Assembly (NCBI GenBank): GCA_964558645.1
Contig: CAZLEV010000002.1
Location: 288,001 to 352,000 of the forward strand
Origin: an uncultured archaeon
GTDB taxonomy: Archaea > Asgardarchaeota > Thorarchaeia > Thorarchaeales > Thorarchaeaceae
Length of the DNA: 64,000 bases
Reading direction: 5' to 3'
Below, in pieces: positions 1 through 64,000 of the stretch (within the stretch, counting starts at the first letter, position 1; each line of letters begins with the position of its first letter). The position numbers and the translations under genes were made by a program. The notes beneath the pieces are model-generated. The model was not told where the DNA came from and ran no database searches. It saw only the letters and a program-made list of their open reading frames with translations.

Positions 1-1167
1 GTAGCGGGTACGTCTCTTAATGGAAACACTCTGGAATATGATGATGACATGGCTGGTGAACTCGCATTAGAGATGGAAGCTGAGCCAAATGCAGGAAGTA
101 GCATTTCTGTCCGATTCAGATGCCCTTCCGCCGAGTTCACTCTCGAATCCATTATGCCGAGAACGCCAATTCGCCGTGAAGAACTGATTGGTCCTGACGG
201 ATTTCATTCAACGAAACTGGATATCAGTCTATACGAAATTGGCGTCTTCATAGATATAAGATGGTTGAGCAATGGGTCTGCATCGGTCTATGCAGCTCTT
301 GACATTGATGACTCACAGTACTCTTTAGTTGGCATTGTTCCTCGTATGATGAAACCGGAATGGGTCGACACCCATACATTCTATGTGAATCAACCAGAAG
401 TATTGGAATCCCTAACACAAGAACAGCTACCTTCAACGTCATTGGTCATAAGACAGACATCACAATCAAAAGACAATCCTGAATCGCATCGGGTGTTGCC
501 TGCATACTTCCCTCCTTCAGAGCCCCGGGTGTATTGTGTAGTGCACGAGGTGTTTTTTGACGACAACAATAGCGTCCCGGAGCAGGTCGGATCATGGTGC
601 AAGTCGTACAGCTGGGTTGATTACTCCGTGTACCGAGAAGATGTATCGGAAGCTCAAATCAAGAGTGACCTCCAGTTCTACAATAAGAAGCACTACACCA
701 TTGACTACAAGTCTAGGATACTGGGGGCCTATGAAATCGACACCCATGGGAATACGGACGTATCCGAGCCCGACCGTCCGTTGCTGACCTTTGACGGAGG
801 GGAGATTACTCCCTCTGAAGTAGTGAATCTCTGGGGGCCCTATTCGTCAGACTACTATATACGTCCTGATAGTGCTATTGTACTGGCATCTGCCTGCAGA
901 AGCCTGCGCGACGGGGGTATTTCAGATGTTTCAGAGATGGGTGATGCATTCATCGACTATGGAGCAAGTGCGTATATTGGCTCTACGCTAGACACCCCTG
1001 TTGAGATGGACGAGTGGACCGAGGAATTCTGGTGGTCGCTCACCTATGAAGACGAAACGATAGGTAAGGCCATAGGCGATGCGAATCTCGCCATCGGCTG
1101 GCAGTCTACATCAAGTAAGATTCAAGTGTACCTTCCTCAATACAAATCGCGGAGTATGCCAAACTAA
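1..1167 (+). CDS. 5'-truncated protein with a C-terminal caspase/gingipain (C25/CHAT)-like domain
   Basis: The frame is open from base 1, so the start probably lies outside the window. DTHG and LASACRS motifs followed by AFIDYGASAYIG..FW resemble the His/Cys dyad of the caspase-hemoglobinase fold. Confidence 0.5.
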   Translation, partial: VAGTSLNGNTLEYDDDMAGELALEMEAEPNAGSSISVRFRCPSAEFTLESIMPRTPIRREELIGPDGFHSTKLDISLYEIGVFIDIRWLSNGSASVYAALDIDDSQYSLVGIVPRMMKPEWVDTHTFYVNQPEVLESLTQEQLPSTSLVIRQTSQSKDNPESHRVLPAYFPPSEPRVYCVVHEVFFDDNNSVPEQVGSWCKSYSWVDYSVYREDVSEAQIKSDLQFYNKKHYTIDYKSRILGAYEIDTHGNTDVSEPDRPLLTFDGGEITPSEVVNLWGPYSSDYYIRPDSAIVLASACRSLRDGGISDVSEMGDAFIDYGASAYIGSTLDTPVEMDEWTEEFWWSLTYEDETIGKAIGDANLAIGWQSTSSKIQVYLPQYKSRSMPN

Positions 1168-1746
1168 ATGATGCAGTTTCGTATTTCTCTTTCATCCATT
1201 CTCATGTGTACGCTGCTTCTCGCAATGTATCAGTCTGCCACATATCTGACCATGTACAATACAACGTCCACTGATAGCGACTCCCCTCTCCAGCTGTTCG
1301 CGCCGACTACATTGGTCATGCACCACGGGATTGAGACCCCATTTCACATCGTGCTGAGGAGCAACTACAATGAGAACCTAATCGTGTCCATAGATGTCCA
1401 CCAAGATAGGTCGCCCCACGAGGTCGTACCCAGCAGACCTATATCCGACGTGCAATTGGCAAATCACTCGACCGCTGCCGTGATGCTCACCTTCACTTCG
1501 CACCTAGACGAGTTCGCCCTCACAGACCACTACCTCCCATTCAGTGTAAGCACATCCATCTTCCTGATAGCACACAGTCAAGACCCAGTTCCGCAGTCCG
1601 AAAACGTTGTGGTGTCGGTGACAATTCTCGTCTTCAGAATGAGTCCAGTCCTATTGCTATCATTGGGCCTTGGGCTGGCTGTCTTGGCCCTGATTGGGAT
1701 AGGGCGTGTTGTCATCTTCCCTCGCCGCTCGGTAAGCAAAGAGTAG
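1168..1746 (+). CDS. Secreted, membrane-anchored hypothetical protein
   Basis: N-terminal signal-like segment, C-terminal TM helix and basic tail; abuts the upstream stop codon. Confidence 0.6.
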   Translation: MMQFRISLSSILMCTLLLAMYQSATYLTMYNTTSTDSDSPLQLFAPTTLVMHHGIETPFHIVLRSNYNENLIVSIDVHQDRSPHEVVPSRPISDVQLANHSTAAVMLTFTSHLDEFALTDHYLPFSVSTSIFLIAHSQDPVPQSENVVVSVTILVFRMSPVLLLSLGLGLAVLALIGIGRVVIFPRRSVSKE

Positions 1747-1778
1747 AGCCTACCTCCTGAGAGCTGGGGGCGGTGCGG

Positions 1779-2978
1779 CTATCTCTCTGCCTGCACGCGC
1801 TTGATTTCCTCAATAAGGTGGGGTACAACATCAAAGAGGTCGCCAACAATTCCATAGTCTGCGAATTCGAAGATTGGTGCTTCTGGGTCTTTATTGATAG
1901 CGATTATTAGGTCTGCCGAAGAAACTCCAACTTTGTGCTGCACTTGCCCCGAAATCCCCAGCGCAAAATAGAGCTTGGGGCAGATGGTCCGCCCGGACTG
2001 ACCGACCTGCTGGGCTGGTGGGAGCCACCCCGCGTCGACGATGGGTCGCGAACCGCCCACGGCCGCGTCGAGCAAGTCTGCGAGTTTCCTGGGCAGTTCT
2101 AGATTGGCGGGGTCCTTGATACCGCGCCCGCTGCAGACAACCACGTCAGCCTCCTCGACGGATTTCATGCCCTCGCCGACCTGCTTGACCTTTTCGAGTA
2201 CCCTGGTCCGCACCTGGACCGGGCTGATGGTGACCTCCACCTTCTCGATCTCGCCGGTGCGCGAGATATCTGGCTCGCTGGGTTTGAAGACATTCGGTCG
2301 AACCGTGGCCATCTGGGGTCGCGTATACGGACACAGGATCTCGGCCATGATGTTACCGCCGAAGGCTGGACGTGTCTGTACCAGTTGTCGTTCATCATCG
2401 ATATCGAGTCCGGTGCAGTCTGCGGTGAGTCCCAGTTCGAGTCGCGCGGCGACGCGTGGAGCAAGGTCACGTCCGTTGCTCGTGGCACCGAAGAGCACGA
2501 CAGCTGGCTTTCGGGGTGCGATGAGTGACGTCATGGCGATGGCATAGGCATCGGTTGTGTAATCTTCGAATATCGCATTATCAACCACGATGACCTTGTC
2601 GGCGCCCTGATGGATGAGAGAGTCTGCGAGGTCCTCAGTCCCGTGGCCGATAAGAACAGCAACGAGGTCCTCGCCCAGCTTGTCAGCTAGCACTCGACCC
2701 TCAGTGACGAGCTCGAAGGCGACACCTTTGAGCCTGCTATCCGCGGTCTCACAGAAGACCCAGACATTCTGATACTCTGCGAGTTTGTCCTTGTCAACTG
2801 TCTTCCGCTCGATCTTGATGGCGTCGACGGGACAGACCTCTTCGCATGAGCCACAGAGGACGCACTTGTCGAGGTCGAACTTGACCTTGTCGCCGTCCTT
2901 CTCGATAGCAGCGAAGTTACAGACCTTTGGACAGAGCATGCATCCGGTGCAGACATCTTTCTTGTAGATGAGAGTCAT
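1779..2978 (-). CDS. etfA: Electron transfer flavoprotein alpha subunit with an N-terminal 2x[4Fe-4S] ferredoxin domain
   Basis: Two CxxCxxCxxxC motifs; TADCT, RPAFGGN, QVGQSG, GISGQVQH and AINKDPEAPIF signatures. Confidence 0.95.
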   Translation of the reverse strand: MTLIYKKDVCTGCMLCPKVCNFAAIEKDGDKVKFDLDKCVLCGSCEEVCPVDAIKIERKTVDKDKLAEYQNVWVFCETADSRLKGVAFELVTEGRVLADKLGEDLVAVLIGHGTEDLADSLIHQGADKVIVVDNAIFEDYTTDAYAIAMTSLIAPRKPAVVLFGATSNGRDLAPRVAARLELGLTADCTGLDIDDERQLVQTRPAFGGNIMAEILCPYTRPQMATVRPNVFKPSEPDISRTGEIEKVEVTISPVQVRTRVLEKVKQVGEGMKSVEEADVVVCSGRGIKDPANLELPRKLADLLDAAVGGSRPIVDAGWLPPAQQVGQSGRTICPKLYFALGISGQVQHKVGVSSADLIIAINKDPEAPIFEFADYGIVGDLFDVVPHLIEEIKRVQAER

Positions 2979-2981
2979 CGG

Positions 2982-3770
2982 TTAAATCGCCCCCTTCTCT
3001 GCGAGAAACGCAACGAGCTGCTTGGCAGCCTCTTTTGGTGGGACATCTTCCAGTTTGATACCGCCCTTCTTTCGCTCCGGTGGAAAGACCTTCCTGACCT
3101 GTGTGGGTGAACCCTTGAGACCTATTTCGTCCTCGGGAATGCCAAGAGTCTCAGAGTCAATCTCCTCCAGGGGTTTCTTCTTAGCTTTCATGATGCCCAT
3201 GATGTTGGGTAGCCGTGGCTCATTGAGTCCCTTGTCAGCAGTGATAAGGACTGGAAGTCTGGCCTTGATGACTTCGTATCCCTCATCTGTACCCCTGTGA
3301 CATGTGATGTGCTTGCCGTCTTCACTGATCTCGACCTTTCGAACATAGCATATCTGAGGGATTCTGAGCAGCTCCGCAATCTCAGGACCAACTTGAGCGG
3401 TATCACCATCAATAGCCTGTTTGCCACAGATGACAAGGTCGTAGTCCATCTTCTTGATCTGTGAGGCAAGAGTGAGCGCGGTGGCCCATGTGTCCGCTCC
3501 GGCAAAGGCGCGGTCTGTCATCAGAATAGCCTTGTCGCCGCCCATGGCCAGAGCCTTGTACAGTGCGTCCTTGGCCTGTGGGGGGCCCATTGTGATAATG
3601 GTGACCTCGCCGCCATGCTTCTCTCGTAGCCTGATGGCCTCCTCGACAGCGTACTCGTCGAAGGGATTAAGGATGCTCGGTACTCCTTCACGAATCAGAG
3701 TCCCTGTTTCTTGGTCGACCTTTACCTCGGTGACCTCAGGGACCTGCTTAACTGGTACAATGATCTTCAA
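2982..3770 (-). CDS. etfB: Electron transfer flavoprotein beta subunit
   Basis: VKQVP, NPFDEYAVEEA, GADTWAT and GKQAIDGDTAQVGP motifs; directly upstream of etfA. Confidence 0.96.
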   Translation of the reverse strand: MKIIVPVKQVPEVTEVKVDQETGTLIREGVPSILNPFDEYAVEEAIRLREKHGGEVTIITMGPPQAKDALYKALAMGGDKAILMTDRAFAGADTWATALTLASQIKKMDYDLVICGKQAIDGDTAQVGPEIAELLRIPQICYVRKVEISEDGKHITCHRGTDEGYEVIKARLPVLITADKGLNEPRLPNIMGIMKAKKKPLEEIDSETLGIPEDEIGLKGSPTQVRKVFPPERKKGGIKLEDVPPKEAAKQLVAFLAEKGAI

Positions 3771-3955
3771 TGTGTTTCACTCCGAGGCGTGGTCTGTACA
3801 CGAGTCGAGTCCTGAGATGACTCAGTTATAAGCAATACGTCATCGGAAATCTTCCCTGTTCCGACTGATGACTGTGTTTGTACGCAATCCTTTTATTCGG
3901 GGAACCGTCGATTAGGCACCAGTCTAACACAACCATATAGGGTAGTGAAGTCAAA

Positions 3956-4300
3956 ATGGGCAAAGAGAAGTTTATTGGTGCGCTCATATTCATATTAGCA
4001 CTGTTAGTGATGATTTACTACGTTTGGGGTCTCCTTCTCCTGCAGATTGAGCCCACCAAATCCATGATCGAGGGGTGGGTCCTCTCGTTCTCCAGTCAGG
4101 GAGATATCTTGTACTCCATATTCCTGCCGGACCCGATGTTCCTGGTAACCCTCCCGATCTTGGTTGGCGCGGCCCTAGTCTGCATCATTGCCATGTGGAT
4201 TGGCTGGACAATGATTACGACCCCAGCACCCGAGCCACTCGAGGACTTCGATTTCGATGAGGAAGAGATCGAAGAACCAGAAGTAGAGAGCACCGAATAG
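3956..4300 (+). CDS. Small two-TM membrane protein with an acidic tail
   Basis: Two hydrophobic helices, WIGWTMITTPAP motif, E-rich C-terminus. Confidence 0.75.
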   Translation: MGKEKFIGALIFILALLVMIYYVWGLLLLQIEPTKSMIEGWVLSFSSQGDILYSIFLPDPMFLVTLPILVGAALVCIIAMWIGWTMITTPAPEPLEDFDFDEEEIEEPEVESTE

Positions 4301-4325
4301 ACCTCAATCATATTGCGTGATTATC

Positions 4326-4348
4326 GAGTTGGGCTAGATGCCCAACTC
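4326..4348. terminator. Inverted repeat between convergent genes
   Basis: gagttgggc-tagat-gcccaactc forms a perfect 9-bp stem. Confidence 0.5.
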
Positions 4349-4356
4349 ACCATATC

Positions 4357-4560
4357 TTATTCTGTATGAGAATTCCGGAACCTGTGTGACTCTCCTCCCT
4401 TGTTCTCCAACCTCTTCGTCAACACCATTCTCGTCTTGCCCAGTTCTCCGACCAGTTTCAGGATGGACTGAATGACACCAGTAGGAGTATAATCGGGAGG
4501 AGAGAAGACCGTCAACGAAGCGAATCTGATTCTGCGTCGGATTGACTCTCTTGCTGACAC
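4357..4560 (-). CDS. Small hypothetical protein
   Basis: 67-aa ORF whose start overlaps the phosphohexomutase stop codon. Confidence 0.4.
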   Translation of the reverse strand: MSARESIRRRIRFASLTVFSPPDYTPTGVIQSILKLVGELGKTRMVLTKRLENKGGESHRFRNSHTE

Positions 4561-5912
4561 TATGTGCGTGAGAGTGCCTCTTTGATGAGACCTACACCCT
4601 TGTCACACAGATCCTCAGCAGTGCTCTTGGTCTTCCCTTCCGCAAAGCATCGCCAGAGAGGCTCTGTCCCAGAGGGACGCATGAGCACCCAGCCATCGTC
4701 AAACATAAGCTTCACACCATCCAGAGTGATGCGATCCATGTCCTTGGTCAGCCTCATGAGTTCAGCGAGAACCAGCTCCTTCTGTTCTGCCTCCATGTGC
4801 ACCTTGGTCTTCGCACTGTGGTAGCTGGGCAGCTCCTTAACCAGTTGTGAGAGAGTCTTCTCTTCACGTGCCATGATCTCGACAATCTGAGCTGAGGTCA
4901 TGGCGCCATCTCTCACGGACTGATGGGGAGGATAGAACACACCACCATTCTCCTCGCCTCCGAGATCGGCATCAATCTCTTCCAGCCTGTGGGACACAAT
5001 CACACTTCCAACTTCGGTCCAATCAATCGATGCGCCTCTGCTCTTTGCAACATCCTCGATCAAGCGACCGCTGCTCACAGGTGTGACCAAAACTGAACCT
5101 TTCTTGAGGACGCGACCTGCGATGATGGCAAAGGACTGGTCACCCCACAGGATCTCACCATGCTCATCTACAAAAGTTGCCCGGTCCGCATCACCATCAT
5201 GGGCAATTCCAAGGTCTGCTCCCACAGACTTGACCGTGCGGGCAAGATCCTCAAGATTCTTGGGAATGGGTTCTGGATCCCGACCAGGAAACCGGCCATC
5301 AAGCTGGCAGTTCAAGGAAAAGACCTTGCAACCAAGTTCTCTCATCAGAATAGGTGTTGCTAGTGAGCCCACACTACACGCTCCATCGACCACTACCCTT
5401 AGTCCTCGCTTACGGATAGCATCTATGTCAACATGGGATTTTATGGCCTTGATGTATTCACGTATTGCCCCGTCATAGAATTGAACATCACCAATCTCGT
5501 CCCAGCCCGCGACGCGAAACTCTTTGGAGAAATAGACCTTCTCGATCTCTCCCTCCAGCTCTCTCGGGACCTCAATACCACTTGCACCCATGACCTTGAT
5601 CCCATTGAACTCTGGGGGATTATGAGAGGCGGTTATCATGACACTACCTACACAGTCCAGTCGGGGTGTCATGAACTGGAGTGTTGGAGCTGGAGCAGGG
5701 CCGATGTCAACCACGGAACACCCTGTGGAAACGAAACCTGCAATTGCTGTCAGTTTGAACATCTCGCCACCCATCCTCGAATCATGTGAGATAGCAACTC
5801 TTCCGGGACCCAATACCGTTCCAACTGCTCGAGCCACATCCAGTGTCAGCTGCACCGTGAACTCATCATTGATGGTTCCACGAACTCCGTTGGTTCCAAA
5901 CAGACGTCCCAT
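4560..5912 (-). CDS. glmM: Phosphoglucosamine mutase / phosphomannomutase family protein
   Basis: FGTNGVRG, catalytic TASHNP, DGDADR, GEENGG and RPSGTEP motifs; substrate specificity is uncertain. Confidence 0.85.
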   Translation of the reverse strand: MGRLFGTNGVRGTINDEFTVQLTLDVARAVGTVLGPGRVAISHDSRMGGEMFKLTAIAGFVSTGCSVVDIGPAPAPTLQFMTPRLDCVGSVMITASHNPPEFNGIKVMGASGIEVPRELEGEIEKVYFSKEFRVAGWDEIGDVQFYDGAIREYIKAIKSHVDIDAIRKRGLRVVVDGACSVGSLATPILMRELGCKVFSLNCQLDGRFPGRDPEPIPKNLEDLARTVKSVGADLGIAHDGDADRATFVDEHGEILWGDQSFAIIAGRVLKKGSVLVTPVSSGRLIEDVAKSRGASIDWTEVGSVIVSHRLEEIDADLGGEENGGVFYPPHQSVRDGAMTSAQIVEIMAREEKTLSQLVKELPSYHSAKTKVHMEAEQKELVLAELMRLTKDMDRITLDGVKLMFDDGWVLMRPSGTEPLWRCFAEGKTKSTAEDLCDKGVGLIKEALSRT

Positions 5913-6041
5913 TGTACTTCGCCAAGTGTTCAGCAGGCGTACTTGGTCTTAAGGCTCACGCTCTTACTAGGAATCCACTTTCTCATGTCTGCATATCATG
6001 ACTTAAGAGGTAGGCGGCCACACTCAACCAAGGTTTGCCAC

Positions 6042-6590
6042 ATGCCTCTATTTGGACGTCGAAAGAGCGAATATGACCAAGCTGCAGAACTTATCACAAA
6101 GGGCGAGATAGACAAGGCCATACCGATTCTTGAGAGGGTGATCGCCAAGGGACCTACTCACACTAATGCACGGGTCGCCCTAGCGGTGGCACTGCTTGAG
6201 AAACAGGATAAGGCAACACGAGAAACAGAGGATACCCAGAAGGCCTTCAGACTGCTCGACGAGGCCGCTGAATTGGCACCGGATGACCCCGTGCCCCTCT
6301 TCAACAGAGGCGTATGCCTGCGAAAGCTGGACGAGCCAGAGGCGGCGCTTGAAAGCTTTTCCGCAGCACTAGATGTACATGAGCAACTTCCTCTCGCTCT
6401 TCTCCATATGGCCGAGATCAACTACGAACTGGAACGGTGGGACCAAGCCATCGACCTAGCAAGGAAAGCTCTGGTCATGGACCCCGGGTTTGAGGCCTCC
6501 ATGGACTGGGTGCGAGATGCCCTGCGCAAGGCTGGCAAACTGGATGAAGGCAAGAACATCATCGAGAAAGATGCCTCACCAGATGAATAG
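6042..6590 (+). CDS. TPR repeat protein
   Basis: Several TPR-like helical pairs; ATG at 6042 preferred over the TTG at 5943. Confidence 0.85.
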   Translation: MPLFGRRKSEYDQAAELITKGEIDKAIPILERVIAKGPTHTNARVALAVALLEKQDKATRETEDTQKAFRLLDEAAELAPDDPVPLFNRGVCLRKLDEPEAALESFSAALDVHEQLPLALLHMAEINYELERWDQAIDLARKALVMDPGFEASMDWVRDALRKAGKLDEGKNIIEKDASPDE

Positions 6591-6669
6591 ACTTAAATTG
6601 GCTCCTCCATCGCTTCTGCCCTGTCTGGAGTCCTCATAAGCGACTCCGTCTACCATTTAGGTGAATACC

Positions 6670-7080
6670 ATGTCCACTCGAGGAGAACCGATGTATCGCG
6701 GGCATAAACTAGAGGACCTAGCCAAGATGAGTATGGACGAACTCATCGAACTGCTCCCCGCGCGCAGGCGCCGCACCCTCAAGCGCGGCCTGCCCCCACG
6801 ACAGAAGAAACTCCTCAGAAAACTCCGCGATGCGCGCAAGGCCACTCGTAAGGGCAAAGACGTGGTTGTTCGGACGCACTGCCGTGATATGGTCATCCTG
6901 CCTGAGATGGTGGATCTGACCATCGCCATTCACGACGGGCACGAGTTCAAACGCGTCAAGATAATTCCTCAAATGATTGGACATGTATTGGGAGAGTTCT
7001 CCCCAACTGGCAGAGAAGTAAGGCATGGTAGCCCTGGAATCGGCGCTACAAAGAGTTCTGCGTACGTGCCGCTGAAATAA
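6670..7080 (+). CDS. rps19p: 30S ribosomal protein uS19, archaeal type
   Basis: YRG..L..M..ARRRR.L.RG, VRTHCRDMVILPEMV, IGHVLGEFSPT and HGSPGIGATKSS.YVPLK; SD-like AGGTGA at 6659-6664 precedes ATG 6670. Confidence 0.97.
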   Translation: MSTRGEPMYRGHKLEDLAKMSMDELIELLPARRRRTLKRGLPPRQKKLLRKLRDARKATRKGKDVVVRTHCRDMVILPEMVDLTIAIHDGHEFKRVKIIPQMIGHVLGEFSPTGREVRHGSPGIGATKSSAYVPLK

Positions 7081-7114
7081 AGCGGAAAGACGAACTTTTA
7101 GTAACTTCAAGGGG

Positions 7115-7162
7115 TTATGAGTACTTCTTTCTCTTGCCTTGTTCTCAGTATGGACCTTGTCC
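7115..7162 (-). pseudogene. Decayed 3' tip of a homologue of the 10408-11061 gene
   Basis: gtacttctttctcttgccttgttctcagtatggaccttgtcc aligns with gtccttctttctcttcttcttccgctcagtgcgtgccttatcc at about 20792-20834. Confidence 0.6.
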
Positions 7163-7419
7163 AGTTGATAGGTTCCGATTTCCGCAGACCACTTCTCCGA
7201 TTCCCTCGGTTTCCTCCTAGGTGTCTACAACCACGAGACAGTCTGGATTGTGTGAAGGATGATGCCTTTGCCGTTCACTTCTTGACGAAACGGAATATCA
7301 GTGAGTGTCCGGTTACGCTTATAACCAATTGACCCTAACTTCTCCTGTTGGTGGGATGTTTCTATGGTAAAGGAACTATCCAAGGCCGCGAGGTCAGGAA
7401 TTGAGGAGGTAACAAGAAC

Positions 7420-7698
7420 TTGCCATTTCCAGCTTTAGAAGACCTACTTGACGAACCGCCGGAGAGCTTCCCCAGTAGATCCAGTGTCAAGATTCTTCGT
7501 GGAAAGACCTTGACTAGAATCGGCAAGTGGCACAAAGCAGCTGTTCTCGTCGATTCGGGTGGGAAGAAACAGCTTAGACTATATGGTTGGCGGAAAAGCA
7601 AGGAAGGTATATGGAAGGTCATTCAGAAATTCAATGTGTCCAGAGGTTATGCAGCAAGAGTTGGGGCCATACTGGATGCATTTGCCATAGGTGAGTGA
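7420..7698 (+). CDS. Small basic protein, possibly PC4-like nucleic-acid binding
   Basis: LRLYGWRK..G.WKV..KFNV pattern; SD-like GGAGGT upstream; overlaps the next ORF (GTGA). Confidence 0.55.
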   Translation: MPFPALEDLLDEPPESFPSRSSVKILRGKTLTRIGKWHKAAVLVDSGGKKQLRLYGWRKSKEGIWKVIQKFNVSRGYAARVGAILDAFAIGE

Positions 7699-8885
7699 CA
7701 AGGATGACTTCGGATTCCGAACAGGAATCTTATCGTATTCTTCCAGACTGCGAATACTGGCTCGAGATGCAGATAAACCCCGAAACAGTCTTGAAGAAGC
7801 TCAATTCCGAAAGGGAATTCAAAACAATCGGCAAATTCAAAGCATCAGACTTGTCCGAGTTCTTTGAAGCTAACATTGACGGATCCACGTCCCATATTTC
7901 CAAGAATGATCTAGTTGCTCTGATTATAAGAAGACATTCTGATCTTAAGAACACCCTTCTCGTCCTAGCCCAGTACTCGCGTCATGTGAGCAAGAAGGCC
8001 TTACAAGAATACTGTATGAAGAAGGACTTGAACGGGGGAAGTAGAACTACAGTCCAGTTGGCACTGCTTCTTTTCAACAATGCACCGGAAGTTCTTCGAG
8101 AAGCACGCGTTGCCAGTATGGGCTATAGAATTCGAACCTGTTACAATTTCATAATCCCTAACAACCTGGTGATTAGGAGAATCAATGAAGAGAGCGCAAC
8201 TGATGAGCTATCGGAGCTAATAGAGAACGAGCTGTCAACCGCTGAGAAGAGAGTCAAGTTGGTAGAACACCATATTGATGACACACGAGAAACTTATCGG
8301 CTCTTCGTGAAATACGAAAATCATGAGGAAAAGGTTGTTGAATGGGATAGCGCGTTTTGGGTGAAGCCCATAGATTGGATTGTTATTGACTATGATACAG
8401 ATTCCGGATTTCTCGACATTCGTTGTAGAAACGGGGCAAGAGCTAGGAACATGGTTTTGCTTTTGTCGCGAATCACAACAGGGCACGACGATGCATTTGA
8501 AACACAAGCAGTTTATGACTGGAGCGATTCTTTAGAGATACATGAAGTGGAATTAGAGTCAGACAAGTTTGAAGTCTTGGATCACGATATCAGAAGAATC
8601 AGTGTAGAAAACGCGCCTCTATCGAATCGTCCTAGTTTCGTTATCCGGGGAACCAAACTCAAGAGGGCGCTAGATGAGCTAGCGGAGAATCATGACTTTA
8701 ACCTCCTATCGGGAGCAGATATCAGATCATTGGATATTAAAATCAAGTTCGAATATGATGGCGTGACTGACGAAACGACTATCCGTTTGAACAGAGATAC
8801 TGAGAAGCTTGTAATGACAAAAGAAACAAATGAACAAGCGAAAAGGCATCTGATCGCTTACATTGGGAAACTCCTTACAGGTTGA
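7695..8885 (+). CDS. Hypothetical protein, putative defence operon gene 2
   Basis: 396-aa ORF with lower GC; translationally coupled on both sides. Confidence 0.7.
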   Translation: MTRMTSDSEQESYRILPDCEYWLEMQINPETVLKKLNSEREFKTIGKFKASDLSEFFEANIDGSTSHISKNDLVALIIRRHSDLKNTLLVLAQYSRHVSKKALQEYCMKKDLNGGSRTTVQLALLLFNNAPEVLREARVASMGYRIRTCYNFIIPNNLVIRRINEESATDELSELIENELSTAEKRVKLVEHHIDDTRETYRLFVKYENHEEKVVEWDSAFWVKPIDWIVIDYDTDSGFLDIRCRNGARARNMVLLLSRITTGHDDAFETQAVYDWSDSLEIHEVELESDKFEVLDHDIRRISVENAPLSNRPSFVIRGTKLKRALDELAENHDFNLLSGADIRSLDIKIKFEYDGVTDETTIRLNRDTEKLVMTKETNEQAKRHLIAYIGKLLTG

Positions 8886-10268
8886 ATGACTTTGCAACTC
8901 AGTCTGCCACAAATGAGTCTGGTTTCAGATGTGTTCTCGGCGCATAATGCAATTGGATACTCCGAGATTGTTTCTAAAGGACATGAAATCACCGTAATCA
9001 GAGAACTCGTAGAAGCCGGCATACTTGAAAAGCGTCTGAAACCAGAGATTCCTTGTCCTGCTTGCAATCGTACGATGGGGATTAGACTTGATATCGGATA
9101 TACATGCACAAGCTGTGGTCGAGTAATCCTACTCGAAGATGACCATCTTCTTGAGCACTCCACCTATCGAGCATCTGTACAACATCTTGTCAAAACCATG
9201 AGGAATCACCTAGTCAACGAAGGATTCAATCTCATCTCAACCGAAGAGAGCAGAATTGCAGGTGTGTATGCAATCGGTCGAATTCAGAGCGGTTCCGAGG
9301 GTGAACTTGATTTGGTGCTGCTTGCAAAACCTCTGAGTACAACGACCTTGTCCGCACTGCTAGGTGATGCAATTGCACATAGTACGAATACAGCGGTGTT
9401 TATCCCATCCAGTGAATCAGGTTTCGAACGCTCTCAAAGCGAGCTCATAGCCTTTCCCAAATTGCTCACAATGGATTTGCCCCTATTTGGTCAAGAGCCC
9501 ACAATGAGAAATCTGGAACGCTTCCTAAGCCACTCGGCCTTTCTCTCATCAATTATTGCATCCATTCGGGAGGTCACTGGGAGTGATCAGAGCCTGTTTA
9601 TGACACGGGATGAGGTTCAGTTCCTTGAAAATGCAAGAAGACTCTCCCAGACTGGGAGAAAGAGATTCGAACCGATAGCATTGCGACTGCTTCAACCTCT
9701 TGGGATAACCTCCCGGTTTAAGGCGGGAGGTTATGGCCCGGATGGTATGCTGTACCTCCCTGATGAGTTCTACATTGTTGATGCAAAATCAACCGAGTCC
9801 CAGTTTGAATTTAGAGTTGAGGAACGTGACAAAATTCATCGTTACATCCGTGCAATCGAAGACAATTGCGATTTCCTAGGAGAATATGGCTTCTCAGGAG
9901 AAATCATTGTCACCCCTTCCTTGAAGGAGCCGCACTCTGATACGTTGGATAAGGTAGAGGAGTACTTCTCAAAGAATCCGATTAATGGTCGCTTGGTCAT
10001 CATCTCCTCCGACGCGTTAATAGATTTGCATCGTAGCATTTTCGCTGACTTGGAGTATTTTCATCGGCTCCAACCAAAGCATCATGTCAAAGACCTTCTA
10101 AGTGGCCGACTGTCAGTTGATCCAACGGGTGATTCCCCCCAATTCCTGCATGTTGTCTACGTTGGCGAGGAAACAATGCAGAGATTCTATAGTTTGGTAT
10201 TAGATTCGCCGGCACTGAGCATGCGTAGCGTTTCATATCTCGACAGTTGGATTGAGAGTGTCTACTGA
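8886..10268 (+). CDS. Zn-ribbon plus PD-(D/E)XK restriction-endonuclease-fold protein
   Basis: CPAC...CTSC near the N-terminus; FE...GPDG..(x)..IVDAKS catalytic motif. Confidence 0.75.
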   Translation: MTLQLSLPQMSLVSDVFSAHNAIGYSEIVSKGHEITVIRELVEAGILEKRLKPEIPCPACNRTMGIRLDIGYTCTSCGRVILLEDDHLLEHSTYRASVQHLVKTMRNHLVNEGFNLISTEESRIAGVYAIGRIQSGSEGELDLVLLAKPLSTTTLSALLGDAIAHSTNTAVFIPSSESGFERSQSELIAFPKLLTMDLPLFGQEPTMRNLERFLSHSAFLSSIIASIREVTGSDQSLFMTRDEVQFLENARRLSQTGRKRFEPIALRLLQPLGITSRFKAGGYGPDGMLYLPDEFYIVDAKSTESQFEFRVEERDKIHRYIRAIEDNCDFLGEYGFSGEIIVTPSLKEPHSDTLDKVEEYFSKNPINGRLVIISSDALIDLHRSIFADLEYFHRLQPKHHVKDLLSGRLSVDPTGDSPQFLHVVYVGEETMQRFYSLVLDSPALSMRSVSYLDSWIESVY

Positions 10269-10349
10269 CGGGTACTTCGATTTCAGCGTCCTCTTCCACA
10301 CGAGTTCCCAATGCCATAACAGTGGGCTCGCTTCGACAGCAAGAAGGGG

Positions 10350-10380
10350 GTTAGATGGCCCGGAATCGTCACGCCTAAGG
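10350..10380 (+). repeat. Strongly decayed rps19 3'-end remnant
   Basis: gttaga-tgg-cccggaatcg (V R..P G I) shares gcccggaatcg with the 23358 copy and sits just past the stop of the convergent gene, as in the other scars. Confidence 0.5.
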
Positions 10381-10407
10381 AGGACCATCTCTCAACGAGA
10401 CCATCTG

Positions 10408-11061
10408 TCAATTGCCCTTCTTCCTTCTCTTCTCACTGCGAGCTCGGTCAGCCGCCTCAATCTCCTCCCACTCCTTCATCTTCTCACGAACGCGTTGGGA
10501 TTGTCGTTCCATTGCGGCCTTGAACTCGGGTGTCTTTGATGCCTCATCCACGATTTCGTAGTACGCGATAGTTTCACCATCAGTGAATTCGTAGGAAGTC
10601 GTGACTACATCATATATATGGATGTGCTCTGTGCCCTCCGTGAAACCCTTCTCTTCTAACAGCTCCACTGCTTTATCCACTCTCATCCTCCCGAGATCTT
10701 CGGGGCCCGTGTTGCTGCGCAGGATTCTTATCAATGCCTTCTCCCGCTCCTTGAGGTTCTGGTAGTGTTCTGATCCCTCATCAGAGAGAATCTTAAGATG
10801 CCACACCGGCCTTCCGGGGTCAATATCAAACTTCGTCGCGTCTTCCGGAGAAACATGGTCCAGGGTCTTGTCAATGATCCAATCGTCCAGCAGTTTGATG
10901 ATCACTCTGCGAATGTCATCCTCTGTACAGTCCATGCCCTCATCCTCCGAGGACCCGAGTAGCAGGGCCACAGCCTTGTCCAAGGGAATTCCGTATTCCT
11001 CAGGATGAGATTCAATGAGGGCCATGAGGTTTTCCTTCACAATTAGAATATCACAGTTCAT
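10408..11061 (-). CDS. Probable tandem winged-helix protein with a charged C-terminal helix (element gene 3)
   Basis: Internal repeat (IPLDKAVALL / MRVDKAVELL); its C-terminus KTPEFKAAMERQSQRVREKMKEWEEIEAADRARSEKRRKK recurs as remnants; ATGA overlap with the upstream gene. Confidence 0.7.
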   Translation of the reverse strand: MNCDILIVKENLMALIESHPEEYGIPLDKAVALLLGSSEDEGMDCTEDDIRRVIIKLLDDWIIDKTLDHVSPEDATKFDIDPGRPVWHLKILSDEGSEHYQNLKEREKALIRILRSNTGPEDLGRMRVDKAVELLEEKGFTEGTEHIHIYDVVTTSYEFTDGETIAYYEIVDEASKTPEFKAAMERQSQRVREKMKEWEEIEAADRARSEKRRKKGN

Positions 11062-14000
11062 GATTCCTCACCCACAAGTTCGTCATAATAGCATGGGTAC
11101 CCTGTGCTTTTTAGCTCCTCTGCTATAGGTTTGCCTAGATCTGGTCTGCTTCTAACCCACTTCTTCACCTTCTCCAACTTCGTCACATCATTAGGGGGAC
11201 ACATGAGTACAAATCGCATAAGTTCCGTGATTCGAGAGGTACTGTACATCCATTCACTTGACACTCGGCCAGAGCCCTCATAGAATGTGATTTTTACCAG
11301 ATAGGGCTTCACTGCAACACCTATTGAGGCAAGTGCATCTATCTCATCCTGAAACAACTGCGGCTTATTCGTTTCAACTATCTCACGGAACTCGTTGCAT
11401 GTTGCAGACGTTTCAGCAACTTCCTTTAACTTTCCGCCCGTCATTTCCCACCTAGGCCCAAACCGCTCATCATCTTCTCGCGTGCCATTTTCTTTGATTA
11501 CTCCAATATGCTCGTCTTTGATACAGGATTCAAAATCGTACTCCTGTTTTGAGGGATCTGCAAGGGTAGTGGCACGAGTAACAGAAAACTTGGGTCTCTT
11601 TCCCAATTCATCTAGAGAAAATGAGCCATCTTCACAGAAGGTTTCCCTGAAGTAGCATGATTTGATCTTAACAGATCCATATCGGATGAACCTCGGAAGA
11701 CGAGTCGCCTGCATTCCCTTGTCACCAGGCGGAAATCCTCGTGAAACCAACAACCGCCCCAGCACACTGGTGAATCGTACCTGTCGCACGCCATTCTCCC
11801 TGATCGCGACATGGTAGTAGACATCGCCCAAGGGGCGGACACTCGCGATAACGATGTCCACGCGGTCAGGGTCGCACTCGGTATAGACGAAACCATTCTG
11901 TTTGAGTTCAACATGTCCATCCGACAGTCCAGTCCCGAACAACTTCGCGAAAAGAAGGTCCACAGCATATGGGTCCTTTGGGAACCGCGGATTCTCGATA
12001 CCACCGTGCTTGTGCCGACCGATCCGCCTGAGGCGCGACTCGACGGTGTCAGGACCAACGCCCAGCGTATCGAGGATGAGGGCAAGGGTGGCCCCCTTGA
12101 GATACGGGGCACGGGAATTGAGGTCAGCGTTCTGTGAAGACTTGAACACTGTTCGATTATAGTCAGTGATTTGCCCAATGAGCTTGCTGAAGTACCTGTC
12201 ACCTACCAGTCCAAGACGGTCGCGGGCAAGAGTAATGAGCGTCCGCTTATCCGAGCGCCTTCGGAACCTGAATATCTCCTCACGATACAGATGCATCCAG
12301 TTCTGCTCACGGGTGTCGTGCATGCGAAAATACAGGCGGTCGTTCACCACACCCAGCCTGAGCTGGCGCTCCGGGTCATCAGCAAGCCTAAGGCGAACAT
12401 TGAGCTCCTGCTCGATGGCCTCCCGCTCCCGCAGGGTGGCCTTGGCGATGCGCCGCAGCCAATTTGGCCCACCATAGCTGATATTCCGCATGTCAGCCCA
12501 CAACACTCGCCGTGGATGCTCCGCTGAGAGATAGACCTCCGCGATTGCCCGTGAGAGTTCATCCACCGTGGGTTTCTTGACTTCCCTGAGATGGCGTAGA
12601 TGCGCATAGACCACCTCAGGCGGTATGCGATGCTCGAAGGCCTCGGGGCTCAGGTTGCCCTCGTATTCGGCCCGTGAACTCTCCGCAGACCCGAGCATCT
12701 TGAAGATCCTTGGGGTCTTCTTCTCTGGAACCCAATACCGTACTCTTGCCGCCGTGGTTTTGAGGATCTTGGCGATCTCAACATAGGTCAGTTTCTCAAT
12801 GTCGCGACGGCTCTCCATCTCCTTGAGCCCGATGTATGCAAGGGCCGACCTGTTCAGGGTCTTGAAGTTGCGCTGGTCGCGGTAGAAGTTGTGGCGTCCC
12901 AGCATGACCTCGTACTCCAGACGGCAGGACGGAATCCATGATGAGTCCTCCCTCCGCTCGATGTCCGAAAAGCCATCCTGCTTAATGCCCACCCCGATGA
13001 GGGACGGTGGTGCACCCCTGAGCCAGTCGATAACCCGCTCCGAGGAAACGCCGAGGCGGTCAGCGAGCCTTTCCACCGACACTCTACGATAACGCTCCTC
13101 CCCGTCCACCATGACAAAGGGGATCTCGTGGTTGTGGGCGGCACGCATGACCTCGCCCCAGGCCTGAAACTCCGCGCACCAGAAGTCCACCGTGAAGCTC
13201 TGGGATATCTCCTGGTCGTCCTTTACCATGGTGATGATTCGCTCCATGCTACCCTCGTCCTCATGGAGAGTGCCGTATCGAAGCATCCGTGACCAGCGTC
13301 GCTCAATCTCTAGACTCCAGAGATTCCGGATGAGCTCGGGGGCGTTGTCATCATCAGCCAGTTCCTCGATGCGCTTGCGGTCGATACCCAGCTGTCGGGC
13401 CAGTTCGTCAAGATCGGGCTCGTTATCCGCCTCCTCGAGGGCCTTCTTGACACGGACATAGTCCTCCGCGTCCTTGAGTCGCTCCTCCAGCTCCTCCTCG
13501 TCCAGTGACTCCCTGTAAGCTGTGACATACCTTTTCAGGCTCTGGTTGCTCTTCAGGGACTCCTTGGCCTCCTCCCTGAGGCGCTCCTTCTCCTCCTCGG
13601 GGAGCTTCTCGAACTCCTCTTTCAGCAGGCGCCTCAGGCGTTCCTCGCGGGTCTCAGGGAACATTGAAGGGCGCAGAGGGCCACCATCAGGAAAGATACT
13701 GGAAAGCGTCGTATGAAGTCTCCCCCGTTCATCGGGAGTCTCTTCCTCTTGCACTGACTCCTCTCTCTCCCGGACATCCTCAGTGGGGGATCCGGTGTTC
13801 TCTTCCGAGATATCTTCAGAGGCGTTTGTGTCAGGCTCAACGTCAGATTCCTCTGACTGCTCAACATCCACCCTCGAGGGGCTCTCGGACTCGACCTCCT
13901 CAGAGAGCTCCACGTCCTCCGTGGTGTCTGATTCTTCCGTTTCAGACTCATCTTCTCCCTCCTCGTCGGTGGTCTCAACATCGGGCGGCTCTATCTCTTC

Positions 14001-14786
14001 GTCAGTCTCCTCCTTGACCCTCACATCCTCAGAGACATCGGGTTCACCGCTGTCCCCCATGGCCTCATGCCCGTGTTCGTCAAGAACCTCCTGGCTCGTG
14101 TCCGCAGCTGCGGTCTTGTCAACCTCTGACTCCTCAGCCGCCACCTCAGCGTCAGCGTTCTCCTCTGGTTCCTCCTCAGTCTCGATCTCTACGGTGACCG
14201 TGACCTGTTGATCCCCCGCGTTCTCCTCCACGCGGACCTCCCCTGATTCTGAGGAGGACATATCCGAAGAAGCAGACTCCTCCTCGGGTTCTTCCTCGAC
14301 CTGTTCTTTGTCTTCTTCTAACTCAAATTTTTCCCTCAGCTCAGACTGGTACTCCTCAGAGAGCCTCTCCGAAGCCTGTCGTATCTCGGCAGAGGTCTCC
14401 TCACTGGAGAGTCCGTCGCCAGTCCCGGGATTGTCCTTCTCTGGATTCCGCCTCTCCTCATGCTCCGCCTCGTTCTGGCGCCTGACCTCGTCCACCATCT
14501 CCCTGATACTCTGGTCAAACTCAGCACGCTCGCGCCGAGTCCGCTCTCTCGCCTCCTCCACTGTCTCGCGTATCTTGCGGTCGAACTCGGACTCCTCACT
14601 CGCCTTGGGAGGTTCATCTCCCTCAGTCCTCGCCTCTGTCCCCCCATCTGCATTTCGTTCGGCTGCCGTTCTTCTCCGGGCCTCGTCTACCAGCTCACGC
14701 ACACGACGCTCGAACTCCTCATCGTTCTCTATACCCTCTCTACTCTTTCGTGACCTCTTCTCCTCCCCGCCCTCACCGGCCATCAC
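11058..14786 (-). CDS. Large protein: acidic low-complexity N-terminus, three HTH motifs, double LAGLIDADG-type endonuclease (element gene 2)
   Basis: HTH-like LDELARQLGIDRKRI, VERLADRLGVSSERVIDW and YVEIAKILKTTAARVRYW; LAGLIDADG-like FAKLFGTGLSDGHV and YFRETFCEDGSF about 100 aa apart, separated by a GFPPGDK...LP.FI linker. Confidence 0.75.
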   Translation of the reverse strand: MMAGEGGEEKRSRKSREGIENDEEFERRVRELVDEARRRTAAERNADGGTEARTEGDEPPKASEESEFDRKIRETVEEARERTRRERAEFDQSIREMVDEVRRQNEAEHEERRNPEKDNPGTGDGLSSEETSAEIRQASERLSEEYQSELREKFELEEDKEQVEEEPEEESASSDMSSSESGEVRVEENAGDQQVTVTVEIETEEEPEENADAEVAAEESEVDKTAAADTSQEVLDEHGHEAMGDSGEPDVSEDVRVKEETDEEIEPPDVETTDEEGEDESETEESDTTEDVELSEEVESESPSRVDVEQSEESDVEPDTNASEDISEENTGSPTEDVREREESVQEEETPDERGRLHTTLSSIFPDGGPLRPSMFPETREERLRRLLKEEFEKLPEEEKERLREEAKESLKSNQSLKRYVTAYRESLDEEELEERLKDAEDYVRVKKALEEADNEPDLDELARQLGIDRKRIEELADDDNAPELIRNLWSLEIERRWSRMLRYGTLHEDEGSMERIITMVKDDQEISQSFTVDFWCAEFQAWGEVMRAAHNHEIPFVMVDGEERYRRVSVERLADRLGVSSERVIDWLRGAPPSLIGVGIKQDGFSDIERREDSSWIPSCRLEYEVMLGRHNFYRDQRNFKTLNRSALAYIGLKEMESRRDIEKLTYVEIAKILKTTAARVRYWVPEKKTPRIFKMLGSAESSRAEYEGNLSPEAFEHRIPPEVVYAHLRHLREVKKPTVDELSRAIAEVYLSAEHPRRVLWADMRNISYGGPNWLRRIAKATLREREAIEQELNVRLRLADDPERQLRLGVVNDRLYFRMHDTREQNWMHLYREEIFRFRRRSDKRTLITLARDRLGLVGDRYFSKLIGQITDYNRTVFKSSQNADLNSRAPYLKGATLALILDTLGVGPDTVESRLRRIGRHKHGGIENPRFPKDPYAVDLLFAKLFGTGLSDGHVELKQNGFVYTECDPDRVDIVIASVRPLGDVYYHVAIRENGVRQVRFTSVLGRLLVSRGFPPGDKGMQATRLPRFIRYGSVKIKSCYFRETFCEDGSFSLDELGKRPKFSVTRATTLADPSKQEYDFESCIKDEHIGVIKENGTREDDERFGPRWEMTGGKLKEVAETSATCNEFREIVETNKPQLFQDEIDALASIGVAVKPYLVKITFYEGSGRVSSEWMYSTSRITELMRFVLMCPPNDVTKLEKVKKWVRSRPDLGKPIAEELKSTGYPCYYDELVGEES

Positions 14787-17700
14787 ACGTCGGCTCCATC
14801 AATGATGGCTGTGACCTGCTCGAGCACTCCTGCGTTCTCATGGTCCATGTGCTCGTCTGCCACCAGCCCCAGCAACACCTGTACAGCGGCTCTGCTACCG
14901 TCACCATGTCGTTCCGCGGCACTGAGGATCAGGTTCGCAATGCCTCTGCCGTCCCCTCGCTCCAGACACTCCCGGCAGTACTGAGCGAAGGTCTCGTTCG
15001 TCACTATCCGCTGCAACTCGCCACTGCCTCCAGCCACCTCAGGCTCCACGGTCTCCTCCCGTGGCTGCCGCTTCGGAGGATGCTTCAACCGGTCGATAAG
15101 TCCCTCAGGGAGGGCCTCCGAGGACTGGAACTCCGGGTGTTTCTGGATGATTTTCTGCATGTGTGACCGAAGAGTCTCAGGGGCAACTCTGTCCTGAACC
15201 CGAGTGGAAGGAACCATCTTCTCCAGAGGAAGGATACGGACGTTCTTCGGCTCACCCTCGTCCTGCAGATACACCACGGCCTCGCCTACTTCCATTCCCC
15301 CGATGTGCTCTATCTGTGCGTTGGTACATCGTGCATGACGACCCACCAGCTCGCGGTCCTCCTGGTGGGGAAGAGCGTGAATAACGAGGTTCACGATGAT
15401 CTTGAGGGCCTGTTCCACGAGCTCCGTGGGTGACTGGTCCAGAATAATCACGCCCAGGCCCGTTCCGCCCAGTACCCGCAGCATCTGGATGAAGGACCGA
15501 ACTGCCAGCGCGTGCGCATCTTCTCCCATACCCATCTTCCCAAGGAGATAGTGAGCCTCCTCCAACACCAGCAGGTTCGTGACCTGGTGCTCCGGATGTG
15601 CCAGTTTGTACTCTATGACCCCGGCAGTGAGCAGGCCCATGAGCAGGATTCGGTCACTGTCTGACAGCTCGGTCATGTCCACGATGGTCGGCTGGGACAG
15701 GAGGTCTTTGATGGTCACGCCAGTGGGGGTGTTATACATGTGGACCAACGAAGGCTTGCGGAGGATGCTCCTGACCCTGGTGGCTAGGATGCCGTGGAAG
15801 TTCTGGACCACCCGGTCCTCATATGTCAGGGACCGGCAGACATGCTCCACCGCATCAACAATGTCTGGCAGCAGGATTGGTCTACCTCCCTCACCGGTCT
15901 CACGGTCGTATCCGCAGATGTCGTAGACCGTGTGGATCAGGTCATCGATGTGTACGGCTATGACCTTGTCACTGGGCAACCACAGAGTCCAGACCTGCAC
16001 CAGCCGGTCGATCCACTTGTTCAGGCTGACACCCTCTGGAGGCCTCCACATGTTGAACGCCAGGTTCGCTATGTCATCTCTCCCACAGGTGAACACTCGG
16101 ACTTTCGAACGGATCTTGGTCAGGGGCCACCAGTCCTGACCCTTGGTGAGGGCAAGGATGAGGGGGTTGACGCCCTTGACCATGGACTGAGCACAGATAC
16201 TCAGCGCCGTGGTGGTCTTGCCTGACCGGGTAGCACCGAAGATTCCGAAGTGCATGTCGAAGTGTTCCAGCCTGGAGACCACCAGCTTCTTCTCAAGGAC
16301 GCGCCCGGCCTGGTCGATGGGGCTCCCGAAGAAGACCCATGGCAGGCGAGATGATGATGAGACCGTAGTCTTCTCTGTACGTCGCTGGGACTGTGGGTCT
16401 CGGCCTGGTTGCTCCTGACGAGTTCCCGAGGAGAACCGCTCCCGACTGGTGACCGGGATCTCCAGGTCCCTTCTTGGGATCGAAACGTATCCGGCAGCCT
16501 CATCTATGGTCAGGACGGACGACTTCTTGGCGGGGAACCCGAGCAGAGACCGCTTGACAGTGCGGTCCTTGGTGGTGTAATGAACATCGAACTCCTCGTG
16601 TTCGTCAGCCGGCCTGAGAGAGCCTATCAGGGCTCCAGCAAGGCGTTGCACTGCACGGTCTGCCTGCGCCACGTCACGATGCCACGCGGCCACAGTGACA
16701 CTCACCTTGCAGAGGCGCTCATTTGACAGCCGCCGGATACGACGCTCCAGTCGCTCGGCACGGAGCCGGGCCTCAGGGTCAACTATCGTCCTCGACTCCT
16801 GCTGGACTCCACTGAACAGTGTGCTCTTCTTTCTGGAGATAGTCTTCTCAGAGCGCTCCATCTCGTGCTGGTACTGGGATTCAAGGGACCGCAACTCCCT
16901 CTTCTTGCTGCTGAAGGGCTCAAGGGACACATGGTAGATACCGTTGGTCATGCCCTGGAGGACGCCGGCAAGGGCCTCCAGCGTGTCATGTCCCTTCCCC
17001 TCTGCATCCACGACCTTTGGCACACCGGTGATGGTGGCAGCAGCCGCCCGGTCTGTGGCGGGGGGTATGATGCCTGAGAACGAGGTGCATGCCTGGAACC
17101 TGAAGCCAACAAGGTTGTGCTGCAGGGCATCCATGAGGAGGGTGTGCTGGTGATCGAGCTGCGCCTCGTCCCTCGCCCATGTCAGAAAGAGGACCCTCGT
17201 CTTGGAGTGCAGCCGCTCGATACGAAGAGCAAACGGAACAGCATTCAGGGCGCGGATGACGCGGTGGAGCTGCACGGCGATGTGCTCGGAACTCCTGGTG
17301 GTGTCTCCGGGGAAGGCGTGACCATGAGGGACCTCGGTGAGTTCCACAGCCGCGATGCGTTCCTGTGACCTCCGCCACAGGTGGGTCAGGGATGAGCTGA
17401 CGGTACTGCGGACCGACCTAGTTGACGACTGGATTTGACCAGGCCTCCTGTCTGTGTCTTCTCTTCCGTCCAGGTACCACGGTACCAGTATCACGACGAA
17501 GAAGAGGACGGCCACCACGACCTCTAAGGCGCTGCCAATAAGGGGGATGCGTATCTGGGAGAGGATGACAATGATTGTGGCAACGATGCAGCCGGGTACG
17601 GTTGCGAACCCGACGATGAGAGAATAGAACCAGTAACGGATGTTCTTTGCGACCAAGAGAATGCCGGCCCCGACAAAGAACACGAGTCCGGAGAAGACGA

Positions 17701-17845
17701 GGCTGGGCCCGATGAAATAACGGGGGACGAAGGTCATGGAGATGAGGGCTGTGAATACCGCCGTGCAGGGGCCAATGGTCAGGAGCAGGAGCGCTATGAT
17801 CTTGAGAAACAGATTGACGGGTGAACCGGATGACTTATCGGCCAT
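14783..17845 (-). CDS. Membrane-anchored HerA/VirB4/FtsK-superfamily ATPase (element gene 1)
   Basis: Four N-terminal TM helices; Walker A GATRSGKT, Walker B LLVLEEAH, and LR...G.G.GVIILDQSP. Confidence 0.85.
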   Translation of the reverse strand: MADKSSGSPVNLFLKIIALLLLTIGPCTAVFTALISMTFVPRYFIGPSLVFSGLVFFVGAGILLVAKNIRYWFYSLIVGFATVPGCIVATIIVILSQIRIPLIGSALEVVVAVLFFVVILVPWYLDGREDTDRRPGQIQSSTRSVRSTVSSSLTHLWRRSQERIAAVELTEVPHGHAFPGDTTRSSEHIAVQLHRVIRALNAVPFALRIERLHSKTRVLFLTWARDEAQLDHQHTLLMDALQHNLVGFRFQACTSFSGIIPPATDRAAAATITGVPKVVDAEGKGHDTLEALAGVLQGMTNGIYHVSLEPFSSKKRELRSLESQYQHEMERSEKTISRKKSTLFSGVQQESRTIVDPEARLRAERLERRIRRLSNERLCKVSVTVAAWHRDVAQADRAVQRLAGALIGSLRPADEHEEFDVHYTTKDRTVKRSLLGFPAKKSSVLTIDEAAGYVSIPRRDLEIPVTSRERFSSGTRQEQPGRDPQSQRRTEKTTVSSSSRLPWVFFGSPIDQAGRVLEKKLVVSRLEHFDMHFGIFGATRSGKTTTALSICAQSMVKGVNPLILALTKGQDWWPLTKIRSKVRVFTCGRDDIANLAFNMWRPPEGVSLNKWIDRLVQVWTLWLPSDKVIAVHIDDLIHTVYDICGYDRETGEGGRPILLPDIVDAVEHVCRSLTYEDRVVQNFHGILATRVRSILRKPSLVHMYNTPTGVTIKDLLSQPTIVDMTELSDSDRILLMGLLTAGVIEYKLAHPEHQVTNLLVLEEAHYLLGKMGMGEDAHALAVRSFIQMLRVLGGTGLGVIILDQSPTELVEQALKIIVNLVIHALPHQEDRELVGRHARCTNAQIEHIGGMEVGEAVVYLQDEGEPKNVRILPLEKMVPSTRVQDRVAPETLRSHMQKIIQKHPEFQSSEALPEGLIDRLKHPPKRQPREETVEPEVAGGSGELQRIVTNETFAQYCRECLERGDGRGIANLILSAAERHGDGSRAAVQVLLGLVADEHMDHENAGVLEQVTAIIDGADV

Positions 17846-18091
17846 GGGGCAGTACTTCCTCCTTTCAGTGGTGAGATGTTGCGCCGGACCGCAACCTACC
17901 GAGTACAGTGATTGTCACCAAGTATCATAGGTGTTGTGTGATTGCTGTCTACAGCCTCATAGCCAAGATAGGGAGGCATCGGAAGTTATGAGAGTCTAGT
18001 GGTAACTAATACGTTGATACAGGCTTTTATGAAGCATATGAGTCATGGATAGCGGTCACTGATGTGGTCCATTGGACATTTGTATACAATG

Positions 18092-18133
18092 CCAGGGACG
18101 ACTAAGAGCCCTGACGCCGTTCCACTCAAGTAG
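18092..18133 (+). repeat. rps19 3'-end remnant
   Basis: Translates PGTTKSPDAVPLK*, compared with native PGIGATKSSAYVPLK*. Confidence 0.75.
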
Positions 18134-18141
18134 GAGGAATT

Positions 18142-18305
18142 CTATGCGAAATGGGTCATTATGCGCCATTTTTTTTTCTTCTTCGTGCTTACAAGACGAG
18201 CCCTATCTTCCGCCTCGAGCTCGGCATCCCGCGTCATTTTCTCCATCAATCGTTGGGACTGTCGCTCCATCTCAGCCTTCCACTCAGGGGTCTTTGAGAA
18301 CTCGT
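18142..18305 (-). pseudogene. 3' fragment of a homologue of the 10408-11061 gene
   Basis: EFSKTPEWKAEMERQSQRLMEKM...EAEDRARL..KKKKK aligns with the C-terminus of the intact gene. Confidence 0.85.
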
Positions 18306-18466
18306 TCACAATTCCACAACAGGGTAACATCTCATCATTGACAGTATTAGACGAGTTTCAATAACACCCTCGATATGGATGTGTTTCCGTTATATAGGAC
18401 GTGACTTTCCCATCGCTCAGAAAGAATAAATCGTAGTCTGTACATTGACTACACGGTGGTATTGGA

Positions 18467-19429
18467 ATGAAGAAGGGCTTCATTGTATTATATGCAATTC
18501 TCATTTTAGTAGTTTTCATGCAAGCGCAGGTAGATGCAACAGCCCAAGGGGACAGTGAGTTTGAAACGAAAGACTTCCTGCTTGATGATGGCACACTGAC
18601 TTATCGAGGCTGGATGCAGACCGAACAACCTAGCAGCTCCAATCCGTACGGAGTAGAAGGGTTGTTGAATGTGAGTATAACCGCGTACGCCAGTGTGAGA
18701 TCGCTCTCGGATGAAATTGTGAGGTTTGAGGTTTCGATGTACTTCAATGCACAAGAGTGCTATCAGAAGCGTCAGGGCACGGAGTACACGCCAGACAGCG
18801 ACGGAATACGATACTATGATAGTGAACTGGACTTCATTGGCACAGACGATATGCAGTATGAGTATGAGGGGAACGTGAACAAGAAGGACGGCAGGTACTC
18901 TCTCTTCCACGCGCCGCAGGGAGCATCATACTACTCGGTTGCTGCCTACTTCGACAGTGTCTTCGTCTATGAATGGATTGCAACGCTACCAGTGCCATTC
19001 CCGGAAGCAGGAGAACAGAACGGGTTCTTCGTCCATAATATCTCAGAATGGTCCATTGGAACAGATTACCATAAGGACTACACCGTATCCGGGGAGTCGA
19101 CCTATGGTTCCTATGAAACATGGGTCTTGGAGCCGAAGAGTAACCTAGCAGGCATGGATGTTTTTGAGGACAGGATAGAGTGGGAGAAAACCAGCGGCCT
19201 GTTTCTCCAACAAGACTCAAGATTCGTGGAAACCAATGAGTTCGATTTTGAGTACCATCTCAGAGCCACTGAGTATGAAGATATGATTCTGATACCAGCT
19301 CCAGCCGTTGTTGACCCCTTGATGACAGGTATTGGAGGATTTGCGGTGGTGGGAATCATTGCCATAGTTATTCTCTACAAAAGGCAGAAGGACAGCCATA
19401 GCCAAGTCGTGCTACCTCCCGGATTCTGA
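18467..19429 (+). CDS. Secreted protein with a C-terminal membrane anchor
   Basis: Signal peptide, acidic/aromatic ectodomain, TM helix followed by KRQK. Confidence 0.8.
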   Translation: MKKGFIVLYAILILVVFMQAQVDATAQGDSEFETKDFLLDDGTLTYRGWMQTEQPSSSNPYGVEGLLNVSITAYASVRSLSDEIVRFEVSMYFNAQECYQKRQGTEYTPDSDGIRYYDSELDFIGTDDMQYEYEGNVNKKDGRYSLFHAPQGASYYSVAAYFDSVFVYEWIATLPVPFPEAGEQNGFFVHNISEWSIGTDYHKDYTVSGESTYGSYETWVLEPKSNLAGMDVFEDRIEWEKTSGLFLQQDSRFVETNEFDFEYHLRATEYEDMILIPAPAVVDPLMTGIGGFAVVGIIAIVILYKRQKDSHSQVVLPPGF

Positions 19430-19545
19430 CCGCCTTATTCTGTATCGCGATGAAAACGAGGCGAATTCCTATATCAGAGAATTAGTTATATGCTAGTAGA
19501 AGGAAGGCAGGTTTGCTTGCGTCGCCATAGGATAGGGAGTTTCGT

Positions 19546-20541
19546 ATGAGAAAGCTAGCTGTAATCATATTTCTAGTCACTGTAATGCTACCTACTTCCT
19601 GTTATGCCGCAGGATCCTTTCATGTGGCAGACACGAGATTCGACTTTGACGAGAGCATATCTCCTGGAAGCTGGTATTGGATTCGCTCATCTAGTGTAGA
19701 ACCCGGAATGGGATTCTACGGAAGCGTGAAGGTCGACTCTGGCCAGGACCTAGACTTCTTCGTCTGTGATGTTGATGGCTATAACGATGTTCAGAACGGA
19801 AAGAGTACAACCCCTCTCCATCACTGGGGGGAAGATATCACGGGCACCACCGATTTCGAGTTCATTGCTCCTGATAATGGTGATCTGTATTGGTGCTTCA
19901 GTAATCACGACAGCGTCTTCACAACTATTCATATTCAGGGATACCTGAGTCGCGACCTGACAGCACCCGAACTTGACATAATAAGCCCCAATCAAGGTCA
20001 GACTGTGGATGGAACGGTGGTACTTGAAGCGACTGCCGAGGACAATCAGTTTGAAGTGGAACTGATGCGCGTCTATGTTGATGACAGCCTGAAGAAGACT
20101 GTCAGTTCTGACTCAATCACATACTACTGGGACTCGAAAGAGGTTGACGACGGCGCCCATACCGTCAAGTTCTACGTCAGTGACAACGTGAACAATGAGC
20201 GTGAGATCATCCGAACGGTATACGTGGACAATATTATCGAAGTAACTTCTACGACGGGGACGAGTTCAACGACCTCCACGACAGATTCAGGTTCAACACC
20301 AACTCAAGATCCAGGTGGCCAAGATCCAGCGAATACCTCCCCGATGCTTCTCTCCATGCCTCTCATCACTGGGGCATTCATCGTGTTAGGGATTGCTGGC
20401 GTTGGTTATGCGGTAAGTAGGAAGGAGAGCGCAACGTCGGCTCCGGTCTCTGAAGCCAAGGTTTTCGTCATCTGTCCGTACTGTGGTGCAAAAGTGGAAC
20501 AGGGAATCACGAAGTGCCATAAGTGCGGTGCAGAAATCTAG
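19546..20541 (+). CDS. Type I membrane protein: GOLD-like domain, Ig-like domain, S/T linker, TM helix, cytoplasmic Zn ribbon
   Basis: Signal peptide; V.SGQDLDFFV...FEFIAP..G..YWCFSN; ISP..GQTV.G...WDS..V.DG.HT; CPYC...CHKC. Confidence 0.75.
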   Translation: MRKLAVIIFLVTVMLPTSCYAAGSFHVADTRFDFDESISPGSWYWIRSSSVEPGMGFYGSVKVDSGQDLDFFVCDVDGYNDVQNGKSTTPLHHWGEDITGTTDFEFIAPDNGDLYWCFSNHDSVFTTIHIQGYLSRDLTAPELDIISPNQGQTVDGTVVLEATAEDNQFEVELMRVYVDDSLKKTVSSDSITYYWDSKEVDDGAHTVKFYVSDNVNNEREIIRTVYVDNIIEVTSTTGTSSTTSTTDSGSTPTQDPGGQDPANTSPMLLSMPLITGAFIVLGIAGVGYAVSRKESATSAPVSEAKVFVICPYCGAKVEQGITKCHKCGAEI

Positions 20542-20789
20542 ACCTCAAGAGTGTGTAGGGTGGGCGGCCGCCCAGAATCTGTCGCTCACTTACCCCCTCC
20601 CCCTTGATACTTTGCGACCTTCTCGGACCGGCTGCTAATTGAGTACAATATGCTAGGTTTTCTGAATGCCAAGATGAAAACTTACAGACTACCGGTGGGA
20701 ACGTAGTGATTCAAGAGGGCCAGAAGGGCAGCGACTTAGGTTTCCATTTCGCCTGAAAGACTGGTCTTCTGCCATGGACTTCCCTTCGT

Positions 20790-20923
20790 ATGTCCTTCTT
20801 TCTCTTCTTCTTCCGCTCAGTGCGTGCCTTATCCGCTGCATCGATCTCCTCCCACTCCTTCATCTTCTCAAGTACACGTTCAGACTGGCGTTCGGCTTCT
20901 CGCTTGTACTCCTCGGTCTTCAT
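20790..20923 (-). pseudogene. 3' fragment of a homologue of the 10408-11061 gene
   Basis: KTEEYKREAERQSERVLEKMKEWEEIDAADKARTERKKKRKK. Confidence 0.88.
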
Positions 20924-20926
20924 GCA

Positions 20927-21433
20927 CTATGGCTCTTCCGAACCGGATGAAGACCGATAATCGCTTCTGGCGTGCCACCTATGGGCAACGAAGTAGGTCA
21001 GTATCTGAAGAACAGGAAGCGGGAATGCATCCATACCAGCCCAACCATCCAGGCGGTATGAAAAGGCTACAAGATAGAACAACGGAATGATAAGAGTTCC
21101 AAGCAGTACGCCACGGATGGTCTTGCCCTTGCCCCAGGCACGACAAGACACCATCCATAGCAGGAAGACGCCCAGGGTCATTGCCATTGCGCTCCAAATG
21201 GTGTGCACGATTGTTGGCATCAGCAAAGAAAGACTTGAGAATGGGCCAGATAGGTAGCTTCCATAGGAGTAGCTGATTGTCCAGACTGTTGCTACTAATA
21301 TGATACTGGTCTGATGGTTGTCCACCAAAGATCTGAATTCAATACTCAATGTATGGGGAGCTAGAAGAAATATCAGCACCAAGATGAGGATCTGACGAGT
21401 TGAAATGCTGGAGCTTGATTCCATTTTTCCCAT
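20927..21433 (-). CDS. Multi-pass membrane protein
   Basis: Hydrophobic helices from MGKMESS (ATG 21433); the longer ORF call overlaps the neighbouring gene. Confidence 0.65.
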   Translation of the reverse strand: MGKMESSSSISTRQILILVLIFLLAPHTLSIEFRSLVDNHQTSIILVATVWTISYSYGSYLSGPFSSLSLLMPTIVHTIWSAMAMTLGVFLLWMVSCRAWGKGKTIRGVLLGTLIIPLFYLVAFSYRLDGWAGMDAFPLPVLQILTYFVAHRWHARSDYRSSSGSEEP

Positions 21434-21641
21434 CTCAATTGACCACCCTGCAATATCGTTGGAACAGAGAACTAGGAATGATCTCTCCCGAAGAACAATT
21501 GCTTTGTTTCTTCTTAAACTATCCTGCAAGTTTCTTATTGCGGGAGGGCAGGAGGCGATGGCCGAAATCTTCGACAAATCGAAGATGAGGATGTAAAGGG
21601 GTGCATTTCTAATAGCCTGACATGTTTGACCCAATCGCCCA

Positions 21642-22094
21642 CTACGAATCACGGGTTCTCCGGACAAGAAGTATGTATATCTCGATGCAGGAGGTGACAA
21701 CCCCGAACAACCCCAGCACAACCACCACAGCTGCGAGATCCATCGGGACATAGGGCATCATGACCAACACAAAGAGCAAGAGAAAGGTGGCGTAGAAGGA
21801 GAGGTATAGAACGAAACGCGGCACGAGTCTGTTGCCCAGGAGAAGGTAGAACCTGAGTTCGCCCAGAGGAACAAGTCGTACAACCGTGTATCGGCCCATG
21901 TCATCCCCAGCCACAAGGCCAAGGGACTCCAGCTTCTTCAGATGATACGATGCGAGGCTGACGCTGGACAGCTTCGTCCCGTCCTTCACCTCGCGACGAG
22001 TCCTGCCCTCGTTCTGTATGATTAGCCAGCGATAGACTTGGAGGGTCGTCCTATGGAGGTCAGGTTCTTTGTCGTCCGCCGTCATCCATGGCAT
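21642..22094 (-). CDS. Membrane-anchored winged-helix (ArsR-like) regulator
   Basis: REV.....LSSVSLASYHLKKLESLGLV followed by two TM helices. Confidence 0.8.
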   Translation of the reverse strand: MPWMTADDKEPDLHRTTLQVYRWLIIQNEGRTRREVKDGTKLSSVSLASYHLKKLESLGLVAGDDMGRYTVVRLVPLGELRFYLLLGNRLVPRFVLYLSFYATFLLLFVLVMMPYVPMDLAAVVVVLGLFGVVTSCIEIYILLVRRTRDS

Positions 22095-22111
22095 CCCCAG
22101 ATTCCTGTGAG

Positions 22112-23239
22112 CTACTCCACTTCCATTTTCCTAACGGATCTCCTTAAAGCGTATTCTGTGGAGAGAGCCGCTACAACGGCAACTGTCATACTTGTCACCG
22201 TAAAGAGAATCCAGAGCGTTTCGCATGGACGCTCTAAGACTGCCAGGTCTAGGCTCTCACGGTACGGCACAGTCTGCACGACCTCGCCCGTGCGCGCATC
22301 GATGAGCACATCACATCGTGATACATCATCAGAAGTCACCACATACCAGACAAGGCGCATATGGTGTGGTGTGGTCTCTGCCTCAATCGTGTCGCTTACA
22401 GTGAGATTGTACATGACAACCCGTTTCCCAGTGACCTGCTTCGCTATGTCATACGCACTGAACTCATTTATCGTTGGACCCAGTGTGAAAACGCCCAAAT
22501 CGCGCCAGAGGTAATGGAATCCTGAGACCCGCCCGGTCAGGATATCCACTTCGATAAGGATGCCATCCCCACTGTACCCCAATGAGAAAGAAGGAGGGGA
22601 TTTGATGGAGATGCCATTAGAAACGTGTTCGAAAGCGAGGTGGTAGTTGCCGGATGTATGATGCTGAATCACTCCACAATAGCGTGCGTCCTTCGGCAAC
22701 GTGATATTGTTCAGATTCAAGAATGCCATTGCAGAGGCCTCTGCAGCAGCTGGTGCGATTGGCTGGGTCTGATTCTCTGAATCGCCTCTGAGAGCACCAC
22801 TTGTACACTCGAATCTGATCACCTCCCCCGAGACCGCGCTCACCTGAACCCATGTGCTCTTTTCATTGACGAAGAAGCGCCACGCCGGGATACGGGAGAC
22901 CTTACTGGCATATATGAGATGAAATGAGGACCAGTCCCATTCCGGGTAGTTCAACTGGAAGAACGATATTGCGTTCTTGCGGGCCTGGCTCTCGTTGACT
23001 AAGTAATACTCAGAACCGGGATCAACAACGATGAATGAACCGTTTTCGATGACCAGGTCCTGAAATCGGAACACACGTTCGGATTCATCGACATAACTCC
23101 AAAAGGCTGTTTCATCTATCGGTAGAGAGCCGATCTTTGTTTCTATTGGGAGGCTATTCGCTCCAACAAAGGCAATTGAACCCACAAGTATACCGAATAC
23201 GATGCAAGCCAGCCATGTCCCTCTCTGTATCATGAGCAA
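22112..23239 (-). CDS. Secreted or membrane-anchored PepSY-like repeat protein
   Basis: Signal peptide; repeated VSAVSGEV, VDILTGRV and IDARTGEV motifs; C-terminal TM helix. Confidence 0.7.
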   Translation of the reverse strand: MLMIQRGTWLACIVFGILVGSIAFVGANSLPIETKIGSLPIDETAFWSYVDESERVFRFQDLVIENGSFIVVDPGSEYYLVNESQARKNAISFFQLNYPEWDWSSFHLIYASKVSRIPAWRFFVNEKSTWVQVSAVSGEVIRFECTSGALRGDSENQTQPIAPAAAEASAMAFLNLNNITLPKDARYCGVIQHHTSGNYHLAFEHVSNGISIKSPPSFSLGYSGDGILIEVDILTGRVSGFHYLWRDLGVFTLGPTINEFSAYDIAKQVTGKRVVMYNLTVSDTIEAETTPHHMRLVWYVVTSDDVSRCDVLIDARTGEVVQTVPYRESLDLAVLERPCETLWILFTVTSMTVAVVAALSTEYALRRSVRKMEVE

Positions 23240-23331
23240 ACCCCTGTCAGACCAGTGGATGAGCTATACTTATTCAGGACTAGATGATAAGACTACTTTT
23301 TTTCCTCTGATTCAGAAGAGAAATGGCTATG

Positions 23332-23406
23332 ACCAATCGTGAAGTTCGACATGGATCGCCCGGAATCGGTGCCACGAAGAGCTCCGCGTACGTCCCGCTC
23401 AAGTAG
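23332..23406 (+). repeat. Intact-coding, synonymously recoded copy of the last 24 codons of rps19
   Basis: Translates TNREVRHGSPGIGATKSSAYVPLK*, compared with native TGREVRHGSPGIGATKSSAYVPLK*, with many synonymous changes. Confidence 0.95.
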
Positions 23407-23432
23407 AATCATCTTCGAGACGAGGGGCACCA

Positions 23433-23520
23433 TCAACCCTTTCTTCCTTTCTTTTTCTTCTGCTCAGCGCGAGCCCTGTCCTCTGCATCGATCTCCTACC
23501 ACTCCCTCATCTTCCCCTCT
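23433..23520 (-). pseudogene. 3' fragment of a homologue of the 10408-11061 gene
   Basis: GKMREW*EIDAEDRARAEQKKKKGRKG*, with one internal stop. Confidence 0.85.
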
Positions 23521-23694
23521 CACTCCCTATTCCAGTGTTGTATCAGAATCTACTGGCGCCCGAAATCGGCGTTATTCTGACACAACGATTTCCATGCCAG
23601 TTTTTGTTGGAGAAGAGTATAGAATACATATCACAAGCCTCTTATATTATTCCGAATTAACTATTGTTCACTACATACACTAATAGGTGATTTA

Positions 23695-24099
23695 TTGATG
23701 AACCGAACAAAATCCCTTCTGGCTATGGCTATGATCATGGTTTTCCTCAGCATAAGTTCTGTTGGAGCCGTGACCATCGAAGATACAGCAACTCTAACTG
23801 TAAAGCATCGAATTCCCGGTACTGCAGCAGGTCAAATCCTGCTTGGTGACCCATTCGCTCTGCCTTTTGAGCTACCAGTGGACGTCTACGTTAATGGTGA
23901 ACTTGCCTTTACTTTCTCTTTCAGAGACACGGTAGGTCCCATCGAATTGCCGGCAGGTACATACACCGTAGAGGTAAAACTCGCGGGTACTGACATCACA
24001 GTCATCGGTCCCCTTGACCTAACTCTTGAAGCTGGTGATGATGTCACCGCAGTAGCTGTCCTGCAAGGACGACGAGGTCCAACATTACTCCTTGAGTAG
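23695..24099 (+). CDS. Secreted DUF4397-like beta-sandwich protein
   Basis: Signal peptide; V.H.IPG...PVDVYVNG...LPAGTYTVEV..AG...L.AG...TAVA pattern. Confidence 0.7.
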   Translation: MMNRTKSLLAMAMIMVFLSISSVGAVTIEDTATLTVKHRIPGTAAGQILLGDPFALPFELPVDVYVNGELAFTFSFRDTVGPIELPAGTYTVEVKLAGTDITVIGPLDLTLEAGDDVTAVAVLQGRRGPTLLLE

Positions 24100-24141
24100 A
24101 TTTTTGTTTCCGATGTCAGAGAGGCTAATATTTTAGCCTCA

Positions 24142-24205
24142 TCCTTCTTTTCCTTTTTCTCTTCCAAGGAATTTCTCGAGTGTGCTTCTCGCCTGTACCC
24201 TCCCA
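24142..24205 (-). pseudogene. Internally deleted 3' fragment of a homologue of the 10408-11061 gene
   Basis: GYRREA...KKEKKD compared with EYKREA...KKKRKKD; gcttctcgcctgtac compared with gcttctcgcttgtac at about 20895. Confidence 0.55.
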
Positions 24206-24235
24206 ATAGTGACGACTTAGGCTCTATTGTCGGCT

Positions 24236-24400
24236 CAGGAGAGCGATGAAGAGAACATCTGATTGGACTCCGAGTCGGCCAAAGAGGAGCTGTTGACTCT
24301 GCTGGATTCCTTTCCGGATGAACGGCTGGAGGGCATCGAGGTTTCGCGAGAAGTCAATGATCCAGAGAACGAGGGGCCGAAACTCATCCTTCCGGTTTAG
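24236..24400 (+). pseudogene. C-terminal remnant of an SRAP (YedK/HMCES) family protein
   Basis: ESDEENI*LDSESAKEELLTLLDSFPDERLEGIEVSREVNDPENEGPKLILPV* matches the SRAP tail (WLD..LL.P.P...VS..VN.P.N.GP.LI.P); the Trp codon is TGA. Confidence 0.7.
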
Positions 24401-24496
24401 GATAGGCCTCATCATAGACAGTCTACCACTGAGCCAGACATCCGGAGCAGATGCATTCAAATCCACGAAAACCAGTGCATTCAGAGGTGTGAGGTA

Positions 24497-25081
24497 GTGA
24501 ATGCCGAGAGAGTATCATCCCAGAGTCGGCGATTTGTCCCTCCCGTAACAGGCCTATGGCCCGGCGAGAGGATAGTCTGGATCCGAAGACCAGGAACCGG
24601 GTTCTGGATAACGTGTTTTGGGATTTTGTTGGTATTAAGCATTATTTCGCTCCCCTTCACGATTGCGTCCGATCTTGGTCTCTCAGGAGCAGCTCCCCCG
24701 CTCTTTGCGGCAGTGGGTGGTATTGTCATCTTCATGTACTTCTATATCGTGAGAAGACGTACAAGATACTACCTGACAGATGAGCGGATAATCGAGGTCC
24801 GTGGCGACCGTATCGTCAAGGAGATGTCATTGGAGCGTTTCGCTGGAAGACCCATGGGCCAGTTTTTGGAGTCACGTGTCACACATACTGTCAACAACAT
24901 GCCGATGTATGACATTCGGATATATGACCCTCTCTCAGATGAGACCATGGTGCTCAAGAGCCTGGATGGCTTCTCTGCATCGTGGCTAGAGGAGATTGGG
25001 AAGATACGGGAGTGCCGTTATTGTGGTCTTGAAAATGTGGCCATAGCGGGCAAGTGTAAGAACTGTGGAGCGGTGCTGTAA
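24497..25081 (+). CDS. Membrane protein with a bacterial PH-like domain and C-terminal Zn ribbon
   Basis: GERIVW..RP, two TM helices, TRYYLTDERII, CRYC..CKNC. Confidence 0.7.
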   Translation: MNAERVSSQSRRFVPPVTGLWPGERIVWIRRPGTGFWITCFGILLVLSIISLPFTIASDLGLSGAAPPLFAAVGGIVIFMYFYIVRRRTRYYLTDERIIEVRGDRIVKEMSLERFAGRPMGQFLESRVTHTVNNMPMYDIRIYDPLSDETMVLKSLDGFSASWLEEIGKIRECRYCGLENVAIAGKCKNCGAVL

Positions 25082-25167
25082 CCTATACAGTACAAGGGGA
25101 GTATTTTCTCTAGGTCAACTGACGTGCTAGAAGGAGAATAGAGAAGAACGGGATAAAAGAGGCCTCC

Positions 25168-25245
25168 ACCAAAGCTACGTACGCGCCACTCAAGTAAGTC
25201 TGTATCCTGAGAAATAGTAGGATAGCACGCCTCTTTCTTACCTTG
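25168..25245 (+). repeat. rps19 3'-end remnant with a faint convergent-gene tip
   Basis: 25168-25197 translates TKATYAPLK*; followed by a pyrimidine tract (cctctttcttacctt) at about the same spacing as in the other scars. Confidence 0.65.
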
Positions 25246-25517
25246 TCATACGCCGTAGCTTCAATCAGTACCGAAACAGCAGACTGAATGCAAACCCTTT
25301 TGGTTTCTCATTGAACCTAAGATTGCAGGCACCAAGCAGATTGGCCCATCAGACCCAGTCGCCATTGCACAAGAGGACTAATGCCGACTCTTTTTCCAGC
25401 AGTTCGTTTGTTATCTTTGGTTACTCTAGGTATCATTCGGCTGTTCACAGCAAGATCTAGGTGTGGCTCTTCGATTCTTTCGCCTTTCGTCAGAAGAGGA
25501 AGCGAAGCATGTGTGCG

Positions 25518-26174
25518 TTATCGGTACTTCTTGACAATCTCTAGGAACTTCTCCACGTTCTCAGTGATAATGTCGAAGCGCCCTTCCTTGATTGCTTTCT
25601 TATCTGTGATTGCAGACCCGACTCCGAGTGCGAATGCACCCGCACCCAGCATTGGGCCCGCAGTATCAAGATCCACACCTCCTGTTGGTACCAAGGGAAT
25701 ATGAGGGATTGGAGCTCTTACTGCCTTAAGATAGGAGGCGCCCCCCAGATTTCCACATGGGAACACCTTGACGGCGTCGGCACCCATAGTGTAGGCTTCA
25801 AGAATTTCTGTTGGAGTCACAGCTCCGGGGATGCAAGGTTTCGCGTATCTTCGGCTTGTTTCGATGAGCTCTCTTGAGTAGGAGGGGCTCACAATGAACT
25901 CGCTTCCTGCAAGAATTGCCTGGCGTGCTGTAGCTCCATCAAGAACAGTGCCTGTTCCAATCAGAACCTTGTCGCCATAGCTGTCGGCCAGTTGTTTCAC
26001 AACGTCAATTGCACCGGGCACACTGAAAGTGACCTCGATGATGTTAACACCGCCTTCCAAGAAGGCATCTGATACCTTGAATGCTAGGTCTGGCGAGTCC
26101 ACTCGGATGATGGGAATGAGACCAGTTTCGTAGATTAGACGCATTGCTTTCTGTTTCTCCCACATATTATTCAC
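25518..26174 (-). CDS. eda: KDPG/KHG aldolase
   Basis: IEVT, IGTGTVLD, FIVSP, PGAVTPTE, VKVFP and PTGGV motifs. Confidence 0.93.
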   Translation of the reverse strand: MNNMWEKQKAMRLIYETGLIPIIRVDSPDLAFKVSDAFLEGGVNIIEVTFSVPGAIDVVKQLADSYGDKVLIGTGTVLDGATARQAILAGSEFIVSPSYSRELIETSRRYAKPCIPGAVTPTEILEAYTMGADAVKVFPCGNLGGASYLKAVRAPIPHIPLVPTGGVDLDTAGPMLGAGAFALGVGSAITDKKAIKEGRFDIITENVEKFLEIVKKYR

Positions 26175-27170
26175 CTATCTGTCTATTCTAAGACCTCTCT
26201 CTCGTCCCTTGATTAGCTTTTCAACTTCTTCTCTATAGACGAAGGCTAGGTCGCCCGGCACAGAATGTTTTATGGCCGAGAATGCAGAACCGAAATCCAC
26301 TGCCTTCTGAGTATCGCCAAGCTCGAGGTAACCATAGATGAATCCTGCACTACAGGAGTCACCTCCTCCGAGCCTGTCAACCACCTCAACATCATACTTC
26401 GGACTGCGATAGACCTTTCCGTCGGAGTATGCAAAGACGGACCATACATTCTTCCATACTGAGGGCGTTTCTCTCAGTGTTATTACTACGACCTCGAACC
26501 CGAATTTGTCAACAAGCTTAGCTGCAACATCCTCGTAGTCTTTTCCCTCGATACCATAGACCACCTTTGTGTCTTCTTCGGTCGTGATCAATATGTCTAT
26601 GTGCTCGGAGGCCGGCCCGGTGAACTTGTTTGCTTCTAAGGGGCTCCACAATTTCCCTCTATAGTTCACATCATAAGATACTTTGCAGCCCTGCTCTTTC
26701 GCCACCCTGAGGGCTTCGCTGGTTGCCTCTCGGCAGGTCGCGCTTAGGGCCGGTGTTATACCGCTAGTGTGGAACAGCTTGGTCCCTTTCAGAATCTGTA
26801 TCCATTCCACTTCACCCGGTTTGATCTTACTGATTGCAGAATCCTTTCGGTCATAGATGACGCGATTGGTGCGAGGGGCTGAACCAAACTCGACATAGTA
26901 GACTCCACAGCGGCTATCAGGGCTCCACAGTATATGTGATGTTTCAACACCATGTTCTCTAGCTTTATTTCTTATGAAGTGACCAATGGAGTTGTCGCCC
27001 AACTTGGTCACATAAGCAGAATTCAGACCCAACCGAGCACAGGCCACTGCAACATTCATCTCTGCGCCTCCTGCATGCGCGTTGTAGCTGTGGGTCTGCT
27101 CGAAACGCATGAAGTCTGGAGGCGAGAGTCTCAGCATAACCTCGCCAAACGTAACAACATCGTAACCCAT
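26175..27170 (-). CDS. kdgK: 2-keto-3-deoxygluconate kinase (PfkB family)
   Basis: FGEVMLRLSP, GGAEMNVA, YDR..SA, SGITPAL, DVNYRGKLW and DRLGGGD motifs. Confidence 0.9.
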   Translation of the reverse strand: MGYDVVTFGEVMLRLSPPDFMRFEQTHSYNAHAGGAEMNVAVACARLGLNSAYVTKLGDNSIGHFIRNKAREHGVETSHILWSPDSRCGVYYVEFGSAPRTNRVIYDRKDSAISKIKPGEVEWIQILKGTKLFHTSGITPALSATCREATSEALRVAKEQGCKVSYDVNYRGKLWSPLEANKFTGPASEHIDILITTEEDTKVVYGIEGKDYEDVAAKLVDKFGFEVVVITLRETPSVWKNVWSVFAYSDGKVYRSPKYDVEVVDRLGGGDSCSAGFIYGYLELGDTQKAVDFGSAFSAIKHSVPGDLAFVYREEVEKLIKGRERGLRIDR

Positions 27171-27245
27171 TGAACCACCATCTCGTGACTTAAGGTAGTA
27201 AAAGAAGTGTTGGTCCGAGATTTAAAACGTATTGGAAAAGACAAG

Positions 27246-29585
27246 TCATCTGAACACCGTTCTGGCAATGACTTCATCCTGAACGAATGGATCGAGTTCA
27301 ATGAAATATGCACTATATCCTGCTACACGAACAATGAGGTCTCTATGCTGTAATGGGTTGATTTTCGCATCCTCGAGGGTTTCTCTAGAAACCACATTGA
27401 ATTGCACATGGAAGGCCCCCATCCTGAAGTAGGCATCTATCATTCCTGCGAACTTCTCTCTTCTCGTCTCAGTACTGAAGAACTCAGGAATGAATTTCAT
27501 GTTGCAAAGGGTTCCGTTGTAGCATAGTCTGTGATTCAGTCTGGCCACTGATTTCATGGCCGCCGTTGGACCATTCACGTCTCGATTCTGGGTCGGTGAA
27601 ACTCCATCAGACAGCATATGTCCTGCATGTCTACCGTCTGGTGTGGCCCCCACTACCTCTCCCTGTGGGATATACATTGACACCGAGAAAAGAGCGCCAT
27701 GGTAGCCGCCATCACGCGTTGTCGGGCGCCTTTGAATTGCGTCGCAGAACACTTCTCCTGTGCGGCGAGCAAGTAAATCTACTCGCTCTATGTCGTTACC
27801 GTACTTCTCTGGGTCATTCTCAAGTTTCAAACGAAGCGTTTCTTGGCCCTCATAGTCATTGGAGAGAACTTTCAGGAGACTCGCCATCGGAATCTCCCCA
27901 GTTTCGAAGATGAATTTTCGAAGTACCTGTAGGGAGTCAGCGACGATGGCTATTCCCACACCCATAATTCCTCCAGAGTTGTACTTGGCACCGCCTTCCT
28001 GCATTGTCTTACCTTTCTCGAAACAGCCTTCAAGCAGGCTGGAGATAAATGGCGTTGGGACATTCTCTAGATGAATGCCGGCTGCAACTCTGTCTGCACG
28101 CGTAAGTAACTCAATAGCATGGTCAACCTGCTTCTCAAACGCCTTCCAAAGATCATCGAAGCTGCTGAAATCTACAGGATCCCCCGTTTCAAGTCCCACC
28201 TGCATGTTGGTTCTCGGATCTCTCCCGTTGTTAAGTGTGACTTCAAGAATCTTGGGCAGATTGACGTAGCCGATGTTCTGCCTTGAATCTGTCTTTCCTC
28301 CGATTATCGGCTCAACACAACCGAGTATCGAATAGTCATGAACCTCATCTTCGTCTGTGCCCTTGTCCCGCATGGTTTCCATTATTGCCTCGTCGTTGAA
28401 GAGACCTGGCATCCCTAGGCCCTCTACAATTACCTCAACCACCTTCATCTTGAGGGCTTCTGGGGTATTGCTGTGCCATCTGAAAGAAACAGTCGGCTGT
28501 GTCACCCTTATGTTAGCCGTTGCCTCAAGGACCAGCTCTGTCAGGCTGTTTGAGGCATCTCTTCCGCTCGAATCTTGGCCTCCGATTGTGAGGTTCTGGA
28601 ACATCGGGTGTCCTGCAAAGGCCACGCTGTAGTATTCGTCTCTCAGTTTGATAAGCGAGGTGAACTTCACCCACAGCATCTCGAGGAGCTCAAGCGCATC
28701 GTTTCTCGAGAACCTCTTTGCTTTGATGCCTGCTTCGTAGTAAGGAATCATATATTGGTCAAATCTACCTGTAGATATAGAGTGTCCATTTGATTCGGTC
28801 TGGACAAGAAGATGAATGAACCAGAATGACTGCAGAGCTTCGTGGAAAGTATCAGCCGGATGGGCAGGTACCTTTCTGCATATCCGAGCAATCTCGTTCA
28901 GTTCTTTCCTGCGATTGGCGTCAGTTTCGTCATCTGCCATCTTCGAGGCTAGTTCTGCGAAACGATGCGCGAACCTGATGACCGCTTCATAAGTCACCTT
29001 GACTGCTTCATAGAAACCAGGGGGCTCTTCTTCCAAGTCATACGATTCGAGCTTGGTTTCAGCCTGCCGAAGTATTCCCAAAAGTCCCTCATTCAGGACT
29101 CGCTGATAATCTACTATGACGTGTCCTATTCCAGTACCTGGAGCACCGATGGTGAACAGGCCTGCCTTCGATGACTTTAACGATTCTTCAGGCATGCGAA
29201 TCGAGGCTATCTCTGCCGTGCTGCGACCCTTCCAGAACTTGAAGACCTTTCGGAGTTTCTTCTTGTCTTCCCTGCCAATCTGAAATCTCTCGGTTCTTCT
29301 TCTATTGAAACGGTCTAGCTCATTTTCTATCCATTTCCAGCTGTATTCCGGGAAGACCTGGCACGATCTCGGGGTTGGCCCCATGTTTCCGACGATGAGT
29401 TCCTCTGGCTCGATTCTAATTGTCATGTTGTCTAGAACATATGCAAAGGCCCCAGAAAGACGCCGAATCGGTGGTTCGTCGAGGTGTGATTCGATGTATT
29501 CCGTGAAAAGGAATGCTCTCTCGGATGAGATTGTAGGCTCTGAAGCAAGCATCCGCTCCTTCATTCTCATTGTTCGCGAGGTCAT
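27246..29585 (-). CDS. Glycyl radical enzyme, diol/polyol dehydratase-like (PFL2-type)
   Basis: C-terminal RVAGYSAYF Gly loop; single-Cys GCVEP loop; ESNGHS, GIGH and FAGHPMFQNL motifs. The start could be 29603. Confidence 0.88.
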   Translation of the reverse strand: MTSRTMRMKERMLASEPTISSERAFLFTEYIESHLDEPPIRRLSGAFAYVLDNMTIRIEPEELIVGNMGPTPRSCQVFPEYSWKWIENELDRFNRRRTERFQIGREDKKKLRKVFKFWKGRSTAEIASIRMPEESLKSSKAGLFTIGAPGTGIGHVIVDYQRVLNEGLLGILRQAETKLESYDLEEEPPGFYEAVKVTYEAVIRFAHRFAELASKMADDETDANRRKELNEIARICRKVPAHPADTFHEALQSFWFIHLLVQTESNGHSISTGRFDQYMIPYYEAGIKAKRFSRNDALELLEMLWVKFTSLIKLRDEYYSVAFAGHPMFQNLTIGGQDSSGRDASNSLTELVLEATANIRVTQPTVSFRWHSNTPEALKMKVVEVIVEGLGMPGLFNDEAIMETMRDKGTDEDEVHDYSILGCVEPIIGGKTDSRQNIGYVNLPKILEVTLNNGRDPRTNMQVGLETGDPVDFSSFDDLWKAFEKQVDHAIELLTRADRVAAGIHLENVPTPFISSLLEGCFEKGKTMQEGGAKYNSGGIMGVGIAIVADSLQVLRKFIFETGEIPMASLLKVLSNDYEGQETLRLKLENDPEKYGNDIERVDLLARRTGEVFCDAIQRRPTTRDGGYHGALFSVSMYIPQGEVVGATPDGRHAGHMLSDGVSPTQNRDVNGPTAAMKSVARLNHRLCYNGTLCNMKFIPEFFSTETRREKFAGMIDAYFRMGAFHVQFNVVSRETLEDAKINPLQHRDLIVRVAGYSAYFIELDPFVQDEVIARTVFR

Positions 29586-29633
29586 TATACGTATGCTCCG
29601 CATTTCGGTTAATCGTTCTTCGCATATGTTCGA

Positions 29634-30803
29634 CTACTTGAGCAGGGTGGGGAGGTACTTCTCGAGCTTGGCCAAGGCCTCGTCTATTTTTTCGGTTGAC
29701 ACAGCATAGCAGAGACGTAGGAAACCTTCGCCATGGCCTCCAAAAGCAGAACCATGAACTGTAACTACTCCAGTTTCCTCAAGAATCTTCAATACTAAAT
29801 CGTAGGATTTCATACCATAGGCTGAAACATCCGGAAAGACATAGAATGCACCACCGGGTGGGTCTATCTCAACCCCCTCTATTGATGCAAGATTCCGAGT
29901 GATAAGATTCCTTCTCTTTCGGAAGGTTGAGATCATCTTGTCTACGCAGTCTTGAGATCCACTCACGGCTGCCTTGGCTGCTTTCTGTGATATACTCGTT
30001 GGCATGGAGAGTATATGCTCCTGAAGCTTGACCATTGCTTGGATGATGTCCTCTGGACCGGTACAGGCGCCTATTCTCCACCCCGTCATTGCGTAACTCT
30101 TTGAGAGCGAGAAGATAGAGATTACTCTCTCCTTCATCTCTGGAATGGATCCAATAAAAAGGGGTTCGGGGCTATCATAAATGAACTTCTCGTATGCTTC
30201 GTCTGAAATAACATAGATATCGTTCTCCAAGCATAAGTCTGCAATTCTTCTGATTTCCTTGTTGCTAGTGACCCCTCCGGTAGGGTTGTTTGGGGAGTTG
30301 AGGACGAGTAGCTTTGTCCTCTCAGTGAGTCGGCTCGCGATATCTTCAGCAAGCATCCCAAATCCGTGCTCCTTTCTCAGAGGAACGACAACTGGCTTCC
30401 CCTGGGCGAGTGCCGCGTGCGCAAAATGGCTGACAAATCCAGGGTCGGGATAGAGAACCTCGTCTCCAGGATCGACTAAGACAAGATTCGCAAGAACAAG
30501 CGCCCCCATTCCTCCTGCAGTCAACATGATATCTGTGACCGGATCGGCGTCTATTCTGTTATCGCGTTTGAACTTCTCTGCCATAGCCTCCCTGACGTCC
30601 ATGTAGCCTGCATTGTGAGTGTATCGTGTGTATCCTTTATCTATGGCATCCTTGGCTGCTTCCTTTATGTGAGAGGGGGTGTCGAAGTCAGGGACACCTA
30701 GTGTCATATCGAGGACGTCTGGACGGTCTGCAATCATATTGAAAATTCTGCGAATTTCACTGGCAGGTACATATCTGTTTCTTTCTGCAAGCACTGACAT
30801 CAC
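29634..30803 (-). CDS. PLP-dependent aminotransferase, class I/II
   Basis: NSPNNPTG, DEAY and SLSKSYAMTGWRIG motifs. Confidence 0.93.
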   Translation of the reverse strand: MMSVLAERNRYVPASEIRRIFNMIADRPDVLDMTLGVPDFDTPSHIKEAAKDAIDKGYTRYTHNAGYMDVREAMAEKFKRDNRIDADPVTDIMLTAGGMGALVLANLVLVDPGDEVLYPDPGFVSHFAHAALAQGKPVVVPLRKEHGFGMLAEDIASRLTERTKLLVLNSPNNPTGGVTSNKEIRRIADLCLENDIYVISDEAYEKFIYDSPEPLFIGSIPEMKERVISIFSLSKSYAMTGWRIGACTGPEDIIQAMVKLQEHILSMPTSISQKAAKAAVSGSQDCVDKMISTFRKRRNLITRNLASIEGVEIDPPGGAFYVFPDVSAYGMKSYDLVLKILEETGVVTVHGSAFGGHGEGFLRLCYAVSTEKIDEALAKLEKYLPTLLK

Positions 30804-30907
30804 CGGCGGTGAGGGGAATGTCTGGCGGTTTATATAAGCTCTCTAATGTACAAGTTCACTTTAACAGACAGCGGCATTTTTCAGAGGAGATTTAAGACCG
30901 TCTAGAC

Positions 30908-31423
30908 ATGACAGATTTGGATGTGAGTTCTATGGATGAACCGACGGCGGATGTTGTTCGGAAGACAAACATGGCCACGCTGGCAAGCGCACACGTAGTC
31001 TATATTGAAACCTTCAGGAAGGTCATGGGAAAGAAGGGTCTTGAGGCTATAGGAGAGGAGAATCGGCTTCATGGTGTCAGTCTGGGCAAGGCAGCACTGG
31101 CGGGCGGCTCTCTACGGAAGGGCGACCTCATATCCATCTTTGAGATGTTCAGAGATGCCTATCCGTATTTTGGATTCGAGCTCAGCGTGTCTGATCATGA
31201 TGATAATCGACTTGATCTCAAGGTTACGAAGTGCCCATGGATTGAAACCTTCAAGAGCATGAGCGCAGCTGATGACATCTGCAAATGGGTAACAAAGACT
31301 GACGAGGGTATAGCACAAGCCGTAGATCCCTCCTTGAAGATGACTCTTCCGAGGTGCATGATGAGAGGGGACAACCACTGCATCTACAGATGGCAAAAGC
31401 AAGAGGGTGAGTGGCACCAATGA
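30908..31423 (+). CDS. ATC-hydrolase/V4R-like protein
   Basis: V.KCPW...IC..D...P.L.....CMM.GD..C Cys pattern. Confidence 0.75.
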   Translation: MTDLDVSSMDEPTADVVRKTNMATLASAHVVYIETFRKVMGKKGLEAIGEENRLHGVSLGKAALAGGSLRKGDLISIFEMFRDAYPYFGFELSVSDHDDNRLDLKVTKCPWIETFKSMSAADDICKWVTKTDEGIAQAVDPSLKMTLPRCMMRGDNHCIYRWQKQEGEWHQ

Positions 31424-32088
31424 CTAACAGGAGTGACTCCATTCTGCAGCGAACTCTCAAGCTCTACGTTGCGGCTGTTTCAGATGCTGCTGATGAGGTG
31501 GGTTTGGATGGAGTCTGTATGGACCGCGGCATAGTTCCTCTTACAGAGAACCGGAGGATGGCGGGGTTCGCCAGAACTGGCCGCATGGTCAGGTCTCCGG
31601 AGGACAGACCCTACGACGAGCGGCAGCTCGATACCTTCATGAGTTTGGCAACCAAAGCTAGGGATGGAGATCTAATTTCCATAGATACGGGCGGTGCAAT
31701 AGACTGCTCTGCTTGGGGCCAAGTTCTCACACGGATTGGGCAAACCTGTGGTGTCAGAGGGGCGCTGGTCGAAGGGACGTCTCGTGACATTGACGACATT
31801 AACAGGATGCACTTCCCAGTGTTTGCCAGAGGTCGTCATCCAGGCACTATGCGCGGTCGTCTGGATATGGAGTCGGTGAATGAGCCTATTGTTTGCGGGG
31901 GCGTGCTCATTCATCCGGGAGACCTGATCTTTGGTGACGGTGACGGCGTCGTTGTTATCCCCGCAGATTCCATAGAGGATGTGCTCACGCACGCTGAGAA
32001 GGTCGTGTCAACTGACAGGTGGTGGGCAGGGAAACTAGACGAAGGTAAAGACCCCCATGAGCTCCACAAGGAGAAGCCAATTCCCTAA
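31411..32088 (+). CDS. RraA / HMG-CHA aldolase family protein
   Basis: AVSDA, AWG, G..RD, FPVFARG and PGDLIFGDGDGVVVIP motifs. Confidence 0.88.
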   Translation: MAPMTNRSDSILQRTLKLYVAAVSDAADEVGLDGVCMDRGIVPLTENRRMAGFARTGRMVRSPEDRPYDERQLDTFMSLATKARDGDLISIDTGGAIDCSAWGQVLTRIGQTCGVRGALVEGTSRDIDDINRMHFPVFARGRHPGTMRGRLDMESVNEPIVCGGVLIHPGDLIFGDGDGVVVIPADSIEDVLTHAEKVVSTDRWWAGKLDEGKDPHELHKEKPIP

Positions 32089-33215
32089 ACCTTGATGGGA
32101 TACCTCCCCCGCTTTTTTGCATAATCATACATCGTGAGAGTCTTCTCCGGAGTTGAGTCCGGTTGAATGTTGTGGGCAGGAGCCAGTATGTAGCCTCCTC
32201 CAGGAGCGAGTGCCTTCAGACGAGTGTCCACCTCCTCCTTGACTTCCCGAACTGTTCCCCGCTCGGACATTGCCCGTTGCAGGTCAATAGCTCCGTGGAA
32301 AGAGAGGCGACCTCCATATTTCTCTTTAAGCTCTGCTGAATCCATTCCCTTTGCCAATGGCTGAATTGGGTTGAGGATGTCCACTCCAACATCTATAAGA
32401 TCGTTGATAAGCGGTTCTATAGCCCCACAGCTGTGGTAGAGCAACTCGACATGGGGTGCACGTCTGTGTATGTCCCCGTAAATCTTCTCATGCCTAGGTC
32501 TGATGAGCTTCCTGTACATTCTTGGACTCATGATGAGCCCGTGCTGATGACCCAAATCATCTCCCACTTGAACAATGTCGAGGTATTCGCCAACTGCATC
32601 TAACAATACACGGTTCATATCCATGGCGAATTCCATTGACTTATCCATCATGGCCTCAGCGAGGAGAGTTCCCTCCGCAAGGTCAATGAGGAACTTCTCA
32701 AAGCCTCGCATGTAGTGTGCACATATCTCGAAGACGCCCCAGGGCCCCCCAACCATGCCCACCACAGCATAGTCAGTTTCCTCGTGAAGGTGTTGAGCCC
32801 ACTCAGTGACGCCATCCATTCTAGAGGGGTCATCCGCATCCGGCCATTCCCATCCCTCGACTTCCTCAACTTCCGTGATTTCCGCCCACGGGAAGTGGGT
32901 TACCTCCCAGTAGGGTCCGAACCACTTTCCCCGGAAACCATATTCCGAATCAGTTGTTCCATCAGGATAGGTCTTCACTTTGAATCTAGCTGAAGGATTC
33001 ATGTATACACGACGAAAGTCGACGTGAAGTCGCTTCAGCATCTCTTCAGATATCTTCCAGTTTGACATGATGCCCCACTCTTGTGTTTCAGGGGCTGTAA
33101 TTCCGAGATGTTCCCGCAGTTGCTCATACGCTGAGGGAGTTGTCCAGTAGTCAATGGGTACCCTGTCAGGTTCTTCATGGCCCAATGCCTTCAAGACACG
33201 TTCACGAGGTTTCAT
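32085..33215 (-). CDS. Uroporphyrinogen decarboxylase / MtaA-CmuA family protein
   Basis: RERV..AL.HEEPDRVP, GDDLG, HSCG and GGYILAPAHNIQ motifs. Confidence 0.85.
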   Translation of the reverse strand: MKPRERVLKALGHEEPDRVPIDYWTTPSAYEQLREHLGITAPETQEWGIMSNWKISEEMLKRLHVDFRRVYMNPSARFKVKTYPDGTTDSEYGFRGKWFGPYWEVTHFPWAEITEVEEVEGWEWPDADDPSRMDGVTEWAQHLHEETDYAVVGMVGGPWGVFEICAHYMRGFEKFLIDLAEGTLLAEAMMDKSMEFAMDMNRVLLDAVGEYLDIVQVGDDLGHQHGLIMSPRMYRKLIRPRHEKIYGDIHRRAPHVELLYHSCGAIEPLINDLIDVGVDILNPIQPLAKGMDSAELKEKYGGRLSFHGAIDLQRAMSERGTVREVKEEVDTRLKALAPGGGYILAPAHNIQPDSTPEKTLTMYDYAKKRGRYPIKV

Positions 33216-33306
33216 GGTGTTTGTCAAGATTACACCTCGATTATTAAAGTGCTCCATGGCAGCTCTTTAATAACCCGAACGTGAGAAATGGGTCGGAGAC
33301 CGAAAC

Positions 33307-34689
33307 ATGGTGACCATAGAGAAGTTGACCAATCTTCTGAGTGAAGCTATTGGTCCCGAACGAGTCACTGACAAGGACTTCGACTTGATCACGTATAGCC
33401 GAGACCTCAGTCCTGCTCGACCAAAGATGCCTTCCCACGTAGTCATGCCCGAAACCCGGGAGGACATCAGGGCGATTCTTGCAATAGCGAATGAACAAGA
33501 CGTTCCAGTATACATTCGGGGTGGCGGAACGTCACACTGGGATGCATATCTAGCCCAAGAGCCTGGAATCATGATGGACATGGGTCGAATGAACAAGATT
33601 CTCGAGATAAATGACCGTGATTTGGCCGTGACAGTACAGCCCAATTGTACTTGGGGAAAGCTCGATCAGGCTTTGAGGAAACGCGGTTTGACATATCTCT
33701 GCTCGGAGGCAGGAGGCCCAGCCATGACCATCGGTGGGTCAGTCATGAAGGCAGGAGGAGGTCCTCATTCAACGGCTAAGTTCGGCTTCCACGGAAACCA
33801 AGATGTTCTTACTCTTGAGATGGTTCTTCCAAACGGGGACGTCGTAGAGACCGGCTCTGCTGCATGGCCGAGCGCTGGAAAGTTCGAACGTCAGTGTCTT
33901 GGCCCTGATCTGGCGGGTATGTTCATTGGAGCTGAGGGTATACTAGGCGTCTGTACGGAGTTGACCCTACGAATTCGTCCTGCGACAGACTATATTGAGC
34001 GAATCCTGGTAGTAATGAAGACTCTTGATGACGTCGTCGAGTTTGGTCATTTCGTCAACCGTTATGTGGGTGACGAGTACTTGCAGGGCATCTATCTCTG
34101 GGTTGATCCCGATTCCCCTGATGCATTCGTTCTCATGATGGATCTTTTTGGCTACGAGAAGGAAATCATCGAATATCGGAAAGAACGAATCCTTGCGAAA
34201 ATCAGTGAACTCGGCGGAGAGATCGGAGATCCTGCTCCTGCCAATGATTACTTTGACAGAATTCTCACGGGTTTCACCGATCTCTTTACAGAAGGTGTCT
34301 GGCACTTCTTTGGAGCTGGGACTCTTCGAATCGATGATATCCAGTTTGTCTACAGGATCTGGAGAGAGGAGCTCCTCGAGAAACGAGATTACAAGAAGGC
34401 AGGGTTTGGTGGACAAATCCTTCCTCGTCGATGGCTGGCCTTCATGGTCACGAACTATAAGGAGCCTGAGGATTGGAAGGAACTTGTAGAGATGGCTGAT
34501 GAAATTGATGCCAAGGTGCTCTCCGGTCCTGTTGTGCCCTATGGCATTGGAGGCCGTGACGGACTAAGACGTTTTGTGGCCGAAAGGGACACTGGCTACT
34601 ACCGACTCCTCAAGACCCTGAAGAAGACACTCGACCCCAAGAATGTCCTACAACGGGGCATATTCATCCCTGAAGAGGAACTACGATGA
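33307..34689 (+). CDS. FAD-binding oxidoreductase (GlcD/D-lactate dehydrogenase-like)
   Basis: RGGGTS, TIGG, GAEGILG and LKKTLDPKNVL motifs. Confidence 0.88.
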   Translation: MVTIEKLTNLLSEAIGPERVTDKDFDLITYSRDLSPARPKMPSHVVMPETREDIRAILAIANEQDVPVYIRGGGTSHWDAYLAQEPGIMMDMGRMNKILEINDRDLAVTVQPNCTWGKLDQALRKRGLTYLCSEAGGPAMTIGGSVMKAGGGPHSTAKFGFHGNQDVLTLEMVLPNGDVVETGSAAWPSAGKFERQCLGPDLAGMFIGAEGILGVCTELTLRIRPATDYIERILVVMKTLDDVVEFGHFVNRYVGDEYLQGIYLWVDPDSPDAFVLMMDLFGYEKEIIEYRKERILAKISELGGEIGDPAPANDYFDRILTGFTDLFTEGVWHFFGAGTLRIDDIQFVYRIWREELLEKRDYKKAGFGGQILPRRWLAFMVTNYKEPEDWKELVEMADEIDAKVLSGPVVPYGIGGRDGLRRFVAERDTGYYRLLKTLKKTLDPKNVLQRGIFIPEEELR

Positions 34690-35882
34690 GAATCGAGGAA
34701 TACAGAGACATGATTTACGCCTGCGGAAGGTGTAATTTCTGCAAAGGAACAGACTTCAATGAACGTTGTCCGCAGATATTCACGCAGACTTGGGAATCAG
34801 CCACACTCCGGGGACGAATGGCCATCGCCCGGGGGCTTCTTGAGGAGAAACTCGAATATAGCGATGAGCTGGCTGAGAGAATCTTTGGCTGCTTCATGTG
34901 CGGCAGGTGTCGTGAGGAGTGCAAGAAGGCAGCCAACATTGATGCCATAGCAATAACAAAAGCAATGCGCGCGGACTTCGTGGACCAAGGAGTGAAGATA
35001 CCTGAAGGAGGAGAAACCATGGCCAACACTGCCATTCAAACCGGCAACATCTTCGCAGATACGCCCGAGCGCCACACAAAATGGGCTGACGGACTGGAGT
35101 TCAAGGAGGGCTCTGGAGTGTTGTTCTTCCCTGGTTGCTTAGCCAGTCATCGTTTCAAAGAGAAGACCAATATCCTCGTGCGCTTGCTTCAGACCGCTGG
35201 GTATGATTTGGATTTCCTTGGCGATGACCAGATGTGCTGTGGAGCACCCTATTGGATTACTGGGCAAGTCGAGAATAATGAACAGTGGGCACGGGATTAT
35301 CTGAAGAAACTGCAGGAACGTGCAGTGAAGGAGATTATCACGCCGTGCCCCAGCTGCTTTAGGGCCTTCGACGAGGAATATCCTAAGATCTTGAATCTAG
35401 ATGCGTTTCCAATCAAAGTCCGACACACCAGTCAGGTCCTAGAGGAGATAGTCGACAAGAAGAAACTGGAGTTCACGATTCCTCTCAACAAGAAAGTAAC
35501 CTATCATGACCCATGTGAGATTGGGCGTTATCGCGGTATCTACGAACCGGCTCGGAAGATTCTCGCGGCGCTTCCGGGGGTTGAGTTCGTTGAGATGTCA
35601 CGGAACAGAGAAGAGGCATTTTGCTGCGGTGGCGGTGGCGGCGTGAAGATCATGTACGAGGACTACTCCAACAGGGTGGCCAAGGAGCGAATTCAAGATT
35701 TCATAGAAACCGGTGCCGAAACCCTGGTCACAATCTGTCCTGCCTGCGAGATGAATCTCACCCACGGGACTTACGCGGCGGATGTTGAGGCACGAGTTCT
35801 GGATATTGCCGAACTAATGGCAGTGGCTGTCGGGATAGAAGATCCTGAGATTCTGGAGTCGGATTACTTCCCTGAAGACTAG
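34686..35882 (+). CDS. Fe-S oxidoreductase with CCG domains (GlcF/HdrD-like)
   Basis: Two ferredoxin-type Cys clusters; CCG, YHDPC, CCGGGGG and CPAC motifs; ATGA overlap with the upstream gene. Confidence 0.9.
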   Translation: MRIEEYRDMIYACGRCNFCKGTDFNERCPQIFTQTWESATLRGRMAIARGLLEEKLEYSDELAERIFGCFMCGRCREECKKAANIDAIAITKAMRADFVDQGVKIPEGGETMANTAIQTGNIFADTPERHTKWADGLEFKEGSGVLFFPGCLASHRFKEKTNILVRLLQTAGYDLDFLGDDQMCCGAPYWITGQVENNEQWARDYLKKLQERAVKEIITPCPSCFRAFDEEYPKILNLDAFPIKVRHTSQVLEEIVDKKKLEFTIPLNKKVTYHDPCEIGRYRGIYEPARKILAALPGVEFVEMSRNREEAFCCGGGGGVKIMYEDYSNRVAKERIQDFIETGAETLVTICPACEMNLTHGTYAADVEARVLDIAELMAVAVGIEDPEILESDYFPED

Positions 35883-36178
35883 CCGCCCACAGCTGCAATC
35901 ATGAATACCACGAGATCTCCCTTGGAGAGCTTTGTTTCCAGTCCCGCTCTAGCGACCATATTCATTCCGTTTACTATGACAATGGCATCTCTTCGAAGAT
36001 TCTTCTTCTTAGCATCATCGAGGTAGCTCTCAAAGCGCTCCCCATACTCCTCATGGAGGTGCTCAATGAGATCCCGTATGGTCGAGCCTTCTTCAGCCTC
36101 AAATGGGAACATATTGTGTTCGTCGTATTTCATGCCCTTGTTCATGAGCTTAACGTAGACCTCGGTCATACTAAGCAC
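35879..36178 (-). CDS. MoaD/ThiS/SAMP ubiquitin-like protein
   Basis: IVNG...GLETKL..GD.V......GG C-terminus. Confidence 0.88.
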   Translation of the reverse strand: MLSMTEVYVKLMNKGMKYDEHNMFPFEAEEGSTIRDLIEHLHEEYGERFESYLDDAKKKNLRRDAIVIVNGMNMVARAGLETKLSKGDLVVFMIAAVGG

Positions 36179-36391
36179 GTCCTTTCTCAGGTTGCTTAAG
36201 CTGTGCGGTCAAGTCTTTTATGCCTCTCGATTAAGACATATTGGACATCCATAAAGCTTTTAATAACTGTGAAGAGGCGGAACTCGCATACGGTCAAAGC
36301 CTGCATATGCATTGCCCATAAACGCTGAAGAGAACCGTCAACTCATAGGTCTAGATTGCGACACGACAAAAGATAATGGTTGCTTTGAATA

Positions 36392-37171
36392 TTGGCTGAC
36401 TCAAGAACTTCCCGGACTACACTTAGAGAATGGATGGCTGAAAACGCCCGAAACGAGCCAATCCACTATCGGGAGATTGCCGAAGAGCTTGGAAGAGATC
36501 CCGCTTCTGTGTCTGCCTCTCTTTCGATTGAGAAGGCACAGGCCGAAACTGAAGGACGTCCTCCATACTTTGTGCGAGTGAAGGCCGGTCTCTACCGTTA
36601 CAACGAGCTCTGTGAGGCCGCGAAAGACGAGGAAAAGATTGATGCGGAGATACGAGAGAAGGTCAAGGAAGTGAACCGGAAGGCTCGAAGCGATGTTAAC
36701 GAGGCTATTGACCGACTCGATCTAAATGGGTTCACCCAACTGGCAAATACCATCCTTGCTAACATCAGAGTGCGCGTGGAAGATGTGCGGGAGCGAGAAC
36801 GCTACAACGCAACTGTTGTTCTCACAGGCTCTTGGCTCGATGATGGCGGCGCGGCTCCAGTAGTATTCTATATCAAGAAGTGCGGATTGGATGAAGAGAT
36901 TGGAAAGGCCACCATCCTAGAGATTCGAGGTGCGCTTCCCAACTATCAAGCCAATCAAGGTGTCCTGATCAGCAACGGCATCTGCACGAAGGAGGCTAGG
37001 GAGGCGGCGGTGATGAGCCGTTATTCAGTGCCACCCATTCACATCATGGACAAGGAGATCATCTTGAACATTCTGGAAGAGAGCCGCGCGGGTGTGAAGT
37101 CTCGCAAGATCGACATGCTGTTCCTAGATGAAGAGTTCTTTGGACAACTGACATCAGATGGCGCAGCGTAA
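36392..37171 (+). CDS. HARE-HTH-like domain plus Mrr-type restriction endonuclease-like domain
   Basis: PIHYREIAE...F.RV..GLY at the N-terminus; F.QL...IL...IG..TI.E.RGAL....GVLISNG..T.EA..PIHIMD at the C-terminus. Confidence 0.75.
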   Translation: MADSRTSRTTLREWMAENARNEPIHYREIAEELGRDPASVSASLSIEKAQAETEGRPPYFVRVKAGLYRYNELCEAAKDEEKIDAEIREKVKEVNRKARSDVNEAIDRLDLNGFTQLANTILANIRVRVEDVRERERYNATVVLTGSWLDDGGAAPVVFYIKKCGLDEEIGKATILEIRGALPNYQANQGVLISNGICTKEAREAAVMSRYSVPPIHIMDKEIILNILEESRAGVKSRKIDMLFLDEEFFGQLTSDGAA

Positions 37172-37621
37172 TTCCCCTATGTTTAATTTCGGCTTAATCG
37201 GCCCAGAGAGTTCCTTCAAGATCCACTGCCGCGCTGATCCATGGATTGGCAGCACTAGACGCAGTCCTCCTCAAGAATCCGTCATTTCTAGATAATCTGT
37301 TTCTTACAATTTGGTGAGTGAACGTCACCTGTAAGAGACTTCTGCGTTCCATCCCTCCCCTGAGAGTGTTCAAGACTACATGTCAGCAAGGAGGAAATCA
37401 TACACATATCTGACAAAATGACTAGGAAATCAAGGCGTTTTTAAGATTCTAGAATCGAGTTGTGTTCCCATTGCCTCTCCGTATATAACCAAGACCCCGT
37501 TTTCGTTTGTTAAATAGCTCGCCAGCCAACCTTAAATACAGCCGTTACTGTCTTCTCAGTTATCACCGGATATGTCTTATACGTATCTTGTGAGAGATAA
37601 AATGTAAGGAGAACAACGCAA

Positions 37622-39172
37622 ATGAGTGAGGAAGAAAAACTCCTCTTCGTGCGAGAGAGCTCCGGCCTCGTGAGAGAGGTTGGTACGGGTTTCGCTCTAC
37701 TTCTTCCAATAGCACTAACCCTGGGTCCATGGTTCCACTTCTTTGGACCGCAGGTTTCCACTTGGTATCCTGGTGCACATCTGGTACCTATGTACGCAAT
37801 CGGTGCAGGTATTGTATTCTTTGAAGCTATCGCGCTGATGGTGCTGATGCTTGCCATGCCAAGGTCTGGAGCCTCATACCACTTCACTGGACGTGGTCTG
37901 AGTCCAATATTCGGTGTTATGGAAGGTTGGCGAAGCGTTATCACCAACCCTGTCTTCAGGGGAACTGGTAGCTTTTTCGCCGTGCAAATATTCGCTGGCG
38001 GGCTCACTGTTGTCGGCTACGCATCGAATAATCCCGGGCTGATCAGCTTTGCAACAACCCTTGGCACTGATGTCATCTGGTTGTTTACAGCGGCGGTTCT
38101 GATGATACTCGTTGGTTTCATCTTCAGCTATCTCAGCGTAAAATGGCTGGGATGGTTTGTGATAATCCTAGGTATCATCAACATCTTGGCGCTATTAGTA
38201 GCTGATTTAGTCATGATTACAACACCGATGACCGAAACAGTATGGGAGAATGTGTTTGGTGCAGGGTCTTGGGCGCCTATAGAAGCCTTTGACAATTCTG
38301 CGTATGTGGACTTCAACCCAGCTGCAATAGGTGGTGCGCTCATTCTGACAGTCGGTGGAATGTGGCCTTATCTAATCATGCCTGTTGCTGGCGAGGTGTC
38401 ACAACCGAGCAAGAACATTCCGCTCAGCAATGTGGGTGGTTGGGCGGGCATTGCTGCCTTTTTCCTACTCTCTGCCTTTGCGGTTGAGAGTTCCATGGGA
38501 GAGTATTTGTACGGGATCAACGTGACGTCCTACAGCCTCGGATTCTTCCCTGGATTCGGTAATTATGCAGCCGTGATTCTGGGTGCCAGCCCACTGGCAT
38601 TCTTCGTGATCTTGTGCCCGATTTTTGCCAGTGTACTAGACTCCCCGAGTAATGCGCTGTGGGTGACACGCCCAATGCATAGCATGGCCATGGACAGATT
38701 CTGTCCCGAGATGTTTGCAAGAGTCCATCCAAAGTATCATGTTCCACACATTACACTGTGGTTCTGGTTGATTCTTTCGGTTGGAACAGTAGCTTATGCT
38801 ACAATCTTGCAGTACTTCTACGGAACAGCACTCGCCTCTCTGATAGGCGTGGCATATACGTACGTGTTTATCAGATGGCAGATGTCTCTCGCTGCAGTGT
38901 CGCTCCCATACTACCGACCTACATTATGGGAGCGGAGCGGATCTTGGAAGATCTTCGGCATTCCACTGATTTCGATTGGTGGTCTGATAGCAGGTACAGC
39001 CTTCTTCTATGCCATGGTGGCATACACGCCTGATCCCGGGGTTCAGTATGAAGTCTGGTTCACTGTGATCATCTACGTGATAGGCCAGCTTGCCTATCTG
39101 TACTATGGCATGAAGAACAAGGCCAAGGGTATTGAGATGAGTGCCATATTCGGACAACTCCCGCCCGAGTAG
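37622..39172 (+). CDS. APC-family amino acid permease
   Basis: LFVRESSGLVREV, AMPRSG, AGEV and DR..PE.FARVHP motifs; about 12 TM helices; LPPE end. Confidence 0.9.
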   Translation: MSEEEKLLFVRESSGLVREVGTGFALLLPIALTLGPWFHFFGPQVSTWYPGAHLVPMYAIGAGIVFFEAIALMVLMLAMPRSGASYHFTGRGLSPIFGVMEGWRSVITNPVFRGTGSFFAVQIFAGGLTVVGYASNNPGLISFATTLGTDVIWLFTAAVLMILVGFIFSYLSVKWLGWFVIILGIINILALLVADLVMITTPMTETVWENVFGAGSWAPIEAFDNSAYVDFNPAAIGGALILTVGGMWPYLIMPVAGEVSQPSKNIPLSNVGGWAGIAAFFLLSAFAVESSMGEYLYGINVTSYSLGFFPGFGNYAAVILGASPLAFFVILCPIFASVLDSPSNALWVTRPMHSMAMDRFCPEMFARVHPKYHVPHITLWFWLILSVGTVAYATILQYFYGTALASLIGVAYTYVFIRWQMSLAAVSLPYYRPTLWERSGSWKIFGIPLISIGGLIAGTAFFYAMVAYTPDPGVQYEVWFTVIIYVIGQLAYLYYGMKNKAKGIEMSAIFGQLPPE

Positions 39173-39186
39173 CCCATAAATCATAG

Positions 39187-39209
39187 GAAGAGAGCAGCAA
39201 GCTCTCTTC
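39187..39209 (+). terminator. Hairpin after the permease gene
   Basis: gaagagagc-agcaa-gctctcttc. Confidence 0.5.
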
Positions 39210-39248
39210 TCACCTTTATTCCTCGAGTTCAGACCTGCCTATCTGAAA

Positions 39249-40181
39249 CTAAAATCTATCTTCCTCAGTGAAGTCATGGATAGGTGGGAAAGCATTACGG
39301 CTAGCTTTGCTTGAGAGAGGCTCCAGTTTGTCCCATGTCCTGTGAAAACGAGATGGAAATGACCACGGTCTGATGAGAAGAAGTTCTTCAACATTCTCCG
39401 ATGAATTGTACAGTTGAAGGGCGTTTTCTGCTGCCTCAGCGAACCTTTTACGCTCATCATCTTCTAACACCTGCTGACTGAAGACATAGGCATCGTCTTT
39501 CCACTGATAGCGAACGGAGAACTCGTCATGATCCGCGAACACCCTCTTGATGAGTCGCCAAGGCCAAAAAGTTGCCATCTGCTCAAGCTGCTCTCCTGCG
39601 CCGTATAGGTCCAGCGCCATGCCCTCCTTGCAGTACACGTAGTCGGGTGCTCTCTCTCTGAACTTGGGATTTGGTCTTGCCTGCCGTCCCTTCTTTGTCC
39701 AGTCATACCAATTAGAGCCTATGCGCTCGATGACCTCGCAACGCTCAATTATGTACTTCACAGCCGCAGCAGTACCATGATGGGCAAGCCCCGGCAGGTA
39801 GGGTCTTCGAAGTTTCGCTTCAATGAGCCCCCTGACCGTCGGAACATCTTCTAAGGGAATAATGCTCCATATCGGGAAGAACGCTCTGCCGTGGGGGAGA
39901 TTATAGAGATATACAATTCCCACACTATCGATGGGTTCGAATCCTTTCGGCAGTTCTTCGTCAAGTGGCCATGTGGAATTGTTCATACAATAGTGTACAT
40001 CGCACACATCAAAGGAAACTACTTCATCCCAACTGGCGTCATAATGTGCATGGTATTGCTTTCCCTTCCTCTCTCGCTGCAGGAAGAATGTGGCACAGGT
40101 TCCACCAATTCGAACTTCATTCTCCGGATTGAGGGGGTCAGTGCCAACGTATTCAAAGTCATCAAGCATATCTCGACTCAC
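39249..40181 (-). CDS. Hypothetical protein
   Basis: 310-aa ORF filling the intergenic space; no family recognised. Confidence 0.65.
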   Translation of the reverse strand: MSRDMLDDFEYVGTDPLNPENEVRIGGTCATFFLQRERKGKQYHAHYDASWDEVVSFDVCDVHYCMNNSTWPLDEELPKGFEPIDSVGIVYLYNLPHGRAFFPIWSIIPLEDVPTVRGLIEAKLRRPYLPGLAHHGTAAAVKYIIERCEVIERIGSNWYDWTKKGRQARPNPKFRERAPDYVYCKEGMALDLYGAGEQLEQMATFWPWRLIKRVFADHDEFSVRYQWKDDAYVFSQQVLEDDERKRFAEAAENALQLYNSSENVEELLLIRPWSFPSRFHRTWDKLEPLSSKASRNAFPPIHDFTEEDRF

Positions 40182-40305
40182 ATCATTCGTCCGTTAAATA
40201 GGCTTTCGGACGTTCCACTCTTAAGTAAAGTGACATAGGTTAAACTCTGAATCAAAAACGTTAAGAGCTCGTGTCTTGGAACCTGACAGGAGAGGACTCT
40301 TACCG

Positions 40306-41001
40306 ATGAGCCAAGGACCCAAGCGAAGCCGGAGTTCTTCTGATTCCTTTGAGGCCTTAGAGATTGAAACCTCAGGTCTGCCTCTGAAATTCAGCAAGAA
40401 TCTCGCCACCGTGATGGATGCGTATCGCATTAATAGGACTTACAGCACTGAGTTTGTTGATAAGGCAATCAATAGAGGCGAACTTCCAAGAGGTTTCATA
40501 CAGCAATGGGGGACTATCAGGGCTGTGCTTCACAGGATTGCTGCAGTGGGACCAAAGATACCAAACGTGGAGAAGTGGCTCAATCAGAGACAGTATGTTT
40601 CCTTCGCGTCAATGGCACTGTTGACAATTGCTGTTCCTCTTCTTCTTGCCACATGGGTACTGCAGTTAGCTTGGCTGGAACCCATTGCACTTCCGCTGTC
40701 CATCGTGGCCATGGCCCTACTCCTGATTAGCTGGCTGACTTCTGCGTGGTTCAACCGAAAGGTTGCGTGGACCATACATGACTACATAGAGGATCATCCA
40801 GAACTTGTGCGCAAAGAAAGGAAGGTACTCAAGAAATGGTCCCAATCCATGATCTATCATATTGCTAGGCTCCTGCGCAGGAGCAATGCGGATCCTGACA
40901 AGAACCTACTGAAGCTCTTCAACAACGATTACAAGGGAATCGACATCCTAAAAGAGCCGTCAGGCTTCAGAAAACACTACGTTGTTAGAATCAGGGTCTA
41001 G
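40306..41001 (+). CDS. Hypothetical two-TM membrane protein
   Basis: Central hydrophobic hairpin; start at 40276 or 40306. Confidence 0.7.
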   Translation: MSQGPKRSRSSSDSFEALEIETSGLPLKFSKNLATVMDAYRINRTYSTEFVDKAINRGELPRGFIQQWGTIRAVLHRIAAVGPKIPNVEKWLNQRQYVSFASMALLTIAVPLLLATWVLQLAWLEPIALPLSIVAMALLLISWLTSAWFNRKVAWTIHDYIEDHPELVRKERKVLKKWSQSMIYHIARLLRRSNADPDKNLLKLFNNDYKGIDILKEPSGFRKHYVVRIRV

Positions 41002-41069
41002 TCCTCACTTGGACTGAGGTATTCTTGCGGAGTTCAGGGTCGGCCAATCATACCGCCGATACTCTGATG

Positions 41070-42197
41070 TTAAAGTAAGACCTCTATGGGCCTGTAGTCA
41101 AGATTGAATCCGAAATGACGTGGTCCCAACACCTTCAGACCCTCTGGCTCTCTGAATACAGGCGCTCCTTTCATCCCAATCACGACGACATTGTCGCCTT
41201 TCCTGATGTCTGTGTTTGTGATTGGCTCTCCTGTCTTTGAATCGATAATCTCGATAATATCGGGGCTCGTCACCCAGGGTTTTCCATCAAGCCACGTGAT
41301 ATGATTCTCGTTTTTGAACCAAACCTTGAGCTTAGAACCAATCTTAGGTCCACTACCTTTGATCTCTGTTTCACCCCACATGTAACCCTGCTTGTTCTCC
41401 CAGGTCTTCTGAACGACGGTGCCTTTGAATAGAATCCATCCACCAGCCTTTTCTACAATCTTCTCTGCAGGATCATCTCCGGATTCTCTGCTCTCTCTAA
41501 TCAGCCGGCCCACGGTAAAGGCCTTAGAGAGTGTTCCGGGGATGATTGCTCTGTGGAAGTCTTTGCCCTGAACTGGAAATGCAACGTTCCCGAGACGACC
41601 CCACGCCACCTCGCTGAGTGCTTTCGATATCCTTTCTCCCATCTCGTAGTTTATGACATGTTCCACGATGGTCTTGTTGCCATACCAGTCTATCAGGGCC
41701 ATCGGGGCCATAGAGAATCCCTTCACGCAGACTGTGTTCTGACAGATTTCGGGAACCGCCCTTCCTGAGTAGTCTCCGTCTACGCACGGAATTCCGTGTT
41801 TCATGGCTGCATCAATGGGCGCCGGTGTGTTCACTCCGCCAAGCTCAAAGGGTGCTACTGCTGCAAACTCGACGTCCATGTGTTTCTCGAGGGTTGCAAG
41901 CCCTTCTGCAAGCTCATTCTCGAATAAATCCCAAGCAAATCTCTTTCTCAGCGCATCTGTTTCCGGCGTCGGAGGAGCAATTGTGCCCGAGTAGTATGGA
42001 CACGCGAGCCAGTCATCAAGTTTGATCTTTTCAACATCAATGATATCGATTTTCTTTCCTGCGTCGACATGCGGGTAAAGCATGTTCAAGCCGAGCTGCT
42101 TGCTCCCTCCACCCCCCGTACCAAAAAAGGTACAGCCAGTTGCGAGATCTTCGATGTCTGTACGGTTCTTTAAGATTAGGCCCATGATTTCGACCAT
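41070..42197 (-). CDS. DUF917 family protein
   Basis: GTGGGG, ELGG.N, DGDYSGRAVPE, FKNEN and SPDII motifs. Confidence 0.88.
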   Translation of the reverse strand: MVEIMGLILKNRTDIEDLATGCTFFGTGGGGSKQLGLNMLYPHVDAGKKIDIIDVEKIKLDDWLACPYYSGTIAPPTPETDALRKRFAWDLFENELAEGLATLEKHMDVEFAAVAPFELGGVNTPAPIDAAMKHGIPCVDGDYSGRAVPEICQNTVCVKGFSMAPMALIDWYGNKTIVEHVINYEMGERISKALSEVAWGRLGNVAFPVQGKDFHRAIIPGTLSKAFTVGRLIRESRESGDDPAEKIVEKAGGWILFKGTVVQKTWENKQGYMWGETEIKGSGPKIGSKLKVWFKNENHITWLDGKPWVTSPDIIEIIDSKTGEPITNTDIRKGDNVVVIGMKGAPVFREPEGLKVLGPRHFGFNLDYRPIEVLL

Positions 42198-42311
42198 CCT
42201 TTGCGTGAGTTTAACACCTAAGCAAGTTTAACTCCCTTAAATCTATTCACACAAACTGGACGAAGAGAAGCAAGGAGGTCGCTCATGTATCGTCCTGTCT
42301 TTTGTTTATTT

Positions 42312-43253
42312 CTAGAGCTCTACGCGGCCTGCTGTGACCTTGCCGTCATCAACATTGATGACGAATCCCTTTAGAATGCCCTCACGATACTCAGAACCTG
42401 GATTGATGCAGAGGGTCTTGCCAATCTGTCGATACCCCACTGACTCGTGGATATGTCCATGCATGCCTAGGAGAGGCTGATACTTCTCAATAACAGCACG
42501 TACCGACTTGCTGCCCACTGGTTCCATTACCTCATATGCCCCAGACTTCTTGATTCTGTGGTCAGCTGTGAGTGATGGAGCTGTATCGAGTCCAGAGTTG
42601 TGTGGCGGGTCGTGGAAGTTGCAGATCACATTTGAGTAATCATCAGTTTCAAGGCGGGCGAATTCCGCTTCAAGCTTGTCCATTAGTTCTTCATCTGGGC
42701 ACTCCCGATGTGTGTTCCAAGGTGTCGAGTTCACCCACTCGCATGATATCATAGGATATCCTCTTACATCAACGACTCTGTTCAGTGGGTAGATAATCCT
42801 CGGGTCATTCTTGATGACCTCATCGATAGCCCAATCGTCGTCATTTCCTGGATTGACCACAACCATCACATCTTCAGGGATTCTCTCCCTGGCCATATCC
42901 ATCCACAGCTGTATCCTCTCTCTCATCAGGTCTTTGAATAGCTGGGTAATGGCTCCTTCAGTTTCTCTGAGCTTGGCTAGCTCGTCGGGTGTTAGAATCT
43001 TGGGATAGTAACCCTCAGTTTCTACAAATCTGATGAACTTGTCAAGATCTTTCTGCTTCTTGAAGGTCTTCTTATTGCCATATGGCTGCGCATACCAACG
43101 GTCTTCCTTCTCCTGGATGATCGGCATGATTGCCTTTCCAGTAAGATCACCACACATCATGGCTACATCAGCCTTGAACACCTTCGGTGCACGACACATC
43201 TTCTCCCACGTCTGTTGACTTCCGTGGGGGTCTGCTGCTAGGAATATCCGCAT
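42312..43253 (-). CDS. Calcineurin-like metallophosphoesterase (Icc-related)
   Basis: DPHG, GDLTG, GNDD, HGHIHE and NPGS motifs. Confidence 0.88.
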   Translation of the reverse strand: MRIFLAADPHGSQQTWEKMCRAPKVFKADVAMMCGDLTGKAIMPIIQEKEDRWYAQPYGNKKTFKKQKDLDKFIRFVETEGYYPKILTPDELAKLRETEGAITQLFKDLMRERIQLWMDMARERIPEDVMVVVNPGNDDDWAIDEVIKNDPRIIYPLNRVVDVRGYPMISCEWVNSTPWNTHRECPDEELMDKLEAEFARLETDDYSNVICNFHDPPHNSGLDTAPSLTADHRIKKSGAYEVMEPVGSKSVRAVIEKYQPLLGMHGHIHESVGYRQIGKTLCINPGSEYREGILKGFVINVDDGKVTAGRVEL

Positions 43254-43435
43254 TGTACTGCCTCTCGGGAATCTTATCTCTCTCTGTACTTGAAAGCTCA
43301 GAACTAGTCTTCGGCTGATTCCGACGTTTAAAGGTATTATGGTGCAACAGCAGCCCAATTTAAGAAATGAAACTCAACAAGTCGTAAGATATTAAAACTC
43401 CGATTGGCTTCTCCAGAGAGTCACTATACGGTCTA

Positions 43436-44242
43436 TTGGAGATTGGTAAATTGTCTGGCAAGTATGGGGCTATTCTTGACGATTTCATGGAAGAAGCCTT
43501 GAGGATTGAGAAAGCAGCAGCAGGAATCGGAGTACCCCTGCGTATTATCGGATGTTTGGCTTTCAGGCTTAAGAGCCCTGAGTATACTGACCTTCACAGG
43601 AAGATGGGTCGAGAGGTCACAGACATTGACTACGTGTCTTACTACAAGTTTCAACAGAAGATAATCAACCTCTTTAGAGATGATCTTGGTTACCATTGGG
43701 TGCCTCCCAGCTTTGCCCGAGCTAGCACTCTTAGAGATCTCTTTATCGACAAGGAAAGAGGACGGAAGGTCGACGTCTTCTATGACCATCTCGAGTTCTG
43801 CCACAAGATCGATTTCAAGAAGAACAAACGTCTAGAAGTTGATGCCCCCACAATCCCTTTGGCTGAGCTGTTTCTCGAGAAGACACAGATTGTTGAGATC
43901 AATGCCAAGGACCTGAAAGACCTCATAATCACGTTTCTTGCTCACGAGGTTAGTGACAACGATGATGATTCCATGATCAACGGCTCCTACATTGCCAAAG
44001 TACTGTCAGATGATTGGGGATTCTACTACACAGTCATCACCAACATCAAAAAGTTCTTGGATTTCATACCAGGAGTTGAGGAGATTACTCAGGAGCAGAC
44101 GGATTTGATAACTAAAAGAGTGATGAAGCTCGCCAAGATGATTGAAGATGAGCCCAAGTCGCGTGGGTGGAGAAGACGTGCCAAAGTGGGCACAAAGCAG
44201 CGATGGTACAAGATTGTGGACTCTATGGATGGAACCCGATAA
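43436..44242 (+). CDS. Putative Pol-beta-superfamily nucleotidyltransferase
   Basis: LRIIGCLAF...DIDY...VDVF...LFLEK.......KD..D pattern. Confidence 0.6.
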   Translation: MEIGKLSGKYGAILDDFMEEALRIEKAAAGIGVPLRIIGCLAFRLKSPEYTDLHRKMGREVTDIDYVSYYKFQQKIINLFRDDLGYHWVPPSFARASTLRDLFIDKERGRKVDVFYDHLEFCHKIDFKKNKRLEVDAPTIPLAELFLEKTQIVEINAKDLKDLIITFLAHEVSDNDDDSMINGSYIAKVLSDDWGFYYTVITNIKKFLDFIPGVEEITQEQTDLITKRVMKLAKMIEDEPKSRGWRRRAKVGTKQRWYKIVDSMDGTR

Positions 44243-44266
44243 ACAGACTAGAGCAGGTTCAGAGGT

Positions 44267-45397
44267 TTGGCAACAATGAAGCTGTCGATACAGAACGCTT
44301 ATGATATGCTTACTGGAGTTGGGATTCTTGGAACTGGCGGTGGCGGCGACCCCGTAGGCTTCGGGAAGCCCATGGTGGATTGGGACTACAGAAAGGGGCG
44401 AGTCTACGAAGCAACACCTTCATCAGAAATCAAGGATGATGCCTTCATCGTCTGTGGAGGTTACATGGGTTCTGTCAGTGCTTTCACATCCATAGGGGAT
44501 ATGCTGAAGACATGGGAAACTCGTTACGAACTCCACGAAGCCATGAAGGTGTCAGAGAGGATTACTGGGAAGAAGGTTGACCATCTTGTACCCTTCGAGC
44601 TTGGAGGCACAAACACAACGGTCATGCTCTCGCTGGCCGCTCGTGCTGGAATCACAACAGTCGACGGCGATGGTCTTGGCCGGTCCGCACCTGAAACTCA
44701 GATGATTACCTTCGTTGGCTATGGAATCGAACTCTGTCCGATGCCAGTGGTATCAAAGAACGGAAGCATAATCATCGTTGAGAAGACAACATCTCCCGCA
44801 CTTGCAGATGAGATTGGTCGGTTTGCCGTGGTCAAGGATGGCGGGGCCGGGGCAAATAATCATTACTACCAAACAGGCGCACAGCTTAAGGAGGCTGTAG
44901 TTCCTGATAGCATCTCGAAATCGATTCGGCTTGGTGAGGCGATACGGGATGCCAATGAAAACAAGCAAGATCCGATCGAGGCGTTCTTGGATATCATGCC
45001 TGATTCCCAAAGAGTGGCTTCGGGGAAGATTACTGAAGTAAAAGGGGAAGACAGGGCAGGACACTGGCATGTGTCTGTGACCATTGCTCCAGATGATCTC
45101 AAGGGCAATCTCCAGATAGTCGTGAAGAACGAGTACATGATGGCCCTCTTTGATGACGAACCCATCGTCATGTTTCCTGATTTGATCTGCATCCATTATC
45201 CGGATACTGGTCATGGTGTTATGAGTTCCAACCTCAAAGAGGGCATGGATATTGTTGTCACAGCGATGCCCGCACACGAGAGGCTGAGGTACGCGGCAAA
45301 CACAGAAATTGGCAGGAAGGCGTTTTCGCCCGAACGATATGGACACCCTGAGCTGAAATACAAGCCCATGGAAGATATTATTGGGCGGCTTGGCTAG
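44267..45397 (+). CDS. DUF917 family protein (second, divergent paralogue)
   Basis: GTGGGGDP, ELGG.N, DGDGLGRSAPE, KNE and FPDLI motifs. Confidence 0.88.
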   Translation: MATMKLSIQNAYDMLTGVGILGTGGGGDPVGFGKPMVDWDYRKGRVYEATPSSEIKDDAFIVCGGYMGSVSAFTSIGDMLKTWETRYELHEAMKVSERITGKKVDHLVPFELGGTNTTVMLSLAARAGITTVDGDGLGRSAPETQMITFVGYGIELCPMPVVSKNGSIIIVEKTTSPALADEIGRFAVVKDGGAGANNHYYQTGAQLKEAVVPDSISKSIRLGEAIRDANENKQDPIEAFLDIMPDSQRVASGKITEVKGEDRAGHWHVSVTIAPDDLKGNLQIVVKNEYMMALFDDEPIVMFPDLICIHYPDTGHGVMSSNLKEGMDIVVTAMPAHERLRYAANTEIGRKAFSPERYGHPELKYKPMEDIIGRLG

Positions 45398-45456
45398 ACG
45401 GAGAAAGAGAATCCCTCTTCTTGGAACGAGGGAATTCACAATGGAGTATGTGCCAC

Positions 45457-46227
45457 ATGACACGTCTTGCACTCATCGGGGCCACTGGGATTGATTGGTG
45501 GACTAATCCAAAGAAGAGATCGTACATCATGAAACACGTTCCAGAAGGTTCTGAAGTTGGAAATATGACCCCGCGACATGGTACTCACAGTGTGGAGTCG
45601 CTAGCCGATGAGGCCTATAATGCACCTTTCATCCTCGAGCAAATTGTTCGTGCTAACAGGGAGGGTTATGATGTCATAGTAATTGACTGCGCCTGCGACC
45701 CTATTCTCGAGGCGGCTCGAGAGGTTTCACAGATTCCTGTTGTGGGTCCCAGGAACACCTCGCTGCATCTTGCTCTCACTCTTGGAACCCGTTTTGGGGT
45801 GGTCACTGTACAAGGTGAGTCATTGAAACGGTGTTTTGAATATGGTATCAGAAAGGAGGGTCTGGAGCCCTTCTGTGCCGGTGTCAAGTACTTGGACATT
45901 CCAGTTCTTGAAATCTCAAAGAAGCCAGAGGATGCTCAAAAGGAGATACTGACCCGGAGCAGGGAACTTATTGAGGGAGATGGCGCCGACGTAATTGTCC
46001 TAGGTTGCACCGCCCTCTCTTACGAGGTTGACCTCCATCCCATCATGGAACAACTAGGCGTTCCTGTGATTGATCCTTGGGTGGTCGCGATGAGGACGGC
46101 CTTCTTACTTGTGGAATCCGGACTCTCACACAGTAAGGTTGCCTATCCAAGTCCGCCCCCAAAGAGGGTGAATGAGGCACCTTCCTTAAAGGGAGCGTTC
46201 GATGGTATCCTCAAGGAGAGGTCATGA
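45457..46227 (+). CDS. Asp/Glu/hydantoin racemase family protein
   Basis: IDCACDP..EAARE, IVLGCT and GVPVIDP motifs. Confidence 0.88.
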   Translation: MTRLALIGATGIDWWTNPKKRSYIMKHVPEGSEVGNMTPRHGTHSVESLADEAYNAPFILEQIVRANREGYDVIVIDCACDPILEAAREVSQIPVVGPRNTSLHLALTLGTRFGVVTVQGESLKRCFEYGIRKEGLEPFCAGVKYLDIPVLEISKKPEDAQKEILTRSRELIEGDGADVIVLGCTALSYEVDLHPIMEQLGVPVIDPWVVAMRTAFLLVESGLSHSKVAYPSPPPKRVNEAPSLKGAFDGILKERS

Positions 46228-47467
46228 CCTGCCCATCCCTTCTCAATAATGGCATAATCCCAATGAGTACAATCAATGAGAGCACCGTACACATTAGGTA
46301 GGGCAGATTGATAACGAAGTCTGCTAACCAGCCGCCAAGAATGGGACCAATAAAGAGCCCCAAGCCACCCATACTCTCAACCAGGCCAGCATAGGACCCC
46401 TTATCGATCTCAGTGGCGGATACAATGAGATAGATAGCACCGAGATAGCTGAAGCCTACGGCTACTCCCGATACAACCATGGCAATCGTGAGCATCCAGA
46501 AGTCAGTGAACACAAACAAGACCAGAGAAGAGATTCCTGATAATATGGCTCCACATGTTATCACTGAGCCCATGAATCGGTCCGGTAGTCGAGCCGTGAT
46601 TATGAAGGCCACAGTCCGGATTCCGTTCCAGACCAGCAACATGACTCCCCACTGGTCTGCCCCCAAACCCGGCAGCGATTCAACATATGATGGGAATAAT
46701 GCCAGAACAACTGTGGATACTACACCCCACAGCAAGATTGAGAGATATGAGGCAATAAATCTGGGACTGGTCCTAGATGCCTTCTTAGGCGAGATAAATG
46801 AATTCTCTGAGGGTTGGAGTTCATCCATTCTTTCAGCAAAAAACGTAGTCTTTCTCCGATATCCATGTAAGAACCCTCCAATAAGTCCCAGAGATATGAG
46901 TTCAATCGCCAACACAACGTAGATTGGTGCTTGTGGTGTATAGAGCCCTTGGACATAGGCTATGACGAAGGGGCTCATAATCATTCCAGCACTCCAGGAA
47001 GTCGAAAAGTTGCCTAAGACCTCACACTCGGCCTCTGGGGTCAATTCGGCCAGCATTCCTTCGATAGACGGAGCGATAAATCCGTATACCAATCCTTCGA
47101 GTGCTCTAATGCTGATAAGGTACAACGGACTGGCAAAAGGATTCAAATACAGAATAAGAACGACGACGTAGGCAGACGTTGCTATCATTAGTGAGAGTTT
47201 TCTTCCTACCCGATCTGAGAACCGTCCTCCTAATGCAGGAGATATCATATAAACCGCTCCAAACGAGCCCATTGCCCATCCTATTTCAAATCCGCTGCCG
47301 CCTAAGATGCCGGTGTACCAAGGCGCAAATATCTCTGTAGTACCTAGAGTGAAGGTGACAAGGAAGGTAGACACATATGCTATGATTCGATTTCTTCGTT
47401 TGGAGGCGGACGGTAAGTCGACCGCCTCATCGTCACCTAGGCAAAAGAACTCCACTGGCTGTGTCAT
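46211..47467 (-). CDS. MFS transporter
   Basis: GRFSDRVGRK motif A; about 12 TM helices. Confidence 0.9.
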   Translation of the reverse strand: MTQPVEFFCLGDDEAVDLPSASKRRNRIIAYVSTFLVTFTLGTTEIFAPWYTGILGGSGFEIGWAMGSFGAVYMISPALGGRFSDRVGRKLSLMIATSAYVVVLILYLNPFASPLYLISIRALEGLVYGFIAPSIEGMLAELTPEAECEVLGNFSTSWSAGMIMSPFVIAYVQGLYTPQAPIYVVLAIELISLGLIGGFLHGYRRKTTFFAERMDELQPSENSFISPKKASRTSPRFIASYLSILLWGVVSTVVLALFPSYVESLPGLGADQWGVMLLVWNGIRTVAFIITARLPDRFMGSVITCGAILSGISSLVLFVFTDFWMLTIAMVVSGVAVGFSYLGAIYLIVSATEIDKGSYAGLVESMGGLGLFIGPILGGWLADFVINLPYLMCTVLSLIVLIGIMPLLRRDGQVMTSP

Positions 47468-47511
47468 TGATGAGGTCCCCGATTTTGGTGATGTTGGTTT
47501 TTGCTAGAAGG

Positions 47512-48519
47512 TCACTCGAGATGCGGAGCAATCTCGCTCGCTAATATCTCTGCTGTTTGAATGGGATTCGTGCCAGGAACCGGGAAGGCGACAACAGTGT
47601 TTGCACCTGCGTCTATTATCTCCTGCAGCTGTTTTGTACAGGACTCGATGTCGCCAACAACCCCTAGTGTCACGACCATCTTGTCCGTGATTAGCTCTCC
47701 TACGTCTTCTCCGGCTTCTTCTGCCCTTCGAAAGGCGAGGGTATCCTCGTCCTTGATTCCTGCACGCTCCATCAGGGGACCGCCCGGTTGAGAGTGAGGC
47801 AAGTAGAGTTTCATCAAATTCCTTGCAAGGCCTATTGCCTTGTCAGTATCTTCATCTATCACCATGGGGAGGTATGAAACCATCTCGAAGTCTTCGGTAG
47901 ATCTTCCCGCTTTCTCTGCGCCGAGTTCGACTCTGTCCCATGCCCATTTGACATAGCTCGCGGTGTTGAAGATGGAGAGAATCGCACCATCGCCAATCTC
48001 TCCGGCAAGTTTGAGCCCCATCTTTCCTTCAAAAGCCAGGTAGATTGGCGGGTTATTTCTTACAGGTTGGAAGATGAGCTTCACATCTTCTGCCTTGAAG
48101 AACTGTCCGTCGAACGTGACGCTGTCCCCTGTCAGTATCTTCCTGATTAGCTCGGTGCATTCTCTCGTGCGAGAGAGAGGCTTCTTCACAGGAAAACCCA
48201 TCTGTTGCATCCAAAACGGGACTCCTGAGCCGATTCCGAATACTGCTCTCTTGCTAGACATCTCGTCAATCGTCGCAAATTCCATTGCTATTAGAGCTGG
48301 ATGCCGGGAATACGGATTCACTACTCCCAATCCTATCCTCACGTGTTCTGTGGCCATGGAGGCAGCAGCCATGTATGGAATACCTCCTCTGAAGAAGTAG
48401 TCCTCAGCAAACCAGACTGAACCAAGCCCAAACCTCTCGGTTGCTACAGCCATCTCAACGGCTTCGGAGACTGGAAAGACTCCGGTCATTGCCAACCCTA
48501 TTTCCTTGAATCCTTTCAT
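47512..48519 (-). CDS. LLM-class (Mer-like, probably F420-dependent) oxidoreductase
   Basis: WFAEDY, G.GVVNPYSRHPA..A...ATIDE.S and LAGEIGDG motifs. Confidence 0.85.
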   Translation of the reverse strand: MKGFKEIGLAMTGVFPVSEAVEMAVATERFGLGSVWFAEDYFFRGGIPYMAAASMATEHVRIGLGVVNPYSRHPALIAMEFATIDEMSSKRAVFGIGSGVPFWMQQMGFPVKKPLSRTRECTELIRKILTGDSVTFDGQFFKAEDVKLIFQPVRNNPPIYLAFEGKMGLKLAGEIGDGAILSIFNTASYVKWAWDRVELGAEKAGRSTEDFEMVSYLPMVIDEDTDKAIGLARNLMKLYLPHSQPGGPLMERAGIKDEDTLAFRRAEEAGEDVGELITDKMVVTLGVVGDIESCTKQLQEIIDAGANTVVAFPVPGTNPIQTAEILASEIAPHLE

Positions 48520-48574
48520 TCTGCTACTGTCTCCTATCTATTGTAAAGGAGATGAAGAGGGCTTGCCTCCTCAC

Positions 48575-50494
48575 CTAGGGCAGCTTCCCAATCTCATCCA
48601 AGTACTCCGCCACGTCGTTGAGACTCAGTTTCTCAAGTGTTTCTCTGGTGGGCCAGCTGGTTTCCTTATCCCATTCGTGGAGTGCATAGTACCTGTCAAG
48701 CATTTGGTCGAGCTCCTCTTGTGAGTTCTTCTCGCCCTTGAGAGGACCTGAAGCTGCACCTTCGTTCATGAGTCGCCACGGGAGATTATCGTGCTCTCGT
48801 GTGGCGCCACGGGTCACATTGAATGCCTTCTCAAGAGTTACTACCCTTCGGCCTGTTTCCATAATCTTGTCTTCATTCATCGGGATACCTGTGGCCGCCT
48901 CAAACAAGCGGGCCATGTTGTCGGGGTTAACACCGTAGGCTGCAGTAGACGTGAACACGCAGAAGCCGAGAGCCTCAGTTATCTCATAGCAGTCCTCGTG
49001 CCAACGCACTATCTCTGCTCTATAGTCAGTGAAATGAGGTGAGGCCCATTTCTTATCACCCGTGAGCTTCTCTATGAGTTCGACCGCCTCTGGGCTTGCC
49101 CCAAACTCAGCAAAGGTCTCAGTCATGAGGTGGTCATTTCCTCTCGGGTTAACGGCGAAAGCTAGAGCGTATGCTTTGGCTGAGCGTGTTTCGACATTTG
49201 ACTGCTCAAGACCCTTAGCATTTATGATTGCCCATTTGTACGAGTCTTGGCCTATCTTTTCGGTGGCTATCTTCAGGCCGTCGGCCAAAAGGTTTCCGAG
49301 CTTGCCTTCTCTCTTGGCAATGGCCTCAATCGTTTTGAGGGTTTCATCAATCTTACCCCAACCAAGGTCGAGTCCGTTAGTGTCCTCCTTCTTCAGGATG
49401 CCTCTCTCATAGCTCTCAATGGCCCATTGTGTGACTGTCCCTGCTGAGATCGTGTCAAGACCAAGCCTGTTGCAGGTTTCGTTGAGAATCAGAACTCCCT
49501 CGGTGCTAATGATGCCCGGCCCGTTGCCCAGCGCACCAAAGGTTTCGTATTCTGGGCCTCCACTAGCAATTCCGGCATTCTCTCCCTGGTCAATTGTGGA
49601 ATACCTGTGACACCCTATGGTACAACCAAAGCAGGCCACTCGTCTCTTGAGATAACCTTGTTCGGTAAGAGCTTGGCCCGTTATGGGATAGACGTTTGGT
49701 GTGTAACCCGTCTGCCAGTTCTTACCTGGGAACGCATGTAGCTCATTGACACCCGCAAGTGAACCAGAAGTGCCGTGTTCGTGTAGGCTAATTGCTCCGC
49801 TGTCGCTTCGCAGGTTCTCTCTCATCTCCTCTGCAGTTTCTGCGAACTTCTTTGGATCCTTAACCTTAACGGGCTTGGTTCCCTTGACCGAGATGGCCTT
49901 CAGCTTCTTCTTGCCCATCACTGCAGCACCACCACCCCTTCCCGCCGCGTGATATACGGAGCAATGGATAGACGCCGCTCGTACTAGATTTTCGCCTGCG
50001 GGACCGATATAGAGACCTTTCGAGTCTTCTCCATGCTTCTTCTTGAGCCATGCGTCTGTTTCAATTATGTCCCGGCCCCATAGTTCCTTTGCGTCAAGTA
50101 TCTCTACGTTGTCATCCTCAATATGAATATAGACTGGCTTGTCTGACTGTCCATGAACCACAAGATGATCATAGCCTGCAAACTTCAATTCGGCCCCCCA
50201 ATGCCCACCAGTATTGCTCTTCAGGTACAATCCAGTCGTACAGCCCACAGTGGTCACGGATGTCCTACCTGATGCCGGAGCAGTCGTTCCCGTGAGTGCA
50301 CCAGGGGCGTAGATGATGACATTTTTCGGGTCGTCCCAAGTAATCCCAGGATCCTTGCAGTAGTCCCAGAGAAGACGTGCATTTATTCCTCTTGAGCCTA
50401 TGTAGAGTTCTCTCCACTCTTGGGGTAGACCTTCCTCCCATATCTTTCCATCGCTTAGGTCGACGTGTAGAATCTTGCCTTGATGTCCGTACAT
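48575..50494 (-). CDS. aor: Aldehyde:ferredoxin oxidoreductase family (tungsten) enzyme
   Basis: IL.VDLS, LKFAGYD, IGPAGE, AGRGG, C.GC.IGC, EYET and GLDTIS motifs. Confidence 0.92.
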   Translation of the reverse strand: MYGHQGKILHVDLSDGKIWEEGLPQEWRELYIGSRGINARLLWDYCKDPGITWDDPKNVIIYAPGALTGTTAPASGRTSVTTVGCTTGLYLKSNTGGHWGAELKFAGYDHLVVHGQSDKPVYIHIEDDNVEILDAKELWGRDIIETDAWLKKKHGEDSKGLYIGPAGENLVRAASIHCSVYHAAGRGGGAAVMGKKKLKAISVKGTKPVKVKDPKKFAETAEEMRENLRSDSGAISLHEHGTSGSLAGVNELHAFPGKNWQTGYTPNVYPITGQALTEQGYLKRRVACFGCTIGCHRYSTIDQGENAGIASGGPEYETFGALGNGPGIISTEGVLILNETCNRLGLDTISAGTVTQWAIESYERGILKKEDTNGLDLGWGKIDETLKTIEAIAKREGKLGNLLADGLKIATEKIGQDSYKWAIINAKGLEQSNVETRSAKAYALAFAVNPRGNDHLMTETFAEFGASPEAVELIEKLTGDKKWASPHFTDYRAEIVRWHEDCYEITEALGFCVFTSTAAYGVNPDNMARLFEAATGIPMNEDKIMETGRRVVTLEKAFNVTRGATREHDNLPWRLMNEGAASGPLKGEKNSQEELDQMLDRYYALHEWDKETSWPTRETLEKLSLNDVAEYLDEIGKLP

Positions 50495-50497
50495 TGC

Positions 50498-50989
50498 TTA
50501 TCTACCCTCCTTCTTCATGTTTCGGTACATAGCCATTCGGGCTGAACGGAGCTTCTTCTTCTGCGTCATTGCTTCTGGAGTTGCATCCACCCAAGTCAAA
50601 GCTTCCGGCACACAGTGTTTCACACAGTAGGGGTCGCCTCCACAGAGGTCGCAGATGAGGGGAACACTGGTTTCTGGATGTAGTCTTATACCATGATAGG
50701 GGCATGCATCAACACACGAACCACATTGTGTGCAGATCTCGGCATCTACAGAGATGATTCCGGTCTTCTCGCTTCGTGAAAGCGCACCCTCTGGACATGA
50801 ATCAATGCATGGATACGCATCACACTGTTCGCAGAGCAGCTGGATGCCCAGGGCGATATCCTCAAACTTCATCACCTTGATTCGCCCGCGGGCTGGGTCA
50901 AAGAGGTCTTCTTTGATAAATGAACATGCGAGGTCACACTGCTTGCAACCCGTGCACTTGTCCATATCAACAAGTAGCAGTTTCTCCAT
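50498..50989 (-). CDS. 4x[4Fe-4S] polyferredoxin subunit associated with AOR
   Basis: Four Cys clusters; CDLCGGDP.CV..C motif. Confidence 0.9.
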   Translation of the reverse strand: MEKLLLVDMDKCTGCKQCDLACSFIKEDLFDPARGRIKVMKFEDIALGIQLLCEQCDAYPCIDSCPEGALSRSEKTGIISVDAEICTQCGSCVDACPYHGIRLHPETSVPLICDLCGGDPYCVKHCVPEALTWVDATPEAMTQKKKLRSARMAMYRNMKKEGR

Positions 50990-51884
50990 TTTGTCATCAG
51001 TCCGTTTCTTAAACTTAGTAATACGCTCACACTTTCACATTTTAATTCTGCCGTTTCCGTCCTGAATGGTTTTACATATCGTGGTCACTATTTCCCAAAG
51101 CCTGTTCTCGAGGGCACTAATAACCTTCTTAGTTTCTGTTACCAAGAGGAATTTCACAGGGATGTTTTGATTAAAGTCTGAATATTAACAATTTGATGTG
51201 CATAACTCAACCAGTCACTCTTGGTACAGATTCAGTCGTATCAACAGCAACTCGACGTTTGGGGTGCGAACCAAGTACGCCCACAGCGAACACGTCAATA
51301 GTGTCAAGTCGGCCTGTGGTGTAGTGCCGAAGGTGACTGAAGACCGAAGGCAGTCCCACCACTACGAGGCGCAAACACATCAGTATTCTGCAAATGCGTA
51401 GACTTAGTACTCGATACCACCTGCCTAGAATTCCTTCGCCCGATGCGTTCCCAACCCCTCAACCACATACTGTGACATCATATTGTGCCTGCGGATGGAA
51501 CAACATAGCAGTCGCCACTCGATGACAAGTCCCTCAACGGTATGGTTTCTCATTACTCGTGCGGCCTCTGTGGCATATTCCTGATTCCAGTATCTGTTGA
51601 GAAAATCGTATCCGATTTCAACACAGGGTACGGACTGTCAGTAAGTTGCTCTCAGAGGAGATTATGGTGCTCAAGGGCTTGGACGGACTCCTCTGCATCA
51701 TCATCTGAAAAGATTGGACATCTAAGAGAATGTGAGTAATGTGACTGGAAGAGTACTGCGATAGCGGTGAAATACAAGAACTGTGAGCGGTGTTATAGCC
51801 TGTACGACATAAGGCCGGTGTTATCTCCGGACCAACTGACATATCAGAATGAGAATAGAGGAAAACAGGATTGTAGAATCCTTC

Positions 51885-52005
51885 ACCAAACCTGCCTACG
51901 TGCCACAGAAGTAGAAACGGCTCTCCGGCAAGACGTAACGCCATGTGCCCTTCCTTCTTTTTCTTTTCTTTCACTCAGCAAGAGGATCCGCTTCTGTCCT
52001 CAGCC
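51885..52005. repeat. Distal scar: rps19 3' remnant plus convergent-gene 3' remnant
   Basis: 51885-51914 translates TKPAYVPQK*; cccttccttctttttcttttctttcactcagc..ctgtcctc resembles 23437-23483. Confidence 0.7.
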
Positions 52006-52194
52006 GGTTCTCTAGGAGGGGAGATTGCAGTATCGCTGATTGAAACCGATGCTGTCAGATGACGGTACAATGCGTCCAACACTTCTGGTCATCTTGCCCA
52101 CATGATAGAGTATGACCTAGTCAACAGAATCTTGTGATTGGAGGATGAGTCCTGTAATTCCAAAGAGTCTTCAGGTACCGGCCCAGTCATCGAA

Positions 52195-52884
52195 ATGACC
52201 ATGAAGATCCAGTTCCTTGGCACACGGGCAAACACGGACCTGTCAGCACCATATCACTCGAAGCACTCAGGTGTGCTTGTTGACGGCACGCTGCTCTTCG
52301 ACTTGGGAGAAAGGGAGTTTCTTGACGAGAGTCCCGCAGCAATCTTCATCACCCACCTTCATCCCGACCATGCGATATTCATCAGAGATAACGTTGAGAT
52401 AGACATCGATGCACCAACTTATGCTCCAGAGGAGTACGAGAAGGGCTTTCCCAAGGTCGTGCCTGAAGAGGTCGAAGTTAAGGGATACCGAATTGTTTCG
52501 ATTCCCACAATCCACAGCAAACTCGTCAAATCCAGTGCCTATCTTATCGAGTCTGATACGAGGGTCCTTTACACCGGAGACATGGTCTGGATTGAGAAGG
52601 AGTATCACGACGGACTTGAAGAGCTTGATCTGGTCATCACAGATGGGAGCTTCATCAGGAAGGGAGGCTTCATCATGAGCGACGGGGAGAGTGTCTGGGG
52701 ACACAATGGAATCGGCAAACTGGTCGGCCTGTTTGGTGACTTCACTGACCACATCATCTTCACGCATCTCGGGAGCTGGTTCTATGATGACCCAAGAGAG
52801 GCCCGTAGGAAACTGCGAAGACTCTCGGACAGCATCAAGATTGAGGCTGCATACGATGGAATGGAAGTTATCGTGGGTGACTGA
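52195..52884 (+). CDS. MBL-fold metallo-hydrolase
   Basis: FLGT, LFDLG, THLHPDHA and YTGD motifs. Confidence 0.88.
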   Translation: MTMKIQFLGTRANTDLSAPYHSKHSGVLVDGTLLFDLGEREFLDESPAAIFITHLHPDHAIFIRDNVEIDIDAPTYAPEEYEKGFPKVVPEEVEVKGYRIVSIPTIHSKLVKSSAYLIESDTRVLYTGDMVWIEKEYHDGLEELDLVITDGSFIRKGGFIMSDGESVWGHNGIGKLVGLFGDFTDHIIFTHLGSWFYDDPREARRKLRRLSDSIKIEAAYDGMEVIVGD

Positions 52885-52918
52885 TGCTCAAAGACATCCA
52901 CAAGGCTCACCCCATGGG

Positions 52919-53656
52919 TCAATCGTTGTACGAGAAATCAACCGTCTTTCCATCACAACCGACAAGAATCTGAAATGCTGAACCCGTCCGTTTTCCTCCC
53001 AGTCCCCCAAGATACGGTTCTCGGTCAGCCGGTTCAACAGGCCCTTCAAAGATGGCACGCTTCATGCACATCATTGCCAGATCGTGTGTGATATGAAGGT
53101 GAGTTTCCGGTGAATCAGTGTCGCGCAGCCGTCCGAAGGTATCTCGAAGTAGGCGAGGGATGTACTCATCAAACGGCTCCATCCTCTCTCCGAACCGTCC
53201 CTCTGCCCAGTGATTCACGAACTGGGTGACATTCTCTCCGTCAGGATGCAGATTGGTCCAGACCTCCTTCTCACTCACATGGGGGCCCATCAGAACCGAT
53301 AGGGCCTCGATGTCGCTGACAGTCCCACCACTCTCGGAAATGCCCTCAGCTATGGCCTCAGCAGTCTGGAAGCTTCGGGGAACGATACTTGTGAACACAC
53401 GGTAGGGTCTGTCCATCGGAAGCCGTCGTCCCATCTCCCTAGAGAGATGCTTTCCAATCTCTGTCAGTTCGCCGGTAACCATGGTGTCCATATCATCAAT
53501 CTGATCACGATGAGAATGTCTCAAGAATAACAGCAATGGAAACCCGGACGAGGATGTGCGCGCCCACTCCACGATTCTTTGCCCACTGTACAACCAGTCA
53601 GCCGCTTTCCATTCATCCATGGCTTGGCACCTATAGTGTCCGCACTCTCGCACCAC
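52919..53656 (-). CDS. Histidine phosphatase family protein
   Basis: LRHS, LT..G, TS...R..QTA and ITHD motifs; start uncertain. Confidence 0.8.
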   Translation of the reverse strand: MVRECGHYRCQAMDEWKAADWLYSGQRIVEWARTSSSGFPLLLFLRHSHRDQIDDMDTMVTGELTEIGKHLSREMGRRLPMDRPYRVFTSIVPRSFQTAEAIAEGISESGGTVSDIEALSVLMGPHVSEKEVWTNLHPDGENVTQFVNHWAEGRFGERMEPFDEYIPRLLRDTFGRLRDTDSPETHLHITHDLAMMCMKRAIFEGPVEPADREPYLGGLGGKRTGSAFQILVGCDGKTVDFSYND

Positions 53657-54075
53657 GGATAAACCTAGCTACTTAGGCTTGAAACGACTATTGACACGGT
53701 AGAACATGTTCCACGTGTTGTTCTGCTGCCAGAGCAAGGACTCTTATCCAGCTTCTGCGGTATGCATCGAAGAGAGTTGATGGGGTGTTTCGAAGACGAG
53801 AACGAATACCGAGAGCTCAGGGAGTGCCCATTTAGAAAAGAGATGTATCGCCAATGCCTGCATGTTCTGGACTGCTGTTGACGCACGGTCTGGCTACTGC
53901 AACTTCAATGCAATGAGAAACTCAATAAGAACGATGGAAACTGCCGCGGTCTGCGTTGCGTTCATGCTTTTCACCTTGATTATCCTGATATTGAGTCCAG
54001 CTGCCTGAGCGGACGCTCCAACCGACTCGTATCGCCTCGAAGAGATTATATCGCACTCTGCAAATCCGTTGTGCC

Positions 54076-54657
54076 ATGCAATTGGCACCCATAGACCTTG
54101 TCTTCATGATTGGCGACTACGCAGTATCAGTCGTTCTCATCCTGCTCTTCATCTATTTGTATAGAAGTGGACGGATCGATCGGGCACTCTACTATGCATT
54201 TTGGATCGGTTGCCTCATAGGAGCAACCTGGGAGTTCACATTCATGTTTCTGGGACCCGATTTTGCGTACTCGGTCAATCCTTGGCCCTTTGGCCTCAGC
54301 GGATGGCCGAAGAAACTGAGCCACTCCATCTGGGACGGAGGCATCTTCATGGTGGGTGTCTGGCTCTCTCAAAGACTACTCTCCAAAAGACCTCTCTTCA
54401 CATCATTTGACTGGAGGGAGTTGGCTATCATGGAGAGCTGGGGAGTGTTTCAAGGCTTCCTCGTAGAGTATCTCTTTGTGGGTCGTGTGTGGTTCTATGT
54501 GCCACTTCCATGGAACCCCGTCATCATCCCGCCACTCCCGGGCGGGGCAAGCGAGGTCGGCTACACCCTGATCCCACAACTGGTCTGGACAGTCGCCCCG
54601 ATAGTCTTCTATCTGGCATTGCTCTGGCTGAGGCAGAGATATCCACCCGAGGCATAG
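54076..54657 (+). CDS. Integral membrane protein
   Basis: About five TM helices with polar WE, HS.WD and VE residues. Confidence 0.75.
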   Translation: MQLAPIDLVFMIGDYAVSVVLILLFIYLYRSGRIDRALYYAFWIGCLIGATWEFTFMFLGPDFAYSVNPWPFGLSGWPKKLSHSIWDGGIFMVGVWLSQRLLSKRPLFTSFDWRELAIMESWGVFQGFLVEYLFVGRVWFYVPLPWNPVIIPPLPGGASEVGYTLIPQLVWTVAPIVFYLALLWLRQRYPPEA

Positions 54658-54673
54658 TTTCACGTCGGGTCTA

Positions 54674-54919
54674 TCACGTAATAGACTGTTGTGATTCTAT
54701 CCACCTCAGATAGAGGCCGTATAGAACGAGAATCAGACCGATTGGTATCAACGCTAGGAAAACAGTACCCGCAATTACGGCAACTGGTGGGGGTATTTCC
54801 CCGGGCTCTGGCATAACAGCCTGGTAGAATAGCCAGATTACAACTTGGTTCAACAGAAATCCTAGAACAATCAGGATGACTCCTACTGTCACATATTTCG
54901 AAGAACGTCTCAATTCCAT
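54674..54919 (-). CDS. Small two-TM membrane protein
   Basis: Two hydrophobic helices. Confidence 0.65.
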   Translation of the reverse strand: MELRRSSKYVTVGVILIVLGFLLNQVVIWLFYQAVMPEPGEIPPPVAVIAGTVFLALIPIGLILVLYGLYLRWIESQQSIT

Positions 54920-55007
54920 TTCTCCATACTCAGCATAGGCTATCTCGCTTTATGGTAATCAGTCTACTTCTTGAACGTGTCAGACGTTCACCTAGACTGT
55001 GCAGGAG

Positions 55008-55382
55008 TCACTGTGACAGAAACGACGGTTCTGAGATGTTGAATGCATCACGAACTCTCGGTGTGAGAAGATAGACTGTGACCACTGCAGCCCAGATTGC
55101 TGACAGACTAGGCAGAAATCCCAGGGCGGCAGCGACGATTGCAATCAGATTGTGCCCTATTCCTGCAAACCAACCCCATGTCTTTATCTTGGCAAGTCCC
55201 AATCCGATACAGATGGGCACTGCCACAAAGGCTGCTAGGTACACGAACCACGCAAAGGTCAGAAAAGTGGGGTTATACACTATGGCCCAACCAAGGCCGA
55301 AAGCATAAACGATTATCAACTGGAGGGCAGACAGGATATAAAGCACACCCAGAATCTTCGGACCCTCAATTTCCTCGGACAT
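55008..55382 (-). CDS. Small four-TM membrane protein
   Basis: GL.K.K.WGW...YLL.PRVR.AF pattern. Confidence 0.7.
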   Translation of the reverse strand: MSEEIEGPKILGVLYILSALQLIIVYAFGLGWAIVYNPTFLTFAWFVYLAAFVAVPICIGLGLAKIKTWGWFAGIGHNLIAIVAAALGFLPSLSAIWAAVVTVYLLTPRVRDAFNISEPSFLSQ

Positions 55383-55632
55383 TTAGATATCTCCGTTATC
55401 AAATGCATAGTTATGGATTTAATCCTTTGTACGAGTGGCACGGTCTCACAGAATTGGTCAAGTCCCGTTTCTGAACGAATGTCACTCTGTTGTCCAAGTA
55501 TGTCCATCCAAAGGTGAGCGGTATGAGCGCTCCACTATAACAAGACGGCACACATCTGTAGACCTGCTTCCCAAAGGGCACATTTGAAGTCCGGCTCTTT
55601 CACTCACCGGACTCCGTTCCAACTGATTTGAT

Positions 55633-58600
55633 TCACGCCTTTGTCCAGCTGTCTGAGGTTTCCACATTCGAGGCAGAGTCATACTCATATCCCGTACCAG
55701 AGAGATTGGTCACCGTGAAGATATACTCGCCTGACAGAAGGGGTTGATTGGGTCGGAACTGGTACGTGAATGTGATCACACCATTTGCGTCTGTCTGTCC
55801 CGAATACTGCTCCACTGCGCCACTTGGAGTAGTGAGTTCCCCGGTGACGGTAACACCCTCTGCCGGAGTCCCTTCCGCATCAACTACTTCGATTGTGATG
55901 TCAAGATACTCTGTACGTCCATTTGATGAGTAGTGAGTCGAGAAGCTGATACTCTGTACATGAATATATACTGGCGAGGGGGACTGTCCCGCGTTGCTTG
56001 AACCTGGAGTTGGAGACGTGAAGGTGGTCCATGTGTCGCCGCCGTCAGTTTCTCTTCCGTAGCTCACATCGTCACTAGATGAGGAGTAGGAATACGAATC
56101 GATGACAGTTGTGCCATCAGGTCTGAGAAAGTTGACAGTGTCGCCGTCGTTGTTCAAATAGATGCCGGTGGTGCTCTGATAGAAGACTACGAATCCGAAA
56201 GCCGGAATCGTCGTTCCCGAGGGGATCGTATACGACGCCGTTCCGCCGTTCGTGATATCGTCCAGAACATAACCTGAAACATCCACTTCTACATCGAGAG
56301 GATTGTAGAGCTCAATCCATTCCTCTGAATAGAGTGAATACGGGTCGGGGAGAAATTCGTTGATGACAACAGAGTCTGCCAATGAACTCGTTCCGCCGTT
56401 GGATTCGCCGGGAGTTGGTGAGTCAAAGGTAGTCCATGTAGAAGACCCATCAGTCTCACGGCCATAGCTCACATCATCGCTCGATGAGGAGTAGGAATAC
56501 GAATCGATGACGGTGGTTCCATCGGGTCTCAGATAGTTGACGGTGTCACCGTCGTTGTTCAGCCCAATACCTGTGGTGCTTTGATAGAAGACGACAAATC
56601 CGAATGCAGGAATCATAGTTCCGGCAGGTATTGTGTATGGATTGGTGCCACCGGTAGTTATGTCATCCAATACATAACCCGAAAGGTCTACCTCTACGTC
56701 AAGAGGATTGTAGAGCTCAATCCATTCCTCTGAATAAAGTGAATACGGGTCGGGGAGAAACTCATTGAGGACAATCGAATCAGCTAGAGAGCCTGTTCCG
56801 CTGTTGGACTCACCTGGTGTCGGTGATGTGAAAGTTGTCCAGGTGTCGCCGCCGTCAATTTCTCGTCCGTAGCTAACGTCGTCAGAGGATGAAGAATAGC
56901 TGTACGAATCCTGAACCGTGAAGCCATCTGGCTGAATCAGGTTGACATCGTCACCAGCATTGTTGAGGCCCACACCAGTGGTGCTCTGATAGAATACTAA
57001 GAAACCATATCCGGGGATGACTGTGCCATCAGGAATGGTATACGGATTAGTGCCACCATCTATGAGATCGTCAACGATGTATCCTGACAGGTCAGCCTCA
57101 AGCTCTTGGGGATTGTAGAGCTCAATCCATTCCTCGCTGTAGAGAGAGTAGGGATCAGGCAAGAATTCATTCAAAACCACAAGGTCAGAAGAACCGCCCT
57201 GATTGGTCGTGGCAGTAGCTGGCTCGGATTTAGGTCCCTCGTTCAGACTAGTATCACGAGCGGATACCTCGTAGACATAAGTGGTTGCAGAATCAAGTCC
57301 GGTGTCACTGTAGCTGGTCCCGTATGCCTGTGCAATGAGAACACCGTCACGGTAGATTCTGTAGTGGGATAGGTCACCCTCTGTGTTAGGATCCCAAGAC
57401 AGATCGATTCTCGACATACTGACAGTCTGAGCAGTTAGACCAGTGACCTGAGCTGGAGGGGTCGTATCAGGTTCGCTAGTCGAGTTCCAGCTTATGAACG
57501 CATCCACACTGTAGTGGTCTGACCCTGTGTCTGCAGTTGGTGTGTCGCCACAGGTCGAATTGATGAGCTTGTCTGCGAAGAATGAGTTTACAACAATGAA
57601 GTCAATGCGGGAGGTATACTCCGGGCTCTGATGGCCATAGGAATAACCGGGGTCGGTCGGATTCAGGGTCCGGAAGACGTCTATGAAGGTATGCAGCGAA
57701 GAGGCATACTGACCGTATGTTGGATCTGATGGATAGAGCTTCATCGTCATCGGTCCATATCCGAGATCACCCATCGGGGCCAAGTCACCTGTGTCATCAG
57801 GAGAGAATGAGTTCAAGTCGCCCATGTATATGATGGGCACGTCGCCCAGATTATCCATATAGTTGATAATTCCCTCAGTCTCACGTTCCCTGCGCCACTC
57901 GTTTTCGCTTCCTGACATAGCCTTCAGGTGGGAACCGAAGACATGGATGTATGTGCCGTCGATATCAACCACTGCCTCAATGAAGTCATGGGTGACATCA
58001 TAGTCTGATCCATCATCCAGTGGGACCAAGGGTAGCTGATTGAACTCTAGAACGGGATATCTCGAGAGAATGGCCTCCCCACTTGTGGAATATGTAATAT
58101 CTTGAGCGCAATATCCAACGTATGGAATCTCGTCAACAAAGTAGGCATTGAACTCGTCAACAACTGAGTTGAGCGTGTAATTGCCACCATCATCCCATGT
58201 GCCAGTCTCAACCAGAATGAGGATATCGGGGTTCTCCTCCTTTACTACCTGCTTCCAGTCAGCATTTGCACCGGAGGCCTCGATGTTGTAGGTCATCACC
58301 TTGAATGCATCGTCGGTGGGCTCTGATGACCCAGAGTTGTCCACCGTTACGGTCACCGAGTCTGAGCCTGTGAGGCCACCAGTATCTGTGACCTCAGCGA
58401 AGACGAGATGACCGCCATCAGAATAAGACGTAGTGTCCCAATCGTAGCTGAAAGCAGTGGCAACATAGATGTCGTCGATGTAAATGTCGGGCACAAGCGA
58501 GTCTTCGTCATCCACAGTGACGGTCACAGTGACGGTCCCTGAAACGATAGAAGACTGAGCCGGGTTTGTGATTGTGACTGTGGGTGCTGAGTTCTGAGCG

Positions 58601-58959
58601 CCGTTATCAACTGTGACGGTGATTGAGTCCTCGCCCCAGTTCTTTGAGTTATCACGAGCACGGCAGGTGATTGAGTGTACAGCATCGGCCTCTTGGGTTG
58701 TATCCCAATCATACGATTGAGCTGACCCGCGAAGAACACCGTCGATCAGAATCTCATACTCTACCACAGGATTCTCATCGGTTGCAGTGAAGGAAACCGT
58801 GACCAAGCCAGACACATATGTCCCGTCAGAGGGGGAAGTTATTGTGACTATCGGGGGCGTGGTGTCCTTTGGTGGTCTTGCTGCAAGAATCGGAAGTGTG
58901 TATGCTAGTGTCAACAAGAAACAGAATCCCAGTATGATACAGGTTTTCTTAATCCTCAA
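55633..58959 (-). CDS. Secreted modular EEP nuclease/phosphatase: 2 Ig-like, EEP, FN3, 3 lamin-tail domains, C-terminal Ig-like
   Basis: Signal peptide; MTYNI, ILSRYP, MGDLNS, RIDFI and SDH EEP motifs; three NEFLPDP..EWIELYN...TPG.SN repeats. Confidence 0.9.
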   Translation of the reverse strand: MRIKKTCIILGFCFLLTLAYTLPILAARPPKDTTPPIVTITSPSDGTYVSGLVTVSFTATDENPVVEYEILIDGVLRGSAQSYDWDTTQEADAVHSITCRARDNSKNWGEDSITVTVDNGAQNSAPTVTITNPAQSSIVSGTVTVTVTVDDEDSLVPDIYIDDIYVATAFSYDWDTTSYSDGGHLVFAEVTDTGGLTGSDSVTVTVDNSGSSEPTDDAFKVMTYNIEASGANADWKQVVKEENPDILILVETGTWDDGGNYTLNSVVDEFNAYFVDEIPYVGYCAQDITYSTSGEAILSRYPVLEFNQLPLVPLDDGSDYDVTHDFIEAVVDIDGTYIHVFGSHLKAMSGSENEWRRERETEGIINYMDNLGDVPIIYMGDLNSFSPDDTGDLAPMGDLGYGPMTMKLYPSDPTYGQYASSLHTFIDVFRTLNPTDPGYSYGHQSPEYTSRIDFIVVNSFFADKLINSTCGDTPTADTGSDHYSVDAFISWNSTSEPDTTPPAQVTGLTAQTVSMSRIDLSWDPNTEGDLSHYRIYRDGVLIAQAYGTSYSDTGLDSATTYVYEVSARDTSLNEGPKSEPATATTNQGGSSDLVVLNEFLPDPYSLYSEEWIELYNPQELEADLSGYIVDDLIDGGTNPYTIPDGTVIPGYGFLVFYQSTTGVGLNNAGDDVNLIQPDGFTVQDSYSYSSSSDDVSYGREIDGGDTWTTFTSPTPGESNSGTGSLADSIVLNEFLPDPYSLYSEEWIELYNPLDVEVDLSGYVLDDITTGGTNPYTIPAGTMIPAFGFVVFYQSTTGIGLNNDGDTVNYLRPDGTTVIDSYSYSSSSDDVSYGRETDGSSTWTTFDSPTPGESNGGTSSLADSVVINEFLPDPYSLYSEEWIELYNPLDVEVDVSGYVLDDITNGGTASYTIPSGTTIPAFGFVVFYQSTTGIYLNNDGDTVNFLRPDGTTVIDSYSYSSSSDDVSYGRETDGGDTWTTFTSPTPGSSNAGQSPSPVYIHVQSISFSTHYSSNGRTEYLDITIEVVDAEGTPAEGVTVTGELTTPSGAVEQYSGQTDANGVITFTYQFRPNQPLLSGEYIFTVTNLSGTGYEYDSASNVETSDSWTKA
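55990..57185 (-). repeat. Three tandem 405-bp lamin-tail-domain coding repeats
   Basis: Equivalent positions at 56341, 56746 and 57151 give an exact 405-bp period with high nucleotide identity. Confidence 0.9.
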
Positions 58960-59148
58960 TGTATTATCTCCACAATATCTACGAAATACCTGTAACTCGC
59001 CACTGTATGGTCAGTATTAAATCTTGGTTGACCTCTACGTCGCCCCGCCCTGTTTGGCGCGAAGTAGGATAGTTCCATCACTGCCAAAACAACATCAGCT
59101 GAACAGATACAGCCAAGCTCTTATCTCCTGAAACGCCATCGAACAGGT

Positions 59149-59805
59149 ATGTATTCGTTTGAAGAGATAGACATAGTAGGGCAAGCTGGTGAAGTCCCCA
59201 ATGAGTATCTGCAGCTGAAGACGGACTCAAACAGATATGCAATCACTTTTCCGGGTAGAGGCTACACGACTCAGGCCCCCCTGCTATACTACACAAACAG
59301 ATTCTTGCTTCACAGTGGAATCAACGTCTTGAACATCAACTATGACTACTCAAACAATCATGAGTTTGCGGCCAAGAGCCAAGAAGAACAGATGGAGTGG
59401 CTAAGAGGTGACGCCCTTGCAGCTTACAGGGCCGCAGAGGAACAGCTGGACGCAAGGCCCTATTGCCTAATAGGGAAATCTCTGGGTACGATTGCCCTGG
59501 CGTACGTCCTTGACGGAATTCCCTCCTCCCGCAATCTCAGATTCGTCTGGCATACTCCATTGATTCTGCTGCCTCAGATTCAGAAGGCTCTGAAGGTTTA
59601 TACGCCAGAGTCATTGTTCGTGATCGGTACGAAAGACCCGCACTACGATGAGAGCATACTGTCGGAACTTGTGAAAGAAGTAGACGGCATGAAGGTAGTC
59701 ATCGAAGGCGCAAACCACGGATTGGAGGTCTCGACTGACCCCAAGGAGCTCTTGCAGGTCATAGAACAGGTGCTCCGAGGCTTGGAACGGTACTTCGATG
59801 CTTGA
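59149..59805 (+). CDS. Alpha/beta hydrolase
   Basis: PG.GY, GKSLG, GT.D and GANH motifs. Confidence 0.85.
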   Translation: MYSFEEIDIVGQAGEVPNEYLQLKTDSNRYAITFPGRGYTTQAPLLYYTNRFLLHSGINVLNINYDYSNNHEFAAKSQEEQMEWLRGDALAAYRAAEEQLDARPYCLIGKSLGTIALAYVLDGIPSSRNLRFVWHTPLILLPQIQKALKVYTPESLFVIGTKDPHYDESILSELVKEVDGMKVVIEGANHGLEVSTDPKELLQVIEQVLRGLERYFDA

Positions 59806-59839
59806 TGCAACGTACCAAGTTGTTGAAACGTGAACTCCT

Positions 59840-60232
59840 TTACTGTTTCCCCTTTATCGCCAAGAAATCCTCAAGGAAGAGCAGACCAAATAGCAGGTCA
59901 CCGGTAACAACCACCAAGACCAGAAGTGATGCCTCCGCAAGGAGGAAATAGTACAGCCCAATCACGAAAACCCAGCACTTCTCGAAGATGGCTATCTGGA
60001 CGAGGCCATGGTTCTCAGCAGTGCTTCTGCTGATGAGGTAGAATCCAATACCGAAACCAAAGACGAGCCCCATGAAGCAATCAAACCACAGCATGGTTGG
60101 TGGAATTGTATCCCCTGCCAAGAAGAAATAGCTAATATCTATACGCGGCAAGGCGAGGAAAACAACAGCGAGAAACCAGTTCCAGACCGCTGCGGCGAGG
60201 TACATGTACTTGTGATATCTCTCTCGGTCCAC
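59840..60232 (-). CDS. Four-TM membrane protein
   Basis: Hydrophobic from about V51 of the ORF call; start uncertain (up to 60382). Confidence 0.65.
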   Translation of the reverse strand: MDRERYHKYMYLAAAVWNWFLAVVFLALPRIDISYFFLAGDTIPPTMLWFDCFMGLVFGFGIGFYLISRSTAENHGLVQIAIFEKCWVFVIGLYYFLLAEASLLVLVVVTGDLLFGLLFLEDFLAIKGKQ

Positions 60233-60484
60233 GTGAATCCCTTCGGAGGGGGCAATGGCATATCCTAGATATAACTCCAGTGCCTCTACAAGGAGACCAG
60301 GGAGCGAGGGATTCATCTCTGAATCAACAGACGGACGCCATATCTCTCCTTTCCAGAGAACATCCAACCGTAAATGGGCCATGGGCTTGACGAAATCGTG
60401 TTTGATCTACAGAGATTCACAGAAGAATGAGATATCATAGAGTCCCAAAACGCCGACTATGTGATGAGCGGATTCTAAAGAGAT

Positions 60485-61411
60485 TCAGAGAAGTATCTGC
60501 ATGTGCTTTGCAGTTGAAAGGTTATTCTTAGGTGCTTCAAGTTTCGGATCCAGTTTCAGGGCACGATTGAAGCACTCTATGGCACGTTTGACCTCACCCT
60601 TTTCTCGCAGTAACACACCCAGGTTATTCCATCCTCGGGGGTCATCAGGAGCGGACGCAGTATACTCTTCCATAAAGGGAAGGGCAGCAGACCAGCGCTC
60701 CATGAACCAAAGGCTGTTTGCCAAACGTAGAAGAACAAGAGGACGGTCCCAATCAATGGCAAGGCACAGTCTGTAGAACTCGATTGCACGTTCGTAGTTT
60801 TCTGCTTCGTAGCAGATATCCCCCACCTTCGCTGCGGCGTCGCAAGAGTCAGAATCGAGCTCCATGGCCACATTCAGACTGATACAGGCCGCGTTGTATT
60901 GCGACTTACGTGCCTGACAGATGCCTCTCATCTCCCATACCTCGGCCACATCATCGTCCAGTTCAATGATTGAGGAGGTTGTTCTCAGAACCTTACTGCA
61001 TAAGTTCAACCTGAATGCAGTCCGGGCCAGAATGAGAAGAGTATCGAGATTATCTCCACCCTTCTTGGTGTAGTCCTCAAGGACGGAGAGGGCCTCCTCA
61101 AGACAACCCTCCGAGTACTCCAGATTGCCCAGATATGCAAGAGAGGATATCCTTTCAGAGTTCAAGGAAACAGCTCTTTGCAGACATTCTCGCGCACGAC
61201 TAGCTTCCCCTGTTCTAATCGAGAGAACTCCGAGTTGTTCCCAGGCCTCATCATAGGAGGGAGATAACCTCACTGCTTCTTGGAGCGAATCAATAGCTGC
61301 ATCTATCTGGTCAAACTGATGGAATTGCATCGCTCGTTGATAGTAAGCTGCTGCCTCTTCCCTTTGTTCCTCATGCACGTCCATCCAACATCCATCCCGG
61401 GAACTATGCAC
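60485..61411 (-). CDS. TPR repeat protein
   Basis: Multiple TPRs, for example WNNLGVLL...G....AIECFNRALKLDP. Confidence 0.88.
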   Translation of the reverse strand: MHSSRDGCWMDVHEEQREEAAAYYQRAMQFHQFDQIDAAIDSLQEAVRLSPSYDEAWEQLGVLSIRTGEASRARECLQRAVSLNSERISSLAYLGNLEYSEGCLEEALSVLEDYTKKGGDNLDTLLILARTAFRLNLCSKVLRTTSSIIELDDDVAEVWEMRGICQARKSQYNAACISLNVAMELDSDSCDAAAKVGDICYEAENYERAIEFYRLCLAIDWDRPLVLLRLANSLWFMERWSAALPFMEEYTASAPDDPRGWNNLGVLLREKGEVKRAIECFNRALKLDPKLEAPKNNLSTAKHMQILL

Positions 61412-61735
61412 GGGATTCCCGTGCCCGAGAGCCTCATCGATATCTTCTTTGCCTGGGTCTTTTATAACTGACTAGCATAATCATATTCTTTACTAGTGCA
61501 ATTCGAGTTCAGTATAGGAGAGTTTGCACCAGTAGGAGCACACTCTTTGGCCTCATAAGCCATCCAATGTCACATGGCATCAACTGTCTCTCTCCCCACA
61601 CTCCACCTAGAGATGCACGATAGACTTACATAATATTTTATCGCATCTCCTATTAGAACGGGTCTGAACCGAACCTGCTCGTTGATGCCTGAATAAGGCA
61701 TTGCCGCCACAAAGACCCAGTCTAGACCCCACCGA

Positions 61736-62122
61736 ATGGAGTGTTCTTGCCAGATGAAATCACAAGTAGCCGGGAGCTTGGATGAAGTGCAAGCGTGCAA
61801 ATGCGGTAGGTGTGGATGTGTCGTTGTATACTCCGGAAACCATTGTATATTCTGTGAAATGACAATCGAGATGGTATGCGATCTTCTCAAGGAGTTCTCT
61901 ATGGGGGTTGAGGGTGTGGTGATTGTTGATATTGAGAAAGGATGCAGTTGTGGATGCTCGGCGGAGGTGACAGCTCTGCCTGCAGTGAGAGTTTGTGACC
62001 AAACAGTCGTTGGACTCCCGGACAGGACAAGCCTCAGAGAATTGCTGATTAATGCGATGATGAGCGACTGCTTCCATCAGACTTGGGACTTGATGGCGCT
62101 CCACTGTTCCCCACAAGTATAA
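61736..62122 (+). CDS. Small Cys-rich thioredoxin-fold protein
   Basis: CIFC motif followed by V.ALP.V......VG.P. Confidence 0.6.
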   Translation: MECSCQMKSQVAGSLDEVQACKCGRCGCVVVYSGNHCIFCEMTIEMVCDLLKEFSMGVEGVVIVDIEKGCSCGCSAEVTALPAVRVCDQTVVGLPDRTSLRELLINAMMSDCFHQTWDLMALHCSPQV

Positions 62123-62138
62123 GACTGACCAGGTCTCA

Positions 62139-62594
62139 TTAGAAATCGAGTCTCAGAGTTTCCCACTTCACTCTGCCGGCCTCTACAGCCTCCTTAATCC
62201 GTCGCTCAGTCTTGTTCAGAGAAGCGTTACCAGTCTTTATGTCGGCAAGAACTACCGTTATTGGCCTGTCAAGGTTACCGTCCTTCACGGCAGTATACCC
62301 GTCGAAGATAAGATAGTCGATAGGAGCGCCGATGAATCGTGCATCAGAGGGATCATAGCGAAATATGTCGCTCAGTAATGGAACCATGTGTTCGGCAATC
62401 TTTCCCTTCAACACGTAGCGACTTCTGTTCGCGGCGTCTTTTCGTATCGAGGACTCCTGCTCCGCCCATAGCTGTCTGAACTCAGCCTCTACAACATCGA
62501 TTCGTTGACGGAGGCGCATCTTCATGGCAAAATAGACGACCACTGCAACTAGCAATCCAGCGACGAGTCCAAGAATCATATCCTCAATAGGCAT
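62139..62594 (-). CDS. Membrane-anchored Holliday-junction-resolvase-like endonuclease (Endonuc_Holl)
   Basis: DA..RSR.VLKGK.AEH..P, RFIG.PIDY.IFDG and DIKTG motifs. Confidence 0.88.
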   Translation of the reverse strand: MPIEDMILGLVAGLLVAVVVYFAMKMRLRQRIDVVEAEFRQLWAEQESSIRKDAANRSRYVLKGKIAEHMVPLLSDIFRYDPSDARFIGAPIDYLIFDGYTAVKDGNLDRPITVVLADIKTGNASLNKTERRIKEAVEAGRVKWETLRLDF

Positions 62595-62905
62595 GACTCT
62601 ATGTCATGCTGCGAGAATATAATCCCCCGTAATTGTCAGATATTCGCTGGGCATTATGTGAACCAAGAGAGGACCGAAATCCCATCCATTTGGTCGGGAG
62701 AATTGGCGATGGCTGCGAACTCCTGACTGTGAAATATCCGAGTTCTCACACTCATGGACCTTGGCCCGAAACTATCGATACGGAGAGTCTGGAGTGGGGA
62801 TTTGGAAGAGAATGATGACTGAAGGAACCACTTCAAAGGATTGAGATAGAGATATGAAGAGCACGACTTAAGAGCATTGAAACACTGAATCACTGATGAT
62901 TTCCG

Positions 62906-63949
62906 ATGCCCAGTGACGTGTTTGAAACTCTGAAGCTGCTGTCAGAAACACCTGGTCCCGTAGGACGTGAGGAAGAGGTCCAGAAGAAGTTCATCTCTCA
63001 TATTGAACCATATTGTGGAAAGATAAGACAGGATAAGATTGGGAATGTAGTCGCAACACTGGCGGGCTCAGAGAAGCATTTTGCCATTGTGGCTCATGCT
63101 GATGAGGTGGGCTTCCTTATTTCAGCGATTGATTCGAACGGGTTCATGAAAACAAAGTGGAACACGCAGGGCTACATGCCAGACCTGAGATTGCTGCCAG
63201 GTCAGCGAGTTCTCATCATGACTGATCAGGGGCAAGTACCTGGCTGTTTCTGCGTCAAGACTGCCCACATTGCAGGAGCAAAGGGAAAGAAGAAGATTCC
63301 CGACTACGATGAGATCTTTCTTGATGCAGGGGAAGACTCAGATGTGGACATAGCAGAGCGGGGGATTAGGATTGGAGACCCCGCAATCTATGATACTAGC
63401 TTGCAGCAGATTGGGAAGAACTGGGTTGGCAAGGCGATAGATGACCGTGTGGGGCTTACAGTCATGATAGAGCTTGCAGGAAGACTCTCAGGACTGGAAA
63501 TCAGTCAACGGCCCACTGTCACGTTCGTGAGCACTGTCATGGAAGAACTCGGAGCCAAGGGCGCTGCCGCTGTAGCCGACGGACTGGATGTTGACGGAGT
63601 CATTGTCCTTGACATAGGTCTTGCAGACGACTACCCGGGAACCTGTGGGGAGGCGAATGTAGCGCTGGGAGAAGGCCCTGTCGTTGTTGTGAAAGATAAC
63701 CAGATGCACTACTCACACCATCTCAATAAGCTAGTCTACCAGGCCGCACAGAACAGGGGCATACCCGTGCAACGCGCAGTCTATCACAACTACGCAACGG
63801 ACGGTCAGAAGATTGCAAGCAGGGGGCAGAGAGTTTCTGCGATTGGTGTTCCCTGCAGGTACTCTCACAGTAGCTTTGAAACCATCGATCCAGAGGACCT
63901 TGATTGGACAATTCAGCTGGTAGAAGAGCTCCTTATGAGCAGGGCGTAG
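62906..63949 (+). CDS. M42 family aminopeptidase
   Basis: AHADEVG, GKAIDDR, EELG, TDG and RYSHS..E motifs. Confidence 0.92.
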   Translation: MPSDVFETLKLLSETPGPVGREEEVQKKFISHIEPYCGKIRQDKIGNVVATLAGSEKHFAIVAHADEVGFLISAIDSNGFMKTKWNTQGYMPDLRLLPGQRVLIMTDQGQVPGCFCVKTAHIAGAKGKKKIPDYDEIFLDAGEDSDVDIAERGIRIGDPAIYDTSLQQIGKNWVGKAIDDRVGLTVMIELAGRLSGLEISQRPTVTFVSTVMEELGAKGAAAVADGLDVDGVIVLDIGLADDYPGTCGEANVALGEGPVVVVKDNQMHYSHHLNKLVYQAAQNRGIPVQRAVYHNYATDGQKIASRGQRVSAIGVPCRYSHSSFETIDPEDLDWTIQLVEELLMSRA

Positions 63950-64000
63950 ATTGAATATCCTAGTCACACCATACCTGATATAAAGCAGACACAGCAGCAC

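Follow-up and report, generated by a model that had tools for sequence, protein, structure and literature searches.

What process leaves repeated copies of the 3′ end of a ribosomal protein gene downstream of the intact gene on an archaeal chromosome? The question is raised by a 64,000-nt window (the whole stretch of DNA analysed here; contig CAZLEV010000002.1, positions 288,001–352,000; coordinates below count within the window) of a metagenome-derived assembly of a Thorarchaeota-like (Asgard) archaeon (3.63 Mb, 6.3% contamination), and it concerns DNA entry into Asgard chromosomes, a matter relevant to gene flow at the base of eukaryotes. To our knowledge, very little has been learned about mobile elements in Asgard archaea. 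The gene in question, rps19 (uS19; 6661–7080, forward strand; Pfam Ribosomal_S19 E = 3.2 × 10−29, 101 bits versus a cut-off of 27), is the sole full copy in the 3.63-Mb assembly, and its conserved C-terminal tail, HG(S/N)PGIGATKSS.YVPLK, aligns with 30 relatives. An initial annotation had proposed that this 3′ end is a reused insertion site at which each incoming unit brings its own functional gene end and pushes the previous end downstream, giving an integron-like, chronological array that reaches to 25250.

To score copies of the rps19 end, an nhmmer profile was built from relatives' sequences only. The resident end (6998–7080) scored E = 5.8 × 10−20, and one downstream copy (23324–23406, E = 4.5 × 10−19), which reads TNREVRHGSPGIGATKSSAYVPLK followed by a stop codon, is beyond doubt; its last 79 nt (23328–23406, forward strand) form an intact displaced end ('type 2') that is the native end in related strains and that differs from the resident end at 16 of 60 nt with no amino acid changes. 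A partly decayed end reading GTTKSPDAVPLK and a stop (18095–18133, forward; E = 0.014) is marginal, but it is in register, stop-terminated and 9 nt ahead of a tip of the gene here called g3. The three other copies initially proposed (at 10350, 25168 and 51885) were not significant alone. The heavily decayed end that bounds the intact element on its left (10353–10377, forward; E = 16) has as its sole support a position ~30 nt before the stop of a complete g3, a placement with an estimated chance of ~1%. The rps19-like ends at 25175–25196 (E = 1; TKATYAPLK and a stop) and 51892–51914 (E = 0.16; TKPAYVPQK and a stop, then a g3-tip-like stretch) lie in one 265-nt direct repeat (24932–25197, which also holds the 3′ end of a gene for a 194-aa protein, and 51649–51914, both forward; 77% identity) and were therefore counted as one observation. 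Assignment of the copies at 10353, 25175 and 51892 is weak and rests mainly on position.

The resident end is itself element-derived and currently functional ('type 1'; 6993–7080, final ~88 nt, forward), its boundary being placed by the divergence of contigs from runs X2 and X4 at 6992 and 6996. Together with the adjoining downstream stretch, it is common to G001 and G002. Between G000 and G002, it is alike at 63 of 66 positions and the rps19 gene body at 283 of 330; a recent horizontal spread of the type 1 end was considered and set aside, third-position differences being too few (3/22 versus 36/110 in the gene body). Direct repeats overlap the 3′ end of the conserved gene (6993–7080 and 23328–23406) and also surround the intact element (10353 and 18095). 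The repeat copies are ~79% identical, with exact runs of at most 8 nt, and the single scar comparable with an empty allele is host-type across all 79 nt, with no hybrid. Within one genome, native and displaced ends differ far more at synonymous (pS 0.51–0.86) than at non-synonymous sites (pN 0–0.09), apart from an already decayed copy in G001 (pS 0.35, pN 0.20), which bears out the proposal that the incoming unit brings a functional gene end.

A second recurrent feature is the 3′ tip of g3, sought by six-frame genome-wide search with the family of the gene at 10408–11061. Directly after rps19 lie a stem-loop (fold −12.6 kcal/mol, z −2.3) and a ~50-nt g3 remnant (7117–7165; both within 7081–7165, reverse strand), recognized by alignment to the matching G002 junction, which carries a full g3. 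Three further tips, all on the reverse strand, were significant: one of ~61 codons and G002-like subtype (18142–18330; match 18175–18345, E = 2.8 × 10−10); one with the C-terminal motif, and of the subtype, of the g3 on JGI contig L098, with no detectable rps19 copy at the tip (20711–20923; match 20801–20926, E = 5.5 × 10−9); and one of ~28 codons with an internal stop, after a stem-loop, at a junction near-identical to a scar in G001 (23436–23531; match 23445–23531, E = 8.5 × 10−4). A tip previously suggested at 24142 proved to be a low-complexity K/E-coding run beside a hairpin. The distance from rps19-end stop to g3-tip stop is 9–36 nt, in agreement with the spacing first described. A second g3 array occurs on contig C2 (91.7–120 kb), in which we looked for a target and identified none.

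Chimeric assembly does not account for the array. Positions 10350, 18095 and 23332 are bridged by contigs from an independent run (X3, at least 99% identical), the stretch 6991–11737 is covered by one X2 contig, and every internal junction is reproduced in independent runs (X3 records 15, 18 and 20; X2 record 5). Runs X2 and X4, from two other studies, contain joints 6992→23328 and 6996→23350 in which rps19 is intact; the contigs that join rps19 to the 23328 copy represent an empty site for 16.3 kb. Displacement of the previous end downstream is supported. No back-joining joint was present among contigs aligned to the window, which, being contigs and not reads, are silent on rare circles. Further contig ends and divergences fall along the array: an X2 contig ends at 18092, with a loose end at 18155; an X4 contig continues differently past 18330; X2 and X4 contigs both continue differently past 20928; and an X2 contig passes from 25149 into 51873-type sequence. 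A strict chronological order is not supported: decay is greatest in the second copy (10353), whereas the fifth (23328) remains intact, natural variants differ en bloc by 16.3 kb, and rearrangement also contributes.

The PGM–TPR–rps19 synteny on the upstream side is conserved in relatives. Downstream, the variable region extends as far as a convergent gene at 59840–60382 (reverse strand): this gene is the ancestral neighbour of rps19, with a homologue ~100 bp past rps19 in G021, and the same gene series follows rps19 in 14 relatives. Gene content between the two varies across the family, the gap being as short as ~0.1 kb (in G021) and as long as 11.7 kb among relatives but reaching 52.7 kb here, so that the variable region measures ~52.7 kb, not 18 kb, and the limit of 25250 was too short. 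A search for a scar at the far edge near 59.8 kb found none. Taken jointly with the explanation developed below, the stretch from 7081 to ~59840 is probably an insertion hotspot anchored at the last 79–90 nt of the single rps19.

Its cargo is diverse. Unit 1 comprises three coupled genes (92, 396 and 460 aa; 7420–10268, forward) with no PADLOC, PHROG or NCBIfam match, the 460-aa product showing a weak, below-cut-off similarity to Pfam FokI_cleav_dom (E = 0.0016). Further along are two predicted secreted or membrane proteins of 320 and 331 aa with Big_7 and zinc-ribbon matches (18467–20541, forward), a membrane protein, a wHTH protein and a PepSY-domain protein (20927–23239, reverse), and a DUF4397 protein with the 194-aa membrane/zinc-ribbon protein (23695–25081, forward). 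Between the two copies of the direct repeat lies a ~26-kb metabolic gene block (25518–50989), the orthologues of which are placed elsewhere on the chromosome in other genera, indicating that rearrangement also contributes to the locus.

One 7.7-kb element of three genes is intact. The first, g3 (10408–11061, reverse), encodes a 217-aa protein in which tandem winged-helix domains are joined by a long C-terminal helix in the same model (AF2 pLDDT 89.6), with top Foldseek matches to the tandem-wHTH proteins TFIIIC tauB, RTP, ScpB and PadR (best E = 1.5 × 10−3) and no PADLOC, PHROG or NCBIfam match; g3 was rejected as a candidate recombinase, its AF2/Foldseek fold being wHTH without a recombinase fold. 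The second (11058–14786, reverse) encodes a 1242-aa protein with an acidic N-terminus, a middle rich in HTH matches and a two-motif LAGLIDADG domain at approximately residues 930–1230. This domain was modelled at pLDDT 90.5 (the AF2 model covers the C-terminal part of the protein) as a two-lobed alpha-beta-beta-alpha-beta-beta-alpha fold with two LAGLIDADG helices, matching I-Tsp061I (E = 1.7 × 10−6), PI-SceI and I-DmoI at Foldseek probability 1.00 (TM up to 0.67), as well as WhiA, and its predicted metal-binding acidic residues are kept throughout the family (D956 and D/E1053, each in 23 of 23 members). Pfam HMMs missed the domain, even in the isolated C-terminus at E = 10; the fold search alone detected it. 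The third gene (14783–17845, reverse) encodes a 1020-aa membrane-anchored ATPase of the HerA/FtsK superfamily, with a hydrophobic N-terminus, the Walker A motif GATRSGKT, weak Pfam DUF87/HerA_C matches, PADLOC HerA matches (E = 10−5 to 10−7) and a below-cut-off NCBIfam CedD match (E = 2 × 10−7). Scans of metagenome contigs for relatives of the nuclease domain, and of viral contigs for relatives of the ATPase, found none.

No integrase was found among the array proteins scanned, or in or near any array examined. The assembly's only Phage_integrase match, a tyrosine recombinase, is on contig C1, which is not the window's contig; no serine recombinase scored above the cut-off; and the one Cas1 is on contig C4 and absent from the element. 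The element therefore encodes neither the tyrosine or serine integrase of an ICE, IME or provirus nor the combination of Cas1-type casposase, family B polymerase and terminal inverted repeats of a casposon. The locus also has neither an IntI-type recombinase next to an attachment site nor promoterless, co-oriented, attC-ended cassettes, its genes lying on both strands. With no integrase in the window, mixed gene orientation and several units that are remnants of one autonomous element type, the integron-like interpretation is not upheld.

The same element family lies directly behind rps19 in several genera: g3 and/or the HTH-LAGLIDADG gene takes this position in ~9 genomes (including G001–G003, G096, G069, G057, G062 and G078), and extra rps19 ends occur in at least five other genomes of the family (G001, G007, G009, G016 and G022). 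Insertion was repeated at the present locus, where at least four remnants of left ends accompany the intact 7.7-kb element, in keeping with the claim of a reused site. The nuclease family was found in 50 of the 87 genomes of the order, often in multiple copies and patchily distributed, with genes beside a conserved gene that would be their target and LAGLIDADG clades that track the neighbouring gene (rubredoxin, OFOR, ahcY or rps19). In G046, the rubredoxin element is likewise bordered by a copy (24/26 nt) of the rubredoxin 3′ end. Displaced ends were sought and not found for the ahcY and LSm elements, for the G050 rubredoxin element within its 9.7-kb contig, or in G096, where a solo LAGLIDADG gene begins 49 nt after rps19. 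Arrays in G007, G016 and G022 have scars and no LAGLIDADG gene nearby.

These observations make us highly confident that an element family behind rps19 has inserted repeatedly with its own recoded ends and that strains lacking the 16.3 kb exist. The inserted DNA carries a synonymously recoded rps19 3′ end and a stem-loop, so that rps19 stays intact and the old end is left downstream as a direct repeat. Our preferred explanation as a whole, in which recurrent insertions displace the old end in this way and integration is nuclease-driven, appears probable; the nuclease-driven step by itself comes somewhat short of an even chance. The LAGLIDADG protein would be a site-specific enzyme cutting the unoccupied rps19 end, the incoming circular element would carry a cut-resistant recoded copy of that end, and repair with crossing-over against the circle would integrate the element, leaving the shared segment duplicated. 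Movement of the DNA from cell to cell might fall to the HerA-like ATPase, and g3 might bind the element end, with later deletions, swaps of the g3/LAGLIDADG half and chromosomal rearrangement between repeats producing a mosaic, not an ordered record. The conserved fold and acidic residues argue for the nuclease, as do the clades that track the neighbouring gene, a pattern that could also reflect vertical inheritance at fixed loci. Against it, classical homing leaves no flanking direct repeats, and the flanking repeats of 28–79 nt resemble recombinase att sites; the scarless G096 and the LAGLIDADG-free arrays of G007, G016 and G022 also count against it, as does WhiA, in which a LAGLIDADG-type fold can act as a non-cutting DNA binder. 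The lack of a scar at the 59.8-kb edge and the relocated-looking 25.5–51 kb weigh against the explanation as a whole.

Three alternatives were weighed. Integration could instead depend on an unrecognised site-specific recombinase, either supplied in trans, as the single Xer-like tyrosine recombinase of the host might be, or hidden outside the modelled parts of the 1242-aa and HerA-like proteins; the rps19 end and stem-loop would then be an ordinary att site, and the LAGLIDADG protein a DNA-binding, replication or regulatory factor or a selfish passenger. We consider this unlikely, albeit the strongest competitor: the flanking repeats, 79 nt long at rps19 and ~26 nt at rubredoxin, look like attL/attR, some scar arrays have no nearby LAGLIDADG gene, the assembly does hold one tyrosine recombinase, and arrays reusing a single site are typical of tyrosine-recombinase elements (PMC6563490), but the arrays examined had no integrase in or near them, the intact element has only three genes, of which g3 has a wHTH fold, and exact runs of at most 8 nt in ~79% identical repeats are short for a shared core. 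An improbable alternative dispenses with a dedicated enzyme, circles bearing an rps19 3′ segment forming by repeat recombination in a donor array, entering by any uptake route and integrating by host homologous recombination (Campbell type). One crossover in a short shared segment would yield exactly such a duplication, the 16.3-kb en bloc difference is as expected from recombination between distant repeats, and an indel seems to be bounded by the 265-nt repeat pair (25.1 and 51.8 kb); yet 79–90 nt shared at ~79% identity is a poor substrate, the wholly host-type scar points to an exchange at the segment's edge, and the recurrent, clade-specific nuclease gene beside the site is left unexplained. 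Most improbable, and already contradicted, is a strain chimera or an rps19 end that was duplicated in tandem in situ and then decayed, without mobile DNA. The metagenomic origin and contamination of the assembly invite this suspicion, as do Logan contig breaks at 6991, 18092 and 23343–23372, but the internal junctions recur in independent runs, the pattern recurs in five other genomes, and the copies are near synonymous saturation with the protein unchanged, whereas local duplication predicts low synonymous divergence.

Known systems share parts of this arrangement. In fungal mitochondria, duplicated C-termini follow atp6 and cob, and LAGLIDADG or GIY-YIG ORFs lie alongside or in between (PMC6279837); there, as here, a LAGLIDADG-type gene separates the conserved gene from its displaced 3′ end and a replacement end keeps the gene intact, but the present case involves an archaeal chromosome, a ribosomal protein gene and several tandem rounds, and its nuclease domain forms part of a large HTH protein that is accompanied by a HerA-like ATPase, a wHTH protein and cargo measured in kilobases. 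Streptococcal integrative conjugative and mobilisable elements sit in the 3′ ends of rpsI, rplL and rpmG (PMC4701971) and likewise combine site specificity for a conserved 3′ end, in a gene that is essential and last in its operon, with an unchanged product, transfer ATPases and cargo; they use tyrosine or serine integrases or DDE transposases (PMC4701971), none of which was found here, and the segment replaced here is long (79–90 nt) and heavily recoded. In archaea, integrated elements and casposons occupy 3′-distal parts of protein genes in tandem arrays, including ef-2 in Thaumarchaeota (PMC6563490), with the same archaeal host, translation-gene 3′ end, tandem site reuse and frame restored by element sequence; however, casposons carry Cas1 and PolB, end in terminal inverted repeats and duplicate a short target, and the other elements have tyrosine recombinases (PMC6563490), all absent here. 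Integrons share a fixed anchor and successive units each with a copy of the recombination site, the newest expected beside the anchor; here, by contrast, there are no IntI, attC-type sites or common promoter logic, the repeated site is a coding-gene end plus stem-loop, units are decayed, autonomous and of mixed orientation, and their order gives no clean time series.

We tentatively propose that these are undescribed integrative elements of Asgard archaea, in which an HTH-LAGLIDADG nuclease would replace an integrase, break-induced crossing-over would use a cut-resistant recoded end, transfer would be HerA-like, and sister nucleases would target rubredoxin, ahcY, rplB, LSm and OFOR. The locus offers a small, three-gene candidate mobile element without a known integrase, together with a testable idea, namely that a homing-type nuclease was recruited to integrate large cargo while a recoded end protects the essential target. 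If so, the nuclease family would supply a natural set of enzymes that look programmable, with different conserved genes as their targets. The hotspot can be read in every Thorarchaeota-like genome of the family, and repeated insertion behind rps19 explains the assembly breaks at rps19 in these genomes.

The 3′ end of rps19 has been an insertion site repeatedly and at one position: incoming elements supplied a functional, recoded gene end, displaced the old end downstream and later eroded to left-end remnants. The window is C2:288001-352000 in an assembly of 3.63 Mb and 37 contigs (completeness 92.8%, contamination 6.3%); among named protein relatives, the nearest carries the annotation Candidatus Thorarchaeota. 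The ORF at 6661-7080 (+) encodes uS19 (Pfam, E = 3.2 × 10−29), has no second full copy in the assembly and is located outside the usual ribosomal operon, downstream of genes for a phosphoglucosamine-mutase-like protein and a TPR protein, in an order kept in all family members examined.

To locate copies of this gene end, the window was scanned with a nucleotide profile that covers the final 84 nt of rps19 and was built from relatives only. Besides the resident end (E = 5.8 × 10−20), the profile matched the forward strand at 23324-23406 (E = 4.5 × 10−19), at 18095-18133 (E = 0.014) and, weakly, at 51892-51914 (E = 0.16), 25175-25196 (E = 1) and 10353-10377 (E = 16). Among the recurrences proposed in the initial annotation, the copy at 23332 is thus certain and that at 18092 marginal, whereas those at 51885, 25168 and 10350 are weak. 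The matches at 18095, 25175 and 51892 cover the 3′ part of the profile; those at 10353 and 18095 each immediately precede sequence of g3, the gene for a 217-amino-acid tandem winged-helix protein (10408-11061, −), and those at 25175 and 51892 are parts of one 265-nt direct repeat. Tips of g3 were recovered at 18175-18345 (E = 2.8 × 10−10), 20801-20926 (E = 5.5 × 10−9) and 23445-23531 (E = 8.5 × 10−4); of the two extra tips proposed earlier, the one at 20790 corresponds to the second of these, but the one at 24142 is low-complexity sequence and was rejected. A g3-type tip behind the native gene was likewise borne out: a stem-loop and then a remnant of ~50 nt stand after the resident rps19, and the remnant aligns with the junction in a relative (G002) where the whole of g3 comes next.

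Within the 60 nt of the last 20 codons, the 23328 copy shows 16 base differences from the resident end, none of them changing an amino acid. Native and displaced ends in four other genomes differ at 51-86% of synonymous and 0-9% of non-synonymous sites, the exception being an already decayed copy in G001 (pS 0.35, pN 0.20), and most rps19-end copies have their own, differing stem-loop after the stop. These substitution patterns indicate that the copies are alleles of foreign origin and did not arise by local duplication, their divergence having accumulated while every version encoded a working uS19 tail.

Population-level variation at the site was assessed by aligning Logan contigs from four sequencing runs to window positions 6001-26000. 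Contigs from run X3 (a different study, at least 99% identical) cross the junctions at 10350, 18095 and 23332, and a contig from run X2 covers 6991-11737, so the array is not an assembly chimera, an outcome that the initial annotation had named as fatal to it. Contigs of X2 and X4, which belong to two additional studies, have the joints 6992→23328 and 6996→23350 and encode, in frame, an intact uS19 with the 23328 copy as its end. They represent strains or close species that lack the 16.3 kb, a form with greater contig depth than the filled one in X2, and the joints show that the duplicated segment begins, on its left side, 79 nt ahead of the end of the stop codon. Contig ends or divergences at 18092, 18155, 18330, 20928 and 23406 coincide with predicted unit borders. 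One X2 contig departs from a 194-amino-acid gene at 25149 and goes on in sequence matching 51873-51896, so the 26.7 kb that separate the two repeat copies are probably missing in that case.

Among relatives, the genes downstream of rps19 are homologues of window 59840-60382, 60485-61411, 61736-62122, 62139-62594 and 62906-63949, separated from rps19 by ~100 bp in G021, 265 bp in G017, 1.8-11.7 kb in eleven others, ~13.6 kb in G096 and 52.7 kb in the window. Because these conserved neighbours begin at 59840 here, the variable region extends from 7081 to 59840. For the genes of its 25.5-51 kb block, orthologues occupy different loci in other genera, and none was found in the two congeners. G001, G007, G016 and G022 carry additional rps19 ends downstream of the gene, two further ends are on other contigs (G009:C96 and G016:C6), and several genome assemblies break at rps19. 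A full g3 stands immediately behind rps19 in G001, G002 and G003, followed, where the contig is long enough, by a LAGLIDADG gene or its remnant; similar arrangements occur in G069, G057, G078, G062 and G096. At the G003 locus (L048, contig C33), ORFs after rps19 and g3 (3248-4384) contain the evenly spaced peptide FNPHNMRLASAS, which most likely reflects a CRISPR array translated as if it were coding. Within the window, a repeat scan showed three 405-nt tandem repeats, 67-80% identical, in the gene for a 1108-amino-acid secreted protein (55633-58959).

The sole intact unit, at 10353-18094, carries g3 and the genes for a 1242-amino-acid HTH-LAGLIDADG protein (11058-14786, −) and a 1020-amino-acid protein (14783-17845, −), the latter predicted to be a membrane-anchored HerA/FtsK-type ATPase. 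The g3 product was modelled as two winged helices and a long helix (pLDDT 89.6; nearest folds RTP, ScpB, PadR and TFIIIC tauB). The 1242-amino-acid protein is acidic at its N-terminus, contains several HTH motifs and has a C-terminal domain (model pLDDT 90.5) whose fold matches are LAGLIDADG homing endonucleases and WhiA, with the acidic residue in both LAGLIDADG motifs kept in 23 of 23 aligned relatives. No integrase, serine recombinase or casposase was found in the element; the one tyrosine recombinase and one Cas1 in the assembly are on other contigs. GC content changes abruptly between 11 and 12 kb, X2 depth rises from 13.5 to 59-77 at ~12.5 kb, and a joint links 7079 to 12496. Other strains seem to share the N-terminal half of the 1242-amino-acid protein, together with the ATPase, and to differ in the LAGLIDADG half and g3, this half of the element being swapped among variants. 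Inside the nuclease gene, GC falls from ~0.58 to ~0.48 across 11000-12600. Upstream of the unit, three tightly coupled genes (7420-10268; 92, 396 and 460 amino acids), the last with a weak match to the FokI cleavage domain, had no family match in PADLOC, PHROGs or NCBIfam; they may form an as yet unnamed defence system, based on a nuclease, within the cargo.

How the gene end is exchanged may be explained by the nuclease: the LAGLIDADG protein would cut unoccupied targets, and repair of the break would involve a crossover with a circular element bearing the recoded segment, thereby duplicating that segment. Flanking repeats, which classical homing would not give, fit equally well the att sites of an unrecognised recombinase, an explanation that we consider unlikely overall while taking it seriously. 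Plain homologous recombination is less likely still, because the rps19-end copies are short and only ~79% identical and the sole testable scar is entirely host-type, without hybrid structure.

The integron-like, chronological array first suggested is at odds with the lack of an integrase, the genes in both orientations, a second copy that is the most decayed and a fifth that is intact, and strains that differ by several units together, as well as with the swapping of the g3/LAGLIDADG half and with the 25.5-51 kb block whose orthologues occupy different loci in other genera. Streptococcal ICEs are known to insert in ribosomal protein genes at their 3′ ends (PMC4701971), insertions with arrays are known from 3′-distal parts of archaeal protein genes (PMC6563490), and fungal mitochondrial genes have C-terminal duplications beside LAGLIDADG or GIY-YIG ORFs (PMC6279837). 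New features are the joint occurrence of a LAGLIDADG-HTH protein, a HerA-like ATPase and a wHTH protein where no integrase is present, a replacement end that is both long and recoded, a host among the Asgard archaea and a hotspot shared across the family. A full-text literature search on LAGLIDADG, Asgard and mobile elements turned up no account of this element type, and the one Asgard mobile-element paper examined does not mention it.

Relatives of the 1242-amino-acid nuclease form a family of ~320 representatives (50% clustering), present in 50 of the 87 genomes of the order, frequently in multiple copies, and its clades track the neighbouring gene (rps19, rplB, LSm, rubredoxin, 2-oxoacid oxidoreductase or ahcY). 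At a rubredoxin locus in G046 (L094, contig C163, 1048-5840), the rubredoxin gene is followed by a convergent LAGLIDADG gene, two more genes and then a copy of the rubredoxin 3′ end (24 of 26 nt, with stop) 4.5 kb downstream; the architecture is that seen at rps19, with a different target. At L091 (G004:C4, 7169-8466), a LAGLIDADG gene neighbours an S-adenosylhomocysteine hydrolase gene that a frameshift interrupts ~68 codons from its end. The frameshift may mark the junction of a gene-end replacement that went wrong; a search for a displaced copy found none. On contig C10 of the window's own genome (20614-24434), the ribosomal operon runs L3-L4-L23, a 234-amino-acid LAGLIDADG fragment, L2 and then FtsZ, where S19-L22-S3 would stand. 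A full-length relative lies before rplB in G054 (L095), and the nuclease family may have been involved in the break-up of the C10 operon. A second array in the same genome (C2:91776-120190) has g3 homologues at 91776, 98482 and 112640, the last with a decayed LAGLIDADG gene and a 1180-amino-acid HerA-like gene. A related module on a 12-kb JGI contig (L098) comprises g3, a LAGLIDADG gene (61% identity) and a HerA-like gene (28% identity), the far greater divergence of the ATPase indicating that modules are shuffled; the cargo after it encodes a NosD-like beta-helix protein and an acetyltransferase.

Follow-up and report, generated by a model that had tools for sequence, protein, structure and literature searches.

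The rps19 gene of an uncultured Asgard archaeon of the family Thorarchaeaceae has been entered at its Glu-Phe codons by a 16.3-kb block of DNA, which carries a substitute gene end of its own. This substitute, here called tail A, keeps the ribosomal protein uS19 intact, and the native end, tail B, has been displaced to the far side of the block, where its function is lost. To our knowledge, entry of foreign DNA into archaeal chromosomes is known almost only via tyrosine recombinases at tRNA genes, casposons and transposons. Here, within one family of Asgard archaea, the recurrent point of entry is an essential ribosomal protein gene that is present in a single copy and that a substitute ending keeps alive. 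As to how the block came in, we lean towards a nuclease-initiated, homing-like insertion, to which we give slightly better than an even chance. All positions below refer to the window, i.e., the whole stretch of 64,000 nucleotides that was analysed.

Two spellings of one gene end

The DNA belongs to a genome assembled in 37 contigs and 93% complete (G000), and it is contained in three public sequencing runs, namely its probable source and two independent studies, X2 and X3. The gene and its two endings are laid out as follows.

6661..7080, plus strand: resident rps19 (archaeal uS19, 139 aa); Pfam Ribosomal_S19 PF00203, E 3e-29
6661-6992, plus strand: body of resident rps19, the core gene part left of the inserted tail
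6993..7080, plus strand: tail A, the last ~29 codons and stop of resident rps19; placed by the X3/X2 contig joints
23320..23406, plus strand: tail B, the displaced native rps19 tail, intact at the protein level; placed by tblastn, codon comparison and X3 contigs

A sequence-only reading of this DNA had reported that 23 of 24 residues at the distal site match the resident C-terminus and that the codons differ extensively, and this was confirmed. Positions 23332-23406 (plus strand) translate to TNREVRHGSPGIGATKSSAYVPLK followed by a stop, and the resident C-terminus (beginning TGREV...) is TGREVRHGSPGIGATKSSAYVPLK followed by a stop. The codon pairs quoted in that reading (ggt agc cct / gga tcg ccc; agt tct / agc tcc; aaa taa / aag tag) were all found. 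Similarity to rps19 extends about 12 nt to the left of 23332, to ~23320, the Glu codon of 'EF'. The tblastn match of tail B has an E value of 5e-13 within the window and of 2e-8 against the whole genome; judged by sequence comparison, the match to the uS19 C-terminus is not due to chance.

Within the 22 codons that the two tails share (66 nt), 18 nucleotide differences are spread over 14 codons and change none of the 22 residues. By codon position they number 3/1/14, and AGC/TCG serine and AGR/CGN arginine switches are included. When sets of 18 random substitutions were simulated on these codons, the protein was kept in 0 of 300,000. Eighteen differences on about 17 synonymous sites amount to near saturation. 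Because the differences are near-saturated and synonymous only, with serine and arginine switches among them, we read the two spellings as having split long ago, both under selection for the uS19 tail. The same pattern agrees with the earlier claim of a different allele or lineage, not a simple local duplication, and it rules out a recent local duplication followed by drift. A second rps19 paralogue as the source of the fragment, which would have refuted that claim, is likewise ruled out, since a whole-genome search found one full-length rps19 plus the tail B fragment.

Comparison with related genomes points in the same direction. The resident tail is nearest to that of G002 (60/63 nt identical), a genome of the same genus, followed by G001 of that genus (55/63), and it is only 46/63 identical to its own remnant, tail B. 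Tail B shares 46-50/63 nt with the rps19 tails of its own genus and 38-51/63 with those of other genera; that its own-genus identity falls within the other-genus range supports the view that it is not a local duplication. The best match of tail B among the sampled genomes, in another genus, reaches only 51/63, and no donor or source lineage can be named from these genomes; the empty allele described below came from a metagenome alone. The sequence-only reading had further expected the resident gene to be a mosaic with incongruent 5' and 3' parts. Among sequenced genomes this had weak support in the comparison with G002, where identity among same-residue codons is 19/21 for the tail and 61/95 for the body (Fisher p 0.02), and gave no signal against G001 (body 56/97, tail 13/21; not significant). 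Mosaicism is seen mainly at the population level, where one body type occurs either with tail A and the block or with tail B alone.

Empty and occupied alleles in metagenomes

The contigs of the three runs (Logan contigs, not reads) were compared over positions 5800-24800. X3 is a freshwater sediment metagenome from a separate study, and its contigs leave parts of the window uncovered; those parts were left out. A single contig of the source run extends across 5800-14073, and a single X2 contig extends across 22316-24800 with no differences to the window; therefore, both junctions are real and the block structure is not an assembly artefact. Another X2 contig stops at 6985.

Both forms of the locus are found in X3. 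Two bridging contigs join the rps19 body to tail B, at 6992>23328 (depth 45) and 6996>23350 (depth 19), omitting 16,335 and 16,353 nt, with 9 and 27 other letters at the joints; their body sides are short, only 54 and 32 nt. The uS19 reconstructed from them keeps its frame and its 139 aa, with endings ...GEFSMTNREVRHGSPG... or ...GELSITNKQVRHGSPG..., and bears a B-type tail, so that, within the reach of such short body sides, the native C-terminus is the one used by element-free relatives. An occupied-form contig from the same run has its first letter exactly at 6991 and matches the window at 99.9% identity for 4.7 kb. Further X3 variants join repeat to repeat, at 18343>23457 (between fragments of geneX, a gene of the block) and at 7079>12496. 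A wider search of metagenome contigs returned no same-genus loci, the best match having 82% aa identity.

The inserted block comprises 6993-23327 (16.3 kb), and its first 88 nt are tail A. Because the X3 contigs join the body in frame to tail B, tail B is the working end of rps19 in an allele with an empty site, which is still in circulation among related populations; such alleles occur in nature alongside occupied ones, as observed in contigs, not reads. The sequence-only reading had taken the fragment for the end of a different allele that was a functional rps19 end until recently. The first part is borne out by the empty-site contigs, and the second by the in-frame fusion in X3 together with the neutral decay of the G001 orthologue described below.

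Composition of the inserted block

The block is a composite array of decayed tail scars, cargo genes and a three-gene module. Its parts, and the repeats beyond it, are given here in order.

7146..10412, plus strand: cassette A, GC 43-47%, absent from same-genus G002
7695-8885, plus strand: 396-aa unknown protein of cassette A, no decisive match
8886-10268, plus strand: 460-aa protein of cassette A, weak FokI-cleavage-domain match (Pfam)
10355..10400, plus strand: strongly decayed, internally deleted rps19-tail scar on weak evidence (an 11-nt match to the 'PGIG' codons and a tail-end-like stretch)
10408..11061, minus strand: geneX, 217 aa, fast-evolving and convergent with rps19; homologues directly downstream of rps19 in G002 and G003
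11058..14786, minus strand: 1242-aa protein with an acidic N-terminus, an HTH region and a C-terminal 483-aa module of predicted LAGLIDADG fold (AF2, Foldseek)
14783..17845, minus strand: 1020-aa P-loop ATPase of the HerA/FtsK superfamily, on weak HerA_C/DUF87, PADLOC HerA and NCBIfam CedD/HerA matches
18095..18133, plus strand: decayed rps19-tail scar (GTTKSPDAVPLK followed by a stop), found by sequence search of the window
18169..18303, minus strand: orphan 3' fragment of a geneX copy, ~45 codons (tblastn E 3e-14)
18467..20541, plus strand: cargo, 320-aa and 331-aa predicted surface proteins (Ig-like domain, zinc ribbon; Pfam)
20801..20920, minus strand: orphan 3' fragment of a geneX copy, ~40 codons (tblastn E 1.5e-15), an 85% DNA repeat with 23443-23514
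20927..23239, minus strand: cargo, a 274-aa ORF without family match, a 150-aa wHTH-type protein and a 375-aa PepSY-domain protein (Pfam)
23445..23513, minus strand: orphan 3' fragment of a geneX copy, ~23 codons with one stop (tblastn E 1e-7)
25160..25195, plus strand: possible further, older tail scar (TKATYAPLK and a stop), seen in the sequence and not significant on its own

The G002 alignment runs to 7146 and resumes at 10412, leaving out cassette A, and in X3 the depth of this cassette is lower than that of the three-gene module. The GC content of 7081-23331 varies along its length, from 43-47% (7-10 kb) and 48-51% (10-12 kb) to 58-60% (12-18 kb) and ~47-52% (18-23 kb), and the flanks outside the block have 46-59%. 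Compared with the distal tail B, the scars at ~10.37, 18.1 and 20.8 kb have decayed much further. On account of the decayed tail scars, the orphan geneX 3' ends and the cassettes of differing GC, the block looks older than its position; the simplest reading, and the most likely one, is that it predates its present residence and arrived as one piece.

Age of the displacement and remnants across the family

In G001, a remnant with its flank lies 1.9 kb downstream of rps19 and is orthologous to 23343-23496 (82.6% over 155 nt); its tail reads CRDQHRWPRIGITKSSAYIPLK. The remnants of G001 and G000 differ at 6/5/7 sites by codon position, which indicates neutral decay, and all 11 first- and second-position changes are on the G001 side. 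Had the G000 copy been idle for an equal time, the probability of zero such changes on it would be ~3e-4 to 0.02 (Poisson, means 8 to 4). As there are none in G000 and 11 in G001, these substitution counts suggest that tail B was in use in the G000 lineage until recently, or is refreshed from empty alleles.

Remnants of the rps19 tail downstream of rps19 were found in eight of 24 other genomes of the family (seven by tail search, and G001 by blastn), and three related metagenomic contigs (L052-54) hold up to three remnants; no extra rps19-tail matches were found in 16 genomes of other families. The start of every remnant is at most ~2 codons away from one common point, the 'EF' codons some 28 codons ahead of the stop, and each remnant has its own synonymous spelling. 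A breakpoint near the EF(S/A)xT codons, which the sequence-only reading had anticipated, is thus seen in the comparison of empty and occupied alleles as well as in every remnant from other genera. An intact distal remnant with broken inner ones also occurs in contig L052 and in G022, and the remnants in G001, L052 and G007 carry stops and replacements.

Among the single cargo genes that form the cassettes between remnants in other genera, no integrase or nuclease was found; they encode beta-propeller, TPR/CN-hydrolase, NosD-like and papain-like surface proteins. On the upstream side of rps19, the TPR gene keeps its place throughout the family. There is no such synteny downstream, and the loci compared from other genera did not show the aldolase, kinase and PFL-like genes that lie at 25.5-29.6 kb. 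Furthermore, all 4001 long ORFs of G000 were scanned for a downstream, same-strand recurrence of their last 30 residues. Leaving out CRISPR-like repeats on contig C4, only two cases were judged clean, rps19 and a 219-aa gene on contig C14 (8926-9585, minus strand). The final 22 codons of the latter gene are found again 3.3 kb downstream, with synonymous differences only, around two cargo genes.

The three-gene module and its LAGLIDADG-fold protein

The three genes of the module are geneX, the gene of the 1242-aa protein and the ATPase gene, which overlaps the gene of the 1242-aa protein by 4 nt. The family matches of the ATPase (HerA_C/DUF87, PADLOC HerA, NCBIfam CedD/HerA) are all below cut-offs, and its N-terminal hydrophobic region, judged by eye, probably consists of membrane segments. 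The geneX homologue directly 3' of rps19 in G002 shares 67% aa identity, another is in the same place in G003, and the one in G001 is decayed; geneX has only two database relatives and no family match in Pfam, PHROGs, NCBIfam or PADLOC. For the 1242-aa, 396-aa, 460-aa and geneX proteins, PDB sequence search and the same four collections gave nothing decisive, and the LAGLIDADG fold of the 1242-aa protein went undetected by Pfam sequence models.

The fold emerged from structure prediction. An AF2 model of the 483-aa C-terminal module, built from a 46-sequence alignment, has a pLDDT of 93 and a pTM of 0.90 and contains a double LAGLIDADG fold (alpha-beta-beta-alpha-beta-beta-alpha twice). Foldseek matched it against the PDB to I-Tsp061I, PI-SceI and I-DmoI at probability 1.0 and target TM 0.6-0.68, and to I-OnuI variants at probability 0.96-1.0; the non-catalytic WhiA was also among the fold matches, and WhiA-type LAGLIDADG proteins are non-catalytic DNA binders. 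The first motif, '..SDG', has D in 45 of 46 family members, and the second, '..EDG', has D or E in all 46. With confidence in the modelled fold, we predict that the C-terminal domain of the 1242-aa protein folds as a LAGLIDADG homing endonuclease; cleavage and homing are inferred only.

The family of the 483-aa module comprises 321 clusters at E <= 0.001. Within the archaeal family it is multi-copy, with many truncated copies per genome (six matches in G000), as selfish elements are. In each of the three genomes of the genus a member adjoins rps19: G000 has it whole, G002 has it immediately behind geneX, and G001 has a C-terminal fragment of it. The order ATPase, nuclease, geneX recurs on the unrelated metagenome contig L043. 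G000 has a second full three-gene module at C2:112640-120190, with no duplicated gene end beside it.

Elsewhere in G000, the usual rpl2-rps19-rpl22 cluster is split over three contigs. A LAGLIDADG-family fragment lies between rpl23 and rpl2, and no copy of the rpl23 tail was seen beside this nuclease fragment on contig C10.

Routes of entry into rps19

One hypothesis, and the one that we favour by a small measure over doubt, is that the insertion was initiated by the nuclease of the module. The LAGLIDADG nuclease encoded between geneX and the HerA-like ATPase gene would break the empty allele close to its EF codons, and repair from an occupied donor would then copy in tail A and everything behind it. 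The native tail would be pushed to the far side of the block and lose its function. The block would arrive in one event, from a donor chromosome already carrying the array, and tail A would have to differ from the target, since otherwise the occupied allele would be cut again. Cutting at the rps19 site, transfer en bloc and immunity by recoding are all inferences. The sequence-only reading had already supposed that a recoded tail would escape renewed cutting by a homing nuclease, an inference made more plausible by the LAGLIDADG-fold protein, with its conserved catalytic acids, that the block encodes. The hypothesis as a whole draws on this nuclease fold, the common EF breakpoint, the intact distal tail, the many broken copies of the nuclease family, its place beside rps19 throughout the genus and the lack of a detected integrase, and it has precedents in fungal mitochondria and, as a proposal, in Haloferax. 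In addition, tails A and B are nowhere identical over more than 8 nt in a row, which makes them a poor substrate for homology-driven integration, and over the first 22 nt right of the junction they agree at only ~9 positions (hand count).

Several observations count against such homing. The link between nuclease and rps19 is adjacency within one genus only, and vertical inheritance is possible. The arrays in G007, G016, G022 and L052-54 hold cargo only, and G007 is without any member of the nuclease family, so that in other genera a nuclease must either work in trans or have since disappeared. Relative to rps19, the nuclease gene is on the opposite strand, 4 kb from the junction in G000 (in G002, geneX intervenes), and it is unfused, unlike in the mORFs of fungal mitochondria. 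HerA-nuclease pairs are also typical of defence systems, and the module could itself be cargo. Tail A is 87-95% identical among G000, G001 and G002, whereas the geneX proteins are only 25-67% identical; divergence of the tail, therefore, does not merely keep pace with that of the module. The absence of a duplicated gene end beside the second full module of G000 weighs on the same side. A more sweeping proposal is held only tentatively and falls short of even chances. According to it, Thorarchaeota-like archaea would carry mobile elements without an integrase, made up of a giant LAGLIDADG nuclease, a HerA/FtsK-like ATPase in the membrane and a small protein that binds DNA. These elements would insert by homing within the final 28 codons of the free-standing rps19 gene, bringing a recoded immune tail and a cargo array.

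Site-specific integration of the e14/phage 21 type, the main rival, is unlikely in our view and nevertheless has to be weighed. It supposes circular elements whose attP includes a substitute rps19 3' end, with the core at the EF codons; repeated events would build a tandem array, and the integrase would be lost, located elsewhere, or unrecognised as geneX or another unknown ORF. A direct repeat of the gene end flanks the insert exactly as the one left by e14 does (icd and icdC; PMC13626634), and the left boundary is sharp and common to all genera. The small single-gene cassettes without nuclease between tail repeats resemble satellite or cargo-only elements mobilised in trans, and a 5-nt microhomology (GAGAG / AGAGA) is possible at the junction. 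However, no recombinase was found among the nine largest ORFs of the block with Pfam, PHROGs, NCBIfam and PADLOC (short overlapping and alternative-frame ORFs were outside the scan, and serine recombinase, Cas1 and DDE families were covered only by these general collections), and no tyrosine recombinase was detected in the window. The PF00589 matches of G000 are confined to one locus on another contig, C1, and there are none in the array-bearing genomes G003, G007 and G022. The duplicated segment also has no stretch of identity above 8 nt that could serve as a core, and preservation is best in the remnant farthest from the gene, the reverse of what stepwise insertion at the resident tail would leave.

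It is also conceivable, if distinctly improbable, that no dedicated enzyme was involved and that versions of a hypervariable island were swapped by homologous recombination through the rps19 body and the right-side repeats, i.e., tail, terminator and geneX fragments, the tail duplication having arisen once, long ago, and been carried along since. The left flank (TPR gene and rps19) is indeed conserved across the family and the right side is not, the repeat-to-repeat joints in X3 fit such exchange, and the tail remnant with its flank is orthologous in G000 and G001. Exchange of this kind leaves unexplained, on the other hand, why remnants that arose independently in several genera begin at one and the same pair of codons, why each remnant has a different synonymous spelling, and how the first in-frame replacement originated; nor does it account for the precise, in-frame joining of body to tail B in empty alleles. 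That the fragment functions in place, as a translated 27-codon mini-ORF (MAMTNREV...) or a selected cis element, is very improbable: its frame is intact with an upstream ATG, and several remnants elsewhere also have a Met codon shortly before the conserved part, but Met merely takes the place of the Ile of a common motif, '(A/S)ITN', the stops and replacements in the remnants of G001, L052 and G007 count against a retained function, selection on a cis element would keep nucleotides and not protein only, and the empty allele already accounts for the conservation.

Implications

If the LAGLIDADG protein drives the insertion, homing endonucleases could build and move multi-gene islands, which has so far only been proposed for Haloferax; were the homing reading true, homing would be a mechanism of island formation and en-bloc transfer at a ribosomal protein gene. 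For phylogenetics, where rps19 serves as a marker gene, it matters that its final 28 codons can derive from a foreign source. Assemblies, moreover, break at the rps19 locus on account of the tail repeats. The recoded tails, whose immunity is inferred, offer a natural pair of 'sensitive' and 'immune' targets for testing the new nuclease family.

Comparison with known systems

We found no paper on rps19-tail arrays in the literature, and a preprint on Tn7 in Asgard archaea makes no mention of ribosomal protein targets. Tandem island arrays are known at tRNA genes, e.g., the tycheposons of Prochlorococcus, and are built by tyrosine or large serine recombinases. Like the rps19 arrays, they make repeated use of the 3' end of a conserved gene, have partial-gene repeats between cassettes and include many cassettes without a mobility gene of their own. 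The rps19 arrays differ in that they occupy a protein-coding gene, that their repeats are constrained at the protein level and that no recombinase was seen.

Free-standing homing endonuclease genes are represented by seg and mob of T-even phages. As in the rps19 module, the nuclease of such systems stands outside any intron or intein and adjoins conserved genes. For free-standing LAGLIDADG genes in the glycosylation islands of Haloferax, a spread through break repair in which flanks, and possibly whole islands, are co-converted has been proposed (PMC5867893). Ordinary intron-less homing replaces flanks and leaves no duplicated gene end, whereas the rps19 locus retains the displaced tail.

A closer counterpart in gene architecture is the insertion of e14 or phage 21 into icd, which reportedly takes place within the housekeeping gene itself (Hill, Gray & Brody 1989). 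At icd of E. coli, e14 leaves the C-terminal pseudogene icdC (PMC13626634). In both cases, a substitute 3' end keeps a housekeeping gene functional, the original end is a pseudogene at the far side, and the two ends differ mostly by synonymous changes. Set against three marks of an e14-type event, the rps19 block shows one, a substitute gene end carried in with the original left as a pseudogene. The other two were not seen, namely an element-encoded recombinase and an identical core in both junction repeats (the longest run is 8 nt, with at most ~5 nt at the breakpoint): e14 has its own tyrosine integrase and excises at an identical core, while in the rps19 block no integrase was found and any core is at most 8 nt.

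The mORF hybrids of fungal mitochondria show the same order of parts. Examples include atp9 of Rhizopus and cox2 of Mortierella, and atp6 of Allomyces macrogynus is said to be another (Paquin, Laforest & Lang 1994). In Glomus sp., atp6, atp9, cox2 and nad3 are hybrids of this type (Beaudet et al. 2013, PMC3630166). Inserted and native ends share 64-81% DNA and 94-100% protein identity in such hybrids, and it is the native one that agrees with relatives free of the element. Core, inserted in-frame C-terminus, endonuclease element and native remnant follow one another there as they do at rps19 (6661-6992, 6993-7080, 11058-14786, 23320-23406), and in both systems the two C-termini are closer in protein than in DNA. 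Another mark of mORFs, an endonuclease ORF directly after or fused in phase to the inserted C-terminus, is lacking at rps19. The nuclease at rps19 is a 1242-aa multidomain protein encoded on the opposite strand and accompanied by a HerA-like ATPase and a small protein, not an in-phase fusion. A mORF is one ORF, whereas the rps19 insert is 16 kb long, with many cargo genes and older scars, and it sits in an essential ribosomal protein gene of an archaeal chromosome. The kind of event is thus known from fungal mitochondria and from e14 at icd; what is new is its occurrence, with no integrase found, in an Asgard ribosomal protein gene, with arrays of cargo and a large LAGLIDADG family.

Displaced gene ends outside the window

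A second clean instance of a displaced gene end was found outside the window, at C14:5514-9585, on another contig of the same genome (G000):

C14:8926-9585, minus strand, 219-aa gene, with a 428-aa gene upstream of it
C14:5514-5579, repeat of the last 22 codons of the 219-aa gene, 3.3 kb downstream

The gene's end and its repeat show three differences, all of them synonymous, and the interval between the two holds two cargo genes (639 and 289 aa) and no nuclease. A scan of G000 for C-terminal duplicates brought up dense arrays of a short repeat in three stretches of contig C4 (at ~51-55, ~82-85 and ~101-108 kb), which in translation read ...SQKEIPD or ...SQKRIPD with variable spacers, and which look like CRISPR arrays.

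Arrays behind rps19 were observed in another genus (uS19 76% identical) on three JGI metagenome contigs, L052 (852-4900), L053 and L054. Here as many as three tail remnants, with the sequence of its 3' end, lie downstream of rps19, at 2.1, 2.8 and 4.0 kb, and delimit cassettes of one gene each (590, 159 and 308 aa); the sequences of L053 and L052 part ways past the second remnant.

Array variants and the cargo of cassette A

Additional array haplotypes occur in one freshwater sediment sample (run X3), with joints at window positions 7079>12496 and 18343>23457. In the first haplotype (depth ~50), tail A, the present end of rps19, is followed by the triad of geneX, LAGLIDADG protein and HerA-like ATPase genes without cassette A; in the second (depth ~38), both cargo units between the geneX fragments are absent or substituted.

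Within cassette A, window 7695-10268 is a two-gene, low-GC (43-47%) cassette that the same-genus genome G002 does not carry. Its 396-aa protein has no family match, its 460-aa protein has a weak match to the FokI cleavage domain (E 0.0016, below the cut-off), and PADLOC returned no match for the cassette, which is possibly a restriction-like or defence unit.

Further copies of the module and its nuclease family

A second complete module lies in G000 ~175 kb upstream of the window; its surroundings yielded no duplicated gene end:

C2:112640-120190, geneX (196 aa), LAGLIDADG protein (1161 aa) and HerA-like ATPase (1180 aa)
C2:91776-92306, further geneX paralogue
C2:98482-99204, further geneX paralogue

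The canonical ribosomal protein cluster of G000 is split over three contigs, with a 234-aa LAGLIDADG-family fragment between rpl23 and rpl2:

C10:20614-24434, rpl3-rpl4-rpl23-rpl2
C10:21545-22249, LAGLIDADG-family fragment
C2, window 6661-7080, rps19, alone, behind a TPR gene
C4:223705-225081, rpl22-rps3, with the remainder of the cluster also on C4

In the LAGLIDADG protein of the window (11058-14786), approximately residues 1-350 are extremely acidic and internally repetitive. Across the family, the N-terminal extensions on the conserved nuclease module are of very different lengths, the proteins ranging from ~220 to 1600 aa.
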